NCBI GenBank assembly: GCA_045535075.1 | Contig: JAZSKX010000007.1 | Coordinates: forward strand, 64,001-128,000 | Direction: 5' to 3' | Origin: Candidatus Spyradenecus sp. | GTDB taxonomy: Bacteria; Verrucomicrobiota; Verrucomicrobiia; Opitutales; UBA953 | Length of the DNA: 64,000 nt | In this document: positions 1 through 64,000 of the stretch, one piece after another | How the letters are laid out: each line of letters starts with the position of its first letter | Position numbering within the stretch: position 1 is the stretch's first letter | Position numbers and translations under genes: made by a program | The notes under the pieces: generated by a model | Told to the model about the DNA's origin: nothing | Databases searched by the model: none | Seen by the model: only the letters and a program-made list of their open reading frames with translations

Positions 1-152
1 TAACGCGCGATGTGAGGCGGAATATTTTCCCGAAGACGGGGATTTTTCGGATATTCTACAGTAGTCGGAAGTAATTGCCCGTGAAATAAGGATTGTTTTC
101 GCAGGGAGTTCGGTATTAAAATCCGAGATTTCCAGTTTTACTCAAAAACCTT

Positions 153-1931
153 ATGTCAAAATCAACCTCACTCTATAACAAATACCTGCTCTTTATCGCA
201 GGACTCGGCGGATTGCTTTACGGGATCGACGTCGGCGTTATTGCCGGTGCGCTTCCGTATCTGCAGGCGACGACGGACTACACGCCCGGCCAGCTCTCGA
301 CGGTGGTCGCGGCGGTTTTGCTCGGCTCGGTGCTTTCCTCGCTTTTTGCGGGAGCGCTTTCCGATTTGTTCGGGCGCAAAAAAGTGATGCTCCTCGCGGG
401 CGTCTGCTTCGTGCTTTCCGTTCCGGTGATTTGCTCGCCGTTCGGCTTTGAAGCACTCGTTCTCGGGCGTATTCTCCAAGGCGCGGCTGCCGGGCTCATC
501 GGCGTTGTCGTTCCGCTTTATCTTGCGGAATGCCTCACGGCGGACAAGCGTGGCTTCGGCACGGGAATGTTCCAGTTCATGCTCACGGTCGGACTCGTTT
601 TCGCGGCGGTCGCCGGGATTATTTGTGCGGAATACGTGGACGGAGTTGAAACGGCGGAATACGCGACGGTCGCGGACAAAGCGTCGGCGATTTTCGCTGC
701 GAAAGACTTGGCATGGCGCGCTATTTTCTGGATTTGTGCAATCCCGGGCGTGATCTTCACGGTCGGCGCGCTTTTCATTTCCGAATCCGCCCGCTGGCTC
801 TACGGCAAGGGTAAAACGGAAGCCGCTCTTAAGGCTCTTGAGCGTTCCCGCGGTCCGGAACAGGCGAAAATCGAACTCGCCGGGATGGGCGCAGACAAGG
901 CGGAAGAAACTTCCGTCGCCGAAGAAGCCGACAAGCCGAAGGATTCTCTTTTCCAGAAAAAATACATTGTCCCGTTCGTTCTCGCCGTCGTTATTCTCGC
1001 CTGCAATCAGGCAACGGGCGTGAACTCCGTGCTCGCTTACATTGTTGACGTGCTCAAGCAGGCCGGGCTCGAAGGCTCACTCGCGAATCAGGGCGACCTC
1101 GTCGTTAAGATTCTGAACATGGTCATGACGATTTTCGCCATGATTCTTGTTGACCGCAAGGGGCGCAAGTTCCTCCTCACACTCGGGACTTCCGGAATTA
1201 TCGTCGGTTTGCTCGGCGTTGCGTGCCTTTTCCTCAATTCGGAACGCAAGATGGTCGACTGCTCCGAAAAGTTCCGCTTCAGCTCCGTCACGAAGCTTGA
1301 AACGACGGTAAACGCCGAAGGTAAGGAAGTTTCGGAAAATGTGGTTTATGAAGCGGATATGCCGCTCCCGGCTCCGGTTCTCGCAAAAATTGCCAAGCTC
1401 GACGACGTTAAGGACTTCCAAGTCAAAATCGTTTACACGCAAGGCGAAGAAAAAGTCATCAAGACGATTATCGCCAAGCAGGATTCGCCGGTTGAAGACA
1501 TCACGTTCAAGGTGAAGCAAACGAAGAATGACGAAGGCACGGAAGTGCTTCCCTTCAATGTGGAATCCATCGAAGTCGGACCGCTCCCGAGCGCGCTCAA
1601 CGGCTGGCTCGTTACGTTCTTCTTCGCGATCTTCATTGCGTCGTTCGCGGTCGGACCGGGCGTTTGCGTTTGGCTTGCGCTCTCCGAACTTATGCCGAAC
1701 CGCATCCGCGCGATGGGGATGTCGATTGCGCTTCTGATCAACCAAGGGGTTTCCACGGTTATCGCGGGAACGTTTCTCCCGGTTGTCGGCAACTTCGGCT
1801 ACTCGACAATCTTCTTCTTCTGTGCGGGCTGCACGGTGATTTACTGGATTACCGCCGTGTTCTTCCTGCCGGAAACGAAGGGACGTACGCTCGAAGAAAT
1901 CGAAGCTTACTTCGAAGGCAAAAAGAAATAA
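153..1931 (+). CDS. MFS sugar porter (GalP/XylE/HMIT-like) with a large soluble insertion
   Basis: GGLLYGIDVGVIAGA, D-x-x-GRK repeats, PLYLAE, ESARWL, QATGVN, SELMP and PETKGRTLEEIE motifs; ~12 hydrophobic segments. Confidence 0.92.
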   Translation: MSKSTSLYNKYLLFIAGLGGLLYGIDVGVIAGALPYLQATTDYTPGQLSTVVAAVLLGSVLSSLFAGALSDLFGRKKVMLLAGVCFVLSVPVICSPFGFEALVLGRILQGAAAGLIGVVVPLYLAECLTADKRGFGTGMFQFMLTVGLVFAAVAGIICAEYVDGVETAEYATVADKASAIFAAKDLAWRAIFWICAIPGVIFTVGALFISESARWLYGKGKTEAALKALERSRGPEQAKIELAGMGADKAEETSVAEEADKPKDSLFQKKYIVPFVLAVVILACNQATGVNSVLAYIVDVLKQAGLEGSLANQGDLVVKILNMVMTIFAMILVDRKGRKFLLTLGTSGIIVGLLGVACLFLNSERKMVDCSEKFRFSSVTKLETTVNAEGKEVSENVVYEADMPLPAPVLAKIAKLDDVKDFQVKIVYTQGEEKVIKTIIAKQDSPVEDITFKVKQTKNDEGTEVLPFNVESIEVGPLPSALNGWLVTFFFAIFIASFAVGPGVCVWLALSELMPNRIRAMGMSIALLINQGVSTVIAGTFLPVVGNFGYSTIFFFCAGCTVIYWITAVFFLPETKGRTLEEIEAYFEGKKK

Positions 1932-1949
1932 GCGCATTGTGCGTTTTTC

Positions 1950-1996
1950 AAAAAAAGCGTTCCCGTGGCGAAAGTCGCGGGAACGCTTTTTTTTTT
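1950..1996 (+). terminator. Rho-independent terminator whose stem is an inverted pair of the GCGGGAAC motif
   Basis: A7-GCGTTCCCGTGGC-GAAA-GTCGCGGGAACGC-T10 directly after the MFS stop. Confidence 0.9.
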
Positions 1997-2167
1997 GCGA
2001 AAATGCGCCTGTGGCTTTTTCGTTCCCGCGTCGGAAAGCTTCCGTTGTGCATGGGATTTTCATGAATTGAGCTTGCGGATTGCTCTGTTTTTTCGGAAAA
2101 TTCGCTAATCGCCGGTTTTCTAGGCGAGGAATTTTAATTCTGCTTAATCCCAAATTCACTACCGTTT

Positions 2168-5100
2168 ATGAACTCTTGTCCGATTTTCTCTAAGAATTTC
2201 TTGCTCGTTGCAGGGCTTCTTGCGGCCTCTGCGGGAACGCTTACCGCCGTTTCTCCGACGGAAGTTTTCAGCGATCCGTTAGTCAGTTATCAATGGCAAT
2301 GGCATCCGGACCAAGGCGGGATTAACATCGCTGATGTATGGGACAGCGGTGTCACGGGCGAAGGAGTTGTCATCGGGATTGCGGGATATTGGGTCGAACC
2401 GTTTCACGAAGACTTGAATGTTTCGACTTACAACCCGGGAACAAATTGGCAGACGGCGGATTTGAGTCAGGGCTTGAGCTATGACTTTAATCGGCCCGGC
2501 ACATCGCCGAAAGAGACGGACGATCAATTTTATCCGAATGAAAACGCGCACGAAACCGCCGGCGCCGGTATGGCGGGAGCTGTCGGCGGGAACGGAGTCG
2601 GGCTCGTCGGGGCCGCTCCGGGGTCAACGATTGCGGGGTTGCGAGGTCATTATAGAGCCGAGACGTTTTTGTGGGCTTCCGGAGTTGCGGCGGACGGAAC
2701 TTACCTCGGAGAGGCGGAGATTGACGTTAAGAATTTTTACCTGGGTTCGTTTTACGGCTATAGCGGAGATCTTTCGAAAGACTCAGTCGGAGAGTATTTG
2801 AATCTCGCGGCGCAAAACAATGTTGTTTTTACCTGTAGTGCGTATAATTCCCGCGGCGAATCCAACCACCAGTACGGATTCCCGTCGAACTGCGGTTGGT
2901 TGCCGGAAGCCAATCATGCTTCCGTGATCAATGTTGCCGCGACGGACAAGTTCCGGCGCTACGCGAGTTTTTCCGATTACGGCGCCAATGTCTTTATTGC
3001 GGCTCCGGGAAATGCTGTGCCGTCGACGGACAGAACCGGAGATCTCGGCTATACCTCCGGATATTCCTGGGCTCCGAGCGGAAACTACTACTCTTTCGGC
3101 GGGACTTCCGCTGCCGGACCGCTTGTCGCCGGCGTGATGGCTTTGGGAAAGCAGGTTTGCCCGGACATGGATGCGCGTTGGGCAAAGCACGCGCTCGCAT
3201 GGAGTTCCGGACACAACGAAGCTCCGAACATTGATCCCGACGAGTTTCACTACGCATGGGAATCGCCTACCGGATTTTGGCAGAAAAACAACGGCGGCTA
3301 TTGGTTTAATAACAACTACGGTTTCGGCTTAGTCGATCCCGTAAAATTCGTTGATGCAACTCGCGACATTCTCTATACGACGACGGGAACGACGTTTACG
3401 CAGACTTCGGCGGGAATTGAAAAAATCGCTTCAACCGAAACCGCTACGGGAACGTTGCGTACGGCGGAGTTCTCGGTAAAAATCGGCGACGGTGCTCTGG
3501 CGCAAAACATCGAAACCGTTTCCGTGCATGTGGAATTCTCCGATGCCGCTCAGGTCAACTTGGATTTGACAACGCTGAAAGTTACTTTGATCGCACCGGA
3601 TGATGCCAAAAGTATCGTTATTCAAGGTTCGGTCGGCGATGCTTCAACGACGGCGGATGCTAAACACTTTTCCGGATACAAGTTCCTCTCAAATGCGTTT
3701 TGGGGAGCAAGCTACGGAGCCGAAAACTGGCGCGTTCTCGTCGAATATTCCGTCGACGACGGTGTTAATACGACGGATTGGGTTTCCGTAGACTCCGTGG
3801 AATTTACGCAGGGCGAAGTAATTTTTGAAGCCGACGACGTTGCAATCGCGGAATCCGAATCCGTAAATGCGGATATGCTTGCGCTGGAAAGCGGAAGCTT
3901 TTCCGTCGCGGGAACGATGCGTGTTGAAGATTCCGTTTCGATTAACGCGGGAACTTTTGAACTCGCGGAAAGCGGAACGCTCGCTGCCTACACGGGCGGT
4001 GTTTTCGGTGCCGAAAAAGGTGTGAAATACACACAAAACGGCGGGAGTGCGACGATTCGCGGCGACGCAACGTTTAAGCGCGGTGCAACGCTCAATGGCG
4101 GTACGCTCAATCTCTACAAAACGCTTGCCGCGGGAACGGGAATGACTGTTAACGGAGGCACGCTCAATGTCGGCGCAACCGGTACGGAAATTTCGGTCGG
4201 GGCGGCGCTTCCGGTTTACGGAGGTAAGCTTGTTTTGGCGGAAAATGCAATGTTCGGGACTGCTCTGAATGTTGAAGGCGGCTTCGTCGAAATTAACAAC
4301 GGCGCGACGCTCTCGAAAAAAGTCGCTGTCGGCAAAAACGGCGAAGAGGCTATCGGCGGTTCGCTTTCGGCGGCGGGAACGATTGTCGCAAAATCCGGAA
4401 TCGAATTCGCGGGAAAAGCAACGGGAACATTTGCAAAAGATACGGCGATTAAAGAAGGCGGTCTGACGCTTTCCGGCGGAAGTGTTGTTTGGAGCGGGAT
4501 GCTGACGGTTGACGGCGGTATCACAGTCAGCAGCGGTGCGCTGGGAAGTACGGCAGGAAATATTGCCTCTTATGCCGGAAACGTGACAAATGCGGGAACA
4601 CTGGGGATTGCTGCGAATGCTTCCGTGGTCTTTGCTGAAGGCGCAACCTTCATAAACGGAGCAAACAAAATTGATTTGGCGAGCGGCTCTGCGTTGCGCT
4701 TGGAGTCCGGAATCAGCGGAAACAATCTCGCGGGAACTCTGAGCGGTTCGGGAAAACTGACGCTGACGCAAGACACCGATTTCGATGCGAATGTTGATGC
4801 ATTTGCGGGAACGCTTGCAATTGAGAACGGAGTGCTGTCTGTCGGCGCGGGTGCAAATTTGAATCTTGCAACGAATGCTGTTTTGGAACTCGGTGTCTCC
4901 GATGCGGCGGATTGGCTTGCTGTAAACGTCGCAAGCGGCGGAAACGTCAGCTTCGCGAAAGGTTCGGGGTTGATTGTTAATTTTACCGGGGTCTTGGGCG
5001 AAACGTCGGAATTTACCGTTATGAACTGGGCAGACGATGCATCGGTTTCCGGCTTGTTCAACTTGGAGCGCGGCGATGGAATTGCGCTTTATGTCGGCGG

Positions 5101-8100
5101 AGTTGAGTATGCAAACGATAATTGGACCTTTGAGGTTGCCCAAAATTCCCTGAAATTAAAGCTCGATGTCGTTGTCGTCGACATCAGGGAAGCGCAGCAA
5201 AACGCAGTCCTTTCCGATGAGGGCTATATCGCGAATTTTGCCGTGTCGCTCACGGAATACAGCGGGATCGTTTCCGGAAAAGGAGACGTGAATTCCGTCG
5301 GAACATTGGCGTTTTCCGGGAATTTTGCCAATCTTTCCGGCACGGTTTATGTCAACGCCGGAAGTTTCACCATAAAGGAAGCCGCAACGCTTGGGTCCGA
5401 AAATTATGTTGTCGCCGCTGCCGGAACTTTGAGTCTCGAAGGGACTCGTGATTTCGGACAAAGCGTTGCCGGCGCGGGAGCGCTTGTAACCAACGGTAAT
5501 ATTACCCTTAGCGGAGATGCAAGCGCCCACACGGGAACGACGAAAGTTGAATCCGGAACCTTGACGATTGCCCAAGGCGCAAAGCTTGGAACCGGCGCTT
5601 TCAACGTCGCGGGAACGTTGGGATTGGTCGGAGACCGCACGTTCAACAACGCAAGCACCGGAGCGGGAACGCTTGATGTTATTTCCGGAACGACGACGTT
5701 TACGACGAATGTCGGTACCGAAAACTTTGATATTTCCGAAAATGCCGCCGCAAGTTTTGAAGGCACGGCAACCGGTTTTTCCGGGAAACTCACGGGCGCG
5801 GGAACTTTGGCGACCGCGAAGGATTTTGTCTTGTCGGGCGATGCTTCCGGTTTTGAAGGGAAAACTTCCGTCAAGGCGGGAACGTTTACCGTCACCGAAG
5901 CCGCAAGCTTAGGGACCGGAGATTTTGAAGTTGCGGGAACGCTTGCGCTGAAGGGAAATCGCACTTTCGGCAATACGACATCCGGCGCGGGAACACTTAG
6001 TGTTGCTTCGGGAACGACAACGTTCATGAAAAATGTCGGCACTGCAAAACTGGATATTTCCGCAGATGCCGTCGCAAAATTTGATGCCGTTGCCGGATTC
6101 GCGGGAACGCTCACGGGCGCGGGGGCGCTTACGACCGAAAAAGATTTTTCTTTCTCCGGCGACGCTTCCGGATTTAGCGGAAAAACCTCCGTTACGGCGG
6201 GAACGTTCGCCGTCGCCGCCGGCTCGAAATTAGGAAGCGGCGTGTTTGAAGTTGACGGCGTTTTGGCGCTAAGCGGCGACCGAACCTTTGAAAATACGAC
6301 GAGCGGGAAAGGCTTGATTGATCTCGTTTCCGGAACAACCGCTTTTGCAACGGCTGTCGGCGTGGCAAAGTTGGATATTTCCGAAAATGCCGTCGCAAAG
6401 TTTGAAGGCGACGACGCCGGCTTCTCGGGAACACTCACGGGCGCGGGAGCACTGACAACGGCAAAAGATTTTTCGCTCTCCGGCGACGCTTCCGGATTTA
6501 GCGGAAAAACCTCTGTTACGGGGGGGACATTTGCCGTCGCTTCCGGAACCGAATTAGGAACCGGCGATTTTGAACTCGCGGGGAATTTGGATTTGGACGG
6601 GACGCGTCGTTTTTCCAATAAAATTTCCGGCGACGGGGCGCTGGTCGTGCGCGGCGATGTAATATTTGAAGCCGATGCATCGGCGTTTTCCGGGAAAACG
6701 CAAATCGAGCAGGGCGGGAAACTCACGCTCCCGCAATCTTCGGAAATCGGAAGTGAATTTGTCGTTTACGGAGAGTTAAACCTCGAAGGTACGAGGACTT
6801 TTGCCAATACAACGAGCGGAAGCGGAACGATTGCGCTCGCTCCCGCATCGAATCTTGCGTTCGCAAATAATGTCGGAGCAAAAACAATTTCCGTTGCAGA
6901 AGGAGCGACACTTCGAGGCGGAGTTACGATGACTTACGGTGCAGGATCGAGAATCGTGATTGCCGGAGAATTGCAGCTCAATCTTGATAAGGGGGAAACC
7001 GTCGTACTCAATGGCGGGCGCGCGGTCCTTGAAACTTCGTCGTCTTTGAATTTCCTCACGAAAAAACCGGTGGCAATGAAATTGCGAGACGAAACCGGAG
7101 TCGACAAATTGGCGGACGGCGAGACGGTTTCGATTTTCACGGACGGCATCGTCGAAGGCGATGTGCTTGGCTTCCTTGAAAACGACGCAATTCTGTCGGA
7201 CTTTGCCGCGCGTTCCATGGTGGTTTACGATCTTTCACACGGCTTAAATGTTCGTGTCGCTTCCGGAATTGCCGAAAATGCGGATGTCGACACCGCCGGC
7301 TTGAGCGAAAGCTATTTGGCGTGGAGCATGAAAGATGCGCGAAATACTTTCGACTCCATTCAAAGCGGATTTTGGAACATCGACGATCCGGTACTTTCCG
7401 GCGGGAACGATCCGCTCTTGCGGGCGATTTTGGGCGGAGATTCCTCTGCGGCGCGCGCTGTGCTCGACCGCCTTTCCCCGAAAAGCTACGCCGCAATGGT
7501 GGCGATGGCGGCGGAGTCTTTCCACTCGGACGTTCGCAGTGTCGCCTCCCGATTGGAGCAGCGCCGCTACGACAGATTTGCGGAAAATGCCCGTTGGGAA
7601 TTCTTCGCACAAGCGCAATTCAGTTCATTTGAAACCGACACGAAAACGGATTCGGCGATGTTTGACTTCGATACGAACGGCGTGTTCGCGGGAGCTGATT
7701 ACAAAACAAGCGCCGAAACGATTGTCGGTATCGCCTTCGGAGCTGACAACGGCGAGGCGAAAATCCACAACGGCGGCGGCAAAATCGAATCTTCCGATCT
7801 TCGTTTTACGGCTTATTTCGGAAAAACATTCAACGACCGTTTTTATCTGAACGCGGGAACGCAACTCGGCTATGCAAATTACGATGTAAAACGCAAAACC
7901 GACTACGGGAACGCCCGAGGTGATACGCACGGGCTGAGCGGCGGCGTTTTTGCCGAAACCGGCGCACTGCTGACTTTGTCCGAAAAGGAAAATATCTTCG
8001 CAATGCCCTATATCGGTTTGGCATACACGCATTCTCAAATTGACGGATTTGAAGAAGACGGAACCGAAAAAGCGTTCGATGCGGATACCATTAAGGGCGA

Positions 8101-8416
8101 CAGCCTGCGTGCGCGTATCGGGTGCGGCTTCTCGTGGGGATTTGACCTCGCGGGAACGGATTGGCGCCTGGGATTGGATCTCGCATATTCGCACGATTTC
8201 CTCGGCGACGAAGTCGATGTCGAAGTTATGTCGAAGGGCGGAGATTTTATTGCGGAAACGGCAAAAGCGCTTCCGGAAGATGTTTTCTCCGCCGGGCCGA
8301 CGCTGAACGTAAATCTCAATTCGACCATGAGCATTTACGGCGGCTACACGTTTAGCACGGGAACGGACGCTTATACGAATCACAGCACCAATCTCGGTTT
8401 CCGTATGCGTTTCTAA
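2168..8416 (+). CDS. Autotransporter with N-terminal S8 (kexin/furin-like) peptidase domain, P-domain-like region, repeated beta-helical passenger and C-terminal beta-barrel
   Basis: Signal peptide; GINIADVWDSGVTGEGVVI, HET, FSDYG, GTSAAGPLVAG and NNNYGFGLVD subtilase motifs; G/T/A-rich repeats; barrel ending in ...GFRMRF. Confidence 0.88.
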   Translation: MNSCPIFSKNFLLVAGLLAASAGTLTAVSPTEVFSDPLVSYQWQWHPDQGGINIADVWDSGVTGEGVVIGIAGYWVEPFHEDLNVSTYNPGTNWQTADLSQGLSYDFNRPGTSPKETDDQFYPNENAHETAGAGMAGAVGGNGVGLVGAAPGSTIAGLRGHYRAETFLWASGVAADGTYLGEAEIDVKNFYLGSFYGYSGDLSKDSVGEYLNLAAQNNVVFTCSAYNSRGESNHQYGFPSNCGWLPEANHASVINVAATDKFRRYASFSDYGANVFIAAPGNAVPSTDRTGDLGYTSGYSWAPSGNYYSFGGTSAAGPLVAGVMALGKQVCPDMDARWAKHALAWSSGHNEAPNIDPDEFHYAWESPTGFWQKNNGGYWFNNNYGFGLVDPVKFVDATRDILYTTTGTTFTQTSAGIEKIASTETATGTLRTAEFSVKIGDGALAQNIETVSVHVEFSDAAQVNLDLTTLKVTLIAPDDAKSIVIQGSVGDASTTADAKHFSGYKFLSNAFWGASYGAENWRVLVEYSVDDGVNTTDWVSVDSVEFTQGEVIFEADDVAIAESESVNADMLALESGSFSVAGTMRVEDSVSINAGTFELAESGTLAAYTGGVFGAEKGVKYTQNGGSATIRGDATFKRGATLNGGTLNLYKTLAAGTGMTVNGGTLNVGATGTEISVGAALPVYGGKLVLAENAMFGTALNVEGGFVEINNGATLSKKVAVGKNGEEAIGGSLSAAGTIVAKSGIEFAGKATGTFAKDTAIKEGGLTLSGGSVVWSGMLTVDGGITVSSGALGSTAGNIASYAGNVTNAGTLGIAANASVVFAEGATFINGANKIDLASGSALRLESGISGNNLAGTLSGSGKLTLTQDTDFDANVDAFAGTLAIENGVLSVGAGANLNLATNAVLELGVSDAADWLAVNVASGGNVSFAKGSGLIVNFTGVLGETSEFTVMNWADDASVSGLFNLERGDGIALYVGGVEYANDNWTFEVAQNSLKLKLDVVVVDIREAQQNAVLSDEGYIANFAVSLTEYSGIVSGKGDVNSVGTLAFSGNFANLSGTVYVNAGSFTIKEAATLGSENYVVAAAGTLSLEGTRDFGQSVAGAGALVTNGNITLSGDASAHTGTTKVESGTLTIAQGAKLGTGAFNVAGTLGLVGDRTFNNASTGAGTLDVISGTTTFTTNVGTENFDISENAAASFEGTATGFSGKLTGAGTLATAKDFVLSGDASGFEGKTSVKAGTFTVTEAASLGTGDFEVAGTLALKGNRTFGNTTSGAGTLSVASGTTTFMKNVGTAKLDISADAVAKFDAVAGFAGTLTGAGALTTEKDFSFSGDASGFSGKTSVTAGTFAVAAGSKLGSGVFEVDGVLALSGDRTFENTTSGKGLIDLVSGTTAFATAVGVAKLDISENAVAKFEGDDAGFSGTLTGAGALTTAKDFSLSGDASGFSGKTSVTGGTFAVASGTELGTGDFELAGNLDLDGTRRFSNKISGDGALVVRGDVIFEADASAFSGKTQIEQGGKLTLPQSSEIGSEFVVYGELNLEGTRTFANTTSGSGTIALAPASNLAFANNVGAKTISVAEGATLRGGVTMTYGAGSRIVIAGELQLNLDKGETVVLNGGRAVLETSSSLNFLTKKPVAMKLRDETGVDKLADGETVSIFTDGIVEGDVLGFLENDAILSDFAARSMVVYDLSHGLNVRVASGIAENADVDTAGLSESYLAWSMKDARNTFDSIQSGFWNIDDPVLSGGNDPLLRAILGGDSSAARAVLDRLSPKSYAAMVAMAAESFHSDVRSVASRLEQRRYDRFAENARWEFFAQAQFSSFETDTKTDSAMFDFDTNGVFAGADYKTSAETIVGIAFGADNGEAKIHNGGGKIESSDLRFTAYFGKTFNDRFYLNAGTQLGYANYDVKRKTDYGNARGDTHGLSGGVFAETGALLTLSEKENIFAMPYIGLAYTHSQIDGFEEDGTEKAFDADTIKGDSLRARIGCGFSWGFDLAGTDWRLGLDLAYSHDFLGDEVDVEVMSKGGDFIAETAKALPEDVFSAGPTLNVNLNSTMSIYGGYTFSTGTDAYTNHSTNLGFRMRF
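5470..6700 (+). repeat. About 3.5-4 intragenic tandem repeats of ~321-324 bp (~107-108 aa) in the autotransporter passenger
   Basis: SGDAS(G/A)..G.T unit recurs at ~5510, 5834, 6155 and 6479; the last two share the identical run TCCGGCGACGCTTCCGGATTTAGCGGAAAAACCTC. Confidence 0.85.
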
Positions 8417-8451
8417 ATCGGGATTCTGAAAAATCAGTCTCGTTCCGAAGA

Positions 8452-8486
8452 GCGTTCCCGCGGGTGTTTCTGCGGGAACGTTTTTT
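8452..8486 (+). terminator. Terminator built from the inverted motif pair
   Basis: GCGTTCCCGCGG-GTGTT-TCTGCGGGAACG-T6. Confidence 0.85.
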
Positions 8487-8565
8487 CTCTGCGCTATGCG
8501 AATTCGCTTGCCAATTGAAGTTTATTCCGTGAAGGTTTTTTGATAAATTTAACGTTTCTTTTTTT

Positions 8566-11193
8566 ATGAAGTCTTTGGTTATCGCAGAAAAGCCGTCCGT
8601 TGCAAAAGATATTGCGAAGGTTTTGAAGGTTCCCGCAAAGGGAGATATTTTCGAAAATAACGAATACGTCATTTCCTCGGCAGTCGGGCATTTGGTGTCT
8701 CTTTGCGATCCGGACGATTATGATGCGAAGTTGAAACGTTGGTCGCGTAAGACGCTTCCGATTCTTCCGAAAACTTTTAAACTCAAGGCTTCCGCCGAGC
8801 GCGGCGCGAAAGATCAGTTTTTAAAACTGAAAAAACTCATGGAACGCGCAGACGTCGATTGCGTTATCAACGCGTGCGACGCCGGGCGGGAAGGAGAATT
8901 GATTTTTGCTTACATTTACGATCTCGCCGGTTGCCGAAAGGCAACTAAGCGCCTTTGGCTGACAAGCATGACGCCGACTGCCGTGCGCGAGGGCTTTGAA
9001 AATCTTCTCGCCGGAGAAGAAAAATTCAATCTCTGCGAAGCCGCACGTTGCCGAGCCGAATCCGATTGGCTTATCGGCATGAACGGAACGCGAGCCGTTA
9101 CTTTGCGGACGAGCCCGGCGGGAAAAGGACAGGTGGCGACGGTCGGTCGCGTGCAAACCCCGACGCTCTCGCTGATTGTTCAGCGCGAACTCGATATTCG
9201 TAATTTTGACCCGAAGGCGTATTGGCGCATTGTCGGCGAATTCGGACTTGCCGCGGGAACGTACGAAGGCGTTTACCAACGTCCGGATTTTAAAAAATCC
9301 GACAAAAACGACGGGAACGCCGAAGCCGGCGACAAAGCTGACCGCATTTGGAACAAAGAGCAGGCGGAAGCGATTTTTGAAGCCTGCAAAAATGCGGGAA
9401 CGGGAACGATTACCGAAGAGAAAAAACACACAACCGAAGCTTGCCAGCGCCTTTACGATTTGACGACGCTTCAGCGCGAAGCCAACAAACGTTTCGGGTT
9501 CCCGGCGACGAAAACGCTTCAAATCGCACAAGCTCTCTACGAAAAACACAAGGCAACCACCTATCCGCGAACCGATTCGCGGGCGCTTCCCGAAGATTAT
9601 ATCGGCACTTGCTACCGTACGCTCGAAGCCCTCGAAGTGCGCGGAAACGTCGGAAAATTTGCCGCGCGCGTTTGCGAAAATAAATGGGTACGCCCGAACA
9701 AACGCATCTTCAATAACAAGGAAATTTCCGATCACTTTGCGATTATTCCGACCGACCAGCCGCCCAAAAGCGCTCTTTCCGCCGACGAGGAAAAAATCTA
9801 TGACATGGTCGTTCGTCGATTTATCGCCGTGTTTTTTCCTCCTGCGGAGTTCGACGTAACAACGCGTATGACTTGCGTTGCCGGGCATAATTTTAAAACC
9901 GAAGGAAAAGTTCTCGTCGTTCCCGGCTGGAAAGAAATCTACGGGCGCGAGGAAGGGAAAGCCGAAGATTCGCTTCCGGCGGTAACGGATGCGGACGGCG
10001 TGCCCGCGCAGGCGAAAGTCCTTGAAGTGCAGTGCCAGGAAGAATCAACAAAACCGCCGGCGCGCTACACCGAAGCGACGCTCCTGGCGGCGATGGAAAG
10101 CGCCGGAAAATTCGTCGAAGACGAAGAGCTCGCTCTTGCAATGAAAGAGCGCGGGCTCGGAACGCCGGCAACGCGTGCGGGAATCATTGATCATTTAATT
10201 AAAACAAAATACGTCGATCGAGCCGGGCGTGATTTGGTGCCGACGATCAAGGCGGAACAGCTGATGGCGTTTCTCAAGGTAACGGATGTCGAAATTCTCA
10301 CCAGCCCGGCGATGACCGGCGATTGGGAATTCCGCTTGCAGGAAGTCGCCGAAGGCAAGCGTTCCCGTAAGGAATTCATGGAAGGCATTGTTTCGCTTGC
10401 GACGCAAATCGTCGAAAAAGTCGGCTCCGACGGCGGCGACGATCAGTGGAACGAAACCGACATTATTTCTCCGACGGACGGAAAGGTTTTGCTCGAAAAT
10501 TATCGACTTTATCGTTCGCAGGATTCGGTTGTCGTAGGCAACGGCCGTTCTTTTCCGGCTCTTGTTATTTATAAAAATGCAAGCGGACACAACCTGACGA
10601 TTGAGGAGGTTCGGACGCTTGTTTCGGCGGGTGAAATCGGTCCGATCGAGGACTTTAAATCTCGATTCGGCAAACCGTTTACGGCGACACTCAAGCTCGA
10701 AAAAAATGAAAGCGGACTTTTGCGTTCGACCTTTGTTTTCCCGGAACGCGAAGGCGATGCGGCGGCAGCGGCGTTCGATTATTCCACGGGAACGGTCATC
10801 GGCGAATGCCCTGTAACCAAACTCAAAATTTACGACACGCCGAACGGTTATCGCCCCAATCCGGAAGAAGCGAAAGCGCAAAAAAATACTCCGTTCTCGA
10901 TGGCAAAGAAAATGCTCGGAGCCGAAATTACGCTCGAGCAAGTGCAAAAACTTTTGACCGAAGGCAAAACGGATTTAATCCAAGGATTTATTTCCAATCG
11001 TACGAAACGTCCGTTCGACGCGTTTTTGTGTTTGGGAAAAAATTCGACGAAGGTGCGTTTCGAGTTCCCGCCGCGTGAAGCCAAGCCGAAAGCGGAAAAG
11101 AAAAAAACACCCGCCAAGCGCAAGCTCATCAAAAAGCCGGCGAGCGGCGCGGGAATCAAAGCCAACGACGATACCGACATTCAAGTCGGATAA
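8566..11193 (+). CDS. topB: DNA topoisomerase III (type IA) with C-terminal repeats
   Basis: IAEKPSVA, DAGREGELI, GRVQTPTL, catalytic TYPRTD, GLGTPATRA; C-terminal GF.S..KPF.A.L repeats. Confidence 0.93.
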   Translation: MKSLVIAEKPSVAKDIAKVLKVPAKGDIFENNEYVISSAVGHLVSLCDPDDYDAKLKRWSRKTLPILPKTFKLKASAERGAKDQFLKLKKLMERADVDCVINACDAGREGELIFAYIYDLAGCRKATKRLWLTSMTPTAVREGFENLLAGEEKFNLCEAARCRAESDWLIGMNGTRAVTLRTSPAGKGQVATVGRVQTPTLSLIVQRELDIRNFDPKAYWRIVGEFGLAAGTYEGVYQRPDFKKSDKNDGNAEAGDKADRIWNKEQAEAIFEACKNAGTGTITEEKKHTTEACQRLYDLTTLQREANKRFGFPATKTLQIAQALYEKHKATTYPRTDSRALPEDYIGTCYRTLEALEVRGNVGKFAARVCENKWVRPNKRIFNNKEISDHFAIIPTDQPPKSALSADEEKIYDMVVRRFIAVFFPPAEFDVTTRMTCVAGHNFKTEGKVLVVPGWKEIYGREEGKAEDSLPAVTDADGVPAQAKVLEVQCQEESTKPPARYTEATLLAAMESAGKFVEDEELALAMKERGLGTPATRAGIIDHLIKTKYVDRAGRDLVPTIKAEQLMAFLKVTDVEILTSPAMTGDWEFRLQEVAEGKRSRKEFMEGIVSLATQIVEKVGSDGGDDQWNETDIISPTDGKVLLENYRLYRSQDSVVVGNGRSFPALVIYKNASGHNLTIEEVRTLVSAGEIGPIEDFKSRFGKPFTATLKLEKNESGLLRSTFVFPEREGDAAAAAFDYSTGTVIGECPVTKLKIYDTPNGYRPNPEEAKAQKNTPFSMAKKMLGAEITLEQVQKLLTEGKTDLIQGFISNRTKRPFDAFLCLGKNSTKVRFEFPPREAKPKAEKKKTPAKRKLIKKPASGAGIKANDDTDIQVG

Positions 11194-11227
11194 TGTTTCC
11201 GAATAAAATAGTTAATTGCTTGTTGGC

Positions 11228-12397
11228 ATGAGCGTTCGTATTTGCGAACTCGATTCGGAGAATTATTTCCGGAAAATTGCCGCGCACTACGGGAGCGACG
11301 AAAATATTTTTTTGCTCAATCCGACATGGAGCGGCGCTCAACGCTCCGTTGCCGAAACCTTGATAGGTCAATTTGAAAAAGCTTCTCCGGATGTTCGCGG
11401 AAAAATCTTTATCGCCAGCGGCGGGAGCGGCGGAAAAATCCGCTTCGTTGCCCACACGCAGAAAAGTTTGGAAGCCAGCGCGCATGCACTGATTCGGCAT
11501 TTGAAAATTTCTGCGGGAACGGCGTTTAACTGCTTTTCCTGCCTGCCGCCGTGGCATATCAGCGGATTGATGACTTATGTCCGTTCCCGTGTATCCGGCG
11601 GAAAATTACATATCGCTTCCGATACCGGCTTTCATAATGCGTCTTCTTTGGAAAATTTTCGAGATTTTGCAGGAGAATTTTGGACAGTCTCTCTCGTTCC
11701 TACGCAATTGATGCGTATTTTTGATTTGCCCGGAGGCGTGAATTGGTTGCGACAATTTGATTTTATTTTGCTCGGAGGGGCTGCCGTTCCCGTCGGACTG
11801 ATTGAACGGGCTCAAGCGGAAAAATTGAATTTCGGAATCGGATACGGCATGACGGAGACGGCATCGCTCGTGAGTCTTTGGAAAAACGGAGAAGGCGAAG
11901 AAATCGCGGGAACGACGCTTCCGCACGCGAAAATCACGCTTTCCGAAGCTGATTCCCGAATCCGCATTGCGGCTGATTCATTGGGCGAAACGCTGGACGA
12001 AAGCGGCGTTTTACTTCCGAATCCGAACGGTATTTTTGAAACCAACGACGAAGGGTGTTTCAACAAATCCGCTCGTCTTCGGGTGCTTGGGCGCGCGGAT
12101 CGTTACATCAACTCGGGCGGCGAAAAAATCGATCCGAAACTTGTCGAAAACGCCTTGCGCGATGCGGGCGCGAAAGAGGTTTTGGTGGCAGGAGAGCCTG
12201 ATGCCGAGTGGGGACAACGCGTTGTAGCGCTTTTGGTGTCGCCGTTCCCGCAGGACACGATCTGCCGCTTGCGTGAAAAACTTCCTTCGTGGATGTTGCC
12301 CAAACGCCTTATTCCCGTTCCCGTACTTCCGATTGATTCTAAAGGAAAAGTCGATTGCATCGCATTAGATAGGATTTTATCGGAGAAAAATTCTTAA
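11228..12397 (+). CDS. AMP-binding enzyme, O-succinylbenzoate-CoA ligase-like (MenE-like)
   Basis: SGGSGG, LPPWHISGLM, SLVPTQL, GYGMTET, GRADRYINSGGEKI, PDAEWGQ; ATG at 11228 taken as start. Confidence 0.75.
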   Translation: MSVRICELDSENYFRKIAAHYGSDENIFLLNPTWSGAQRSVAETLIGQFEKASPDVRGKIFIASGGSGGKIRFVAHTQKSLEASAHALIRHLKISAGTAFNCFSCLPPWHISGLMTYVRSRVSGGKLHIASDTGFHNASSLENFRDFAGEFWTVSLVPTQLMRIFDLPGGVNWLRQFDFILLGGAAVPVGLIERAQAEKLNFGIGYGMTETASLVSLWKNGEGEEIAGTTLPHAKITLSEADSRIRIAADSLGETLDESGVLLPNPNGIFETNDEGCFNKSARLRVLGRADRYINSGGEKIDPKLVENALRDAGAKEVLVAGEPDAEWGQRVVALLVSPFPQDTICRLREKLPSWMLPKRLIPVPVLPIDSKGKVDCIALDRILSEKNS

Positions 12398-12454
12398 AAT
12401 TTTCCGGATGCCGCTCTCCGATAAGCGTATTCTTTGTTTCCGGAAAGACCTCAC

Positions 12455-12489
12455 AAAAAAAGCGTTCCCGTGAAAAGGAACGCTTTTTT
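12455..12489. terminator. Bidirectional terminator between convergent menE-like and argF, derived from the motif
   Basis: A7-GCGTTCC-CGTGAAAA-GGAACGC-T6. Confidence 0.85.
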
Positions 12490-12506
12490 GCGAAAGTTTA
12501 TTTTTA

Positions 12507-13463
12507 TTAAACCTTTTTGTTTTCTTGCGCCAAGAACGCAAGAATCGCCTTTTGCGTGTGGAGGCGGTTTTCCGCTTCGTCAAAAATGATGCTTTGCGGA
12601 CCTTTCAGAACGCCTTCGGAAACTTCCTCGCCGATGTGCGCGGGCAGGCAGTGCATGAAATACGCGTCTTTTTTCGCAAGAGACATCAGATGTTCGTTGA
12701 CCTGATAGGGACGGAATTCGCGCAGGCGGCGTTCTTTTTCGTCTTCCATGCCCATGCTCACCCAAACGTCCGTGTAAAGCACGTCTGCGCCTTTGGCGGC
12801 GGCTTCCGGATCCGTCGTGAAGGTGAAATTCGGCGCGATGCCGTCCGCTTCAAACTGCTTGTAAAGTTCCGCCGGCGGCTCGTAGCCCGCGGGACCGCAG
12901 AGCACGACTTCCATGCCGAGATGAACGCAACCGAGCGCGAACGTGTTGCCCATGTTGCAAGCCGTGTCGCCGATGAAAACGATTTTGCGCCCGCGAAGCG
13001 ATTCGCCCATTTTTTTCGCGTTCCCGCCGCTCCAGCGTTCGGCGAGCGTGAACATGTCCGTGTAGAATTGGCACGGGTGGAGAAAATCGGAAAGGGCGTT
13101 GACGACGGGCATCGAGCCTTCGCGGACAAAGGTTTCGAGCAACGAATGTTCGTGGCAACGAATCACCATGCCGTGCAGATAGCGCGAAAGCACTTTCGCC
13201 GTGTCTTCCGGCGTTTCGCCGCGCGCGAGTTGCATATCGTCCGCGTTGAGCATGACGGGATTGCCGCCGAGTTCGCGCACGCCGACTTGGAAGGAGACAC
13301 GCGTCCGCGTCGATTTTTTAAAGAACAGAAGCCCCCAGGATTGGTCGGCAAGCGGCTTCGGCGCATCCGCGCTCCCGCGCGTGGCTTTCAGCTTGGCGGC
13401 GAGTTCAAAAACGTAGGCGGCTTCTTCGACGCTCAAATCGGTTTCTTTCAAAAAATGTCTCAT
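12507..13463 (-). CDS. argF: Ornithine carbamoyltransferase
   Basis: KSTRTRVSF, HPCQ, DVWVSMG, MHCLPAH, EAENRLH; start set to MRHFL (ATG 13463). Confidence 0.95.
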   Translation of the reverse strand: MRHFLKETDLSVEEAAYVFELAAKLKATRGSADAPKPLADQSWGLLFFKKSTRTRVSFQVGVRELGGNPVMLNADDMQLARGETPEDTAKVLSRYLHGMVIRCHEHSLLETFVREGSMPVVNALSDFLHPCQFYTDMFTLAERWSGGNAKKMGESLRGRKIVFIGDTACNMGNTFALGCVHLGMEVVLCGPAGYEPPAELYKQFEADGIAPNFTFTTDPEAAAKGADVLYTDVWVSMGMEDEKERRLREFRPYQVNEHLMSLAKKDAYFMHCLPAHIGEEVSEGVLKGPQSIIFDEAENRLHTQKAILAFLAQENKKV

Positions 13464-13627
13464 GTTCCGGCTGAATTGAATTAAAAATAAAAGAAAGAAT
13501 TGAATCTTTGCGGAAAGAACCACGCAATTCAATTTTCGACAATTTGCGATGAAGAGCGCGAATACGCGGAAGGGAATTTTTATTTCTTTCCGGAAATTGG
13601 TAGATAAAAAAAGCAATTTCCCCTAGA

Positions 13628-14914
13628 ATGTCGATCATGCGTTTTGCCCCGATTTTCAGCGTTTTGGTTGTTGCTTGTCTCTTAAATCTGACGGTGTTTG
13701 CCGAGGACGAATCAATGGCGGGAACGCATTGTATCGACACGAAAACTCCGGAGGCGTTTTCCGAGAGCGTTACGACATTTTGGAGTGGTGACGGGAACGG
13801 GTTTGTCGGAGCTTGGAATTCCGGCTATGCCGTGCGTTGGCAGAAGACGGAGACTGCGGGAAAGGACGCGCCGATTCAGTACTCTGCATATCTTAGCGGA
13901 ATGAAGATTTTCGGCGTTCCCGCAGAGCAGATTAAGTTGGAAGTCGTTGCCGGAAAGCTTTGCGAAATTGAAATTATGTTTTTCAATAAGGGCGACACGG
14001 CATCGCGTTTGGGATTCGGTTCCGAGAGCGTGAAGTCGCGCGGCGAGAAAAAGGATTTTACCGAGAAACAGTGGGAAAAGTGCGCTGATGAAATTCGTCG
14101 GGTTCTAGGAAAATTCGGCAAGGCGCGCCGCGGGAAAATCGGTTCGCTCAAATTGCGGCGTAGCGTTGAGATTTGGGAAAACGGAGCCAATGCATTTCTG
14201 TTGGATGCGCAGGAAAACGAGTTCGTGCGCGTACTTGTTGTTCCTCGTGTTCAATTAAAGAAGCTGATGTCTTCGGCTGCGGAGCGTGCCAAAGGAGACT
14301 TGCGGGAAAATGTCGTTCGTCGCCCCAACGGAGACGTACTCGTCGGGGAAATTCCGATGGTCGACCAAGGGCAGAAAGGCTATTGCGTTCCCGCGACGAT
14401 TGAGCGCGTTTTGCGTTATTACGGGATCAGCGAACTCGATATGCACAAAATTGCGGAGTTGGCGGAGACAAATGTCGGAGGCGGAACGACGATGCCCGAT
14501 GTTGTTCGCGGCGTAGGGCCTGTTGTTAAAAAAAATCGCCTGAAATTTGCGACGCGCCGCATGCAGTTTGCAAAAATTCGTCAATGCGTGGACAAGGGAA
14601 TTCCGATGTTTTGGTGTATGTTTGCGGCTCCGGATTATTTAAACCGCTTGCGGGCAAATACTTTGGAGCGTGCGGCGGTTTCGGATTTTTCCGCGTTTGC
14701 CAAAAAACTCAAAAATGCCGACAAGCTCGAAATTCCGCGAAACGAATTGATGCGCCACGCTCACGTGTGTCTCATCATCGGTTATAATTCTAAAACAAAA
14801 GAAGTTTGTGTATCCGATTCTTGGGGCGACCATACGGCTGAGCAGTGGATTGCTTTTGAAGACGCTCTTTATGTTACGCAGAAAAACGCGTCGCTTTATA
14901 TTCTTGAAAAATAA
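13628..14914 (+). CDS. Secreted protein with C-terminal C39-like cysteine peptidase domain
   Basis: Signal peptide; DQGQKGYCVPA (Q...C), HVCLIIGY (H), DSWG (D). Confidence 0.7.
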   Translation: MSIMRFAPIFSVLVVACLLNLTVFAEDESMAGTHCIDTKTPEAFSESVTTFWSGDGNGFVGAWNSGYAVRWQKTETAGKDAPIQYSAYLSGMKIFGVPAEQIKLEVVAGKLCEIEIMFFNKGDTASRLGFGSESVKSRGEKKDFTEKQWEKCADEIRRVLGKFGKARRGKIGSLKLRRSVEIWENGANAFLLDAQENEFVRVLVVPRVQLKKLMSSAAERAKGDLRENVVRRPNGDVLVGEIPMVDQGQKGYCVPATIERVLRYYGISELDMHKIAELAETNVGGGTTMPDVVRGVGPVVKKNRLKFATRRMQFAKIRQCVDKGIPMFWCMFAAPDYLNRLRANTLERAAVSDFSAFAKKLKNADKLEIPRNELMRHAHVCLIIGYNSKTKEVCVSDSWGDHTAEQWIAFEDALYVTQKNASLYILEK

Positions 14915-14985
14915 AATCTCGAACGGTTTCTATCGGCGTAAAATGCTCGGCGGAAGCGGAATTCCCCATTCGCGGGAACGCACAT

Positions 14986-15014
14986 TTGACAAGCGGGCGT
15001 TCTTGTTGGAAACT
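14986..15014 (+). promoter_or_regulatory. Candidate sigma70-type promoter for LysM-parB-rbfA
   Basis: TTGACA-17 nt-GAAACT. Confidence 0.5.
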
Positions 15015-15022
15015 ATGAGAAA

Positions 15023-15637
15023 ATGTCCATGTTCAAATTAGTTTTTAGTTCAGCGCTTCTCTCTCTATTGCTTTGTATTTTTCCTTCGGAGCTTTGCGCC
15101 CAGCAAATTTCGGCGCGCCGGATTGCCGCTTTGATTGAGGAAATAACGGCGTTGCGTGATGAAGTGAATCGTTTGCGCGTGGACGTGGAAGATTTGCGCG
15201 CGGAAAATGTGCGTTTGGAAGAATTGGTTCGCAGTAAGAAACGTTCGTCGAGCGATGCCGCGGAAATTGCTGCGTTGCGTGTGGAAATCAACAACAAACT
15301 GGAGGCTCAGCGCCGTGAGATTTCTGCCGAGACCGAGAAACGTATTGCGCGTGTAAGCGCGGAAGTCAACGAAGCTTTGAACAATATGCGGCGCCAGGTT
15401 AACGCCGCGTTGGATTCCGTTCATACGGACAAACCGGTAAAGCCGGCAACTCCGTTGAAAGAACCGAAGGATCTTCCCGCAAAAGGAATTCAATATAAAA
15501 TTAAAGCAGGGGATACGCTTTCTAAAATCGCGCGGGAACACCGCTCGAAGTTGGACTGGATTCTTTATGTGAATCCCGGATTGGATGCGAACCGCCTTCA
15601 GCTCGGCAAGGAAATCGTCATCCCGCAGGCAGAATAA
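15023..15637 (+). CDS. Secreted coiled-coil protein with C-terminal LysM domain
   Basis: Signal peptide, heptad-rich helix, YKIKAGDTLSKIA...NPGLDANRLQLGKEIVIP. Confidence 0.88.
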   Translation: MSMFKLVFSSALLSLLLCIFPSELCAQQISARRIAALIEEITALRDEVNRLRVDVEDLRAENVRLEELVRSKKRSSSDAAEIAALRVEINNKLEAQRREISAETEKRIARVSAEVNEALNNMRRQVNAALDSVHTDKPVKPATPLKEPKDLPAKGIQYKIKAGDTLSKIAREHRSKLDWILYVNPGLDANRLQLGKEIVIPQAE

Positions 15638-15655
15638 AACACTCTCGACAACATC

Positions 15656-16633
15656 ATGGCACAATCCAAGAAAAAACTCGGTCACGGTCGCGGTATTCAC
15701 GATCTGATTTCTCAGTCTGCGGTCAAAAAAGCCGCGAATGCTTCTTTTAAGAAAAACGTTCCCGTCGCTTCGGCTTCCGGCGCCGTTCCCGTGAGCAAAA
15801 CAGCGGTGCCGATTCCGGCGGCAAATCTTCCCGTTTCGCCGTTTCGCGATTTGCCGATAGAGGCAATTTCCGCCTCGCCTAATCAGTCGCGCCGGAATTT
15901 TGCTGCCGATGCGTTGAACGAACTCGCCGATTCCATCCGCGCTGAAGGACTGATGCAACCGATTGTCGTTCGGGAAAAAAGTAAAGGAGAATTTCAGCTT
16001 ATCGCGGGCGAACGCCGTTGGCGCGCATGTAAGCTAATCGGAATGAAAACAATTTCCGCACGCGTCGTTAAGGCAAGCGATGCTTCCAGCGCGGCGATGA
16101 CACTGATTGAAAATCTTCAGCGGGAAAATCTTGACCCGATTGAAGAAGCTTTCGGCATCGGGAGTTTGATGCGCGATTTCAATCTTACACAGGAAGCCGT
16201 TTCGGAGCGCGTCGGCAAGGCTCGATCATCCGTCGCGAACTCGTTGCGCTTGCTCTCGCTTGACAGGGAAATTCAGGGTTACATCTCCAAGGGGCAACTT
16301 AGCGTCGGACACGCAAAGGTGCTATTGGGAATCGACAATGAGATGGAGCGGCTTTTGCTCGCCCGGCGCTTTGTCGAATCTGCGTGCAGCGTGCGTGATG
16401 CCGAAAAACTTGCCAAGAAGCTCAAGGACGGAAAGGCGGATGCCAAGAGCGGAAGCGGCGACGTTCCCGTAATTCGCCAAATATCTCAGGAGATTTTCAA
16501 TATCGAAAAGAATCTCTGTTCGCATTTGCATACGAAAGTTCAGGTTAAGCACGGGAAGAACTCGGGGAAAATCATTATCGAGTATCACGGGAACGACGAT
16601 CTTGCGCGCCTCCTCGAATGCTTCGGGCTCTAA
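15656..16633 (+). CDS. parB: ParB/Spo0J chromosome partitioning protein
   Basis: LGHGRG N-terminus, QPIVVR, IAGERRWRA, ENLQRENL, HTH GKARSSVANSLRLL. Confidence 0.93.
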   Translation: MAQSKKKLGHGRGIHDLISQSAVKKAANASFKKNVPVASASGAVPVSKTAVPIPAANLPVSPFRDLPIEAISASPNQSRRNFAADALNELADSIRAEGLMQPIVVREKSKGEFQLIAGERRWRACKLIGMKTISARVVKASDASSAAMTLIENLQRENLDPIEEAFGIGSLMRDFNLTQEAVSERVGKARSSVANSLRLLSLDREIQGYISKGQLSVGHAKVLLGIDNEMERLLLARRFVESACSVRDAEKLAKKLKDGKADAKSGSGDVPVIRQISQEIFNIEKNLCSHLHTKVQVKHGKNSGKIIIEYHGNDDLARLLECFGL

Positions 16634-16654
16634 TCCGTAACGGAGAATTTTACA

Positions 16655-17041
16655 ATGTCACAGAGAACTGTTCGCGTTAACGAATTGCTTCGCCTCGAAA
16701 TCAGTGAACAACTTCACCGGCGCTGGCCGACGGAAAGCGTTCGCGTAACGATTACCGCTGTCGATATTTCGCCGGATCTGCGGGAAGCCCGTATCTATTA
16801 TTCCGTCATCGGCGGGAAGGAAGATCGTCTCGCGGCGCGTCGCCTTTTTGAGCGTGTTTCAAAGACTCTGCGCATGGAAGTCTCCAAGCGCGTTATTTTG
16901 AAGTACACGCCGGCGTACCGATTTGTGGAAGACAAAGGTGTTGCCCATGGCGTTTCCGTGATTGACCTGCTGGATCAGGTTGCTGCCGAAGATGCGGCGC
17001 GCGATGAAAAATACGGAACGCAAGAGCAGGGAAATGATTAA
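16655..17041 (+). CDS. rbfA: Ribosome-binding factor A
   Basis: RVNELLRLEIS, ITAVDISPDLREARIY, LKYTP. Confidence 0.9.
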   Translation: MSQRTVRVNELLRLEISEQLHRRWPTESVRVTITAVDISPDLREARIYYSVIGGKEDRLAARRLFERVSKTLRMEVSKRVILKYTPAYRFVEDKGVAHGVSVIDLLDQVAAEDAARDEKYGTQEQGND

Positions 17042-17067
17042 ATTTTCCTCGAAAAATATAAAAAAAG

Positions 17068-17109
17068 AAAACAGCCGGTTTTAAGAATGTTAAATCCGGC
17101 TGTTTTTTT
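17068..17109. terminator. Bidirectional terminator between rbfA and sdaAA (not motif-based)
   Basis: AAAACAGCCGG...CCGGCTGTTTTTTT. Confidence 0.8.
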
Positions 17110-17146
17110 ATATCGATTTTATCGGATATGCCGTTCCCGCGTATTG

Positions 17147-18031
17147 TTAGCGATTCTTGCAGAGCGAACAGGCGGACGGCGAAATGGCGAGCCCGCCTTT
17201 GGAGGTTTCCCGCAGCTCGGCGGGCATACGGCGACCGACATCCTGCATGGCGAAAATCGCGTCGTCAAGCGTTACACGCGGGGAAATTCCGGCGAGAGCA
17301 AGCGATGCCGCAAGGTAAGAATGAACGGCAAACATCCCGTTGCGCGATACGCAGGGAACCTCGACAAAACCTCCGATCGGATCGCAGACTAACCCGAGCG
17401 TGTTGATGAGCGCAAACGTTCCCGCAGCGCAGGCCTGACGCGGTGTGCCGCCGAGAGCTTCGACGATTGCCGCCGCCGCAATCGCGGAGGCACTCCCGAC
17501 CTCCGCTTGGCATCCGCCTTGCGCTCCCGCGATAAACGCCTTGTCCGCAATAATCATACCGATGCCGCTCGCCGTAAAAAGCGCCCGGGTGAGCGTGTCT
17601 TCATCAAGGCCGCGCGTTTCCTCCAAAAGCGTCAGGCACGCGGGAACGATGCCTGCGGAACCGGCTGTCGGCGTCGCAACGATTTTGCCGAACTGCGCAT
17701 TGGTTTCCAAGACGGCATAGCCGTACGCAACAAGACGCGTCAATTCGGCTCCGAGTAGCGTGTTCCCGCCGGCGGCGTACTCAAGGATTTTTCGGGCATC
17801 TCCGCCGGAAAGCCCGCTTGGGGACGCTGATGTGATTTCCAAGCCGCGCTTGACGGACTGCCGCATGGTGCGAAAATGCTCGCGCATTTTTTCAAAGTTT
17901 TCTTCTCGGGAAACTCCGGAAAAAAGAGTTTCGCGGCGTAACGCAAGTTCACCGACGGAAATGGAGTCCTGCTCGCAAATCGCGAGCATTTCGGCGGCGT
18001 TTTCGTAGTCGTAATCAGGAGCTTGGTTCAT
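17147..18031 (-). CDS. sdaAA: L-serine dehydratase, Fe-S dependent, alpha subunit
   Basis: IVATPTAGSAG, GAQGGCQAEVG, LGLVCDPIGGFVEVPC, LRETSKGGLA; start set to ATG 18031. Confidence 0.92.
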   Translation of the reverse strand: MNQAPDYDYENAAEMLAICEQDSISVGELALRRETLFSGVSREENFEKMREHFRTMRQSVKRGLEITSASPSGLSGGDARKILEYAAGGNTLLGAELTRLVAYGYAVLETNAQFGKIVATPTAGSAGIVPACLTLLEETRGLDEDTLTRALFTASGIGMIIADKAFIAGAQGGCQAEVGSASAIAAAAIVEALGGTPRQACAAGTFALINTLGLVCDPIGGFVEVPCVSRNGMFAVHSYLAASLALAGISPRVTLDDAIFAMQDVGRRMPAELRETSKGGLAISPSACSLCKNR

Positions 18032-18039
18032 CGGAAAAA

Positions 18040-18717
18040 TCAGCAAATTTTCGGAATGCGGACACCGCGTTTTACGAACGGAATTTTAAGTAAAACGCTC
18101 ATGCAGTCATCCGGAATCGGAGAATCGGTTTTGATAACGGTAAACGCATCATTTTCCCGCATTTTTCGAGCGGTGATAATCGTCGCAATGTTGGCTTCGA
18201 CGCAAGAAAGCAATCCGGTAACACGCGCAAGAAAGCCGGGACGGTCGAGATGCCAGCATACGATGGAATCAAGCGTGCCCGAAAGGCGGGTTTCGAAACT
18301 GTCGATTTCTCGAATTTCGACGTTCCCGCCGCCGACGCTCGCTCCCGTCACAATGAGGTTTTCTCCGTCCGGAAAATAGAATGTGATACGAGCCGAGTTC
18401 GGATGTGCGTCGGCTCCGAGATCGACAGTTTCGAAATCGACGCCGATTCCGCGTTTGCGCGCGAGTGTAAGCGAGTCCTTGAGGCGTTCGTCGTCCGGGC
18501 TCAAGCCGAGTAAGCCGGCAACGATTCCGCGATCCGTCGCGTGTCCTTTTCCCGTGGCGGCAAATGAACCGTGAAGCTCTATTTTTACGCGCGCAAACGC
18601 CGCAAAGCTTTTGGCAAGATGATGCGCAAGCAGTCCGAGGCGAACCGCGCCCGCCGTATGCGAACTGGAAGGCCCGACCATTGCCGGCCCGATAACGTCA
18701 AACGCGGAGATATTCAT
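18040..18717 (-). CDS. sdaAB: L-serine dehydratase beta subunit (with ACT domain)
   Basis: SAFDVIGPAMVGPSSSHTAGA, HGSFAATGKGHATD, HPNS, GASVGGG. Confidence 0.92.
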   Translation of the reverse strand: MNISAFDVIGPAMVGPSSSHTAGAVRLGLLAHHLAKSFAAFARVKIELHGSFAATGKGHATDRGIVAGLLGLSPDDERLKDSLTLARKRGIGVDFETVDLGADAHPNSARITFYFPDGENLIVTGASVGGGNVEIREIDSFETRLSGTLDSIVCWHLDRPGFLARVTGLLSCVEANIATIITARKMRENDAFTVIKTDSPIPDDCMSVLLKIPFVKRGVRIPKIC

Positions 18718-18809
18718 TACGGCATTGTAGAATTTTCATTTCCTTCCTAAAAGCGAAAAATAGAAATTTGCGTAATCTGTTTCCTAACAAAATCCTAACT
18801 TTCGGGCGG

Positions 18810-18838
18810 TTGACATTCCGTTTGAAATCGGGGATCGT
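18810..18838 (+). promoter_or_regulatory. Candidate promoter of the first Na/Pi transporter
   Basis: TTGACA-17 nt-GATCGT. Confidence 0.45.
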
Positions 18839-18889
18839 TTCCGAATTGTTTGAATATTTTCAAAAATTTAACCCAACTAAAGTAACACT

Positions 18890-20611
18890 ATGACAATGCT
18901 ACTTTTTCAGGTCTTCGGTGGCTTGGCGATTTTCATCTTCGGGATGAAATTGATGGGCGACGGCCTCCATAACGTTGCCGGAGACAAAATGCGAACGGTC
19001 TTGCGCCTCTTCTCCGCAAACCGCTTTGTCGGAATCCTTTCCGGCGCAACCGTCACGGCGGTTATTCAGTCCTCAAGCGCGAGCACCGTCATGGTTATCG
19101 GCTTCGTCAACGCGGGGCTTCTGACGCTTGTGCAAGCGATAGCAATTATTTTCGGCGCAAATATCGGGACGACGATTACCGCGCAAATTGTCGCCTTCGA
19201 CATCGAGTGGATTATCATGCCGTCGATCATTCTCGGCTTGCTGTTGAGCTTCGTTCCCGCGCGCTCGATTCGCAATTGGAGCGAGACGGTCATCGGGCTC
19301 GGCTTCATCTTCCTCGGCATGACGCTGATGAGCGACGAGCTCAAGGAACTTGCGAAAGATCCCGCGTTCATGCAACTTTTTCAAACCTTTAAATGCGCTC
19401 CCGTCGACGGCGTGATTCCGCCGCTCGCGCTCCTCGGCGCAATCGGCGTCGGCTTGGTCGCGACGTTTATCGTGCAAAGCAGTTCGGCGGTTTCCGGGAT
19501 TGTTATCGCGCTCGGCGTCGGCGGACTCGTCGACCTTTACACGGCGGTGGCGTTGATTCTCGGTTCGAACATCGGGACGACGGTTACGGCGCAGCTCGCG
19601 TCGCTTACGGCAAACCGCGTGGCAAAGCAGGCGGCTCTCGCACACACGCTCTTCAATGTGCTCGGCGTGATCATTATCGCGGGAACGTTCTGGTTCACGA
19701 TTGACGGCGTGCCGATTTTCTTTAAAGCGGTTCAATTCTTCTCGGGAACATCCGGTCTTTCCCCGGAAGAAGCTCAGGGCTCGCTTGCTCGCGAAATTGC
19801 GAATGCACATACGATTTTCAATGTAACGGCAACGGTTATTTTGGTCGGATTCATTCCGCTCTTGGCAAAAATCTGCGAAAAAGTGATTCCGCTCGAAAAG
19901 GAAAAAACAAAGTTCCAACGCCTCGAACCGCACTTGCTTTACACGCCGTCCATCGCGCTGGCGCAAACGGCGGGAGCGCTTCGCAAAATGCTGAAAAAAT
20001 CTTGGAAAATCGTCGATTGCGCGCTTTGTCTTTACAATAAAAACGACGAGAAAAATCAGGCAGTTCTCAAGCAACTCGAAAAGCGCGAAGCGGACGTTGA
20101 CGAACGCCAAAAAGACATCACGGAATATTTGGCGAAGCTTATGCAGGTCCAGCTCACGACGCAGGAAGCCGAGCAAATTCCGTTGCTTTTGCACTGCACG
20201 AACGACGCGGAACGCCTTGGCGATTTGGCGTCCGACATTCGCGACATCATGAACCGCGTTCACGCGAACAAATACAAATTCAGCGAAAAAGCGGAAAAGG
20301 AATTTGACGATTTACACGCGCTTTTGACGAGCCTTGCGGATCTCGCGATTCGTCTTCTGGAAAAGAAATCGACGGACACGCTTCTTGAAGCGAAAGGCAC
20401 GAAGCGCAAGATGAAAGATTTGCTCAATGCGGTTGAAGCTGACCACATGGCGCGCGTGAACGGCGGTTCCTGCTTGCCTGAAGTGAGCATTCTTTATCTG
20501 GAGTTGCTCGAAAATCTTCGCAAGATTTACAAAAACGTTGCGAACATCATCGACCGCGCGGAAATGTTTTACGACAAACTTCCGAAGCAACGTTCCGGCG
20601 CGCCAGCTTAA
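18890..20611 (+). CDS. Na+/Pi cotransporter family protein with PhoU-like C-terminus (copy 1)
   Basis: Two QSSS repeats, GANIGTT/GSNIGTT, C-terminal helical domain with D.ERLGD. Confidence 0.92.
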   Translation: MTMLLFQVFGGLAIFIFGMKLMGDGLHNVAGDKMRTVLRLFSANRFVGILSGATVTAVIQSSSASTVMVIGFVNAGLLTLVQAIAIIFGANIGTTITAQIVAFDIEWIIMPSIILGLLLSFVPARSIRNWSETVIGLGFIFLGMTLMSDELKELAKDPAFMQLFQTFKCAPVDGVIPPLALLGAIGVGLVATFIVQSSSAVSGIVIALGVGGLVDLYTAVALILGSNIGTTVTAQLASLTANRVAKQAALAHTLFNVLGVIIIAGTFWFTIDGVPIFFKAVQFFSGTSGLSPEEAQGSLAREIANAHTIFNVTATVILVGFIPLLAKICEKVIPLEKEKTKFQRLEPHLLYTPSIALAQTAGALRKMLKKSWKIVDCALCLYNKNDEKNQAVLKQLEKREADVDERQKDITEYLAKLMQVQLTTQEAEQIPLLLHCTNDAERLGDLASDIRDIMNRVHANKYKFSEKAEKEFDDLHALLTSLADLAIRLLEKKSTDTLLEAKGTKRKMKDLLNAVEADHMARVNGGSCLPEVSILYLELLENLRKIYKNVANIIDRAEMFYDKLPKQRSGAPA

Positions 20612-20678
20612 ACATTGCGCCGCGCAGGGCAGGCGTTTTTGCCTTAGAAAGGCGAAATTTCTGTTCTCTTTTCCAAAC

Positions 20679-20720
20679 AAAAAAGCGTTCCCGTGACGAT
20701 CTCGCGGGAACGCTTTTTTT
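20679..20720 (+). terminator. Terminator built from the inverted motif pair
   Basis: A6-GCGTTCCCGTGA-CGATC-TCGCGGGAACGC-T7. Confidence 0.9.
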
Positions 20721-20858
20721 GAATCCTTAAGTAAAGATTGAATTCGCCGGCTTCGTCGATCCGCCCGCATTCGATTGACTTTTTGAAGGAAACTCGGGAA
20801 ACTCGAAGCCTCTCATTTGAAGTTTCTTTCAAGGATTTAACCCAACCCAATTAACACT

Positions 20859-22553
20859 ATGACGATGCTGCTTCTAAACGTTTTCGGCGGCTTAGCGATT
20901 TTCATCTTCGGGATGAAATTGATGAGCGACGGGCTTCACAATGTTGCCGGAGACAAAATGCGAACGGTCTTACGCCTCTTCTCCGCAAATCGCTTTGTCG
21001 GAATCCTTTCCGGCGCAACCGTCACGGCGGTGGTTCAATCTTCGAGCGCGAGTACCGTCATGGTTATCGGCTTCGTCAATGCGGGTCTTCTGACGCTTGT
21101 GCAAGCGATAGCGATTATTTTCGGCGCGAACATCGGGACGACGATTACCGCGCAAATTGTCGCTTTCGACATCGAGTGGATTATCATGCCGTCGATCATT
21201 CTCGGCTTGCTGTTAAGCTTCGTTCCCGCGCGCTCGATTCGCAATTGGAGCGAAACGGTCATCGGGCTCGGTTTTATCTTCTTCGGCATGACACTGATGA
21301 GCGGGCAACTCAAAACGCTCTCGACCGATCCCGCGTTCATGCAGCTTTTCCAAACTTTTAACTGCGCTCCCGTCGACGGCGTGATTCCCCCGCTCGCGCT
21401 CCTCGGCGCAATCGGTGTCGGCGTGATTGCGACATTCATCGTGCAAAGCAGTTCGGCGGTTTCCGGGATCGTTATCGCGCTCGGCGTCGGCGGGCTTGTC
21501 GATATTTACACGGCGGTGGCGTTGATTCTCGGTTCAAATATCGGGACGACGGTTACGGCGCAGCTCGCGTCGCTCACGGCAAACCGCGTGGCGAAGCAGG
21601 CGGCGCTCGCGCACACGCTTTTCAATGTGCTCGGCGTGGTCATTATCGCGGGAACGTTCTGGTTCACGATTGACGGCGAACCGATTTTCTTTAAAGCGGT
21701 AACGTGGTTCTCTGACGGGAACGATTTGCCGCGTCAAATCGCAAACGCGCATACGCTTTTCAACGTTACGGCGACCGTCGTCTTGGTCGGATTTATTCCG
21801 CTTCTGGCGAAAATTTGCGAGCGCGTCATTCCGCTCGACAAAGGACAGACCAAATTCCAACGCTTGGAGCAACACCTGCTTTACACGCCGTCCATCGCGC
21901 TGGCGCAAACGGCGGGAGCGCTTCGCAAAATGCTGAAAAAATCCTGGCAGATCGTCGATTGCACGCTTTGCCTTTACAATAAAAACGACGAGAAAAATCA
22001 GGCGGTTCTCAAGCAACTCGAAAAGCGCGAGGCGGATATTGACGAGCGTCAAAAAGATATTACGGATTACCTCGCGAAACTCATGCAGGTTAAACTCACG
22101 ACGCAGGAAGCCGAGCAAATTCCGTTGCTTTTGCACTGCACGAACGACGCGGAACGCCTCGGTGATTTGGCTGCCGACATTCGCGACATCATGAACCGCG
22201 TTCACGCGAACAAATACAAATTCAGCGAAAAAGCGGAAAAGGAATTTGACGATTTACACACGCTTTTGACGAGCCTTGCAGATCTCGCGATTCGTCTTCT
22301 GGAAAAGAAATCGACGGACACGCTTCTTGAAGCGAAAGGCACGAAGCGCAAGATGAAAGATTTGCTCAATGCGGTTGAAGCCGACCACATGGCGCGCGTG
22401 AACGGCGGGTCCTGCTTGCCTGAAGTGAGCATTCTTTATCTGGAGTTGCTCGAAAATCTTCGCAAGATTTACAAAAACGTTGCGAACATCATCGACCGCG
22501 CGGAAATGTTTTACGACAAACTTCCGAAGCAACGCGCGGGCGCGCCCGCTTAA
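20859..22553 (+). CDS. Na+/Pi cotransporter family protein (copy 2, tandem paralog)
   Basis: Near-identical to 18890..20611 over most of its length. Confidence 0.92.
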   Translation: MTMLLLNVFGGLAIFIFGMKLMSDGLHNVAGDKMRTVLRLFSANRFVGILSGATVTAVVQSSSASTVMVIGFVNAGLLTLVQAIAIIFGANIGTTITAQIVAFDIEWIIMPSIILGLLLSFVPARSIRNWSETVIGLGFIFFGMTLMSGQLKTLSTDPAFMQLFQTFNCAPVDGVIPPLALLGAIGVGVIATFIVQSSSAVSGIVIALGVGGLVDIYTAVALILGSNIGTTVTAQLASLTANRVAKQAALAHTLFNVLGVVIIAGTFWFTIDGEPIFFKAVTWFSDGNDLPRQIANAHTLFNVTATVVLVGFIPLLAKICERVIPLDKGQTKFQRLEQHLLYTPSIALAQTAGALRKMLKKSWQIVDCTLCLYNKNDEKNQAVLKQLEKREADIDERQKDITDYLAKLMQVKLTTQEAEQIPLLLHCTNDAERLGDLAADIRDIMNRVHANKYKFSEKAEKEFDDLHTLLTSLADLAIRLLEKKSTDTLLEAKGTKRKMKDLLNAVEADHMARVNGGSCLPEVSILYLELLENLRKIYKNVANIIDRAEMFYDKLPKQRAGAPA

Positions 22554-22620
22554 ACATCGCGCCGCGCAGGACAGGCATTTTTGCCTTAAACAGGCAAAAT
22601 TTCTGTTCTCTTTTCCAAAC

Positions 22621-22661
22621 AAAAAAGCGTTCCCGTGACGATCTCGCGGGAACGCTTTTTT
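22621..22661. terminator. Bidirectional terminator built from the inverted motif pair
   Basis: A6-GCGTTCCCGTGA-CGATC-TCGCGGGAACGC-T6 between convergent genes. Confidence 0.9.
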
Positions 22662-22675
22662 GTTTTCTCGGATTG

Positions 22676-23446
22676 TTAGTCCTGCTGTTTCTTAGGTTTG
22701 CGTCCGCGACGCTTTTTTTCCGGTTTCGGTTCTTCGAGTCCGAGACCATCGTCAAACTCGCTAGGGCGATCGTCGTCTTCGTCGTCCCAGCGCATGGTTT
22801 CGTCCTCTTCGAGGTCCTTATCATCGAATTCGGCGATATCTTTAACGGCGGAGAAGTCTTCTTCGCTTTTGGTTTTGAGCTTTTCGTCGTCATCATCGCT
22901 TCCGCTGATTTCGAAACCGTCGGGGATGAATTCGAGGATATCGATAATTTCGCGGAAGAGGTGCGTGGCGCGTCCTTCCATGAAGGCTTGTGTTTGTGCG
23001 TCGCGAATTTGTTCTTCGAGTTCCGTGGTTGTGAATTTCTGTTCGAAATCGATTTTGTCGTTCAGATAATTCACACGCAATTTCGTGATGTGGGAGAGGA
23101 AATCGGCGTAGGTGTTCTTGTTTTCGTCGAGTGTGTCCGGAAGTGCAAAAAGTTCTTCGTCGGTATCGAAGAAGGTTTCGTTGACGCGAACGAGGCGTGC
23201 GGTTTTGTCCGGATTGATTTTTTGGAGTTGGAACGGGATGAATGCATTCTCGACGATATCCATCGACAGCCCGTAGTCGCGCATGGCGTCGAGCAGGTCG
23301 AGGATGTAGCTCATTTGGCGCGGATCAATGATGGAGAGCGAATCAATGTCCCACTGAACGGGAATGCTCAGTTCTTTGATCCACCAATTCATGTCGTCTC
23401 CGAATCGGATTTCACACCAAGTCAATTGCGGCGTATTATTTTTCAT
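22676..23446 (-). CDS. Hypothetical protein with highly acidic C-terminal region and basic tail
   Basis: 256-aa ORF with coherent codon usage; D/E-rich tail ending in KKRRGRKPKK. Confidence 0.75.
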   Translation of the reverse strand: MKNNTPQLTWCEIRFGDDMNWWIKELSIPVQWDIDSLSIIDPRQMSYILDLLDAMRDYGLSMDIVENAFIPFQLQKINPDKTARLVRVNETFFDTDEELFALPDTLDENKNTYADFLSHITKLRVNYLNDKIDFEQKFTTTELEEQIRDAQTQAFMEGRATHLFREIIDILEFIPDGFEISGSDDDDEKLKTKSEEDFSAVKDIAEFDDKDLEEDETMRWDDEDDDRPSEFDDGLGLEEPKPEKKRRGRKPKKQQD

Positions 23447-23463
23447 ATGTGTTCTGTTGTATT

Positions 23464-23498
23464 AAAAAAACTCCGGGACGCGAACGTTCCGGAGTTTT
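23464..23498 (-). terminator. Terminator after the OmpA/Pal gene
   Basis: AAAACTCCGG...CCGGAGTTTT hairpin with an A7 tract (U-tract on the minus strand). Confidence 0.75.
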
Positions 23499-23513
23499 GT
23501 TTGAATTAAAGAT

Positions 23514-24080
23514 TTAGTTCGCGGCGTTCCCGTCAACAACGATAACTTTGCGGTCTTCTTTGACTTCTTCTCGGGTGCCGCTCTTTTTTGCGAATTGCTC
23601 GCCCATTGCCTGAATCTGTGCGCTTTGTGCGCCGCCGATTTGGTTCAGGTATTTTTTCACGGATTGGGCACGGCGGTCGGAAAGCGCAAGATTGTAATCG
23701 TCGCTTCCGAGATAGTCGGTGTATCCGACGATGTAGATGGCATCTCCGCGGGTTTGGTCGGCCACGGCGTCAAGCTTGGCGCGTCCTTCGGCATCAACCG
23801 AGAATTTATCGAATCCGAAATAAATCGTGCAAAGTTTGGCTTCTTCGGGGATTTGGTTGTTTGCGAACCATGCGGCGACTTTTTCGTCCGTCGTCCGGGT
23901 GTCAGCTTCTTCAATGACATCCTGTTCGCCGAGATCGCCGGATTCGACTGCCGTGATGTCGCCTTGGCCGTTGCCGAGTGCGGGTTTGACGTTGGCTCCG
24001 TCTTCCGGTCCGCGTTTGGGTGTGCAACCGACGATTGCGAGTGATGCGAGAAGAACAAGTAGGGTTTTAATGGAATTCAT
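23514..24080 (-). CDS. OmpA-family (Pal-like) lipoprotein
   Basis: Lipobox IVGC; IYFGFDK, GYTD.LGS..YNLALSDRRA.SV. Confidence 0.88.
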   Translation of the reverse strand: MNSIKTLLVLLASLAIVGCTPKRGPEDGANVKPALGNGQGDITAVESGDLGEQDVIEEADTRTTDEKVAAWFANNQIPEEAKLCTIYFGFDKFSVDAEGRAKLDAVADQTRGDAIYIVGYTDYLGSDDYNLALSDRRAQSVKKYLNQIGGAQSAQIQAMGEQFAKKSGTREEVKEDRKVIVVDGNAAN

Positions 24081-24118
24081 GGTCGACTTTCTTTTATTTT
24101 ATGAATGGCGAAAATGAA

Positions 24119-24147
24119 ATGTTAAACGCGCCGTTCCCGCAAGACAA
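24119..24147 (-). promoter_or_regulatory. Candidate promoter of the pal-like gene with the motif in its spacer
   Basis: Minus strand TTGTCT-TGCGGGAACGGCGCGTT(17)-TAACAT. Confidence 0.5.
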
Positions 24148-24165
24148 ATCATGTTTGCGGAGGTT

Positions 24166-24756
24166 TCAATTTTCGGCGGAGTCAACAGCAGATTTGTCCG
24201 GATGATTTGCGGAAGAATGGCAGGTGCAGGAATGACAATGAATGATGCGGGGACTTAGAGGGAGGTATTTTCCTAGAATCCAAGAAATCAGGATCGTTCC
24301 CGCGGCGACTAGGAGGATACCGGCAATGAATTTTCGGGCGTAAGGCGGCGGTTGCTGAGTTTGAATGTCCGGCGCGGGAACGGCATTCCCGTTTTCGTTT
24401 GAAAATTCATAGACAGGCAGGAAGAGAACGGATTCGGCGTTCCCGTTTCTCTGCTCGACGAAAATCCATTTACTGTTTTTCGGGACGCGCAATTCGCTGC
24501 CGTCGTTCCCGCGAAGCAGGTAGGTTTCCGCGTCGGCTTCGGCGATTGTGCCTTTTTCGCAGGAGCGTTTTTTGATGCTGCATCTAAGCAGCCATTGAAA
24601 AATGAGCAAGCCGGAAAATACTGAGAAAAACAGGAGTGCAACGTAGGTGCGGAAGTAAACGATGCACAGCAGAGCAACAAGCACTCCGCTAAATGATTGG
24701 ATCATCATGAGATCCCATGAACGAAGTCCGATGCGGTGAAACAGTGCTTTTTTCAT
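24166..24756 (-). CDS. Hypothetical membrane protein
   Basis: Three hydrophobic segments; starts 3 nt after the SNF2 stop. Confidence 0.6.
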   Translation of the reverse strand: MKKALFHRIGLRSWDLMMIQSFSGVLVALLCIVYFRTYVALLFFSVFSGLLIFQWLLRCSIKKRSCEKGTIAEADAETYLLRGNDGSELRVPKNSKWIFVEQRNGNAESVLFLPVYEFSNENGNAVPAPDIQTQQPPPYARKFIAGILLVAAGTILISWILGKYLPLSPRIIHCHSCTCHSSANHPDKSAVDSAEN

Positions 24757-24759
24757 GGT

Positions 24760-27297
24760 TTATTCAGAAAGTTCAATGAGTGATTCGAGCGACGGGAAGT
24801 GCTGCGCCCAGTCCGACATATCCGGAATGCCGCCGACGAGCGCGTCGAAGAGTTCCCGTTTTTGTTGCTTAAGTTTTTCGATGCGTTCTTCGATCGTTCC
24901 CGCCGCAACCATGCGGTAGACAAAGACACGTTTTTGCTGCCCGATGCGGTGAACGCGGTCGATTGCTTGTTCTTCGACGGCGGGATTCCACCAAGGATCG
25001 AGAAGAAAAACGTATTCCGCGCTGTGTAATGTTAGTCCGGTACCGCCGGCGCGTAGACTGACGAGGAAAATGGCGGGACCGCTCGCAGTTTGGAATGCTT
25101 GAACGGGCGTTTCGCGGTCGATTGTTTTTCCCGTAAGCATGAATTGCGGCGTTTCCGGAAAGCGTTCCCGCAGGGCGGTTTGAACGCGTTCGAGCAGCAT
25201 GACGAACTGGCTGAAAATGACGATTTTCCCGTTGTTGTCGATGATTTCCTGGACGCGGTCGAGCAGGGCAGAAATTTTCCCGGAGTGCTCGTGAGAAAGC
25301 TCCGAACATCCCGGAAGCAATGCGGGATCGCATGCCGCTTGGCGCAAGCGCATGAGCAACGTGAGCAGGTTGCTCGGGTTTTCCCGCAATGCGCTTTGAG
25401 CGGAAATTCCGGCGCGAATGTTTTTCCGATAGCCTTCCAGTCCGTTTTGCACGATTGCGCGATAGTGTTCCCGTTGCAAATCGAGCATCGGGCAGAAAAG
25501 CAGATTTTGTGTTTTTTCGGGAAGTTCTTTGGCAACTTCGCGTTTGGTACGGCGCAGGATAAAAGGCGCGATTTGGGTTTTGAGCTTTTCGAGATTGGCG
25601 GAGCTGTTTTCCGCGTCTGCGAGCGCGGTTTCGAGTTCGGTACGTCGTCCTAAAAGTCCCGGCATGAGAAAGCGGAAAATCGTCCACAAATCCAAGTGGC
25701 GGTTTTCGATCGGCGTTCCCGTGAGCGCGAGCCGGTGCGTCGCGTTGATTTTCAAGCAGGCGCGGGCAACTTGCGTGTGCGGATTTTTGATGAATTGTGC
25801 TTCATCGAGAATCGCATAGGTAAATTTTTTTCGGGAAATTTTTCCTGCGCTTCGGCGCAGATGTCCGTAACTTGCGAGCGTAATTCTCGGGCGTTCCCGT
25901 GCGGAGGATTTTTTTTCCGAATTCAAAACGGAATAACTCAGTTGCGGGAAAAATTTCCGTATCTCGTTTTGCCAGACGGGAACGACAGACGCCGGGCAGA
26001 CGATAAGCGCGCTTGACGTTTTGCGCGTATCAAGTGCAAGTACGCTGAGAACTTGGATTGTTTTCCCGAGCCCCATTTCGTCGGCAACGAGCGGATGCGC
26101 GCCGCGGTCGAACATTTGACGGATCCAAGAAACGCCGCGAGCCTGATAAGGGCGCAAGAAATCCGGAATGTCCGCCGGAGTCTTGGGTTCCGCCAAAAAT
26201 TTTTTCCTCCAGGCGAGCAGCTTTCTGTCCGGAGTCAGCTTTAACGCGTCTTCATTTCGAAAGAGCGAAAGCAAGGTGTAAATCGGCATGCCGTGCGTGG
26301 CGGGATCGGGCCAATCGCTGATAAATTTTTGAGCGCGTCGGCGGATTCGGACAACGCCGCGCCCCGGCAGAAATACGGACTCGTCGGCGTGGCGCATGAC
26401 GATGCGGGATTCCTCGGGTGTGAGGCGCTCGCCGTCGATTTCAAAATTCCAAAGCAGGGAAAATGCGTCGGCGGATTCCGAATGAAGGACGGCTTCGGTT
26501 TCGAGTTCCCGCGGTTCGCTACGGAAGGTTTCGACGAGCTCGTCGTTTTCGATTTCAAAGCGTTCCCGCCATTTGTCGAGATGAGCGCTCGCAAATGCTG
26601 CGATCTGCGAATAGCCGTGGAGCGCATAGCAGGCGAGCTCGGAATCATAGGAAAAATAGGCGCGCCGGGCGAGCGTCGCCAGACGGATGAGTTGTTCGCG
26701 TTCTTTTTTTGAGAGCGATGCCGGGGCGGGTGCGTTTTTGCCGAGCGCGGGAACGCGTTCGCCCGTTTCCCGTATTTCCCAAAACGCGGAACAGGTCAGG
26801 CGTGTTGCCTCCGCCGAAAAAACGGGAACGAGCGTTTTTTCATCCGGCTGAGAGTCTGCGGGAACGCTTACCGGCGGCGTTTCCGGCTCGGCGGGTGTTT
26901 GCGGTTCGGAGCGCACTTCTCCGCTTTCAATCGGCAGACGCGGAAATTCCTCGGCGACAAATTCTTCGATGAAATACATTGCCGCTCCCGCAAACGGAGC
27001 CGCTTGCGTCCGTTCGGGCAGGGAACTGCGCCAGTGGAGCCAGCCTTTTTCGTCTGCCGAGAAAAAAATATGAATGTCGCCGTCTTCTTCCGTCCTGAAT
27101 TGGACGGACGCGGCGTTGTCTTCCAAAAAGATTTCTACGGGATGGGAAATTTTACGGTAACACGCCTGTGCATCTTCGAGAAATCCGTTGACTAAAAATG
27201 TTTCCCAACGTGCGTTCGGTTCGGATGCTAAGCGCTCTCCCCAGCACTTAAGCGCGCTGAGCGAAAAGCTCTTTTTTGTCGGCGGCACGTAAAACAT
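24760..27297 (-). CDS. SNF2/SWI2-family helicase-like ATPase
   Basis: LRPYQ..G, ADEMGLGKT, DEAQFIKN, LTGTPIEN, GGTGLTL, DPWWNPAVEEQAIDRVHRIGQ. Confidence 0.93.
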   Translation of the reverse strand: MFYVPPTKKSFSLSALKCWGERLASEPNARWETFLVNGFLEDAQACYRKISHPVEIFLEDNAASVQFRTEEDGDIHIFFSADEKGWLHWRSSLPERTQAAPFAGAAMYFIEEFVAEEFPRLPIESGEVRSEPQTPAEPETPPVSVPADSQPDEKTLVPVFSAEATRLTCSAFWEIRETGERVPALGKNAPAPASLSKKEREQLIRLATLARRAYFSYDSELACYALHGYSQIAAFASAHLDKWRERFEIENDELVETFRSEPRELETEAVLHSESADAFSLLWNFEIDGERLTPEESRIVMRHADESVFLPGRGVVRIRRRAQKFISDWPDPATHGMPIYTLLSLFRNEDALKLTPDRKLLAWRKKFLAEPKTPADIPDFLRPYQARGVSWIRQMFDRGAHPLVADEMGLGKTIQVLSVLALDTRKTSSALIVCPASVVPVWQNEIRKFFPQLSYSVLNSEKKSSARERPRITLASYGHLRRSAGKISRKKFTYAILDEAQFIKNPHTQVARACLKINATHRLALTGTPIENRHLDLWTIFRFLMPGLLGRRTELETALADAENSSANLEKLKTQIAPFILRRTKREVAKELPEKTQNLLFCPMLDLQREHYRAIVQNGLEGYRKNIRAGISAQSALRENPSNLLTLLMRLRQAACDPALLPGCSELSHEHSGKISALLDRVQEIIDNNGKIVIFSQFVMLLERVQTALRERFPETPQFMLTGKTIDRETPVQAFQTASGPAIFLVSLRAGGTGLTLHSAEYVFLLDPWWNPAVEEQAIDRVHRIGQQKRVFVYRMVAAGTIEERIEKLKQQKRELFDALVGGIPDMSDWAQHFPSLESLIELSE

Positions 27298-27467
27298 TTT
27301 TTAACCTCCATTGGATAATTTTCTTTCGCCGTTCTCAAGCGGGAAATTTTCAATTTTGCGGGAACGCGATAACGGGCGGCAACAAGCTCGTCCGCAGAAG
27401 AAAACCGATCGTGTAATTTACTGATTGTGTTTCCGGGGGGAATTTCGGAAAATGCGATTATTCAACT

Positions 27468-30400
27468 ATGTTTGCTTTACCCGTTTCCCTTAAAAAAACA
27501 TTGAAGAAACAGCGCCGCCGCGGATTTTCCCTGGTTGTGTCATTGGTCATGATGGCGTTGATGTTGCTGATCGCAATCTCGCTCGTCTCGTTTGTCGTTC
27601 TCGAATCGGCTCTCGGAGGCTACAAAGTTAAACGCTATCAGGCGCAGGCAAATGCCATCTGCGGCTTACGTATCGCTCTCGCCCAGTTGCAATTACTCTC
27701 CGGCGATGACCAGCGCGTTACCGCGACGGCGGATATTCTTGAACAGGGCGGCGGGAACAACGCCTCGCTCCCGTCCGGAAGACCTTACAAAGGCAAGCGC
27801 CACTGGACCGGCGTTTGGGCAACCGGCGGCTTGGACAAATCCGACCAAACTGTCCTGCGCGATTGGGATTACAAGGAACCGGACAAAAAACCCTTCCTCG
27901 GCTGGCTCGTTTCCGGGTACGACGAAGATAAAGAAAATTATTCTCCGCTCGAACTTCCCGTCGCTAAGGCGTCTGCAAATGCCGAACGCGGGCAGGAGTT
28001 GGTTGGTGAAGCCGTTGCCGCTTATGATGTCGCGGACGACAGTACGGAGCTCGTTACGCTTGTCGGCGCGGGAACGCTCGGGAAAAAAGAAGGTTGGGAA
28101 GAAGATGTCGTCAAAGTTCGTCGCGTACCGATGGAAAAACGGACGGATTTCCAGAAAACTCAAAAAACGTCCGGCTCCTTTGCTTATTGGGTCGGCGACG
28201 AAGGCGTTAAGGCGCGCGTTAATCTTTCCGACAGTTATTCTAATGCGTTTGACGGAACGCTGACGGATTGGCAAAAAACGCTTCGGGCGACGCCGCAGCG
28301 TGTAGGTGCCGAAGCGATTGGTGCTTACAAATCGCTCAGCGATTGGTGGCAGGAAGATGCCAAGAGCGCGGGGAATCCGGGGGCGACGCGTTTGCCTTAC
28401 GTTTTGAGTATCGGAGATTTGGCGGCTTACGGGAACGAAAATTCCGAAGATTTTCTCAAAGACGCGCGAGCGCTTTATCACGATGTTTCGTTTTATTCCC
28501 GCGGCGTATTTTCCGATGTTTACAACGGCGGGCTGAAAACAGACCTTTCCGTTGCTTTTGAAATGCCTTGGGAAGGTGGCGACTCCGGCTGGGATAAAGG
28601 CTTCCGCGACTATCCGCAGTTCCACGGTTCCGGCGAAAAGAACGAAATGAACTTGCTCAGCAAATTCGAAGTTCAAAAGGATTCGACCACGGAATGGTGG
28701 CTGGACCAACCCAAGGAAGGATTGGGCTACGTTTATGAATTTGACACCAAAATCGCAAAGCGCGGGAACTCCGACGGACGTTATTTGCGCGGTCCGACTT
28801 GGGACGTCTTCCGCAACTATTACCGCCTTTACAAACGTGAACTCGAAAACAAGGGCGTACGCGGCTTAAAAGCAAGCGAAGACTCCAATTGGCTCGCCAC
28901 GGGAATGGCGCCTTACAGCTATTTGCAGGGCGATGACAATATTGTTCGCGAATCAACGAGTGTTTTGGTTTCGACCGGAGAAGGGACAACCCAGACGATG
29001 ACCTATGCCGGCACTTTCGGTCCGAAATGGAATTACGGCGCGACTTCGTGGCGCGGCGGGATCGAGCGGCAGGGAAGTACCGGCAATAACGGAACATTTC
29101 AGTTTGTGGATGCTCCGATTTATCTGACGGAGTTTTCCGGCAATGCCTCCCCGCAAGTTAAAACCGGGGCAGTTGAATCAGGCGGCGCATCCGAAATCAT
29201 GAAAGGCTCGGGCATTATTCCGCAGGCGATGCGTCTGGCTCCCGTTATTTTGCGCTTCTCGATTAAATTTTCCATTGTTTTCAATCAAAATTCGGCAGCG
29301 TTGCTCGCAGAGCCGCTTTTCGTTTTACACAATCCGTACAACGTTCCGATTGAATTTTTCGGAATCGGAACGAATTTCACGAAATTCTATCCGTTTACGT
29401 TAAAATTAAGACGCACCGACGGCGGAAATTTCCAATATTGGAATACAATGCGGGATATTTCTCAGAAGCAGAATTCGTGGTCTGAAAGTGAACAAAAGTA
29501 TACGGAGACGCCCATTTCGAGTCCGGAAATGACGCTCCCGCTTTGGCTTTTTTCCGGAAACCATCTCGGAAAATCCGCTCACTCGCTTTATCTTTTCGCG
29601 GGAACGAACTCCTATTCCGGATCTCCGAACGGCTCAATCGTCCTCCAGCCCGGAGAAATCAAGCCGGTCTTCCCGTATTCAAAGCAGTTCCCCGTTACTC
29701 CGGACCCGAACCGTACTTACGGGCTCGCAACCTCTCTCGGGAACTTTGAACCGGACCCGGATGGCGGGATGCCGGGATTCCAACTCCCGATCGCATTTAA
29801 AGCGATGCAGGGGGAAAATGACCTTAATTTCGATTTTACGATCGAGATTAACGATACGACTCCCGATACAACCGTGGGAATGCCGGACTATATCGACCAC
29901 CACGCTCAACTTGAGTCGGATATTATTTCATTCTATCTGTTTTATCCGCGAGGCTCCAACGGCGATTCCCGAAAAGATACAAAATCTTTGACGCGTACTT
30001 GGAATGACCCGGGAACTTCTTCCGGATGGGGCGACCAATCGGATGAAACCTTTCTTCAGAATATCTCCGTCTCCCGTGGCGTCTTGTATCGCCCGAGCGG
30101 AACTTATGACTCGGACTGGTCTCTACTCGGAAAAAGCTTTAACCGAGAAGGAACGAGCGGATTCAACAGCGCTCGGAAACAGGCGATTTGCGTTTACGAA
30201 GTTTACAAAGCGTCGGCGGACGATAGCCCGTTTGCCGGACCGCTACTCTCGAACTCGCGCCCGTGGGTGGTTGACCCGCGCGCTTGGGATTACGAGGCAT
30301 TGGTTGAAAACGTGCGTCCGCAACGCATCCTTAATGAACCGAAAGCAAACGGAAAGTTTTCTCTCAACGGTCCGGGATGGACGGCGCAAATCAAGGAACT

Positions 30401-31811
30401 TGTCGGTATGGATGAAGCCGAAACCATTGAGCACACCGGGAACGGGAACGCTTATTGGGGCGACGGAGAAGGAGCCGGTGACGGACAAACGCACGTTGTT
30501 CTCTATGAAGTGCCGACGCGTCCGATGACTTCGCTCGGACAGTTCCAAAGCGTTGACTGCTCCGTCTTTGATTATGAGCCGAGTTATGTTGTCGGGAATT
30601 CTTACGTTCCCGTGGGCTTTAAGGACCTTGATACGCTTTTCGACTGGCCGGAAGCCAAAAGCAATATGCCGCCGATTCAGCCGCGCGCGGACACTCCGTT
30701 CGCAGCAAACCTCGGATTGTTTGACCGCTACTTCTTCTCGACCGTGAATTTCGGAGACGAAAACGGGCAAGAAAAGAATATCTCCGCATTCACGCAAAAA
30801 CTTTTGGAAGGCGATCCGCTCAAAAACCCGTTGGCGAATCCGCGTGTTTCGTTTATTCGGAATCGGCATGATCTTTCCCGGACGGATAGTGTCGTGCGTG
30901 AAGAACTGAAGGATCCGAATAAAATTGCGCGCAATTTTCTTTACGAAGGAACCTTTAACGTGAATTCGACTTCCGTCGAAGCATGGAAGGCGCAACTCGC
31001 TAGTTTGCATAAGCAATATCTGAATATCGACGGAGAATATTCCGAAGCCGAAGATTTCCCGATTGTCCGCTTCATGAAAATTATCGGAAGCAAAGCAGGC
31101 GGCGAAGGCGACGGGGTTGCGGATTCCGGAGACGATGAAGGCGAAGGCTGGCGTTGGTTCCGCTCGCTGAACGATAGCGATATTCAGGAACTCGCAGAAA
31201 ATATCGTCGAAGAAGTTCGTTTGCGCGGGCCGTTTATGTCGATGGCAGACTTTGTGAATCGCCGCCTCAATTCGAAAAGCGATTACGCCTACGCGGGAAC
31301 GCTTCAGGCGGCGATTGACAAGACTTCCCGAATCAACAAATCGACAGGGCAGGCAAAGAGCAAGCCGGACTCCAAAGAGTTCCCGAATCTTATTCCGAAC
31401 AGCGGAAGCCCCTCGAAGAAAGCCGGAGCCCCGGGTTATCTGACGCAAGGCGACATTCTTTCGAGCCTCGGCGCGGGAATGGCAGTGCGCTCCGATACGT
31501 TTACGATTCGCGCTTACGGCGACATTTTCGGCTTGAGCGGTCTTCCCGAAGCGCGCGCTTACTGCGAAGCGGTTGTTCAGCGCTTGCCGGATTGGGTGGC
31601 GTCCGAAGAAGATGAAGTTCTCGAAAATGCCGACAAAACGCTTTTCGATTCGTTGCAAGTTAAGAAAAATTATCGCAACCAAAATTTGGATAACGACGAA
31701 CACTTCTTCGAAAAATTCGAACGCAATACGACGCTCAAACCAATCAACCGCCTTTTGGGGCGCCGTTACAAAATTATTTCGTTCCGTTGGCTTTCGCCCG
31801 ACGAAATCTGA
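27468..31811 (+). CDS. Large prepilin/PilX-like protein resembling Verru_Chthon cassette protein A
   Basis: Basic leader then G|FSLVVSLVMM type-IV-pilin-like cleavage site; G.DQRVTA, AYWVGDEGVKA, LRGPFMSMADFVNR, RSDTFTIRAYG and GRRYKIISFRWL.PDEI motifs. Confidence 0.75.
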   Translation: MFALPVSLKKTLKKQRRRGFSLVVSLVMMALMLLIAISLVSFVVLESALGGYKVKRYQAQANAICGLRIALAQLQLLSGDDQRVTATADILEQGGGNNASLPSGRPYKGKRHWTGVWATGGLDKSDQTVLRDWDYKEPDKKPFLGWLVSGYDEDKENYSPLELPVAKASANAERGQELVGEAVAAYDVADDSTELVTLVGAGTLGKKEGWEEDVVKVRRVPMEKRTDFQKTQKTSGSFAYWVGDEGVKARVNLSDSYSNAFDGTLTDWQKTLRATPQRVGAEAIGAYKSLSDWWQEDAKSAGNPGATRLPYVLSIGDLAAYGNENSEDFLKDARALYHDVSFYSRGVFSDVYNGGLKTDLSVAFEMPWEGGDSGWDKGFRDYPQFHGSGEKNEMNLLSKFEVQKDSTTEWWLDQPKEGLGYVYEFDTKIAKRGNSDGRYLRGPTWDVFRNYYRLYKRELENKGVRGLKASEDSNWLATGMAPYSYLQGDDNIVRESTSVLVSTGEGTTQTMTYAGTFGPKWNYGATSWRGGIERQGSTGNNGTFQFVDAPIYLTEFSGNASPQVKTGAVESGGASEIMKGSGIIPQAMRLAPVILRFSIKFSIVFNQNSAALLAEPLFVLHNPYNVPIEFFGIGTNFTKFYPFTLKLRRTDGGNFQYWNTMRDISQKQNSWSESEQKYTETPISSPEMTLPLWLFSGNHLGKSAHSLYLFAGTNSYSGSPNGSIVLQPGEIKPVFPYSKQFPVTPDPNRTYGLATSLGNFEPDPDGGMPGFQLPIAFKAMQGENDLNFDFTIEINDTTPDTTVGMPDYIDHHAQLESDIISFYLFYPRGSNGDSRKDTKSLTRTWNDPGTSSGWGDQSDETFLQNISVSRGVLYRPSGTYDSDWSLLGKSFNREGTSGFNSARKQAICVYEVYKASADDSPFAGPLLSNSRPWVVDPRAWDYEALVENVRPQRILNEPKANGKFSLNGPGWTAQIKELVGMDEAETIEHTGNGNAYWGDGEGAGDGQTHVVLYEVPTRPMTSLGQFQSVDCSVFDYEPSYVVGNSYVPVGFKDLDTLFDWPEAKSNMPPIQPRADTPFAANLGLFDRYFFSTVNFGDENGQEKNISAFTQKLLEGDPLKNPLANPRVSFIRNRHDLSRTDSVVREELKDPNKIARNFLYEGTFNVNSTSVEAWKAQLASLHKQYLNIDGEYSEAEDFPIVRFMKIIGSKAGGEGDGVADSGDDEGEGWRWFRSLNDSDIQELAENIVEEVRLRGPFMSMADFVNRRLNSKSDYAYAGTLQAAIDKTSRINKSTGQAKSKPDSKEFPNLIPNSGSPSKKAGAPGYLTQGDILSSLGAGMAVRSDTFTIRAYGDIFGLSGLPEARAYCEAVVQRLPDWVASEEDEVLENADKTLFDSLQVKKNYRNQNLDNDEHFFEKFERNTTLKPINRLLGRRYKIISFRWLSPDEI

Positions 31812-31887
31812 TTCTCAAAGCGGGGACGCGGTTTGAATACGCTCCCCGCAATTCTTTGATTTTTAAGCACTAATCTCTAATTTTCTC

Positions 31888-33408
31888 ATGGTTCTCTTTA
31901 ATTGGCTCAATCAACGCGGGAGCGGTGTTTTGCTCCACCCGACGATGCTTCCGTCCGGACAAGGCATCGGAACACTCGGAAAATCCGCTTATCGCTTTAT
32001 CGACGCGCTTGCGGAAATGCGCGTAAGCTATTGGCAGGTTTGCCCGCTCGGCCCGACCGGATTCGGTGATTCGCCGTACCAGTGTTTCTCTTCTTTCGCT
32101 GGGAATCCGTATTTAATCGACTTTGAAAAACTCGTCGAACTCGGTTTGCTTGAAGAGGCGGATTTGGGGCTTTTGCGCGCGCTTCCGCGGGAACGCGTTG
32201 ACTACGGAGCGCTTTGGAGCGCATTTTATACGACGGCACGCAAGCTTTGCGGGAATATCCGGAAGAATCGTTCCCTGTTAAAAAAAATCGGAGATTTCGA
32301 GGTTTTCCGCCGCGACAATGCTTATTGGCTCAAGGGATTTTCGCTTTATACCGCGCTGAAAACGCATTTTAAGGGGGAAGCGTGGTATCGTTGGCAGGAA
32401 AAAGCCCGCAATTTTAATTCGGCAATAAAAGCAAAATGGCCCGCAGACGTGCTTGCGGAAATCGAACAAACGGAGATTATTCAGTTTATTTTCTTTTCGC
32501 AATGGCGGGAACTTCGCGCTTATGCGCGAGAACGCGGCGTTAAAATTATCGGAGATACGCCGATTTTCACGGCTCTGGACAGCGCGGACGTTTGGCAGAA
32601 TCCCGAAATTTTCCAAATTGACCCGAAAACTGCCGAGCCGCTCGCCGTCGCGGGTGTTCCGCCGGATTATTTTTCGGCAACCGGGCAGCTTTGGGGAAAT
32701 CCCCTTTACGACTGGTCTGCACTTAAGAAAACGAATTACGCGTGGTGGATTGCGCGTCTTCGCGCTTGTTTTACGCTTTATGACGTCGTTCGTATCGACC
32801 ATTTCCGCGCGTTTTATGACTACTGGCGCATTCCTGCGGGAGCGCCCGACGCGCGCACGGGCGAGTGGGTGCTCGGCCCGGGATTGGAATTCTTTGAAAC
32901 CGTGCGCAAGGCTCTCGGCAACGTGCAACTTATCGCGGAAGATCTCGGCGATATGAACGACGGCGTGCGCAAATTGCTCGCAGATACGGGATTGCCCGGG
33001 ATGGCGGTTTTGCAATTCGCTTTTGGAGGCGACCCGAAAAATCTTTACCTGCCGCACAATATCGGTGCCAATACAATCGCGTATCCGGGAACGCATGACA
33101 ACAATACGGTCGTCGGCTGGTACACCGCTTGCGGCGAACATGAGCGTGATTTCTTCCGGCGCTATCTTTGGTGCGACGGGAACGCCCCGCATTGGGCGAT
33201 GATTAACGCAGCGATGAAGTCGCACGCACGCTTAGCGGTCGTTTCCGTTCAGGACTTGCTCGGGCTTGGCGCTGAAGCGCGTTTCAATGAGCCGGGAACG
33301 GATAGGAAAAACTGGCAATGGCGCCTTTCCGACGCGGAGTTTGAACGGCTTTGCGGCGAAACCGTTTGGCGTTTCCGTGAGCTGATTGAAATTTCCGCAC
33401 GCAATTAG
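31888..33408 (+). CDS. malQ: 4-alpha-glucanotransferase (GH77)
   Basis: SGVLLHPT, WQVCPLGPT, GVPPDYFS.TGQLWGNP, RIDHFR, AEDLG, YPGTHDN. Confidence 0.95.
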   Translation: MVLFNWLNQRGSGVLLHPTMLPSGQGIGTLGKSAYRFIDALAEMRVSYWQVCPLGPTGFGDSPYQCFSSFAGNPYLIDFEKLVELGLLEEADLGLLRALPRERVDYGALWSAFYTTARKLCGNIRKNRSLLKKIGDFEVFRRDNAYWLKGFSLYTALKTHFKGEAWYRWQEKARNFNSAIKAKWPADVLAEIEQTEIIQFIFFSQWRELRAYARERGVKIIGDTPIFTALDSADVWQNPEIFQIDPKTAEPLAVAGVPPDYFSATGQLWGNPLYDWSALKKTNYAWWIARLRACFTLYDVVRIDHFRAFYDYWRIPAGAPDARTGEWVLGPGLEFFETVRKALGNVQLIAEDLGDMNDGVRKLLADTGLPGMAVLQFAFGGDPKNLYLPHNIGANTIAYPGTHDNNTVVGWYTACGEHERDFFRRYLWCDGNAPHWAMINAAMKSHARLAVVSVQDLLGLGAEARFNEPGTDRKNWQWRLSDAEFERLCGETVWRFRELIEISARN

Positions 33409-33443
33409 TTGTCTAATTTCCCCTAATCAAAAAGAATATTTTC

Positions 33444-33881
33444 ATGAAAAAAATCGGTATTCTTAACGGTCCCAATTTAAATTGGCTCGGTAAACGTGAG
33501 CCCGAAGTCTACGGGAACAAAACTCTGGAAGACTTGGAACATGGACTCGCGGATTACGCGGCAAGTCTCGGCAATTGCGAACTCGTGTGCTTTCAGAGTA
33601 ATCATGAAGGCGAGTTAATTGACAAGATTTACGATTGGGCAGGGCGCGGAGTCGCTGGAATTGTATTCAATCCCGGTGCGTTCACGCATACGAGTATTGC
33701 TTTGCGCGACGCACTTGCCGGCGCGGGGATTCCGACGATTGAAGTCCACATTTCCAATGTGCACGCGCGGGAAGAATTTCGTCATCGTTCGCTAACGGCA
33801 CCTGTTTGTGTCGGGCAAATTTGCGGACTTGGTTTGAAAGGTTATGCCTACGCGCTGGAAGCTTTGGTTAATCCGGAATAA
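33444..33881 (+). CDS. aroQ: Type II 3-dehydroquinate dehydratase
   Basis: [50 protein letters not shown]. Confidence 0.96.
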
Positions 33882-34045
33882 TTTCACAATCGTCTACAAA
33901 AAATAGTTTGTTGTAGTGAAGCGGCTTAGAAGCTTGCTTTGCCGAAAGATGCTTTTGGTGCTTTCCCTGTAATAAAAAATACTATACTTTGGAATCATTC
34001 CATTTTTAGGGATTTCAAATTAACTCAGAAAGTCAACTCAACGAT

Positions 34046-36316
34046 ATGGCAACCGAACAAAACCTGATGCAGGAAAACCTGAACGCCGCCTGGGAAGGAT
34101 TCGTTCCCGGGGATTGGATGAAAAGCGTGAACACGCGCGATTTTATCCAAAAAAACTACACGCCCTATGAAGGCGACGACAAGTTTCTGAGCGGAGTTTC
34201 CGCAAAAACGAAACAGCTTTGGGAGGAACTTTCCGAGCTGATTAAGCAGGAAACGGCAAAGGGCGTGCTCGATGCCGACGAAGAAGTTGTTTCCTCCATC
34301 GTTTCGCATGGTCCGGGCTATATCAATAAAGACCTCGAAGTCATTGTCGGCTTGCAAACGGATGCGCCGCTCAAGCGTGCACTCATGCCTTACGGCGGGC
34401 TCCGCATGGCGAAACAGGCTCTCGAAAGCTACGGCTTTTCGCTTAGCCCGAAAACGGAAGAAATTTTCAAAAAACACCGCAAAACGCACAATGAAGGTGT
34501 GTTTGACGCGTATTCGTCCGACATCCGCAAAGCGCGCTCGGCGCACATCATTACGGGTTTGCCGGACGCTTACGGACGCGGGCGCATCATCGGCGACTAC
34601 CGTCGCGTGGCGCTCTACGGGATCGATTTCCTTGTTGCTCAGCGCCAGCGCGAACAGGCGGCTTACCACGCGGATACGCTCGTGGAAGATGTGATTCGCC
34701 TCCGCGAAGAAATGTCGGAACAAATCCGCGCTCTCGGCGAACTCAAGGCAATGGGCGAAAGCTACGGTTGCGACCTCGGGCGTCCGGCGCGCAATTCTCG
34801 CGAAGCCGTGCAGTGGACGTATCTCGGCTATCTCGCCGCCGTTAAGGAACAAAACGGCGCGGCGATGTCGCTCGGACGCGTTTCCACCTTCCTCGACATT
34901 TATTTCGAACGCGACTTGAGGGCGGGAACGGTTACGGAAGAAGAACTTCAGGAAATGATAGACCAATTCGTGATGAAGCTTCGCATCGTCCGCTTCATCC
35001 GCACGCCGGAATACAATTCGCTTTTCTCCGGCGACCCGACCTGGGTGACGGAATCCATCGGCGGCATGGGCGAAGACGGACGCACGCTCGTCACGAAAAG
35101 CTCGTTCCGTATGCTGCACACGCTTTACAATCTCGGACCGGCTCCGGAACCGAATCTTACCGTGCTTTGGTCGAAAGATCTTCCGGAAAACTTCAAGAAA
35201 TTCTGTTCCCGCGTTTCCGTTGAAACCTCTTCGATTCAATACGAAAACGACGATTTGATGCGTCCGCATTGGGGCGATGACTACGGGATCGCCTGCTGCG
35301 TTTCCGCAATGCGTATCGGCAAGCAGATGCAGTTCTTCGGCGCGCGTGCGAACCTCGCAAAGGCTCTGCTTTACGCGCTCAACGGCGGTCGCGACGAAGT
35401 TTCCGGCAAGCAGGTCGCTCCCGCAACGCCGATTTACGAAAAGGACGTGCTCGACTACGACGAAGTCATGGAACGCTTCGACAAAATGCAGGATTGGCTC
35501 GCGAAAACCTACGTCAACGCGCTCAACTGCATCCACTACATGCACGACAAATATTGCTACGAACGCATTGAAATGGCGTTGCACGACGTGGAAATTCTCC
35601 GCACGATGGCTTGCGGGATCGCCGGACTTTCCGTTGCGGCAGACTCACTTTCCGCAATTAAATACGCGAAGGTAAAACCGGTTCGCAACGAAGAAGGGCT
35701 CATCGTCGATTTCGTTACCGAAGGCGAATTTCCCTGCTACGGGAACAACGATCCGCGCGTGGATGATATCGCCGTTTCGCTTGTTTCCAACTTCATGGCG
35801 AAAATCCGCAAGTGCCCGACTTACCGCAACTCGCTCCCGACGCAATCCGTGCTCACAATTACGTCGAACGTCGTTTACGGCAAGAAAACCGGCAACACGC
35901 CGGACGGTCGCCGCGCGGGAGCACCGTTCGCTCCGGGCGCCAATCCGATGCACGGGCGCGACACGAAGGGCGCCGTTGCTTCCATGATGTCCGTCGCGAA
36001 ACTGCCTTACGACGACTCGCTCGACGGCATTTCCTACACGTTCTCGATGGTCCCGGGCGCACTCGGAAAAGACCTCGCCGAGCGCGAAGTCAAACTCGCG
36101 AGCCTGCTCGACGGCTATTTCGGGGCCAATCCGAACAAAGGTGCGCACCACATCAACGTGAACATCTTCAATCGTGAAACGCTCCTCGATGCGATGGATC
36201 ACCCGGAAAAATATCCGCAACTGACGGTGCGTGTTTCCGGCTACGCCGTGAACTTCATCAAGCTTACGCGCGAGCAACAACTCGACGTTGTTTCCCGCAC
36301 CTTCCATCAGCGCTAA
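34046..36316 (+). CDS. pflB: Pyruvate formate-lyase
   Basis: [22 protein letters not shown], glycyl-radical motif RVSGYAV. Confidence 0.97.
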
Positions 36317-36329
36317 ACGTTACGAGCTG

Positions 36330-37085
36330 ATGGAGCTCGAAAAAAATTGGCGTGATGTCCCGGGCCTCGTCCATTCCGTAGAAACCTGCGGAACGGTCGA
36401 CGGTCCGGGAATTCGTTTCATCGTGTTTCTTTCCGGATGCGCGCTTCGTTGCGTTTATTGCCATAATCCGGATACTTCATTTGTACGTCGCGGGAAAACG
36501 AAAACTGCGGGAGAAATCGTTGATGAAATTGCTGCGTACAAAACTTTTTTGAAAAATGCCGGCGGCGGTGTGACGATTTCCGGCGGTGATCCGCTCTTTC
36601 AGGCGGACTTTGCGGCGGCAATTTTGCGTGGTTGTAAGGAGCTCGGGTTGCACACGACATTGGATACTGCGGGAACGCTCGGTAATCTTGCGACGGATGC
36701 GATGCTTGCAGACACGGATTTGGTGCTTCTTGATATCAAGGCGGGAACGCCGGAAATTTACCGAAAAACGACCGGCGGAAAACTTGAGCCGACTTTGGCA
36801 TTTGCGCGCCGCCTTCACGCGCTCGGAAAAAAGGCGTGGTTGCGCTACGTGCTTGTTCCCGGATTGACGGATTCGGATGCCTGCATTCGCGGCGTGGCGG
36901 AGTTCGCGCGGGATGTGCCGATTTTTGAGCGGGTTGACGTGCTTCCGTTCCACAAATTAGGCGCGTTTAAGTGGAAAGAACTCGGTCTGTCCGACCCGCT
37001 TGAGTTGACTTCGGAGCCGAGTAAAGAGCTGGTCGTGCACGCGAAATCTGTTTTCTCCGAGTACGGTTTTACAAACATTTACTAA
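36330..37085 (+). CDS. pflA: Pyruvate formate-lyase activating enzyme (radical SAM)
   Basis: GTVDGPGIR, CALRCVYCHNPDT, GGVTISGG, LPFH.LG..KW; start set to ATG 36330. Confidence 0.95.
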   Translation: MELEKNWRDVPGLVHSVETCGTVDGPGIRFIVFLSGCALRCVYCHNPDTSFVRRGKTKTAGEIVDEIAAYKTFLKNAGGGVTISGGDPLFQADFAAAILRGCKELGLHTTLDTAGTLGNLATDAMLADTDLVLLDIKAGTPEIYRKTTGGKLEPTLAFARRLHALGKKAWLRYVLVPGLTDSDACIRGVAEFARDVPIFERVDVLPFHKLGAFKWKELGLSDPLELTSEPSKELVVHAKSVFSEYGFTNIY

Positions 37086-37141
37086 ATGGACGGCGAAAGC
37101 CGAGTACAATCGGAACTTCGGATTCGGATTCCGATTTTTTG

Positions 37142-37357
37142 TTACCAATGCGGTGGTTTTTCGTTCGCGGGCATGGAATCGTTCCCGCCGAAGTTTTCCG
37201 CTTTTTCGGCCACTTGGCGCAAGGCTTTGATGAGACGATCAATTTGGCGTCCCTGTTCGACGATGACTTCATTTTGCTTGGAGACGTAGTCTTCGAGGAA
37301 AGTAATTTTTACCTCCAATTCCAGAAGTCTCTGAGCGTAATTCGTTTCCGCGTCCAT
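37142..37357 (-). CDS. slyX: SlyX family protein
   Basis: RLLELEVKITFLE coiled coil and C-terminal EKPPHW. Confidence 0.85.
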   Translation of the reverse strand: MDAETNYAQRLLELEVKITFLEDYVSKQNEVIVEQGRQIDRLIKALRQVAEKAENFGGNDSMPANEKPPHW

Positions 37358-37361
37358 TGCG

Positions 37362-39866
37362 TTAGAATCGGGAGTTCAAACCGAGGGAAAATGCAGCCGA
37401 AGAGCCGCCGTCGGGCGTTATCTGCACGCGGACGGCTGTGTCGAGAATCCATTTCGGCGCAATTTCGAAATGCATATTGGGTGTGATTTCAAATGCTCCG
37501 CGTTCTTCGACGTTCCCGCGAATTGTCGTTCGGGAGCCTTCGTAGGCTTTGAATTCGGAGGTAATACGCGGATCTTTGCCGAGTTCCGCGACGAGGGCGA
37601 AGTCAACTCCGAGCGTTAGCGTCTGACGGGAATTAATTTTTTGGACTTCGCGTTCAATTCCGAATCCGAGGCGCGGGCGCACGCTGGTGTAGCCGAACGC
37701 ATCAATTTCCAGTGCGGAATACGAACCTTTTTCCCGAATCGTATCGACGCGGATGTAATTTAAGTCCAAACGTGCGAAAGGGGAAAGCGTCCAACCGTTG
37801 CCGAGATCATCTCGCATTGTCCATGCAAAAAAGGCTCCGGCTTCCAAGCCGCCTTCTTCTGCTCGATTCGTTCCCGTATCCGTTTCGTGGTTGATATCGA
37901 AATAGTGAACTGCGGCAGAGGCGCCGAAAATGAGATTCCAATTCGTGTTGGCGGGCATCATTCCGGCAAACATTCGGAAGCGCAGGGCGGTGTCTTCAAA
38001 CGAGCTTCCGGAAAAACCGTGCGTTGCCGCAGCTCCGTGGTGAACGGCAAGGCTTCCGCCGACGAGGCGTTCGCTGTCAATCCAGCGATAAAATCCGCTC
38101 ATCACGCCGATGGAATCGGAATTGTAAATCGGGGAGCTGACGTCATTGTCGTTGTCGACAAATTCTGTCAGCAATGTCGTAAAATACTGAGTGTTTGCGG
38201 GAATGGAGAGACCGTCCGGCGACGGCGGCGCAGAAAGCCCGGGAGCGAAAATGCGATGGAGATAATCCACTTCCAGATTGGATTGGCGTACGGGCATTCC
38301 CGCTAGCGAACAATGTGCGAGCGGTGAATAATTATTGACCGTCTCGGAAATGTGTTCCCCCATTGCAAGGTTGACGGTTTGGGCGACTTCGTTCGGTCGA
38401 TTCAGCTCCGTTTGCGATGCGATATAATCGACGAATTCGGAAATTCCTTCGTGCTCCCTGAATGCGGGACGTTCCCGCAGCTTGCGATTTTCGATGGAAG
38501 CAACGCCGTATTCATTTTGCGCGATTCCCGCGATGCCGGGCGAAACGAGCATCGTTTTTTCCGAGGTGTAAACAAGCTGAAAATCTCCTTGAATCGGATT
38601 AGCCGCACGGAGAAAAACGGCGATTTGCCCGGGCGCAAGTTTTTCGCTCCCCGAAATCATAAGCGTTCCCGCCAACGTTGTCGTTCCCGCGACATCAACG
38701 CGTCCGCAACCGTTTTCGCTTAGGTAAACATTGGTTTGTCCGCCGTAATCACAGAGGCGCAAAGTCGGTTTTCCGTCTTTGTCGTAAACGACTTCCTGCT
38801 GTGCCGAATCGAATTGAAGATCGCCGCCCACTTTAAGAACACCGCCCGCGAGGGAAAGATTCAGCGAGCCGCCGTTGGTGTTCGATGCCCCTTGCACGAA
38901 ATATTTCCCTTTGACGTGAATGTTTCCGGCAACGCTCCCGTTCCCGCCGAATGAACCTCCGTTAATATCGACGCGATTTGCTTGGGTCTCAACGGATTTT
39001 CCGGCACCGGAAGTGTCTGCGAGGAGAGCAGAGCCGGCATTAACAACGATTTTCCCGGTAAAGTTTTTCATGTTGCCGCCGAGATAAACACTCGCTTCGC
39101 CGTCAAAAACAAGCGTTCCCGCGCCGCCGATTGCGCCGTTGGCGTAGAGCGGGTTATCGCTCGAAGATTTGCGATTGAAGCGCAGGGTTGCGGCTTCGGC
39201 GAGCGTGGTGTTTCCGCTCAAGCTACCGTGAATGTTCCCGTTTCCGACGCAAAGCTCGGCATTGCCGGCGACCGCGATTTCGTTGAAGCTTGCATTGCCG
39301 TCGAGTACGACTTTTCCGGAGTAAATATTCAGCTTGTCGCCTTCGGCTCCCGCAAGGTAGAGCGTTCCCGCACCGAGCTTTTCGACGATACCCGTTTTAG
39401 CGTTATCGCTGTTGTGTCCGTAAATTTCGATTGCCGAATTTTGTGAGCCGGTAGGAATGCCGAAGCGGTCGTTGCAGGAAAAAATCAGTGTCGCTGCATT
39501 TGAGAATTGAATGCCTTTTGTCGGAATTTCGGCACGATCTGAGAGCGTGAGGGCTCCTTCGGAGACGGAGATAAAACCGTCGAATGTGCCGAGGCTTCCT
39601 TCGAAAACTAAGTTGGCGTCGCCGGTTTTTTTCAGCTCTCCGTTGCCGGAAATTGTTCCCGCATATTCTCCGTCTGTGTTTTGACGAATCGTGAGCACGG
39701 TTGTGGCTCCGTCGATTTTGAAATCCTGAGCGTAATTGGCGGAAAATTCGTTGAGGTCCGTGATGGTCGTGTTTGCGGAGATGAGCTGCTGTGCGTTGGC
39801 GGATAGCGGAAGGGCAAACAGAGCGGCGGAGCAAAAAAATGACAAAGCGAATTTCGATTTAAGCAT
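37362..39866 (-). CDS. Autotransporter with passenger-associated beta-strand repeats
   Basis: Signal peptide; ISGNGELKKTG and KLGAGTL repeats; barrel ending in LGLNSRF. Confidence 0.85.
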   Translation of the reverse strand: MLKSKFALSFFCSAALFALPLSANAQQLISANTTITDLNEFSANYAQDFKIDGATTVLTIRQNTDGEYAGTISGNGELKKTGDANLVFEGSLGTFDGFISVSEGALTLSDRAEIPTKGIQFSNAATLIFSCNDRFGIPTGSQNSAIEIYGHNSDNAKTGIVEKLGAGTLYLAGAEGDKLNIYSGKVVLDGNASFNEIAVAGNAELCVGNGNIHGSLSGNTTLAEAATLRFNRKSSSDNPLYANGAIGGAGTLVFDGEASVYLGGNMKNFTGKIVVNAGSALLADTSGAGKSVETQANRVDINGGSFGGNGSVAGNIHVKGKYFVQGASNTNGGSLNLSLAGGVLKVGGDLQFDSAQQEVVYDKDGKPTLRLCDYGGQTNVYLSENGCGRVDVAGTTTLAGTLMISGSEKLAPGQIAVFLRAANPIQGDFQLVYTSEKTMLVSPGIAGIAQNEYGVASIENRKLRERPAFREHEGISEFVDYIASQTELNRPNEVAQTVNLAMGEHISETVNNYSPLAHCSLAGMPVRQSNLEVDYLHRIFAPGLSAPPSPDGLSIPANTQYFTTLLTEFVDNDNDVSSPIYNSDSIGVMSGFYRWIDSERLVGGSLAVHHGAAATHGFSGSSFEDTALRFRMFAGMMPANTNWNLIFGASAAVHYFDINHETDTGTNRAEEGGLEAGAFFAWTMRDDLGNGWTLSPFARLDLNYIRVDTIREKGSYSALEIDAFGYTSVRPRLGFGIEREVQKINSRQTLTLGVDFALVAELGKDPRITSEFKAYEGSRTTIRGNVEERGAFEITPNMHFEIAPKWILDTAVRVQITPDGGSSAAFSLGLNSRF

Positions 39867-40044
39867 AGAATTTTAAGTCGCGAGATTATCGGAGTTTCTC
39901 CGTAATGTCGAATACGTGTTGCTTTTTTTTGAAAAAGGAAAACGCCCGCCGATGTTTGCTTTTCCCGATTTCTTCCGAGGAAAATAATTCTTTTTCGGGA
40001 ATTTTATTTGAATAAACTTCGGGAACAGGAGAAGATGAAGCATC

Positions 40045-40581
40045 GTGTTTTCCTTTAATAAAACTTTTTTTCAAACCGCGGGAATGATTGCGGGCGTCGT
40101 TGTTTTTTTGGCAAGTGCAGCGTGCAAACAGCCGCCGTCGCCGCCTTACCACGAAGAAGATGCCGGAACTTCGCTCGGCATTTGCTATGCGTCGTTTTAT
40201 TGGAAAACGGAGGACGATTTTAAGCGGATTTCCGAGTATTTTACGGACAAGGAAAATCCCGGCGCCAACGTTACCGTGCGTAGCGATGCCGAAAGTCGCG
40301 ACGGGCTTTACATGATTCTTAATCTTGAATCCGGGGTTGTCGTTCCCGCAGGAAGTGTTGCCGAGTTACGTTATTTTCATCCGAGAAAAAGCGGCATACA
40401 GCATTGCCGTTGGACGCTTCCCGAATTTAATGCGGCACCGCATCGTGAATTGCGGCTTGGTCTGACCGGAGATGATTGGGGCGAAAATCTTTCAAAGAAG
40501 CGCCCGCCGGCATGGCAACTTACGGTCTCGGCGCCGGACGGCACCTTGCTACTTCGCCGGGATTCTTATTTGTGGCGATAA
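40045..40581 (+). CDS. Hypothetical lipoprotein
   Basis: Hydrophobic leader with SAAC lipobox; FKRISEYFT.KEN.G, LGLTG.DW and terminal SYLW. Confidence 0.6.
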   Translation: MFSFNKTFFQTAGMIAGVVVFLASAACKQPPSPPYHEEDAGTSLGICYASFYWKTEDDFKRISEYFTDKENPGANVTVRSDAESRDGLYMILNLESGVVVPAGSVAELRYFHPRKSGIQHCRWTLPEFNAAPHRELRLGLTGDDWGENLSKKRPPAWQLTVSAPDGTLLLRRDSYLWR

Positions 40582-40615
40582 ATATGCGCCGGCTTCCGCC
40601 ACACCGAAAGTTTTT

Positions 40616-41791
40616 TTAGCTTTGGATGTGCGCAAGCACGGCGGAAAACTTGCTGTCTATTTCTGCGAATTCCCGATCGGGCGTACTTCCCGCGACAAGC
40701 CCGGAGCCGGCAAAAAGCCGAATTTCGCAAGCGGATATTTCGGCGCATCGGATGCCGACGGCGAAAAATCCTTCTCCGGCGGAATTGTAAAAGCCGAGCG
40801 GTCCGGCAAAATTCCCGCGCGGGAACGGTTCGGTTGTGAGAATTTTTTGACGGGCGGTTTCGGCGGGAACGCCGCACATCGCAGGTGTCGGATGAAGCTC
40901 GGAAACAAGATCTAAAATATGGATGTCCGGATTTGCCCGGGCGCGAATCGGCGTTCTCAAGTGTAGTATATTCGGCAAAACAACGATTTCCGGCGTTTCC
41001 GGAAAATCGGCGTTCAGCCCCATTCGCCGAAGTTTCTCTGCGATAAAGTCAATGACGGCTCGGTGCTCCCGCCGCTCTTTGTCATCGCCGAGTAATTGTC
41101 CGGATAGCGCGGCGATGTCGGCTCCGGGAAAATTCGGAATCGAGCCGGCAAGTGCTTCGGTTTCAACGATTCCGTTTTGAAGCCGGACGAGTGTTTCCGG
41201 CGAAGCCCCGAGAAAAGTTTTTCCGTTTCTGGAAAGAGAAAAAATCGTGCAGTTTTTCTCGAAGCGTTCATGAAGTTTTCCGAGAATCGGCGCTACGGGA
41301 ATCGGTTTTTCTGCGCGGGAACGAATCGAGCGCGCGAGCACGATTTTTTTGAGACTTCCTGCGTGGATTTCGTCGATGAGCGCTTGCGCTGCCGGGCGAT
41401 ACCACTCGCCGCCGACTTCCTGCGGAACCGGAATATGCGGAACTTTTTCCGAGCCGGCTTCCGGAGCGGATGCAATCAACGCGTCCAGCTCCCGCGCGAA
41501 ATTTTCGGGCGAGCAGGCTTCATCTTCGTCAAGATTTCTGCGTATGAAGACTTTGTTTTCACGCCGGTTAATTTCCCATTTGGGCTTGAGAGAAAAATGT
41601 TCGCCGTTGTCGAAACTTCGAGCGTGAAAAATTTTGTCCGAATCCGCGTTCCCGCAATGACCGATTCCGATTTCGGCAATGTTGCGTAATTTATTTTTAA
41701 TAATAAATTTTTCGCTACACGGAGAACATGCCAGCCGGGTAAAAAAATCCGGCGGCATCGGCGGAAACGCAAAACTGCGCGAACACGACAT
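40616..41791 (-). CDS. Isochorismate synthase (MenF-like); start codon uncertain (41791 or 41758)
   Basis: KIVLAR, FLGASPETL, EALAGS, KERREH, LHPTPA.CG.P, AVGIRCA, AGSGLV.GS. Confidence 0.85.
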   Translation of the reverse strand: MSCSRSFAFPPMPPDFFTRLACSPCSEKFIIKNKLRNIAEIGIGHCGNADSDKIFHARSFDNGEHFSLKPKWEINRRENKVFIRRNLDEDEACSPENFARELDALIASAPEAGSEKVPHIPVPQEVGGEWYRPAAQALIDEIHAGSLKKIVLARSIRSRAEKPIPVAPILGKLHERFEKNCTIFSLSRNGKTFLGASPETLVRLQNGIVETEALAGSIPNFPGADIAALSGQLLGDDKERREHRAVIDFIAEKLRRMGLNADFPETPEIVVLPNILHLRTPIRARANPDIHILDLVSELHPTPAMCGVPAETARQKILTTEPFPRGNFAGPLGFYNSAGEGFFAVGIRCAEISACEIRLFAGSGLVAGSTPDREFAEIDSKFSAVLAHIQS

Positions 41792-41853
41792 TTTTAATGA
41801 AACACGAACGGAAGCGGAAAAGCCCGGAATTGCGGCGGCGTGGAGCTGTCGAT

Positions 41854-42189
41854 TTAGCGTTTTTTCGGGAGCAACATCTTCAGCGGCATGAGCTTCAGAT
41901 TGTCCGGGAACGAAATCATGCGACCGGTTTTTTCGCTGATCATTTTGAAAATTTCCTGAACCCACGGCTTCGTGGCGCGAAGATCCGTGTAGTAGAGGTT
42001 CATTTTCCCGTCGGAGGTGTTGTAGCAGAGCTCGGAAATTTCGAGCGTGACAATTTCGGGTTCGCCCTTGAGCGCGAGCGAAATTGTTACGTTCCCGCGG
42101 GAAAAATTAAAGTCGGTAACCTGACCGACCTCGCCGAAGCGTTGATTGAGAAAATCGGTAACCTGTTGATTGATATTGAATCCGAACAT
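41854..42189 (-). CDS. Hypothetical protein
   Basis: 111-aa ORF filling the gap in a same-strand gene run. Confidence 0.65.
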   Translation of the reverse strand: MFGFNINQQVTDFLNQRFGEVGQVTDFNFSRGNVTISLALKGEPEIVTLEISELCYNTSDGKMNLYYTDLRATKPWVQEIFKMISEKTGRMISFPDNLKLMPLKMLLPKKR

Positions 42190-42196
42190 AGAGAAT

Positions 42197-44620
42197 TTAT
42201 TCCTTTTCGTGCTTGTGCTTGTGTTTTTTCAATTTAAGAGAAAATTCGTCGCGGATGTTTTTGGGCAACATCGTACGCGGTCGTGCGACTTGTGCCGGCG
42301 TTCCTTCGAGCAACTTCGGATCCATTTCCATACGGACTTCCTTTTTGGCGAGATCGAGAATGAAGCGGTCTCCCGCTGATTTTCCGGGTGTCGTTCGCCC
42401 GAACTTTTCGGATTGTATGTAAGTATTTCCGGATAGGAATCCGATTTGTTTTTTCGGGAAAATTTCAAGTTGCTTCCCGTACGCGCAAACGTCATCGCGG
42501 ATAATTTTTACGCCGTTGCGACAGAAAATCGCTTCCGGCTCAAATGCTGCCTTGCTGTTTTTTCGGCGCATTTCCGCTTCGAATTCTGCGCAGGAACAAC
42601 TCATTTCCGCTGTCGTAAAAACAACGTTTTCCCGTAGCCAGAAACGGAGCCGGCGTTCGCCGATGATTGTTTCCAATTCGTCGCCTTCGACGCAAATTTC
42701 ACGTGACGCAGACGGCTTTTTTTGGTCGTTCGCTCCGGGTAGCGGCAAATTGAGCGATCGGCTTGTTGCGGATTGCGGGAAGACGATGCGCGGGCGCGGT
42801 CCGGGAAAATCTTCGTCGCCGGGAAGCACTTTAACCTGCATCGGATTTTCTCCGTCGCTCCCGTCTGCGTCTTCCCGTATCCATTCTTTAATAACAACGT
42901 TGTTGAGTAAGAGCACTTTCCCGCCGAAAATGCGCGTTGATTCCTTTTGCAATTTTACGTCGCCGAGCGCTTCGATTTTCTGCAACGCGTTAAGCGGAGT
43001 TTTTCCGATTTTTGTTTTTTGCGGGCGGTAATGCGTGAGGAGGCGGTGGCAGGTTCCGCTCAATTGTTCCGCGGAGTCTTCCAATTCAACGTTGCCGCTG
43101 AGATCGAAGACGAGGTTTTGCTTGTCGGCAGAGTCTCGGGAAACTTCCAGGAAATCTCCGCAGAGCAGGATGTTTTTCTTGGCGCTTTTTGAGCGAAGTT
43201 CGGCGCGAATCGGTTTGCCGGATTCTTCTTTGTAAAGACGGATGATTTCGTTTTTACGGTCGATTTCACAACGGTCGCCGGCGATTTGAAAATCTTGCGC
43301 GGGAACGCTTACGCGCGGGTTCCCGGAAAGAATCGTCAATTCTCGTGTAGCATCAATGACGGCGCTTTCGCATTCGCAAATTCGTCCGTCTTGAGTTGCC
43401 TTTACATTGCCGCTTGCGCGGATTTCGCGGATTGCGGCAAGGCGATTTTTCCCTCCGGCGGTATTCAGGTTGCGCAAGGAGTCCATCTCGAGTTTGTCGC
43501 AATTCAACGTGATTGTGGCGTCGTTAAATCGGACATCGCCTTCCAGCGCTACGGTTGTTTCGTTTTCTTGCGGGAACGTGACGGAGAGTTTTTTCCCGGT
43601 AAAAATTGCGTTTTTGCCGACGGCTTTTTGGTCTTCGAGTGATTGTGTCGTGACCTGAATCTTTTCGTCGTTTTTGCCGACGAGGGTGATTTTATCCAGA
43701 AAAACCTTTTTTCCTGTTTCTCGCATGACGCCGACGGCTTTTTCTCCGGAAATTTTTAACTTGGCGTCGGGGTCGAGGAATTTCGCGTTGCCGTTCAGAT
43801 AGAAGTGATTTTCTTCCGGGACTAAATCTACGGATTCGCCGGAAATTTCACGCTTTTCGTGGAGAATTTTTACGTTCCCGCTACCGGAAATTTTCCGAAT
43901 GCGGTTCAGGGAAGTTTTCTCGTTTGATGAGTCGTGTGCCGATTCATCCATTTCATGGGCGTTTTGCGGAATGACAACCTCCAGCTTGTCGCAAGTGGTA
44001 ACGACATTGCCTTGTGTGACTTTAACCTGCATTCCGTTGCTGCCGCCGAAAGTCAGAATCGTTTCATCGTCCGCAAGTCTGATGTCGAGGCGTTGAGCCG
44101 AAATCTTAACCGTCTTTTCGGCGCGGACTTCATTCGAGGCTTTTGAATCGTAAAGTTCGACGCTGACTCCGTTCGTGACGGCAATTGTGTTAACATCGCT
44201 TTCCTTATCGCATTTCCAAAGCCAACCGATGCCTTTAACGTAAAAACGCTTTGCAACATCTTTGACTTCAACCAGTTCTTTGCCTTCCGCACGGCGTTCT
44301 TTGGGAAAGAAAACGGCGGTCGCGCTTGTTACGGAAACATCGTCGTTCCCGTCGGAAAATGTTTTTACCTCAAGTCCGCGGACATTCCATTTTCCGTTTT
44401 TAATTGCGTCAACACCGTCCGCGTTGCTGCCTTCTTCGAGTTCTGCAGCGCTTGCGGCGATAGTCCACTTCAATTCATCGCTTTTGTCGTATCCGGAAAG
44501 TGTCAGCCCGGAAACGGCATCAAGCTTGATTTCGTCGGCAGCAAAATTTTTTGCGGGAACGGCGAACAGAAACGCGGCGAGAGCGAAACTTAAAATGCGG
44601 GAACGGTCGGAGCAAAACAT
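42197..44620 (-). CDS. LptC/LptA(OstA)-like multi-beta-jellyroll periplasmic protein
   Basis: Signal peptide; repeated CDKLE...I..I.A.GNV.. OstA-like units; start set to ATG 44620. Confidence 0.65.
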   Translation of the reverse strand: MFCSDRSRILSFALAAFLFAVPAKNFAADEIKLDAVSGLTLSGYDKSDELKWTIAASAAELEEGSNADGVDAIKNGKWNVRGLEVKTFSDGNDDVSVTSATAVFFPKERRAEGKELVEVKDVAKRFYVKGIGWLWKCDKESDVNTIAVTNGVSVELYDSKASNEVRAEKTVKISAQRLDIRLADDETILTFGGSNGMQVKVTQGNVVTTCDKLEVVIPQNAHEMDESAHDSSNEKTSLNRIRKISGSGNVKILHEKREISGESVDLVPEENHFYLNGNAKFLDPDAKLKISGEKAVGVMRETGKKVFLDKITLVGKNDEKIQVTTQSLEDQKAVGKNAIFTGKKLSVTFPQENETTVALEGDVRFNDATITLNCDKLEMDSLRNLNTAGGKNRLAAIREIRASGNVKATQDGRICECESAVIDATRELTILSGNPRVSVPAQDFQIAGDRCEIDRKNEIIRLYKEESGKPIRAELRSKSAKKNILLCGDFLEVSRDSADKQNLVFDLSGNVELEDSAEQLSGTCHRLLTHYRPQKTKIGKTPLNALQKIEALGDVKLQKESTRIFGGKVLLLNNVVIKEWIREDADGSDGENPMQVKVLPGDEDFPGPRPRIVFPQSATSRSLNLPLPGANDQKKPSASREICVEGDELETIIGERRLRFWLRENVVFTTAEMSCSCAEFEAEMRRKNSKAAFEPEAIFCRNGVKIIRDDVCAYGKQLEIFPKKQIGFLSGNTYIQSEKFGRTTPGKSAGDRFILDLAKKEVRMEMDPKLLEGTPAQVARPRTMLPKNIRDEFSLKLKKHKHKHEKE

Positions 44621-44633
44621 GGGGTAAGAATTT

Positions 44634-45287
44634 TTAGAAAACGGAAGTAACGTGCCCTTGTGCAAGTTTGATTGCAAAAACGGCAACGTTTTTAGCAAGG
44701 TGTGCGACAATAGGAACCAAAATTGAGGCGTGCGGATTCCAACGGAAGAAGCGGACGGCGTAAAACCAAAGCGAGCCGACGAAAATAAACGCAGTCGTGA
44801 AAGCGCCTTTTAGTGTGAGGTTTAAATCGAACGCGCTGATGATTTTTACGAGCGTTCCCGCAGTTGATTCATCGTTCCATTCGAACGACCAAAGGTAAGG
44901 ATGAATCAGGGCAAAGAGAGCCGAAAACGCGAAAACGGAAATCCATTTTGCGGTGTTCCCGCGCGATTCGACGACGAGAAATCCGCGAAAGATAAATTCT
45001 TCCGCGATTGCCGCCGAAATCATCGCAAGCAGGAAAAACCAGGAAACGTCGCTTTGTTCTTCAGCGATGCCGAGGTGAATTTCTCCGTAGGTTTCCGCCG
45101 CAAGTAAAATGAGCGTTCCCGCGACGGCTATAAGGATCGGGCGGATCGAGCAGGGTGTTGCGCCGGGAAGTCCTTTCCCGATAGATTCCGGGTTTTCCTT
45201 GGCTTCGCGATAGTCTCGCCACCACATATTGGCGAGCCACATCGTTACGATGAAATAAAAAACAACTCCGAAAGGATCTTGGGACAT
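44634..45287 (-). CDS. CPBP/Abi family intramembrane glutamic endopeptidase
   Basis: AEEFIFRG, FALIH and AHLAKN motifs in a polytopic membrane protein. Confidence 0.85.
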   Translation of the reverse strand: MSQDPFGVVFYFIVTMWLANMWWRDYREAKENPESIGKGLPGATPCSIRPILIAVAGTLILLAAETYGEIHLGIAEEQSDVSWFFLLAMISAAIAEEFIFRGFLVVESRGNTAKWISVFAFSALFALIHPYLWSFEWNDESTAGTLVKIISAFDLNLTLKGAFTTAFIFVGSLWFYAVRFFRWNPHASILVPIVAHLAKNVAVFAIKLAQGHVTSVF

Positions 45288-45290
45288 AAT

Positions 45291-45830
45291 TTAGCGGTTT
45301 GAATCGGGCGCTGTACTTTCGCCCGCAAGTTGAACTGAGGAAAAACCGGCATCGCGCGCGATTTTCATCAGATTAAAAAGCCCTTGAATGCTGTTGCTTT
45401 TGTCCGTCTTTACGAGAAGTATTCCGCGAGTTCCCGCCTGAGACTGCGGCAAGGGCGGTAGAGCTTCCGTCAAGTCCTTGTAAATACGTCCGCCGAAAAT
45501 GAACATGCTGTTGTTGCGAACCGTCAGGAGTGCGGAAACCGGCTTCCCTTCAAGTTTTCCCGGGAAGGCGGGAAGTTCGGTCCCGGCGGAGCGAAAATGG
45601 GTTTCCGAAATTTCGCCTTCTTTGAGCGGATTAAGGTCAAAAGTCAGCCCCGGCGCGTAGATATAAGTCGAAGTCATCGAAAAGAGCAACAATGCGGCGA
45701 GCAGAACACTCGCCAACGGGACAATGCCGATGCGCGAATCGTAGCGGCGCAGGCGTTCCCGCAGGCAAAACGGGCTGCTGACGGTCGATTGTGCGCGTTT
45801 GAATGCTTTCGGCTCGGAAGGTTTGTTCAT
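45291..45830 (-). CDS. ExbD/TolR-like biopolymer transport protein
   Basis: IVPLASVLL..LLF TM segment; LLVKTDK....LM.IARDAGF..VQLA. Confidence 0.7.
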   Translation of the reverse strand: MNKPSEPKAFKRAQSTVSSPFCLRERLRRYDSRIGIVPLASVLLAALLLFSMTSTYIYAPGLTFDLNPLKEGEISETHFRSAGTELPAFPGKLEGKPVSALLTVRNNSMFIFGGRIYKDLTEALPPLPQSQAGTRGILLVKTDKSNSIQGLFNLMKIARDAGFSSVQLAGESTAPDSNR

Positions 45831-45966
45831 GTTCGGGCGTTTTATTTATAAGCGAAAAAGATAACCTCGATAGGCTTCGCTGTAAACAGAGTTTCTCTCA
45901 CGAATTGTAAGGACGCGAGCGGCGGAAGCTCCGAACGACAATAATGATTGCGATACGCTCCCGCGC

Positions 45967-47205
45967 GTGCAAAACTTCGGTATCGTGTCCGATTCCTTTG
46001 AGATAGAGAAAATAAGAGCCGAGTTTCCGATTTTGTCCTTAAATGCCGGCAAGCGTCCGCTCATTTATTTGGATAACGCCGCAACGGCGCAGAAACCGCA
46101 GTGTGTCATCGATGCCGTGAGCCGTTTTTACGCTTGCGGGAACGCCAATATTCACCGCGGACTCTATCGCCTGAGCGCCGACGCAACCGCCGCATTTGAA
46201 AATGCACGGGAACGCGTCGCCCGTTTCATCAACGCCCGCGAAGCCCGCGAATGTATTTTTACGCGTGGCGCGACCGAAGCAATTAATCTTGTCGCGAGTG
46301 CATGGGGCGCGGCAAATTTGCGGGAAGGCGATGAGATTTTGCTTACGCAGATGGAGCATCACGCGAACATTGTTCCGTGGCAATTAATTGCCGAACGCAC
46401 GGGCGCAAAGATTGTTCCGGCTCCGATTTTGCCGAACGGCGAACTTGACGTTCCCGCGTGGAAAAATCTGCTTTCCGAGCGCACGCGCATTGTCGGAATC
46501 ACACAAATGTCAAATGCGCTCGGCACCGTCAACCCGGTAAAGGAACTTGTCGCAGCCGCACACGCCGCGGGAGCGTTGGCGTTGGTGGACGGCGCGCAGT
46601 CTGCCGCGCACGGAATTGTCGATGTTCAGGAGACGGATTGCGATTTCTTTGTCTTTTCCGGGCACAAGGTTTTTGCGCCGACCGGAATCGGTGTTCTTTA
46701 CGGGAAGGCGGAAATTCTTAACGCCATGCCGCCCTATCAAAGCGGAGGCGATATGATTGAAAAAGTTGATTTCGCGGGAACGACTTTCCGAAAAATTCCC
46801 GAGCGCTTTGAGGCGGGAACGCCGAATATTTGCGGCGCTGTCGGCTTAGCGGCGGCGATTGACTATTTTTCGCCTTTGCGAGTTCCCGCGGCGGCTCATG
46901 AAGCTGCGCTACTTGCGTATGCGACGGAAAAACTGAGCGCAATTCCCGACTTGAAAATTTTCGGAAGTGCTGCCGGAAAATCTTCGGTGATTTCGTTTCA
47001 AATCGACGGAATTCATCCGAGCGATATCGGAACAATGCTCGACACTTACGGAGTCGCCGTGCGTGTCGGTCATCACTGCGCGATGCCGCTTATGAAGGCC
47101 CTCGGCATTACGGGAACGGTGCGCGCGTCTTTTGCTTTTTACAATACATTCGAAGAAGTTGATGCTTTTTCCGATGCCTTGATTCGTATTCGAAAAATGT
47201 TCTAA
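45967..47205 (+). CDS. sufS: Cysteine desulfurase, SufS family
   Basis: YLDNAATAQKP, EHHANIVPW, FSGHK (PLP Lys), FEAGTP, RVGHHCA. Confidence 0.93.
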   Translation: MQNFGIVSDSFEIEKIRAEFPILSLNAGKRPLIYLDNAATAQKPQCVIDAVSRFYACGNANIHRGLYRLSADATAAFENARERVARFINAREARECIFTRGATEAINLVASAWGAANLREGDEILLTQMEHHANIVPWQLIAERTGAKIVPAPILPNGELDVPAWKNLLSERTRIVGITQMSNALGTVNPVKELVAAAHAAGALALVDGAQSAAHGIVDVQETDCDFFVFSGHKVFAPTGIGVLYGKAEILNAMPPYQSGGDMIEKVDFAGTTFRKIPERFEAGTPNICGAVGLAAAIDYFSPLRVPAAAHEAALLAYATEKLSAIPDLKIFGSAAGKSSVISFQIDGIHPSDIGTMLDTYGVAVRVGHHCAMPLMKALGITGTVRASFAFYNTFEEVDAFSDALIRIRKMF

Positions 47206-47215
47206 ATTGCTGACC

Positions 47216-47668
47216 ATGAAAAAAACTCTGCTCTCCTTTTTATTAGGCGCGACGCTCGCATTTGCCGCTTGCGCCTCCTCCCGCGATGCGGAACCTCAGA
47301 AAAACTCTGCCGGTGACGCAGGAAATGCGCTTGCTGAAGTCGCCGCATTCACTTCCGCTGCGGAAGCGGATGTCGAAAATGCCGGGATTTCCGAAAACCG
47401 TGAAATCGGAATTATCATTCGCGTCGATCCGCTTGCGCGCACGCTTGTGGCTCAGCTCAACGCAGGCGAAAGTGTTTTGCCGGGAACGCAACTTGCCGTT
47501 CGCCGCTTGGATTTGACTCCGACCGCGCTTGTGCTCGTCGAAGCGGCGGAACGCCGCATGGTCGGAGCGCGCGTGCTTAGCGGGAACGTCTCCGAAGGGC
47601 AAATTCTCGTTGTCCCGGGAACGGCACTGAAGGCGCGTGTTTCGGCGTTACCGCCGGCTCGCCCGTAA
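47216..47668 (+). CDS. Hypothetical lipoprotein
   Basis: MKKTLLSFLLGATLAFAAC lipoprotein signal. Confidence 0.65.
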   Translation: MKKTLLSFLLGATLAFAACASSRDAEPQKNSAGDAGNALAEVAAFTSAAEADVENAGISENREIGIIIRVDPLARTLVAQLNAGESVLPGTQLAVRRLDLTPTALVLVEAAERRMVGARVLSGNVSEGQILVVPGTALKARVSALPPARP

Positions 47669-47694
47669 GTTTTAACCGGAAACGAAGAATCGCC

Positions 47695-48690
47695 ATGAAG
47701 CTTTTTGTCGGCGTTGACGGCGGCGGAACGAAGACGCGCACGCTCGTTGTTTCGGAAGACGGTATTTGCCGCGGAATTGCACTCACGGGAGCTTCCAACC
47801 CGAACTCCGTCGGCGCACGCAAAGCTCACGAAAATCTGATTGAGGGTTTGCGGGCTGCCGCGAAATCTTCCGGAGGCGAACCCGTTTTCGAAGGCGCATT
47901 TTTCGGCATTTCCGGAGTCAATGATAGTCTGACGGCAAAAGATTTTCGGCGGGAACTCATCGCCGATTCGAGCGTTTGTTTTAAAAATATTGCCGTGGAA
48001 AACGATACGCGCTCGCTTTGCGCCTCCGCCTTTGGAATGAAATCCGGAATTGTCCTAATCGCGGGAACGGGATCGAAATGCTACGGAAGAACCGAAGACG
48101 GACGCGAATGGGAAACCGGCGGGTACGATTTTCATGTTTCCGACGAAGCCGGTGCATTTGATTTGGCGCGCCGCGGCCTCATCGCTGCCGTGCGTGCCGC
48201 CGACGGGCGCGGCGAAGCAACGATGCTTAAAGACATTTTCTTTAAAGAATTGCAGATTGCGGAAACCGGACAAATTTCGCAACGGCTTCATCAGGATTCA
48301 TTGAAAAATCCGGGATCGCCGATGACGAAAGACGAAATCGCGGCGCTTGCCGTTTTCGTCGGAAATGCTTATCTCGCCGGCGACGCCGTTGCCGGGAAAA
48401 TTCTCAAAAGCGCGATGTCGGATTTGGTCGATATGGTTGAAGCGGTTGCCCGAAAACTGGAAATCCCTCCGGAGCAATTGCGACTCGGAATCACCGGCGG
48501 AGTTATTTTGAACGAACCGTGTGCGACGCTTTTTGTCGACGCTATGCGAAGCCGTTTCCCGCAATGTGAAATCTTCGAGCCGTCGCTCCCGCCGGTTGTC
48601 GGTGCGGCAATTCGTGCGCTTTCGCTCGGCGGGATTGACGTTACGCCGGATTTACTCCGTACGCTTGAGGAATCTTTTAAAACCCTTTGA
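47695..48690 (+). CDS. BadF/BadG/BcrA/BcrD-family sugar (N-acetylglucosamine/muramate) kinase
   Basis: GVDGGGTKT, END, LIAGTGS, GG.....SDEAGA. Confidence 0.85.
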   Translation: MKLFVGVDGGGTKTRTLVVSEDGICRGIALTGASNPNSVGARKAHENLIEGLRAAAKSSGGEPVFEGAFFGISGVNDSLTAKDFRRELIADSSVCFKNIAVENDTRSLCASAFGMKSGIVLIAGTGSKCYGRTEDGREWETGGYDFHVSDEAGAFDLARRGLIAAVRAADGRGEATMLKDIFFKELQIAETGQISQRLHQDSLKNPGSPMTKDEIAALAVFVGNAYLAGDAVAGKILKSAMSDLVDMVEAVARKLEIPPEQLRLGITGGVILNEPCATLFVDAMRSRFPQCEIFEPSLPPVVGAAIRALSLGGIDVTPDLLRTLEESFKTL

Positions 48691-49190
48691 ACAAGCTGAT
48701 CCAGGTCCGCAGTTCTCCGATTCACGGGAACGGCGTTTTTGCTCTAAAGCCGATTCCCGCGGGAACTTGCGTAGCGGAATACCGGGGCGAAATTATTTCC
48801 CAAGCCGAGCTTGAGCGCCGGGAGAAGTTGCGCGCCGAACGAAAGGAGCAGGGCGAAAACGTGCCGGTTTATTATTTTGAAGTCGGAGACGGAATTTTTA
48901 TCGATGCGACCGAAGTTAAGGAGGAAAATCCGGCACGCTACATCAATCACGCTTGCGATGAAAATTGTGAGGCGATTTGGAATGCGCGGGAACGACGCAT
49001 GGAAATTGTTACGATTCGAGATATTAAGGTCGGTGAAGAATTGTCTTTTGACTACGGATTCGAGTTGGCGGGATTTTTTGAGCATCCGTGTCGGTGCGCG
49101 TCTAAAAATTGTTGCGGTTACATCGTCGCAAAGCCTTTACGCCCCGCGCTCATGCGTAAGCTTGCCCGCCATGCTCGAGCCGGAAAATAA
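48687..49190 (+). CDS. SET-domain protein-lysine methyltransferase with post-SET Cys motif
   Basis: SPIHGNGVFA, EYRGE, ARYINHACDENC, EELSFDYG, CRCAS.NC. Confidence 0.92.
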   Translation: MNKLIQVRSSPIHGNGVFALKPIPAGTCVAEYRGEIISQAELERREKLRAERKEQGENVPVYYFEVGDGIFIDATEVKEENPARYINHACDENCEAIWNARERRMEIVTIRDIKVGEELSFDYGFELAGFFEHPCRCASKNCCGYIVAKPLRPALMRKLARHARAGK

Positions 49191-49228
49191 AATTTAAATA
49201 CAGGCGCGAAATCGGCGCTTGTTCCCAT

Positions 49229-49264
49229 AAAAAAAGGCGTTCCCGCAGGTCAAGGGAACGCTTC
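49229..49264 (+). terminator. Hairpin derived from the motif pair after the SET gene
   Basis: A7-GGCGTTCCC-GCAGGTCAA-GGGAACGCTT; the U-tract is weak on + and strong on -. Confidence 0.55.
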
Positions 49265-49370
49265 ATCGGCGCGGGAATTAACTTGAAAATCCTCCGGAGC
49301 GAGGGGAGAATGACACCCGATGCGCGCATCTTAAATTCGCGAAAAACACAAATTCTAACACTGACACATC

Positions 49371-49838
49371 ATGAAAGCATGGGCGTTAATTCTCCCTTTT
49401 GCGTTCGTTGCCGCGACCGCGTCGGCAGAGCGCGTCGTTAAAGTATCGGACGGCGATACCATCACTGTTTTGGACGAAAACAACAAACAGATTCGCGTCC
49501 GGCTTTGGGGGATTGACGCTCCCGAGTCAAAACAGGCTTACGGAAAAGCCGCAAGACGCCGCCTCGCCGATAATATTGCGGGAAAAGATGTGCGTTTGGA
49601 CGTTCGCGGGAAAGATCGCTACGGACGTTTGCTTGCTGTTGTTTGGCTTGGCGACGAAAATGAAAATCTCTTGCAGGTTCGGGACGGCTTCGCGTGGCAC
49701 TATGTTTACTATGCCAAAAAAGCGACGGAATATGCAGAGGCGGAGAAATATGCGCGGGAACGGCGCTTGGGGCTTTGGAAAGATTCGAATCCGGTCCCGC
49801 CTTGGGAATATCGTCGCAGAAAAAGAAAATCCGATTGA
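49371..49838 (+). CDS. Secreted thermonuclease (SNase/YhcG-like)
   Basis: Signal peptide; DGDT, RLWGIDAPE, DRYGRLL, GLW...P..PWEYR. Confidence 0.92.
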   Translation: MKAWALILPFAFVAATASAERVVKVSDGDTITVLDENNKQIRVRLWGIDAPESKQAYGKAARRRLADNIAGKDVRLDVRGKDRYGRLLAVVWLGDENENLLQVRDGFAWHYVYYAKKATEYAEAEKYARERRLGLWKDSNPVPPWEYRRRKRKSD

Positions 49839-49908
49839 TTTTTACGAACGCAAAAAAAATGCATTGCGCGAGTTCCCGGAAAAATATAAATTCTTTCCCA
49901 ATATTTTT

Positions 49909-49983
49909 GCGGCTGTCGTATAACGGCTATTATGTGACCTTCCCAAGGTTGAGACGAGGGTTCGACTCCCTCTAGCCGCACCA
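49909..49983 (+). tRNA. tRNA-Gly (anticodon CCC) with encoded CCA
   Basis: GCGGCTG/TAGCCGC acceptor stem, TTCCCAA anticodon loop, GAGGG-TTCGACT-CCCTC T-arm, ACCA end. Confidence 0.93.
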
Positions 49984-49988
49984 CTTTC

Positions 49989-50032
49989 AAAAGCCCGCAA
50001 TCCCGCTCAAACAAAAGGGTTGCGGGCTTTTT
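49989..50032 (+). terminator. Terminator after tRNA-Gly
   Basis: AAAAGCCCGCAATCC...GGGTTGCGGGCTTTTT. Confidence 0.8.
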
Positions 50033-50054
50033 CGCGCTTTTGGAATTGCGCAAA

Positions 50055-50109
50055 AAAGTTGCTAAATAATGCCAAATAATGCCGTATTTTGCCAATAAAG
50101 AGCAACTTT
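50055..50109. repeat. Inverted repeat enclosing four 10-bp-phased direct repeats (att-arm-like)
   Basis: AAAGTTGCT...AGCAACTTT flanking GCTAAATAAT/GCCAAATAAT/GCCGTATTTT/GCCAATAAAG. Confidence 0.55.
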
Positions 50110-50137
50110 CTTGCAACCGCGTTTTACCGCTTAATAG

Positions 50138-50809
50138 GACATACTCAATGAGCTAACGGCAGAAATTGAAAATGGCACTATCTCAACTGCAAAGGGATTG
50201 CGCGAGCTTGCTTCTTCACTGCGGATGCAGAAAGGAGGAAGTGCCATATCTTATTATCGCATTAAAGAATGGAAACGATTTGCGCGATATGAGTCAGCTG
50301 ATAATTCAAACGTTGGACGAAACGGGGAAACTTCCTACGAGGGAGAGAATTATCAGAATGGTGGCGTTTATGGTGAACAACCCAGAATAACTTCGCTTCA
50401 ACACAACGGCGTAATTTACGGCTACTTTGACCCTGTGCGCAGGGAGTTGCACTTGAACAAGGACTTTGCGGATTTTGACACACCTATTCACGAGTGGACG
50501 CACGGTTGGTGGGCGTGGCTCAAAGGCGAAGACCCGCGAATGATTGAACGCATTGTCGAGCTGATGAAGCAGACAAAAGAGTATCAACGTTTCCGTATGG
50601 AAGCGATGACCGACAAGAAGTCTGTTTATCACGGGCTTAGCGAAGAGGAACTTGCCGAAGAGGTGTTTGCTTGCCTTACCGGAAAGCGCGGCGAGGACAT
50701 CATGGAGCAAGAGGGGCTTGCGATGTGGACGAAAGGGCAGACGCGAGAGCCATTTCAGCTTCAAGTCAATTGGTCGAAGCCGATTTTTATAAATTCGGGT
50801 AGCCTTTAG
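50138..50809 (+). pseudogene. Fragment of a large polyvalent protein with a zincin-like metallopeptidase (HExxH) domain
   Basis: Open frame with no convincing start; GVIYGYF...LHLN....DTPIHEWTH.WW and EEVFA.LTG; atypical codons; no copy of the host motif. Confidence 0.6.
50172..50390 (+). CDS. Small hypothetical protein nested in an alternative frame of the metallopeptidase fragment
   Basis: 72-aa ATG-initiated, protein-like amphipathic ORF (MALSQLQRDCASLL...NNPE). Confidence 0.45.
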   Translation: MALSQLQRDCASLLLHCGCRKEEVPYLIIALKNGNDLRDMSQLIIQTLDETGKLPTRERIIRMVAFMVNNPE

Positions 50810-51200
50810 GGGCGATAAGCCGGATTCTGTGCCGTGTGCCGCTTGCGCGGGAACACGGTCGCATTCATTTCTCTAACCGCGGAAATTTGCGTTCCCGCGA
50901 TTTCGCCTTGCGGCGATGCGACAGACCCGTGAGCATCGGACGGGCAACCCGCTCACCTATTTTGTCTTGCACCGGATTGGGTTTGTCGCGCCTCGTTCGT
51001 TGCCGTTCGAGCGGTGAGCTCTTACCTCGCCGTTTCACCCTTACCGGCGTTGCCGCCGGCGGTTTGTTTTCTGTGACACTTTCCGTCAACGCGCCTTGCG
51101 ACGCGCCGCCCTCGCTTTCACGAGGAATCCTGCCCTGCGGTGTCCGGACTTTCCTCCCGGAAACTTGCGCTTCCGAGCGAATGCGTGCACCCTAAAGACT
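50801..51200 (-). ncRNA. rnpB: RNase P RNA, bacterial type A
   Basis: Minus strand GAGGAAAGTCCGG, GGGTGAAACGGCGAGGTAAGAGC and ACAGAATCCGGCTTAT; P1 pairing AGTCTTTAGGG/CCCTAAAGGCT defines the ends. Confidence 0.95.
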
Positions 51201-51207
51201 GGGTTCA

Positions 51208-51236
51208 ATGCTCGCGCGGGAACGTTTGTTTTGCAA
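51208..51236 (-). promoter_or_regulatory. Candidate rnpB promoter
   Basis: TTGCAA-17 nt (contains GTTCCCGC)-GAGCAT, ending 7 nt before the P1 5' end. Confidence 0.55.
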
Positions 51237-51322
51237 GCCGAAAGGGAATTTTTGAGCGATTCTTCGAACTTTGATTTTGCATTTTGCGCACGAGAAACGA
51301 CAATTTAGCCAGTTCCCGTTTT

Positions 51323-53863
51323 ATGAAGTTAAATTTTAAATCGTTTTTGAGTGCCGGATTTTTTGCCTTTGCCGTCGCTTCCCTTGTTCCCGTCGGAGCT
51401 GAAGAACCCGCAGGCGGGAAATTCCTTGCGCGCGACGGCGTGTTTTTCGGCGAAATCTTCGTTGCGGACGATTGTTCGATGGACGAACTTGTTGCTGCTC
51501 AGGATTTGGCCTATTGGATCGGGAAAGTTTGCGGAATCGAAAACTTGGGCGTGCGATTGGAAAGTTTTGCGTCGACGGAAAATCCGTCCGGAATCTTTGT
51601 CGGAAAAACGCAGGCAGCACAGCGGAAAGGTATTTGTCCGGAGGCGTTCGGGCCCGAGGCGTTTGCAGTTTCTTCGATGGAAAATGCGCTTTTTCTTGTC
51701 GGCGCCAATCCTATGGCAACGCGCCATGCGGCGGCAAAATTGCTGACAAAATATTTGGGCGTGGAATTCGTGTTTCCGGGAGACGACGGTGCGGAATGGG
51801 AACCGAAAAAACAAGTGAAATTTCCCGAGGAAGACGAAGTTTATACGCGAGCGTGGACTTGGCGGAATATCGGTGTAAACGGAGAGGAAAATGCAGATTG
51901 GGCGGCACATTTGGGCTTTGGAGTTCGTCCGGTGATGTCGCATAATCTTTATACGATTTTTACGCCGGAAATTTATGAAAAACATCCGCAACTCGCGCCG
52001 AAATCTTTCGGCAAAGTTAATGCGCGGAGGCGCGGCGGATATGCGCCTCAGGCAAATTTGGCGAATCCGCTTGCGGTCAAAATTGCTCGAGATGCGGCAG
52101 AAAAATATTTTGAGGAAAACGAGGAAGCTCCGATGTTTTCCGTCGGAATCAATGATTGTCTTTCTTGGGACGAATCCGCGGAGTCGGCGCGTGCCTACGG
52201 GAACGCTCCGATGCGGTGGTTTCGAAATCTTCCGAATCGTTCCGATTACTTTTGGCGTTTTGCCGATTGCGTCGCAAAATCGCTTGCGGGAACGGCTTTC
52301 CCCGAAAAAAAAATCTCCGCAATTGCGTATCTGGACTGTCAGGACGCGCCGACGTTTCCGCTTTCCGAAAATATTTTTCCCGTCTTGTGCGCGGATCGTT
52401 CTCAGTGGGTGTTCCCGCAATTTGCCGAAGAAGACAAGGCGCTGATGCGGCGTTGGGGAAAGTCCGGCGTGGAGGCTTGGGGAATTTATGATTATTATTA
52501 CGGGAATCCGTTCTTGTTCCCGCGAATTTTTTTCAAAGCGCAAGCGGAATCGTTACGCTATGCGTACGCCAACGGCGCGCGGCTTTTTTACGCGGAAATC
52601 TTTCCGCAAGTTCCTTTTGATGCTCCGAAAATTTGGATTTTATCGCGACTTCTTGAAAATCCGGACGCGGATCCCGATGCGGAGTTAAAACGGTTTTGCG
52701 AACTTGCTTACGGGAAGGCCGCCAAGCAGATGTATGCGTTTTTCTCGCTTTGCGAAAAGAATTGGGCTGAGCAGGGCGGGCAATGCCGTTGGATTAAGGG
52801 TTGGCGAAACGAAAATTCTACGCACATTTTCAGAGTCGGCGAAAGTTGTGAGGAATGGCTTGAAAGGGCGCGCGCCTGTTTCCCGAATGCGCCGACGGAC
52901 GCGCGGGAACGGCGCATCGTCGCCCGCTTGGATTTGACGCGAATCTATTTGGAACGAGCCAAGAAATTTGCGGAGAGCTTCCGCGCGCGGGAAAAATTGG
53001 AACTTTGCTCTCAGAATTTGGATTCCGCAGAAAATCTGGCTGCGGTACTGCAGTCTACGGCTTGGAATTTTGAGAAAATTTACGACGATACCGCTTGGCT
53101 GGAAGCCTTTCCGGATGCCGGTTTTGAGCCTTGTAAAATGCGTGAAAGCGATCCGCGAGCAACCGCGTTTGTCCGCCTGACGGATGCGTTGCGGGAACGC
53201 CCGCGTTCGCCCGAACGCTTGGCGGCGGAGAAGCAGTTGACGGAAATTCTTAACCGAAAACTTCCGAAAAATGATAGCGAGATGCTACGGAAGCTCGTTC
53301 CCGCGCTTTCGGGCGCACCGATTTTCAGTGAAGATTTTGAAGCAATTAAAATTTGGGAGCACGAAACCGGGGAAACGGATTTGAAATCCTGTTTTGTCGG
53401 AATCAATTCGGACGGTTGGCGCGCGGGAAAAATAATCGCCGGTCCGGCATCGTTGCGCTTGATGACGGCTCCCGCCGAAAATCTTTTTTGCGGCGAGACC
53501 GACAAGACCGCTTTCGGAAACGCGGCGCTGAAAATCGCCGGCGCCTGCGAGACGACCGAGCTTTCACGCCGCCTTGCCGTTAAACCCGGGATGCGGCTTG
53601 CCGCTTCGGTGCAGGCGCGCGGAAAAATATCCGTCGGCGCGACTGCGGGGCTTGCGCTAGTTTGGAAAGATGCGCGCGGGAACGTCGTCGGCGAGCGGGA
53701 ATTTGTACGCCTTGCATGCGGAGAAACCGCTGATTGGGAGCGCTTCATCGTCGCGGGAACGGCACCGGAAAATGCCGCCTACGGCGAGATTTGCCTCGGT
53801 GCCGGACTTTTTGCTCCCGACGACTATGTGTGCTTTGACGAACTTGAGATTTTTGAGTTTTAG
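51323..53863 (+). CDS. Secreted DUF4838-like protein (putative carbohydrate-active enzyme)
   Basis: Signal peptide; GH20/GH67-type N-terminal domain (AAQDLAYWIGKV, EAF...LFLVG), SHNL, SVGIND, IAY, YDYYYG. Confidence 0.6.
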   Translation: MKLNFKSFLSAGFFAFAVASLVPVGAEEPAGGKFLARDGVFFGEIFVADDCSMDELVAAQDLAYWIGKVCGIENLGVRLESFASTENPSGIFVGKTQAAQRKGICPEAFGPEAFAVSSMENALFLVGANPMATRHAAAKLLTKYLGVEFVFPGDDGAEWEPKKQVKFPEEDEVYTRAWTWRNIGVNGEENADWAAHLGFGVRPVMSHNLYTIFTPEIYEKHPQLAPKSFGKVNARRRGGYAPQANLANPLAVKIARDAAEKYFEENEEAPMFSVGINDCLSWDESAESARAYGNAPMRWFRNLPNRSDYFWRFADCVAKSLAGTAFPEKKISAIAYLDCQDAPTFPLSENIFPVLCADRSQWVFPQFAEEDKALMRRWGKSGVEAWGIYDYYYGNPFLFPRIFFKAQAESLRYAYANGARLFYAEIFPQVPFDAPKIWILSRLLENPDADPDAELKRFCELAYGKAAKQMYAFFSLCEKNWAEQGGQCRWIKGWRNENSTHIFRVGESCEEWLERARACFPNAPTDARERRIVARLDLTRIYLERAKKFAESFRAREKLELCSQNLDSAENLAAVLQSTAWNFEKIYDDTAWLEAFPDAGFEPCKMRESDPRATAFVRLTDALRERPRSPERLAAEKQLTEILNRKLPKNDSEMLRKLVPALSGAPIFSEDFEAIKIWEHETGETDLKSCFVGINSDGWRAGKIIAGPASLRLMTAPAENLFCGETDKTAFGNAALKIAGACETTELSRRLAVKPGMRLAASVQARGKISVGATAGLALVWKDARGNVVGEREFVRLACGETADWERFIVAGTAPENAAYGEICLGAGLFAPDDYVCFDELEIFEF

Positions 53864-53903
53864 GATTCGTGCGAGCAATGCATTGTAGACCGTTTTCTCC
53901 GGC

Positions 53904-55733
<1,830 letters not shown>

Positions 55734-55792
55734 TCAAATATCGCGTTCCCGTGATAAATCGAATTTTGCCGCGCGGGAACGCGGGACGGAGA

Positions 55793-55985
55793 TTGACAAA
55801 GCAGGGCGGGAACGATTGAATTAGAAAAATTTATGGCAAACGCGGCTCTCCATGAAAAGAATTTCATGAACGCTTCCGGAAACGAAGCGCCCGCCATGCA
55901 GTTTTCAGCTCAAACTTTTTCAGGTTTGAGCTTTTTTATGATTTTCTCAAAACACAGCTCCGAACTAACCTTTTTTCTCATTTAG
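55793..55985 (+). promoter_or_regulatory. carB leader: TTGACA box, multi-hairpin structure, intrinsic terminator (55907-55937) and 50-codon leader ORF (55833-55985)
   Basis: AGCTCAAAC...GTTTGAGC-T6 hairpin ~60 nt upstream of the carB ATG on the same strand. Confidence 0.55.
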
Positions 55986-55996
55986 AAAGCATTACT

Positions 55997-58900
55997 ATGT
56001 CTATACGCGACGATATTAAAAAAGTCATGATCATCGGCTCCGGTCCGATTGTAATCGGGCAGGCCTGCGAATTTGACTACTCGGGAACGCAAGCGTGCAA
56101 AGCGCTCCGCGAATGCGGCTACGAAATCGTGCTCGTCAACTCGAACCCGGCAACGATTATGACGGACCCGACCGTTGCCGACGTTACTTACATCGAGCCG
56201 CTCAACGAAGAACGCCTCGAGCAAATCATCGCCAAAGAACGCCCGGACGCGCTTTTGCCGAATCTCGGCGGACAAACCGGCTTGAATCTCGCCATTGAGC
56301 TCAACAAAAAAGGAATTTTGGAGAAATACGGCGTCAAGGTTATCGGCGTAAACCTCGAAGCCATCGAGCGCGGCGAAGACCGTCTTATTTTCAAAGAAAC
56401 GATGTCGCGCATCGGCATCGACATGCCGCGCAGCGATATTGCCTACACGGTTGATGAAGCGGTGAAAATTTCCGAAAAACTCGGCTTCCCGCTCGTCGTC
56501 CGCCCGGCTTACACGATGGGCGGCGCCGGCGGCGGGCTTGTCTACAATATGGACGAGCTCAAAACCATCGTCGCGCGCGGCTTGCAGGCTTCGATGACGA
56601 GCCAATGCCTCATCGAAGAATCCATCCTCGGTTGGGAGGAACTCGAAGTCGAAGTCGTTCGCGACTCGACCGGAGCACTCATTTCCGTTTGTCTCATCGA
56701 AAACGTCGATCCCGTCGGCGTGCACACGGGCGACAGCTTCTGCACGGCACCGATGATGACCGTTCCCGCGGACGTTCAGGCGGAGCTTCAGCGGCAGGCG
56801 TGGAAAATTATCGACACGATCGGCGTTATCGGCGGCACGAACGTCCAGTTCGCGCGCAACCCGAAAGACGGGCGCATCGTCATCATCGAAATCAACCCGC
56901 GCACCTCGCGTTCGTCCGCGCTCGCGTCGAAGGCAACGGGCTTCCCGATCGCACTCATTTCGGCAAAACTTGCAAGCGGCATGACGCTTTCCGAAATCCC
57001 GTATTGGCGCGACGGCTCGCTCGACAAATACACGCCGTCGGGCGATTACGTCGTTGTCAAATTTGCGCGTTGGGCATTTGAAAAATTTAAAGGCGTTCAG
57101 GACAAGCTCGGCACGCAGATGAAGGCGGTTGGCGAAGTCATGAGCATCGGCAAAAACTACAAGGAAGCTTTCCAAAAAGCGATTCGTTCGCTCGAAAACG
57201 GGCGCATGGGCTTGGGCTTTGCGGCGGATTTTAATTCCAAAACGAAGGAAGAACTTCTCGAAATGCTGCGCGAAGCCAACAGCGAACGCCATTTCGTGAT
57301 TTACGAAGCCTTCCGCAAGGGCGCGACGATTGAGGAAATTCAGGCGAAAACGCAAATGAATCGCTGGTTCCTCGAACAGGCGAAAGAACTCGTCGAGCTC
57401 GAAGAAAAACTTTTGGAAAGCAAGGGCAGCGTTCCCGCAGACGCGCTTTTGATTCAGGCCAAAAAAGACGGTTTCGCGGACGCGTATTTGGCAAAAATCC
57501 TCGGTGTTCCCGAAAAAGAAATTCGCGAAAAACGCATCGCGCTCGGCGTGGTCGAACGCTGGGAAGCCGTTCCCGTCAGCGGTGTCGAAAACGCCTGTTA
57601 CTATTTCTCAACGTATGCGGACAGCGTTCCCGTGACGGAACTTCCCGCGAGCACGAAGAAAAAAGTTATGGTGCTCGGCGGCGGACCGAACCGCATCGGG
57701 CAAGGCATTGAGTTTGACTACTGCTGCTGCCACGCCGCGATGGCGCTGCGCCGCATGGGCTACGAAACCATCATGGTCAACTGCAACCCGGAAACGGTTT
57801 CGACCGACTACGATACGTCTGACAAACTTTATTTCGAGCCGCTCACGCTCGAAGACGTGCTCGCGATTTACGAACACGAAAAACCGGAAGGCGTGATTGT
57901 GCAGTTCGGCGGGCAAACGCCGCTCAACCTCGCGCGCAAACTCGCAGAAGCCGGCGTGAAAATTCTCGGCACGAGTATCGACACCATCGATACGGCGGAA
58001 GACCGCGATCTTTTCCGCCTGATGATGCAAAAGCTCGAAATCCCGATGCCGGAAGCGGGCATGGCGATCAACATTGAGCAGGCTCTCGAAATCGCCCACA
58101 AAGTCGGCTACCCGGTGATGATTCGTCCGTCCTTCGTGCTCGGCGGGCGCGGTATGGAAGTTGTTTACGACGACGCGGCACTCAAAGAATACGTCAGCAA
58201 GGCAATCGGCGTGACGGAAGATGCGCCGCTTCTCATCGACCGCTTCCTGCAAAACGCGCTTGAATGCGAATGCGACGCGCTTTGCGACGGGAACGACGTT
58301 TTCATTCCTTCCGTTATGGAACACATCGAGCTCGCAGGTATTCACTCCGGCGACTCGGCTTGCGTCATTCCGCCGGTGCACATTCCCGCGAAGCAATACG
58401 CGGATATCGTCGATTACACGCGCAAAATCGCACACGAGCTGAAAGTCGTCGGCTTGATGAATATGCAATACGCCATCGAAAACGGCAAAGTTTACGTTAT
58501 CGAAGCGAACCCGCGCGCCTCGCGTACGGTGCCGCTGGTTTCCAAGGTTTGCAATATTCAAATGGCAGGCGCGGCAACGGAACTCATGATGGGCAAAAAG
58601 CTTGAAGAGCTGAATTTGAAGCCCTTCGTCGCGGGAACGCACTACGGCGTGAAAGAAGCCGTTTTGCCGTTTGACAAATTCCCGGAAGTCGACCCCGTTC
58701 TCGGGCCGGAAATGCGCTCCACGGGCGAAGTGCTCGGCATCGCGCCGGACTTCGGTACCGCGTTTTTCAAGGCGCAGGAAGCCGCGGGAACGCAGCTCCC
58801 GACCGAAGGCACGGTTTTGATTACGATCGCCGAAAAGAACGAACAGGCGCTCGAACTCGGACGCGGCTTCGTCAAGCTCGGCTTCAAAATCAAAGCAACG

Positions 58901-59209
58901 GCGGGAACGTATGATTTCTATACGAAAAACGGTATCGCGTGCGAATTGATTAAAAAACAGCACGAAGGACGCCCGAATATCGTGGACGGCATCGTCAACC
59001 GGGAAATTTCGCTCATCGTCAACACGCCGGTCGGCAAACGCTCGGTTATCGACGATTCCTACATCCGCAAAAACGCCATCAAGCTCCGCGTGCCGTATTT
59101 CACGACACTCGCGGCGGCACTGGCAACGGTGCAGGGCATCGCCGCCGTCAAGGCGGGAACGGTCGATGTCGATTCGCTCCAAGCCCACCACGGCAAATTA
59201 AAAGCTTAA
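55997..59209 (+). CDS. carB: Carbamoyl-phosphate synthase large subunit
   Basis: [30 protein letters not shown], duplicated ATP-grasp halves, C-terminal MGS domain. Confidence 0.97.
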   Translation: [1070 protein letters not shown]

Positions 59210-59225
59210 AGCTTAAAAAATGTAC

Positions 59226-59267
59226 AAAAAAACGTTTCCGCGACTTTGATCGCGGGAACGTTTTTTT
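59226..59267. terminator. Bidirectional terminator between carB and skp built from the motif pair
   Basis: A7-CGTTTCCGCGA-CTTTGA-TCGCGGGAACG-T7. Confidence 0.9.
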
Positions 59268-59285
59268 GTGGATGAAAATTCGAAC

Positions 59286-59879
59286 TTATTGAGCGGATTT
59301 CTTAGAGGTTTTGTCCTCTTTCTTTTCCGCCGGGAAGAGTTCGGCGAGGCGTTCCTGAATCGCCTTGGTGATGTCGGCTTCGGGAGTGAAGTAGACAACG
59401 GTATTCGGTGCAGTATTCAGAACGATATCGATTTTATTTGCCTTTGCGTATTCCTGAATGACGGGAACGATTTCTTTGATGATTTTGCTGAGTTCGGTAT
59501 TCCGTTTATCTTCGATGGCCTGCTTGGCGGCTGCAAGAGCTTCAGAGAGCTCCTGGCGCTCTTTGAGGATTGTTTTGTTGAGTTCGACCGCTTCAGCTTT
59601 TGCCTTTTCCTTAGCGGATTCGCTGTTCATCGGATTTTCGATTTCCTTGACGAGTTTTTGCAGCGCTTCCGCTTTTTTCTGCAATTCGGCAACGGAACTT
59701 TTTTCCTGTTCCTGAACGAGGAGGATGTCGGCTTTCAATTTTTCAAGCGCGATCGGCGTTTTGGAGAAGCTTTGAATAACGGCATCCATGTTGATGATCG
59801 CCGTTTTCGTGGCTTGTGCGAAAAGCGTTCCCGCGGAAATAGCGAGAATCGCGACGAGTGTGGTGAGTTTTTTGAACAT
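59286..59879 (-). CDS. skp: OmpH/Skp periplasmic chaperone
   Basis: Signal peptide, KTAIINMD, long coiled coil, DIVL...VVY....DIT; directly downstream of bamA; start set to ATG 59879. Confidence 0.85.
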   Translation of the reverse strand: MFKKLTTLVAILAISAGTLFAQATKTAIINMDAVIQSFSKTPIALEKLKADILLVQEQEKSSVAELQKKAEALQKLVKEIENPMNSESAKEKAKAEAVELNKTILKERQELSEALAAAKQAIEDKRNTELSKIIKEIVPVIQEYAKANKIDIVLNTAPNTVVYFTPEADITKAIQERLAELFPAEKKEDKTSKKSAQ

Positions 59880-59895
59880 AATTTTTGTATAATAA

Positions 59896-62553
59896 TTAGA
59901 AACTGGTTCCGAAGGAAATGTTAAAACGCATTCCGTCGTCATTTTCTTCCGATGTGTGAATCGGGAAGCCGATGTCGAGGTTGAGCAGGGCTCCCCAAAC
60001 AAGCATGCGGAAGCCGAATCCGACGTCGTCATTCCATTCCCGCGGCGAGAAATCGAAAGAATCCTCATTGACGAAGCCGCCGTCGTAGAACAGGGCGAAG
60101 CGCAGTTGCTCCAACAGTTTAATCGTATATTCTGCGGAAATGAAAGCGCCGGAGTCGCCGCCTAGCGGTTCGTCTTCTACGAAGGGCCCGACGTGCGCGT
60201 AGCGGAATCCTCTCAGGTTGTAAGGCCCGCCGTATTTAATTTTCTCAAAGAAAGGAACATAGCTGTCGCCGAATGCGTGTGCGGTATCGGCGCGCATGCG
60301 TAATTTAACGGTTTGATCCTGATAATCAAAAATCGGGAACCATCGGGCGGCATCGAGGCGCATTTTATAGTAGGTACAATCGCCGCCGAAGGGACCGCCG
60401 ACTAATTCGTTTGTGAAGACGATTTTCGTTCCCGAGTTCGGGAAGAGGTAGCTGTCGCGCGTGTCGCGGGAAAGACTGAGCCCGCCGCGGGAAAGCAATG
60501 TGTAGCCGGCCTCGTCCCAAATAAATTGCGGAACATCCCACTCGATGTCTTTGATTTCGTAATTGTCGATTTTGTAGTACAGCGTTCCGTAGACGCGCTC
60601 AAAGAGGCGGCGGCGGCCGTAGATTTTTACGCCGGCGTCGACGGTGTTGTAGCTTGAGCTGACATAGGAGTCGGATTTGTAGTAGGCGTCATATCCGACG
60701 GCGATTTCGCGTCCGAAGACCATGGGTTCTTCGAACGATTGTTCGATTGTCGAAGAATTCGTGCCGACTTGAATGCGGAAGCGGAATTTTTGCCCGCCGC
60801 CGCGGAAATAATTGCGATAGTTAAAGATGTCGAAATTGGATTCGGAAAATTCGATGTACGCCGAAAGACTTTCGACAGTTGAAAATCCGCCGCCGAAATT
60901 GAACGATCCCGTCGGAGCTTCGGTAACGCTGACGACCAGATCTTTTTGCCCCGGAATCGGGGTATCTGCCGGGCGGAGGGAGATCGTGGATTGCCCGTTC
61001 GGTTGGCGGAAATAGCTCGTATTTTTTAGGCGCGATTCAGAGGTTTTCATGCGCACCATGTCGAAGACTTCACCGGGAGCGAGGACGAGTTCCCGCAGGA
61101 TAATCTCCGATTTTGTAGTCGTGTTGCCTTCGATTTTTACCGAACGCAGGTAAGATTTTTCGCCTTCGACAATTTTAAATTTAACAACGACTTTTCCCGT
61201 GTCGACATCCGGTTCCCGTGTTACCGAAACACGACAATTCAGATAGCCGACCTGTCCGTAGTAATCACGAATTTTTTCCGTCGCGACTTCGACGGCGCGC
61301 GGCGAGTAAGCCATGCCCGGGAAAAGCAAATCGTGGTAAACATCGTCCCCGCGACGCACGCCGCGCGGCGAGTACTGAGCGAGCATTGCAACAATCGCCT
61401 GCTGAGAAAAACGTGCGTGCTCTTTACCTAAGTCGTTCCCGCTGATTTGAATTTCGTCGACAAAGTAGCGCATGCCTTCCGAAATCGTGATTTCAAGCGG
61501 CAAATCGCCTTCCGTTTCGGTGTTGTTGACGAAGCTGTAGCCTTCTTCGAGTTCTTCCCGCGGTTGCCCGTAAACCTGGACATCGAGGAAGCCGTTATTT
61601 TGATAGAAATTCGTCAGTTCGACCAAGTCCCGCTGATAAGTGGCGTAATTGAATCGTCCGAGGTCGCGAATCGGAGAAAATTTCAGGAAGCGGTTACCCG
61701 GCCATTCCGAGAAATCGAAGGTGTAAGCCCATGTCGATGTTTGCATGACATTACGCAATGTCATGTCGTCAAAGCTTTTGTTCCCGATAAATTTGATTTC
61801 GGTAACGCGGGTATTTAGGTTTTCTTCGATAACAAAGGTTACGGTTGCCGTGCCTTTTTCCTTGTCGACTTTGATTTGCGGAGAAACTTTGACGAAGGGG
61901 AATTTGGCTTCGTATTTTTTCTTAATTTTTTCGGCGGATCGCATGACGAGGCTACGATCCAACGGCGCGCCGACCGTCATGCCGGCATCCGTACACTCTT
62001 TGATGAGTTTGCCGCGGAAAAATCCGATAACGGCGTTTTCGGAATCCGGTTTCGTCGAATCGTAATCGTTGACAATGATTTGTTCGTACTCCGATTGCGC
62101 TTCGGGGGTTCCGCCTTCCCATTCTTTATTGCCTTCGAAATAAATGCCGACGAGGAGCGGGCGCGCGACGTAGGAAATCTGAATGTCGAGCGTTTCTTGC
62201 TCCGAATCCAAAATCGGGTCAACGGTAACAAAGTCAAAAAGCCCTGTTTCGAAGAGCGATCGGATGGTTTTGGATTGTTCGGGGCGCGTGTATTCGCTTC
62301 CGGGTTTGAGATAAACATGTGCGGCGATAAGCGCTTCGTCGATTTCGGGACCGCCTTCATTTTTGAAAATGAGATTGCGGACGAAAAGTTTTTTAGCGGC
62401 TTGGCGGGGTGCGGCGTTTGTGCGCGCGTTTCCGCCGGTCGCGGGTGTTGCCTGCTGTGCGGAAAGCGGAAGCGTTCCCGCGGCGATGAAAAATGCGAGT
62501 GTTCCCGCGAATGCGGCGAAAGATTGGGAAAAGACTGGCTTGGCTGGACGCAT
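59896..62553 (-). CDS. bamA: Outer membrane protein assembly factor BamA
   Basis: POTRA repeats (GN..T...I.REL), GSFNFGGGFS, LRGF motif, C-terminal GTSF. Confidence 0.93.
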   Translation of the reverse strand: MRPAKPVFSQSFAAFAGTLAFFIAAGTLPLSAQQATPATGGNARTNAAPRQAAKKLFVRNLIFKNEGGPEIDEALIAAHVYLKPGSEYTRPEQSKTIRSLFETGLFDFVTVDPILDSEQETLDIQISYVARPLLVGIYFEGNKEWEGGTPEAQSEYEQIIVNDYDSTKPDSENAVIGFFRGKLIKECTDAGMTVGAPLDRSLVMRSAEKIKKKYEAKFPFVKVSPQIKVDKEKGTATVTFVIEENLNTRVTEIKFIGNKSFDDMTLRNVMQTSTWAYTFDFSEWPGNRFLKFSPIRDLGRFNYATYQRDLVELTNFYQNNGFLDVQVYGQPREELEEGYSFVNNTETEGDLPLEITISEGMRYFVDEIQISGNDLGKEHARFSQQAIVAMLAQYSPRGVRRGDDVYHDLLFPGMAYSPRAVEVATEKIRDYYGQVGYLNCRVSVTREPDVDTGKVVVKFKIVEGEKSYLRSVKIEGNTTTKSEIILRELVLAPGEVFDMVRMKTSESRLKNTSYFRQPNGQSTISLRPADTPIPGQKDLVVSVTEAPTGSFNFGGGFSTVESLSAYIEFSESNFDIFNYRNYFRGGGQKFRFRIQVGTNSSTIEQSFEEPMVFGREIAVGYDAYYKSDSYVSSSYNTVDAGVKIYGRRRLFERVYGTLYYKIDNYEIKDIEWDVPQFIWDEAGYTLLSRGGLSLSRDTRDSYLFPNSGTKIVFTNELVGGPFGGDCTYYKMRLDAARWFPIFDYQDQTVKLRMRADTAHAFGDSYVPFFEKIKYGGPYNLRGFRYAHVGPFVEDEPLGGDSGAFISAEYTIKLLEQLRFALFYDGGFVNEDSFDFSPREWNDDVGFGFRMLVWGALLNLDIGFPIHTSEENDDGMRFNISFGTSF

Positions 62554-64000
62554 CAGAAATTCGGTTCGCTGATGTTGGTGGCGGGAGTTTCGAAACGGGT
62601 GATGTTGCTGTGGAAATGTAGAGGGATGTCTCCGGTCGGCCCGTTGCGTTGCTTGGCAATGATGAGAACGCGTTCCCGCAAGTCGCGCTGGCGTTCTTCC
62701 TCGTCTTCCGTCGGAGATTTTTTTTGTCCGCCGCGCTTGATGTCGATGAGCATGATGACGTCGGCGTCCTGTTCGATGGAGCCGGATTCGCGCAGGTCGC
62801 TCGCGCGCGGCTTGCGGTCTTCTTTGTCGGAATCGCGGTTCAGCTGGGCGAGAGCGATAATCGGGATCCCGAATTCTTTTGCCATTGCTTTGATGGAGCG
62901 CGAAGCTTCGGCGATTTGTTGTTCGCGCGGCATGCGGGAATCCGTGCCGTTAATGAGCTGTAAATAGTCGATGATAATCAGCGAAAGCGGCGTGCGTGCG
63001 TGGATGCGGCGTGCCTTGGCGCGAATTTCCATGATAGTTTGTCCGCCGAGGTCGTCGATGATGAGCTTTCGCTTTTCGTAGTCTTTCGACATTTCGTAAA
63101 GCTTTTGAACCTGCTCGGCAGTGCCGAATCCTTTTTGGAGATTTCGCAAATTGACGCGGGATTTTGACGCCAGCAAACGTTGCATCAAATCCTCTTTCGT
63201 CATTTCGAGACTGAACATCAGGACGGCGCGCGGTTTTTTCCCAGCGGCTTCCCGCTTTTTGTCGAACAGCGCGGCTTCAATAAAGTTGAGCGCGATGGAG
63301 GTTTTCCCCATACCCGGACGTGCAGCGACGACGATCATTTGCCCGGGATGAAAACCGAAAGTCATTTGGTCAAGCTGGGTAAATCCGGTCGGAACGCCGT
63401 GAATCGCGCCGCGGTTTTTTTCCATTTGACGTAAAATTTCGAGCGTGCGTGCGACGAGACCGCCGACCTGATCGGTGCTTTCTGCCGTCTCTTGGATGTT
63501 GTCTCCCGCGATCTCGAAGAACGATTTTTCGACGCGGTCGAGAATCATGCGGATGTCATCGCCGTCCGAAAATGCGCGCTCAACGGTTTGCGTCGCCGTC
63601 GTGATGAGTTTTCGTCGGAAATATTTTTCTTTAACGATTTCGAGCCAGTGCGGCGCGTGAACGGTTGTGGCGACTTTATTTTCGAGTTCCCGCAGGTAAA
63701 TGTGCCCGCCGGCGGCTTCAAGCTTGCCCAACTCGGTCAGCTTTTCGAGCAGGGTAATAATGTCAATGCCTTTGCCCTCGTTGCTGAGTGCGGAGAGCGC
63801 TTCGTAAATGACCTGATGTTCGGTCCGAAAAAAAGTTTCGGGAACGACTTTTTGAGTTTGGCAGTCTGCGAGAATGTCGCCTCCGCCGTCCAAGATAATT
63901 GCGGAGAGCAAGCCTTGTTCGGCTTCTTCGTTGTGCGGCGGAATACGATTCGCGAAAACGGAGGCATCGGAATCCGCGTGCCGGTTGCGGGAGCGCGTGT
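62553..64000 (-). CDS. dnaB: Replicative DNA helicase (5' end lies beyond the window)
   Basis: PPHNEEAEQGLL, AARPGMGKT, FSLEM, IDYLQL, LAQLNR, DLRESGSIEQDAD, AKQRNGPTG; frame open to the window edge. Confidence 0.96.
   Translation of the reverse strand, partial: TRSRNRHADSDASVFANRIPPHNEEAEQGLLSAIILDGGGDILADCQTQKVVPETFFRTEHQVIYEALSALSNEGKGIDIITLLEKLTELGKLEAAGGHIYLRELENKVATTVHAPHWLEIVKEKYFRRKLITTATQTVERAFSDGDDIRMILDRVEKSFFEIAGDNIQETAESTDQVGGLVARTLEILRQMEKNRGAIHGVPTGFTQLDQMTFGFHPGQMIVVAARPGMGKTSIALNFIEAALFDKKREAAGKKPRAVLMFSLEMTKEDLMQRLLASKSRVNLRNLQKGFGTAEQVQKLYEMSKDYEKRKLIIDDLGGQTIMEIRAKARRIHARTPLSLIIIDYLQLINGTDSRMPREQQIAEASRSIKAMAKEFGIPIIALAQLNRDSDKEDRKPRASDLRESGSIEQDADVIMLIDIKRGGQKKSPTEDEEERQRDLRERVLIIAKQRNGPTGDIPLHFHSNITRFETPATNISEPNF

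Follow-up and report, generated by a model that had tools for sequence, protein, structure and literature searches.

A genus-specific DNA word in gut Verrucomicrobiota, a candidate DNA uptake sequence

Sequence-specific DNA uptake has been described for only two proteobacterial families, according to the available text of one source, which also states that known uptake sequences form inverted repeats in terminators, show frame bias and take up as much as about 2% of the chromosome (10.1101/2025.10.24.684340). For the Pasteurellaceae USS, a recent prediction names the minor pilin ComN as receptor, as far as the accessible part of that work goes (10.1101/2025.06.16.659825). HIP1 of cyanobacteria (GCGATCGC) is palindromic and is targeted by dedicated methylases, by the available portion of PMC13756078. 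The reader of the Neisseriaceae DUS (GCCGTCTGAA and its dialects) is the minor pilin ComP. Among the matches listed in our literature searches, those for the 8-mers studied here were only primers or unrelated sites, and those for the genus names were surveys, taxonomy and one glycosidase study, judging from their summary records; pairing 'DNA uptake sequence' with 'Verrucomicrobia' returned nothing on topic by title or abstract. To our knowledge, natural transformation has not been reported for the Verrucomicrobiota.

Here we describe a word, R-CGGGAAC-G, from a genus of uncultured gut bacteria; it fills the window, by which we mean the whole stretch of 64,000 nucleotides analysed.

1..64000, both strands: field of the R-CGGGAAC-G word, with 219 CGGGAAC, 170 CGGGAACG and 140 GCGGGAAC (exact counts)

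Like the DUS, it is a short non-palindromic word on both strands of genes and spacers; it is clade-specific, scarce in mobile elements and arranged in inverted pairs that are predicted to act as terminators, in a genome that encodes a type IV pilus, ComEC and DprA. Unlike the DUS, to which it is unrelated in sequence and phylum, it has a sharp core of 7-8 bp rather than 10-12 and reaches 2.6-5 copies per kb where the DUS has about 1; moreover, the genome gave no match to the ComP_DUS domain, and no dialects were seen among sister genera. It resembles the USS, whose core is 9 bp, in having a short core of similar length (about 9 bp), in occupying coding DNA with a frame bias, in being accommodated at synonymous sites and in forming terminator pairs, but it has no AT-rich flanking segments, is denser and shows no enrichment of one-mismatch variants within the core. 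Its density, up to 5 per kb and about 4% of the genome in one species (G009), exceeds that of every described uptake sequence. HIP1, with a comparable or higher density, is likewise an 8-mer of genes and spacers, conserved within its clade and of unsettled function; unlike HIP1, the word described here has no palindromic symmetry, and of the methyltransferases of the genome that were traced across the genus none proved conserved.

Core, abundance and placement of the word

An earlier note on this DNA had counted about 135 exact 8-mers by hand. Our recount gave 140 copies of GCGGGAAC or GTTCCCGC (83 forward, 57 reverse), and the word was present at all 13 of the example coordinates given. For GCGGGAAC, 100 dinucleotide-preserving shuffles of the window yielded a mean of 5.0 copies (sd 1.9, largest 10), which corresponds to a 28x enrichment; genome-wide, GCGGGAACG, the extension of 114 of the 140 window copies, stood at 17-53x against Markov models of orders 3 to 1. 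The roughly 50-fold excess estimated earlier was thus of the right order of magnitude. TCGCGGGAACGC occurs nine times in the window. CGGGAAC or CGGGAACG gives a sharper core, the latter at 72x the mononucleotide expectation in the window, and the true core is R-CGGGAAC-G. The palindrome test was negative (CGGGAACG is not CGTTCCCG). With 5,159 copies in the 1.95-Mb genome (2.6 per kb), CGGGAACG is the top-ranking 8-mer, and in 86 windows of 20 kb its density comes to 2.66/kb (sd 0.55); CGGGAAC reaches 3.1-3.9/kb on all contigs longer than 25 kb, the exception being a 24.8-kb contig (C14) with 2.46/kb. The genome-wide logo is short and sharp, with random flanks that fall to background beyond 3-4 bases. 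The earlier remark that one-mismatch variants are common holds at the edges of the word, where they are enriched genome-wide (A at position 1, 38x; G at position 7, 11x; A or T at position 9, 11-17x), and fails inside CGGGA, where they stay at background (0.1-3x). The CGCGAAC variant is under-represented (0.4x).

All six reading frames carry CGGGAACG: its 5,159 copies are divided into 423/1,445/768 in the sense frames, 361/303/1,162 in the antisense frames and 697 in spacers or at gene edges. Coding DNA holds 86% of the copies, and spacers are richer than genes, with 13.5% of the copies in 9.2% of the DNA. Genes carry 2,640 copies in sense and 1,829 in antisense orientation, compared with 317 and 194 after shuffling of synonymous codons (n = 20; maxima 341 and 218) and 91 and 77 after shuffling of codon order. 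Under the null that preserves protein sequence and codon usage, the control proposed in the earlier note, the enrichment remains 8-9x. Chi and KOPS are also over-represented 8-mers read by DNA-processing machines, with a strong leading-strand skew and far less enrichment. A polar word of this type was rejected, as the G-rich strand carries 2,588 of 4,722 copies (54.8%), and 332:309 in spacers (51.8%), so that the check for replichore skew revealed no polarity; a parallel check for evenness of spacing found the copies to be randomly rather than evenly spaced (CV 1.09). The non-palindromic word was indeed seen, as previously claimed, on both strands, in several frames, in coding and intergenic DNA and in an RNA gene.

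2168..8416, plus strand: subtilase-autotransporter gene (ORF and Pfam), carrying 20 GCGGGAAC copies, each in sense orientation
50800..51197, minus strand: RNase P RNA gene, with two word copies, at 50848 and 50891

In the autotransporter gene, 18 of the 20 copies are read as GCG-GGA-AC(N) and so encode Ala-Gly-Thr, by manual assignment of frames. Both copies in the RNase P RNA gene fall in poorly conserved or inserted stretches toward its 3' end. Two Mu-like prophages are depleted in the word (0.7-1.1/kb), and low-GC restriction-modification genes form word-free gaps. No word-dense virus was found among 34 IMG/VR loci with the hairpin pattern, the density there being at most 1.2/kb when the hairpin itself is counted.

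Genome-wide, hairpin pairs of the form GTTCCCG-N3-18-CGGGAAC number 180, compared with 43 in the opposite arrangement, and 123 of the 180 (68%) follow a stop codon by no more than 120 nt. An inverted pair marks 149 of 1,546 gene ends, and both an A-run and a T-run are present at 75 of 207 pairs. Only 5.5% of the copies sit in pairs. From their sequence, the inverted pairs are predicted to form terminators; four examples from the window follow (no strand assigned).

1959..1984: inverted pair GTTCCCG-N12-CGGGAAC with A-run and T-run flanks, 28 nt past the stop of the ORF at 153-1931; predicted hairpin of -32.5 kcal/mol
8454..8479: inverted pair, terminator-like hairpin of -28.0 kcal/mol, 38 nt past the autotransporter gene
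20687..20711: inverted-pair hairpin of -27.8 kcal/mol, 3' of the first Na/Pi cotransporter gene (Pfam)
22629..22653: inverted-pair hairpin of -33.3 kcal/mol, 3' of the second Na/Pi cotransporter gene (Pfam)

The pair at 1959..1984 looks like a bidirectional terminator. The two hairpins behind the cotransporter genes are nearly identical.

Clade limits, gain and decay

The word is enriched in 19 of 19 genomes of the genus, which belongs to the Opitutales, as had been guessed from the sequence. GCGGGAACGC occurs 138-3,301 times in each of the 18 other genus genomes, compared with 8-35 for a reversed control word, and is at background outside the genus, with 0-49 copies in 12 genomes that each represent another family and 0-64 copies in the 62 genomes examined from four sister genera. 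Four deep-branching species of the genus, at 47-58% GC, share an identical logo with 3.5-5.0 CGGGAACG per kb. The comparison for dialects suggested in the earlier note found none: every genus member sampled bears the same word, the low-count genomes included, and samples of 57-100 kb from four sister-genus genomes held no sharp word. CCGGAAC, considered as a dialect of G001 in view of an apparent recurrent G-to-C change, was rejected for want of enrichment. CGGGTACG, 7x enriched in the sister-genus genome G031, was not counted as a dialect because its flanks are codon-periodic and its logo is not sharp.

We compared 16,253 orthologous bases in six genomes, namely the present genome (G000), the pair G004 and G018, and G001, G002 and G013. 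The largest part lies at one end of the window, and the other segments in the window are 53914-55646, 8566-11150, 22776-24055 and 24758-27297.

55793..63910, no strand assigned: carB, bamA and dnaB region, used in the six-genome comparison of gain and loss

Word sites in this DNA number 50 in G000, 40 in G004 and 52 in G018, as against 13 in G001, 19 in G002 and 23 in G013; in these last three, the nearest relatives of the present genome, word density is fourfold lower. Fifteen sites common to G000 and the G004/G018 pair are lost in all three low-density relatives, with the G013 protein unchanged at 11 of the 15. Gains found only in G000 number 11, compared with two private to the low-density clade; nine of the 11 are synonymous relative to G001, and five arise from CGC to CGG, which are synonymous arginine changes. 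Of 36 ancestral sites, G000 retains 34 and G001 retains 11. Taken together, the word is gained and kept in G000, mostly by synonymous changes, and is decaying in its nearest relatives. In G013, pairs decay more slowly than single copies (9.2% of copies in pairs, compared with 5.5%).

Loss of competence genes was rejected as the cause of this decay: the low-density clade has intact copies of ComEC, PilQ and DprA, of all four minor pilins, and of PilM to PilQ and PilB/T/C, while stops noticed ahead of PilB1 and PilT belong to over-long ORF calls. A search of 710 kb of G013 (about one third of the genome) for G000 genes absent between adjacent conserved flanks yielded one clean deletion, the genomes being too heavily rearranged for such a comparison; the deletion corresponds to C5:12769-17463 of G000, where sugar or lipid modification enzymes are encoded. 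A fast-diverging ORF of 194 aa upstream of pilB1 looks spurious by composition and was set aside.

Competence and modification genes

The genome encodes ComEC, DprA, a PilQ-type secretin, a PilM-like protein, two PilB-like ATPases and one PilT-like ATPase, PilC and six prepilin-like genes. The competence genes that the earlier note had proposed to look for include those of ComEC and DprA, both present along with genes for a type IV pilus; a ComP_DUS-type pilin and a small ComEA-like protein were not found: the ComP_DUS domain (Pfam) had no match in the genome at E up to 0.1, and PF12836 matched only a protein of roughly 800 aa, weakly a 1,362-aa frame, and RuvA. The four minor pilins that lie in a cluster have an acidic pI, about 5.1, which is not typical of a pilin that binds DNA. 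All 31 genomes searched have intact ComEC, PilQ and DprA, among them the 12 from other families, which lack the word. Since competence genes are equally present in word-free relatives, they do not discriminate and their presence says little.

Methyltransferase candidates were collected by catalytic-motif regex and Pfam, a list that may be incomplete. They comprise an MmeI-like enzyme, one C5 methyltransferase, three HsdM and two Dam-like genes, and those other than the MmeI-like and C5 enzymes are type I HsdM or prophage-borne. Enzymes of the MmeI family recognise asymmetric 6-8-bp words with A in the second-last position, as in CGGGAAC. The MmeI-like gene is present in 8 of the 18 other genus genomes and was not found in the densest (G003, G006, G009); matches to C5 methyltransferases are scattered through the genus and non-orthologous, G005 and G009 having none, and no PF01555 enzyme was found. 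Of the candidates traced across the genus, the MmeI-like and the C5 enzyme, neither is conserved, and the proposal that the word might prove to be a methyltransferase target, partly checkable from gene data alone, thus found no such enzyme behind it. Phosphorothioation, considered because the word contains GAAC, was rejected, with DndC over the cut-off in 0 of 31 genomes.

Explanations and significance

The word was observed here to be abundant, neutral to strand and frame, limited to one clade, placed in predicted terminators, depleted from mobile DNA, and gained and retained in one genome while decaying in others. R-CGGGAAC-G is best explained as a genus-specific word that an ongoing, sequence-specific process, blind to frame and strand, maintains in the DNA itself. 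We infer that biased uptake, mediated by a reading protein, is the most likely process, and we see about an even chance that the word is an independently evolved DNA uptake sequence. Competent cells would prefer fragments that bear the word, which would enter through the type IV pilus/secretin, ComEC and DprA; recombination would spread alleles with the word (molecular drive), and the word would build up where it is cheapest, at synonymous sites, in tolerant peptides and in inverted pairs reused as terminator stems.

It is scarcely credible that codon usage, amino-acid composition or repetitive proteins yield the enrichment as a by-product. Frame preferences and the Ala-Gly-Thr reading of all but two of the 20 copies in the autotransporter gene would fit such an origin, but the 8-9x excess over the protein- and codon-usage-preserving null, the richer spacers, and a word unchanged at 47-58% GC with sister genera at background all speak against it. 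A word that is a mere stem of a spread terminator or REP-like hairpin, with incidental coding copies, would account for the 180 pairs with 68% just past stop codons, for the short hairpin-like matches recurrent in relatives and for the slower decay of pairs in G013; we regard it as very improbable, however, given that only 5.5% of copies are paired and that 86% of CGGGAACG lies in genes, in six frames and with random flanks. Unlike REP/MITE-type repeats, moreover, the word shows no conserved unit beyond its core.

Biased repair or DNA modification, in which a genus-specific HIP1-like or very-short-patch-repair-like enzyme converts or protects CGGGAAC or its near-matches, would produce the same static pattern of frames, strands, clade and depletion in recent DNA, as any DNA-level drive does, and the MmeI-family enzyme, the scarcity of CGCGAAC and the five CGC to CGG gains point in its direction. 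It is nevertheless quite unlikely: the MmeI-like gene was found in only 8 of the 18 other genus genomes and in none of the densest, the other candidates are patchy (C5), absent (PF01555, DndC) or HsdM and prophage genes, no transition variant is depleted, contrary to the prediction for VSP-type repair, the CGC to CGG changes are synonymous for arginine, and the word is not palindromic. The word may also be the binding site of a putative genus-specific DNA-binding protein, for nucleoid organisation or as a nuclease-shielding 'self' mark (Chi-like without polarity), under weak selection at each site. Retention of ancestral sites in G000 but not in G001, depletion in prophages and restriction-modification islands, and the sharp core are consistent with this, yet it requires thousands of individually selectable sites, and the word has neither the polarity nor the even spacing of Chi, KOPS and other architecture-imparting words. 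The analysis brought up no candidate for its reader, and sister species do without most copies, so that we consider a binding site unlikely.

The uptake reading proposed in the earlier note is strengthened by the terminator pairs, prophage depletion, clade specificity and synonymous maintenance, and is weakened by the failure to find a ComP_DUS pilin, a small ComEA-like protein or dialects, by competence genes that do not discriminate and stay intact in the low-density clade, and by the acidic minor pilins, the random spacing and a density beyond that of described uptake sequences. Four observations had been named as counting against it, among them a loss of enrichment under a codon-aware null, replichore polarity and a methyltransferase target; three of the four could be checked by computation, one of them partly, and none was seen. 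We tentatively propose, at just under an even chance, that the word is a self-DNA uptake tag of independent origin, the third of its kind and the first beyond the Proteobacteria, in a gut Verrucomicrobiota genus, with a reader unrelated to ComP, a density 2-5x that of any known tag, and a drive that has been switched off at least twice (the G001/G002/G013 clade and G014).

Even without uptake, a sequence-specific process rewrites 2-4% of these genomes against codon preference, for which no described process accounts, and the word offers a near-perfect marker with which to bin genomes of this genus and to recognise foreign DNA within them. If the uptake reading is true, the genus would provide a clean evolutionary system, in which species with the drive on (3.5-5 copies/kb) adjoin drive-off relatives with neutral decay of the word, and the natural on/off contrasts (the G001/G002/G013 clade and G014) could reveal the reader gene. 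It would also point to natural competence, and hence a genetic tool, for a group with almost no genetics. As a third case of sequence-specific uptake, from a separate phylum and from commensals of the livestock and human gut, it would show that self-recognising transformation has evolved repeatedly.

The word and its placement in genes

The genome (G000; 1.95 Mb, 18 contigs, 52% GC), of which the window covers C8:64001-128000, shows a real and strong enrichment of one short DNA word. We counted 140 copies of GCGGGAAC or its complement in the window, against a mean of 5.0 and a maximum of 10 in 100 dinucleotide-preserving shuffles, and the word indeed occupied all 13 example coordinates of the earlier note, which had proposed it as a DNA uptake sequence. 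The top 8-mer of the genome was CGGGAACG (5,159 copies); GCGGGAAC occurred 4,032 times, GCGGGAACG 3,244 times and CGGGAAC 6,528 times. A logo of the 6,921 GGGAAC copies genome-wide revealed C at position -1 (94%), G (60%) or A (25%) at -2, G at +1 (77%) and a weak C at +2 (45%), with a slight pyrimidine preference at -3 and -4 and background composition further out; the word was therefore defined as R-CGGGAAC-G(c). Single changes within CGGGA stayed at background (0.1-3x), and edge variants were still enriched (position 1 A, 38x; position 7 G, 11x; position 9 A/T, 11-17x).

Genes were called by a simple longest-ORF rule; the 1,546 ORFs obtained account for 91% of the genome. Spacers make up 9.2% of the DNA, yet hold 13.5% of word copies.

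Placement of the 5,159 CGGGAACG copies in the genome
Sense frames 0/1/2: 423 / 1,445 / 768
Antisense frames 0/1/2: 361 / 303 / 1,162
Spacers or gene edges: 697

When synonymous codons were shuffled per gene, leaving the protein and the gene's codon usage unchanged (20 shuffles), 317 sense and 194 antisense copies were obtained, compared with 2,640 and 1,829 observed; shuffling of codon order (n=20) gave 91 and 77. The enrichment described in the earlier note thus persists under a codon- and amino-acid-preserving null, and because both shuffles are exceeded, codon choice and peptide content are both bent towards the word. A structural RNA also carries it:

Window 50800-51197 (-): RNase P RNA gene, 2 word copies

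One copy sits near the 3' end, where the gene aligns poorly to the family consensus; the second falls within a variable helix, in a 29-base insertion left unaligned, suggesting that the word entered even structural RNA where structure tolerates it.

Distribution along the chromosome and paired copies

Word density was 2.66/kb (sd 0.55; 86 windows of 20 kb), and CGGGAAC occurred at 3.1-3.9/kb on all contigs over 25 kb, the exception being C14 (24.8 kb) with 2.46/kb. The locally G-rich strand held 54.8% of copies and spacers were divided 332:309, the small strand excess being traced to a gene sense-strand preference of 54-63%. The replichore polarity that the earlier note had set beforehand as counter-evidence was not found, and these shares rule out a Chi- or KOPS-like word, both of which are polar. 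Spacing was near random (coefficient of variation 1.09; 6,511 intervals) and not even, a property the earlier note had suggested examining. Strong strand bias at the 20-kb scale was confined to windows (9:66 and 11:55) in which it is caused by two giant genes of our own ORF calls, whose copies lie nearly all on one strand:

G000:C5:125845-140217: 4,791 aa, 69 word copies
G000:C8:185333-198142: 4,270 aa, 64 word copies

The long low-density stretches were two Mu-like transposable prophages, in which the word fell to merely 0.7-1.1/kb, yet several times the composition expectation:

C8:~21-37 kb (examined as L028, C8:20001-40000)
C16:~182-222 kb (examined as L029/L030, C16:176000-216000)

Genes there encode Mu Gam-like protein, transposase A and B, terminase, portal, head protease and a phage methyltransferase. 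The biggest word-free gaps were low-GC segments at restriction-modification genes. Contig C18 (3,741 bases, at a normal 52% GC) has 0 copies against about 12 expected; it may be a recent acquisition or may not belong to the bin.

Neighbouring GTTCCCG...CGGGAAC pairs were strongly enriched at 13-22 bp spacing and the opposite arrangement was not. Of 207 such pairs, 132 were intergenic and 75 were bounded by an A-run and, at the opposite end, a T-run; among 180 pairs with loops of 3-18 nt, 123 lay <=120 nt past a stop codon, at a median distance of 27 nt, and such a pair hairpin was present at 149 of the 1,546 gene ends. Four pair hairpins fall in the window, their predicted folding energies ranging from -28 to -33 kcal/mol. 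Only 5.5% of word copies are in pairs, which argues that the hairpins are a use of the word and not its source. In the low-density clade (G001/G002/G013), pairs decay slower than single copies, as expected if only pairs have their own function. In one case the terminator appears to have been duplicated along with the genes:

Window 18890-22653: tandem pair of paralogous Na/Pi cotransporter-PhoU genes, with one of two near-identical word-pair hairpins after each gene (20687-20711; 22629-22653)

Clade limits, gain and decay

The closest public records (Opitutales, Candidatus Spyradosoma, Candidatus Spyradenecus) are all from animal gut.

Copies of the 10-mer GCGGGAACGC by group
G000: 1,614
Other genomes of the genus (18/18): 138-3,301 (reversed control word, 8-35)
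Four sister genera of the same family (62 genomes): 0-64
12 other families of the order (12 genomes): 0-49

Four deep-branching species (47-58% GC) showed an identical logo and 3.5-5.0 CGGGAACG per kb, among them G009, where the word made up about 4% of the DNA sampled. Four species were low (G001/G002/G013, about 0.6/kb; G014, about 0.3/kb); the word is unchanged in all four, with no variant in its place, and samples of four sister-genus genomes contained no comparably sharp word, so the dialects that the earlier note had thought worth seeking did not appear. In the sister-genus genome G031 (L071-L075), the top 8-mer, CGGGTACG, is one base off the word (33 in 100 kb, about 7x); it was rejected as a dialect and is probably a codon effect, with 3-base-periodic flanks and a loose logo.

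By PilQ identity, G001/G002/G013 are closest to G000 (91%), followed by G004/G018 (80%). We aligned orthologous segments of these six genomes (carB, bamA-dnaB, topA, an SNF2 helicase and two others).

Word sites in 16,253 aligned bases
G000: 50
G004: 40
G018: 52
G001: 13
G002: 19
G013: 23

Fifteen sites were common to G000 and the G004/G018 pair and absent in all three low-density genomes; private sites numbered 11 in G000 and only 2 in the low clade. Of 36 sites common across the basal split, 34 were kept in G000 and 11 in G001. Nine of the 11 G000 gains were synonymous relative to G001 (CGC->CGG in Arg-Glu-Leu, GGC->GGG in Gly-Asn and GTN->GTT in Val-Pro, for example), and 11 of the 15 clade losses, typically GCG-GGA-ACG -> GCC-GGC-ACC, left the G013 protein unchanged. 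A rough hand estimate, taking the 16 kb to hold about 96 one-off precursor sites and each branch to have diverged by about 8.5%, gives a neutral expectation of about 1.6 new copies per branch with about 54% of old copies kept; by this rough measure the low clade is roughly neutral, and in G000 gains are about 7 times higher and losses far rarer. This excess beside a near-neutral low clade indicates that a lineage-specific process actively adds and preserves the word in the DNA itself, and that the process is off in a sub-clade.

Uptake machinery and competing explanations

ComEC and DprA are present in G000, together with a pilM-to-pilQ operon of the Amuc_1101/Amuc_1100 type, a pilB-pilT-pilB-pilC cluster, a cassette of four acidic minor pilins adjoining ruvX, a fifth prepilin-like gene bearing the N-terminal methylation motif and a sixth that has just the leader motif. 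Thus comEC, dprA and pilQ, on the earlier note's list of competence genes, were recovered, and neither a ComP_DUS domain nor a small ComEA-like protein was found in G000. ComEC, PilQ and DprA were intact in 31/31 genomes searched, word-less ones included, as was every pilus gene tested in the low-density clade. Since the genes occur equally in word-less genomes and ComP_DUS and ComEA were not found, the machinery permits an uptake reading rather than proving it. Three loci bear separate mention:

G000:C12:5931-15380 (L024): pilus operon matching Amuc_1101 (PilM-like) and, weakly, Amuc_1100, families known from Akkermansia; two paralogous coiled-coil proteins without assigned function lie downstream of the secretin
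G000:C11:3775-5487 (L026): ComEC with the Competence domain only, without a metallo-beta-lactamase domain
Window 49371-49838 (+): small staphylococcal-nuclease-like protein of 155 aa, encoded immediately ahead of a tRNA gene and near that for RNase P RNA

Between G000 and G001/G002/G013, ComEC is 63% identical, PilQ 91% and PilB2/PilC 97%; judged by these identities, ComEC is evolving much faster than the neighbouring machinery. If secreted, the nuclease-like protein could affect what becomes of extracellular DNA.

The available text of a 177-genome preprint describes uptake sequences only in Neisseriaceae and Pasteurellaceae, where they occupy up to about 2% of the chromosome, form inverted-repeat terminators in intergenic DNA and are frame-biased in coding DNA, with ComP as a known and ComN as a predicted receptor (10.1101/2025.10.24.684340). 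The present word resembles these DUS/USS: it is abundant and strand-neutral, occupies coding DNA more than codon bias explains, forms terminator pairs, is specific to one clade and is depleted in mobile DNA. It differs in that neither a ComP-type receptor domain nor dialects were found. At the level of titles and abstract starts, we found no paper dealing with the word itself or with uptake sequences of any Verrucomicrobiota. The best-supported mechanism, to which we give about an even chance, is an independently evolved DNA uptake sequence that would have spread by uptake-biased molecular drive. It is unlikely that the word is instead the binding site of a chromosome-wide reader protein.

A repair- or modification-linked drive appears still more doubtful. 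The word also differs from HIP1, which is palindromic and methylase-linked. Screening G000 for methyltransferases by motif regex and Pfam revealed an MmeI-family enzyme, one C5 enzyme, three type I HsdM and Dam-like or phage enzymes in prophages; no PF01555 enzyme was found, and DndC reached the cut-off in 0/31 genomes.

G000:C2:15704-18763 (L033): complete 1,020-aa restriction-modification enzyme of the MmeI family; the 3.6-kb segment after it is word-free and has 41% GC

The MmeI family recognises asymmetric words of 6-8 bases whose penultimate base is A, which makes this gene a tempting candidate. However, it was found in only 8/18 other genomes of the genus and not in G003, G006 or G009, which are among the densest; its patchy homologues, at 35-80% identity, suggest that it is probably mobile. 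The C5 enzyme likewise has no orthologue pattern across the genus. On this partial check of the earlier note's caveat that the word might be a methyltransferase target, no MmeI-like, C5, PF01555 or DndC enzyme tracks the genus.

Uptake-biased drive remains our preferred reading, and the on/off contrast between sister species, with a possibly cultured relative, makes the role of the word directly testable.

Follow-up and report, generated by a model that had tools for sequence, protein, structure and literature searches.

Probable intrinsic terminators with stems of a hyper-abundant, lineage-specific word in a bacterium of the Verrucomicrobiota

Introduction

Seven hairpins in the 64-kb window (the whole stretch of DNA that was analysed) have stems made of two opposed copies of one short motif, GTTCCCG. 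They raise the questions of whether these structures end transcripts, why their stems should consist of the same word and whether that word is a signal for DNA uptake. Uptake and its receptor have been demonstrated in Neisseria, and USS pairs reportedly occur in terminators of the Pasteurellaceae, as described by Smith et al. in 1995 and Kroll et al. in 1992. REP/BIME elements with RAYT transposases are known from enterobacteria and pseudomonads, and REP-like hairpins at 3' ends stabilise mRNA in enterobacteria.

Motif Hairpins in the Window

Direct reading of the DNA located all seven hairpins, and a further wide-loop pair, where the earlier note had placed them (Table 1). The seven have minimum free energies of -16.7 to -32 kcal/mol with z between -3.8 and -7.7, 0/200 shuffles being as good, and a T tract lies on the strand that needs it at 6/7 sites, the exception being 49229-49264. 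The proposed plan of A tract, stem and T tract applies to most of the seven, with minor defects in 12455-12489, 8452-8486 and 49229-49264. A terminator role of the last for the upstream + strand gene is doubtful because it lacks a T tract on that strand and is badly oriented. The wide-loop pair does exist, but it lies in a divergent spacer without tracts and is therefore no terminator by position; a search of Rfam gave no family match for its region. The hairpins at 20679-20720 and 22621-22661 belong to a tandem duplication that comprises a Na/Pi-cotransporter gene and its terminator and in which identity stops just past the T tract.

Table 1. Motif hairpins of the window and two terminators without the motif, with their gene context and predicted folding.
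Position	Feature	Strand	Gene context	Folding	Tracts and arms
1950..1996	motif-pair terminator	+	after MFS sugar-transporter gene (153-1931)	stem 1957-1986; dG -24.9 on +, -17.0 on -; MFE -32, z -7.7	A7 5' of stem, T10 3' of stem
8452..8486	motif-pair terminator	+	after subtilase autotransporter gene (2168-8416)	dG -20.7, z -6.5	T tract present, A tract absent
12455..12489	two-way terminator	.	between convergent AMP-binding enzyme (+) and ornithine/aspartate carbamoyltransferase (-)	MFE -18.3, z -5.0	3' arm shortened, just GGAACGC
20679..20720	motif-pair terminator	+	after Na/Pi-cotransporter paralogue 1 (18890-20611)	z -7.5	
22621..22661	hairpin identical to 20679..20720	.	after paralogue 2 (20859-22553); gene on other side (22676-23446, - strand) convergent with it	dG -21.1 on +, -18.5 on -	
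49229..49264	motif hairpin	.	after SET-domain gene (48687-49190)	z -3.8	A tract; T tract on - strand only, none on +
55743..55782	wide-loop motif pair	.	divergent spacer, thiC (-) / carB (+)	z -3.6, 2/200 shuffles as good	neither A nor T tract
59226..59267	motif-pair terminator	+	after carB (55997-59209)	z -5.9	5' arm GTTTCCG, giving a U.G pair
17068..17106	terminator without motif, comparison	.	between rbfA (+) and serine dehydratase gene (-)	dG -18.3 and -15.2	A-tract/stem/T-tract plan like motif hairpins; stem unrelated
23471..23494	terminator without motif, comparison	.	between - strand genes	dG -12.4 on -, -16.4 on +	

A generic terminator scan of positions 1-20000 of the window gave 44 hits against 40.6 in shuffles, hence no excess, and missed the hairpins at 1957 and 8453. 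In two metatranscriptome runs, the low-depth contigs covered short coding pieces at a depth of 2-6 and offered no usable ends; the contig ends that fell at 20679, 22621 and 22661 represent other copies of the hairpin.

Abundance and Distribution of the Word

The motif is far more frequent than chance would give. Within the window, GTTCCCG occurs in 219 copies against 14.6 expected and GTTCCCGCG in 72 against 2.3 expected, and the genome of 1.95 Mb holds 5159 copies of CGTTCCCG. The density of CGTTCCCG is 2.51 per kb in coding and 3.65 per kb in intergenic DNA, with 4292 of the 5159 copies located in genes, where all six frames are used. Genomes of the genus carry 552-7762 copies each, compared with 8-493 in genomes from 12 further genera of the order, in which the counts are no higher than those of a reversed-word control. 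The hyper-abundance is lineage-specific and extends to both strands, within and outside genes, as is expected of an uptake sequence.

An abundant word that forms palindromes could also belong to mobile REP/BIME-type elements spread by a RAYT (Y1/TnpA-REP) transposase, with terminator activity being incidental, and a search for such a transposase had been proposed in the earlier note. The genome does encode two Y1_Tnp genes, a few motif hairpins lie within repeated segments of 90-146 nt and two triplet clusters of motif hairpins are found; a repeated element of 150 nt with a motif hairpin at its end matched no Rfam family. Both Y1 genes, however, have another hairpin at their flanks (ATAACCGCAGGT...ACCTGCGGTTAT), which is present in 13 copies only, and the REP explanation therefore fails. 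Against it also stand the arms, which are mainly single intragenic copies, the near absence of shared loops (202 distinct ones in 206 hairpins), the flanks, which in most pairs do not align past the tracts, and the arrangement of the hairpin loci, 185 of 194 being single, with 7 doublets, 2 triplets and no BIME arrays. We regard a REP/RAYT origin as extremely improbable.

Placement at Gene Ends

Genome-wide, the hairpins with the GTTCCCG arm first (FR, the reverse order being RF) are placed as terminators would be. They occupy 73/186 convergent, 106/672 tandem and 11/199 divergent spacers; for 186 of them with dG <= -12, a stop codon on the same strand precedes the hairpin by no more than 150 nt, and the median distance from the stop codon to the first arm is 31 nt. 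The tracts follow the direction of the genes. Between tandem genes on the + strand, a T tract is present in 48/70 and an A tract in 26/70 cases, and between those on the - strand an A tract in 35/60 and a T tract in 21/60; both tracts are present in 46/80 convergent and 2/18 divergent cases. At least one side bears a tract in 147/206 intergenic FR pairs, compared with 7/58 RF pairs; a T tract, taken as at least 6 T among the 9 nt that follow, abuts the stem in 114 of the 206 FR pairs, and 59 have neither tract. The hairpins thus show three of the features by which intrinsic terminators are recognised, namely a stable G+C-rich hairpin, a T tract after the stem and placement at gene ends along the direction of transcription.

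The earlier note had suggested computing the fraction of terminators that contain the motif. With our own predictor, which like the gene calls relies on crude scripts written by us, a hairpin with dG <= -12 and a T tract follows 314 of 1498 genes, and 172 of these 314 gene-end terminators (55%) contain the exact 8-mer, 164 as FR pairs. A 400-kb sample of genome G016 gave 34/70 terminators with the word. Rho is encoded in the genome, and so the hairpins are not the sole route of termination.

Hairpins at such sites could have the main task of shielding mRNA 3' ends against exonucleases, or could mark sites of processing, instead of releasing the polymerase. Their place, and the RNA-level selection described below, would fit such a role equally well, but a stabiliser needs no U tract, and the T tracts abut the stem in more than half of the FR pairs; moreover, the A tracts on the opposite side suit two-way termination between convergent genes. 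A mainly protective or processing function is in our view highly unlikely.

Order and Spacing of the Arms

The statement that the GTTCCCG arm always comes first was borne out as a strong preference in the window, in the genome and in every related genome searched. Intergenic pairs genome-wide are in the GTTCCCG…CGGGAAC order in 231 cases and in the reverse order in 64, whereas intragenic pairs show the two orders equally (397 vs 400). Among neighbouring exact 7-mers at most 20 nt apart, the genome has FR 213, RF 50, FF 86 and RR 61. FR exceeds RF in 19/19 searched genomes of the genus, and the 12 other genera of the order have 0-2 pairs. The differing loops were likewise confirmed, with 202 distinct inner sequences among the 206 intergenic hairpins. 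The spacing of the arms ranges from 3 to 20 nt, with a sharp mode of the inner length at 12 nt (65/206).

Several candidate causes of the arm order were considered. A-rich sequence extending the word on its 5' side, as the source of both order and tails, was rejected because solitary copies have no A-rich flank: at positions -10 to -2, A accounts for 23-29% in the solitary copies of coding DNA (3585) and for 26-32% in those of intergenic DNA (434), and it reaches 39-72% only in the 380 intergenic copies with an FR partner. The explanation given for Neisseria thus fails here. A general pyrimidine-first bias of terminators is a weak candidate, as non-motif terminators lean only slightly in the same direction (5' arm 0.54 pyrimidine; C-G 253 vs G-C 174 pairs, with a coding background of 55% C-G). 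Thermodynamics was dismissed by reasoning, both orders forming the same helix, and a DNA-level bias at the birth of the pairs is unlikely because the intragenic arm orders are equal. The available part of the TERMITe paper (PMC12207403) holds nothing on arm asymmetry.

Selection on RNA and Exactness of the Stems

Changes compatible with G.U pairing had been noted in one of the two arms, and this observation is right in substance, although the wobble is mostly a T.G at the first pair inside the 7-mer and less often affects the arm itself. When one-way hairpins are oriented according to the T tract, their non-Watson-Crick stem positions are G.U in 83 and A.C in 24 cases (p 9e-9); orientation by gene direction gives 109 vs 42, and two-way hairpins 45 vs 35. 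G.U wobbles favour the transcribed strand, which indicates selection on RNA. At the same time, the stems keep to the word itself, beyond mere complementarity. Among 410 intergenic terminator-like hairpins, motif-identical pairs number 7/7 in 137, 6/7 in 19 and 5/7 in 18, with four or fewer in the rest, and single compensated variants occur in only 5.

The exactness of the stems and the sharp mode of the inner length would both fit pairs that are DNA-level signals first (double uptake sites, cruciforms or sites for dimeric proteins), with tracts and position being secondary. A bias of G.U to the transcribed strand is, however, impossible for a signal in duplex DNA, and the variable arm spacing, the tracts that track gene direction, the equal intragenic arm orders and the unrelated terminators that a sister species has in the same place also argue against it. 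We consider this alternative very unlikely.

Turnover Between Species

Gene ends matched at the protein level between genomes G000 and G016 provide a comparison of terminators at corresponding sites. For 21 gene ends of G000 that carry an FR terminator, the orthologous end in G016 has an FR terminator in 9 cases, an unrelated terminator in 9 and none in 3, and at several of these gene ends the C-termini are 98-100% identical. Direct alignment of the flanks to 400 kb of G016 spans only 10 of 410 hairpins. The end of the carbamoyltransferase gene is followed across species by FR hairpins with differing loops or by stems without the motif; its counterparts in outgroups have a strong hairpin within 160 nt at 0/65 loci and are therefore uninformative on what preceded the motif hairpin. 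Such exchanges of word-built and unrelated hairpins at the same gene ends in sister species amount to a natural experiment on terminator turnover.

Proposed Mechanism and the Question of DNA Uptake

Position, tract orientation, strand-specific G.U wobbles and the unrelated terminators that take the place of the hairpins in the sister species strongly support the terminator reading that the earlier note had put forward. It is very likely that the hairpins are intrinsic terminators, many of them two-way, and that their stems are a word kept hyper-abundant by a force at the DNA level. Transcribed, a site would read GCGTTCCCG(Y)(G), then a short loop rich in A and T, then (C)(R)CGGGAACGC; this RNA is predicted to fold into a stem of 11-13 bp, and the U tract behind the stem would free the transcript. 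An A tract 5' of the stem would become a U tract for transcription from the opposite strand. That transcripts are actually released at these sites is what we infer from this arrangement.

The stems would be made of CGTTCCCG because a force on DNA keeps this word hyper-abundant on both strands, along the whole chromosome and throughout the genus, so that two opposed copies arise easily; selection for termination would then retain the pairs with the right place, order and tract context. The cause of the abundance is likewise a matter of inference, and our best guess is that a bias in DNA uptake or recombination may be the force. The findings sharpen the question of what keeps the word abundant.

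We propose tentatively that CGTTCCCG could be a true self-DNA uptake signal of gut Opitutales, which would be the first outside Proteobacteria, with its opposed pairs forming more than half of the intrinsic terminators and keeping a strict order without an A-rich extension. If so, termination, or a factor that reads the hairpin, would be sensitive to which arm leads; we know of no such sensitivity for DUS or USS terminators. The genome encodes ComEC, DprA, a secretin, three T2SSE ATPases and six prepilin-type proteins, a predicted set that would only be permissive for word-biased uptake, and these competence and pilus-type families are widespread in control genomes too. No clear ComEA match was found in the genome, the best HHH_3 match lying within an 805-aa frame. 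Terminators made of the word are by themselves no proof of DNA uptake.

Literature searches on DNA uptake sequences with Verrucomicrobia returned matches that were unrelated by title, those on Spyradosoma concerned taxonomy or surveys by title, and the listed matches to the word strings look like primers and other unrelated uses.

Comparison With Known Systems

In Neisseria, inverted DUS pairs (GCCGTCTGAA...TTCAGACGGC) are found in intrinsic terminators (Kingsford 2007, PMC1852404), and the figures in the available part of that study are close to ours. The earlier note had taken the hairpins as independent support for the uptake interpretation; the numerical likeness to Neisseria upholds this in part, but the support is circumstantial, since any word that is hyper-abundant on both strands supplies ready hairpin arms, and the A-rich extension is absent. 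In both systems, the word is genus-specific and spread over both strands of the whole genome, and A/T tails follow gene direction. According to the same part of the study, 54-57% of gene-end terminators contain the word in Neisseria, compared with 172/314 (55%) here, the hairpins are most frequent between convergent genes (94 in 268 regions there, 73/186 here) and one arm order strongly prevails (226 to 5 there). At 8 nt, the word described here is shorter than the DUS as it is presented there, and its density of 2.6 per kb is about three times as high. Only 3 intragenic hairpins are given for Neisseria, whereas here genes contain most copies and many chance pairs; the arm order is ascribed there to A-rich sequence that extends the word on its 5' side, in unpaired copies too (PMC1852404), and that is absent from solitary copies here. 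The host also belongs to a different phylum, the Verrucomicrobiota (order Opitutales).

The Pasteurellaceae resemble our case in that opposed copies of an abundant word, the USS (AAGTGCGGT), form stems downstream of genes in the same preferred order, as far as the available part of the source covers them (Kingsford 2007, PMC1852404). There, however, the USS occurs in just 16-29% of terminators, the preferred order prevails less strongly (50 to 25) and a long AT-rich 3' extension is present (PMC1852404), which the word here lacks. REP/BIME elements share with the motif hairpins that they are abundant extragenic palindromes able to end transcripts, but here the arms are mostly intragenic singles, the loops are unconserved, arrays are absent and the Y1 transposases go with another hairpin.

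Word-built terminators, so far described for the Neisseriaceae and Pasteurellaceae, thus appear to have evolved in an unrelated phylum as well, and to the same extent (~55%). We contend that inspecting the composition of terminator stems could be an inexpensive way to find such words from the sequences of uncultured bacteria.

Word abundance and hairpin sites

The window spans G000:C8:64001-128000, and its genome (G000; 1.95 Mb, 18 contigs, about 52% G+C) carries 5159 copies of the 8-mer CGTTCCCG, here called the word, whose context consensus is no wider than (G)CGTTCCCG(C/T)(G/A). In the window, chance would give the 7-mer core GTTCCCG 14.6 times and GTTCCCGCG 2.3 times; the observed counts are 219 and 72, respectively. 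The word occupies all six reading frames, with CGGGAACG on the sense strand 2581 times vs 1717 for CGTTCCCG, and its commonest frame genome-wide is xCG GGA ACG (1463 copies). This frame, Ala/Thr-Gly-Thr, was read by hand in the subtilase autotransporter gene, where many of the copies compared lie at multiple-of-three spacing. A perfect 14-bp palindrome of two arms with no gap, GTTCCCGCGGGAAC, has 21 copies in the genome, mostly inside genes among the matches listed.

Direct reading of the sequence found the inverted pair GTTCCCG and CGGGAAC at all eight sites of the earlier note (seven hairpins and a wide-loop pair), all of which fold far better than their own shuffles; seven lie directly 3' of genes, named here from Pfam. 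At dG <= -12, the intergenic hairpins of the window comprise six motif pairs and two without the motif. The two units of the Na/Pi-cotransporter tandem duplication are identical up to the end of the T tract and diverge immediately beyond it. The wide-loop pair, for which Rfam gave no family, sits inside the thiC leader, and no TPP riboswitch was recognisable in this leader by Rfam gathering score or at E <= 1, which is unusual for thiC. The ORF overlapping the RNase P gene is probably not a real gene.

Features of the window and related loci in the same genome (positions without a contig prefix are window coordinates)
Feature	Position	Strand	Context	Remark
Hairpin	1950-1996		after MFS transporter gene
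Subtilase autotransporter gene	2168-8416			2082 aa
Hairpin	8452-8486		after subtilase autotransporter gene	no A tract
Hairpin	12455-12489		after AMP-binding enzyme gene, convergent with carbamoyltransferase gene	3' arm shortened
Tandem duplication	18890-22661		Na/Pi-cotransporter (PhoU-domain) gene, 3' spacer and terminator
Hairpins	20679-20720, 22621-22661		after two Na/Pi-cotransporter paralogues	identical pair
Hairpin	49229-49264		after SET-domain gene	no T tract on + strand
tRNA gene	49909-49980	+
RNase P RNA (class A)	50800-51197	-
ORF	50836-51195		overlaps RNase P gene
thiC leader	55683-55996	-		314 nt
Wide-loop pair	55743-55782		divergent thiC/carB spacer	no tracts
Hairpin	59226-59267		after carB
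Y1_Tnp gene	G000:C10:516-854	+	outside window
Y1_Tnp gene	G000:C14:6715-7062	-	outside window
Intergenic repeat, ~150 nt	G000:C1:128719-129294, G000:C8:242525-243369		outside window	five copies

Word-built pairs as probable terminators

Gene calls came from our own ORF and codon-bias script, a crude one that gave 1498 genes at 88% coding. Adjacent exact 7-mers at most 20 nt apart stand in the order GTTCCCG then CGGGAAC (FR) 213 times and in the reverse order (RF) 50 times, against 86 and 61 same-direction neighbours (FF, RR), with the FR excess at gaps of 6-15. With one mismatch allowed there are 628 FR and 464 RF pairs, near-equal within genes (397 and 400) and 231 vs 64 outside them; the order bias therefore exists only between genes, and it is there that the GTTCCCG arm mostly comes first, in line with the earlier note. 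Of the word's 867 intergenic copies, 332 belong to FR hairpins.

The claim that these pairs form a family of terminators is well supported by their placement, their tracts and their share of predicted gene-end terminators. FR hairpins occupy 73/186 convergent, 106/672 tandem and 11/199 divergent spacers, with a median of 31 nt from stop codon to first arm, and their A and T tracts follow gene direction. At least one side bears a tract in 147/206 intergenic FR pairs vs 7/58 RF pairs.

Tracts at intergenic FR pairs by spacer type
Spacer	A tract	T tract	Both
Tandem, + genes	26/70	48/70	21/70
Tandem, - genes	35/60	21/60	17/60
Convergent	58/80	55/80	46/80
Divergent	4/18	4/18	2/18

Sixty-five hairpins have an inner part of 12 nt, and their consensus, A6 (G/A)C GTTCCCG YGR N6 YCR CGGGAAC G(C/T) T6, gives a stem of about 12 bp and a 6-nt A/T-rich loop. 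Our own predictor, which looks for a T tract and a single hairpin (ViennaRNA fold) ending 0-2 nt before it, placed a gene-end hairpin at dG <= -12 behind 314 of the 1498 genes; the best one behind each gene contained the exact 8-mer in 172 cases (55%) and was an FR pair in 164 (52%), the counts at dG <= -15 being 159 and 152 of 252. FR pairs make up just 25 of 1090 hairpins of equal strength inside genes. The word is found in 34 of 70 predicted gene-end terminators in a 400-kb sample of a sister species (G016). Rho is also encoded in G000.

Selection on the RNA

Wherever the transcript of one strand forms a G.U pair, that of the opposite strand has an A.C mismatch. Among 80 one-way hairpins oriented by their sole T tract, the non-Watson-Crick stem positions are G.U in 83 cases and A.C in 24 (binomial p 9e-9), in substance as in the earlier remark on G.U-compatible changes; the counts are 45 vs 35 in 67 two-way hairpins. 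Orientation by gene direction gives 109 vs 42, and 44 vs 11 at the first inner pair alone. A duplex-DNA signal cannot be the source of such an asymmetry between strands, which indicates selection on the RNA.

Turnover and exactness of stems

At the carbamoyltransferase gene end, some species of the genus have FR hairpins of differing loop and length, others carry unrelated stems (e.g. GACAGGCA…TGCCTGTC) and some have nothing. Gene ends were matched between G000 and one sister genome (221 ends, the 400 kb of G016). The 21 ends with an FR terminator in G000 have FR in 9, an unrelated terminator in 9 and none in 3, and the 45 with an unrelated terminator have FR in 3, a decayed FR in 2, an unrelated one in 17 and none in 23; several swaps lie behind C-termini of 98-100% identity. 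Word-built and ordinary terminators are thus interchangeable, and we regard this as the best indirect evidence of function at hand.

In 410 intergenic terminator-like hairpins, the best 7-bp window had all 7 pairs identical to the motif duplex in 137, 6 in 19, 5 in 18 and no more than 4 in 236, a two-peaked distribution with intermediates almost absent; single compensated variants number only 5. This points either to a force that restores the exact word or to young hairpins that keep being generated from the abundant word.

Mobile-element alternative

An alternative is that the motif hairpins are REPs, or copies of one element. A few hairpin pairs share segments of 90-146 nt; most all-against-all alignments cover the tract and arms alone (30-59 nt). 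Inner sequences are distinct in 202 of 206 hairpins, as the earlier remark that loops differ would have it, and 185 of 194 loci are single. A search for a REP-associated transposase did find two genes for IS200/RAYT-like Y1_Tnp proteins (about 150 aa). Both are bounded on either side by hairpins of another form, ATAACCGCAGGT...ACCTGCGGTTAT, with just 13 copies in the genome; upstream of the C10 gene lies a tandem array whose unit measures about 144 nt. This small REP/RAYT-like system has no relation to the abundant word, and we rejected the reading of the motif hairpins as REPs or as copies of one element.

The intergenic repeat of about 150 nt (83-96% identity among copies) ends in a motif-pair hairpin in each copy, with a nearly constant loop (TGGAATGATTTG). 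Rfam gave no family for this repeat, which may represent a family of small RNA genes.

Genus-wide pattern and the uptake reading

FR exceeds RF in 19/19 genomes of the genus (e.g. 186/46), which as kin are not independent, and the margin narrows in the densest genomes with many pairs overall (184/138). In 12 other genera of the order the number of pairs is 0-2, and outside the genus the word falls to the level of a reversed-word control. Within the genus the count ranges from 552 to 7762: four low-density species (G001, G002, G013 and G014) have 1347-1385 copies, or 552 in G014, and the other 15 have 5159-7762. In these four natural low-dose controls the bias is still strong (80/10, 87/8, 85/8 and 15/0).

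The word is genus-specific and present on both strands and in all six frames, and at the genomic level it resembles an uptake sequence. The genome encodes ComEC, DprA, a secretin, three clustered T2SSE ATPases and six prepilin-type proteins, families that control genomes show to be widespread; no clear ComEA was found in it. Outside Neisseriaceae and Pasteurellaceae, uptake sequences are not known to be established. Literature searches found no paper describing the word as a bacterial signal, the string matches listed looking unrelated, and none that, judged by title, ties DNA uptake sequences to Verrucomicrobia. The terminators had been offered as independent support for uptake; their pattern fits it, but would arise for any word abundant on both strands. 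On genomic grounds the word may be a DNA uptake signal, a possibility we hold tentatively and somewhat on the doubtful side.

Comparison with Neisseria and Pasteurellaceae

A dominant arm order is also reported for N. meningitidis (226 to 5) and H. influenzae (50 to 25), where it is ascribed to an A-rich 5' extension of the word found even in unpaired copies (Kingsford et al., 2007, PMC1852404). That explanation does not apply to the word of G000: A stands upstream of solitary copies (3585 coding and 434 intergenic) at 23-32%, against a background of 24%, and of 380 intergenic FR-partnered copies at 39-72%. Terminators without the motif show no more than a weak order bias of the same sign, both orders form the same helix and the orders are equally frequent in genes.

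In other respects the likeness to Neisseria is close. According to the same paper, the DUS occurs in 54-57% of the best gene-end terminators of Neisseria and 16-29% of those in Pasteurellaceae are word-built, tail-to-tail regions are richest in hairpins, and A and T tails track gene direction (Kingsford et al., 2007, PMC1852404). The word-built terminators of G000 match every quantitative feature of Neisseria drawn from that account.
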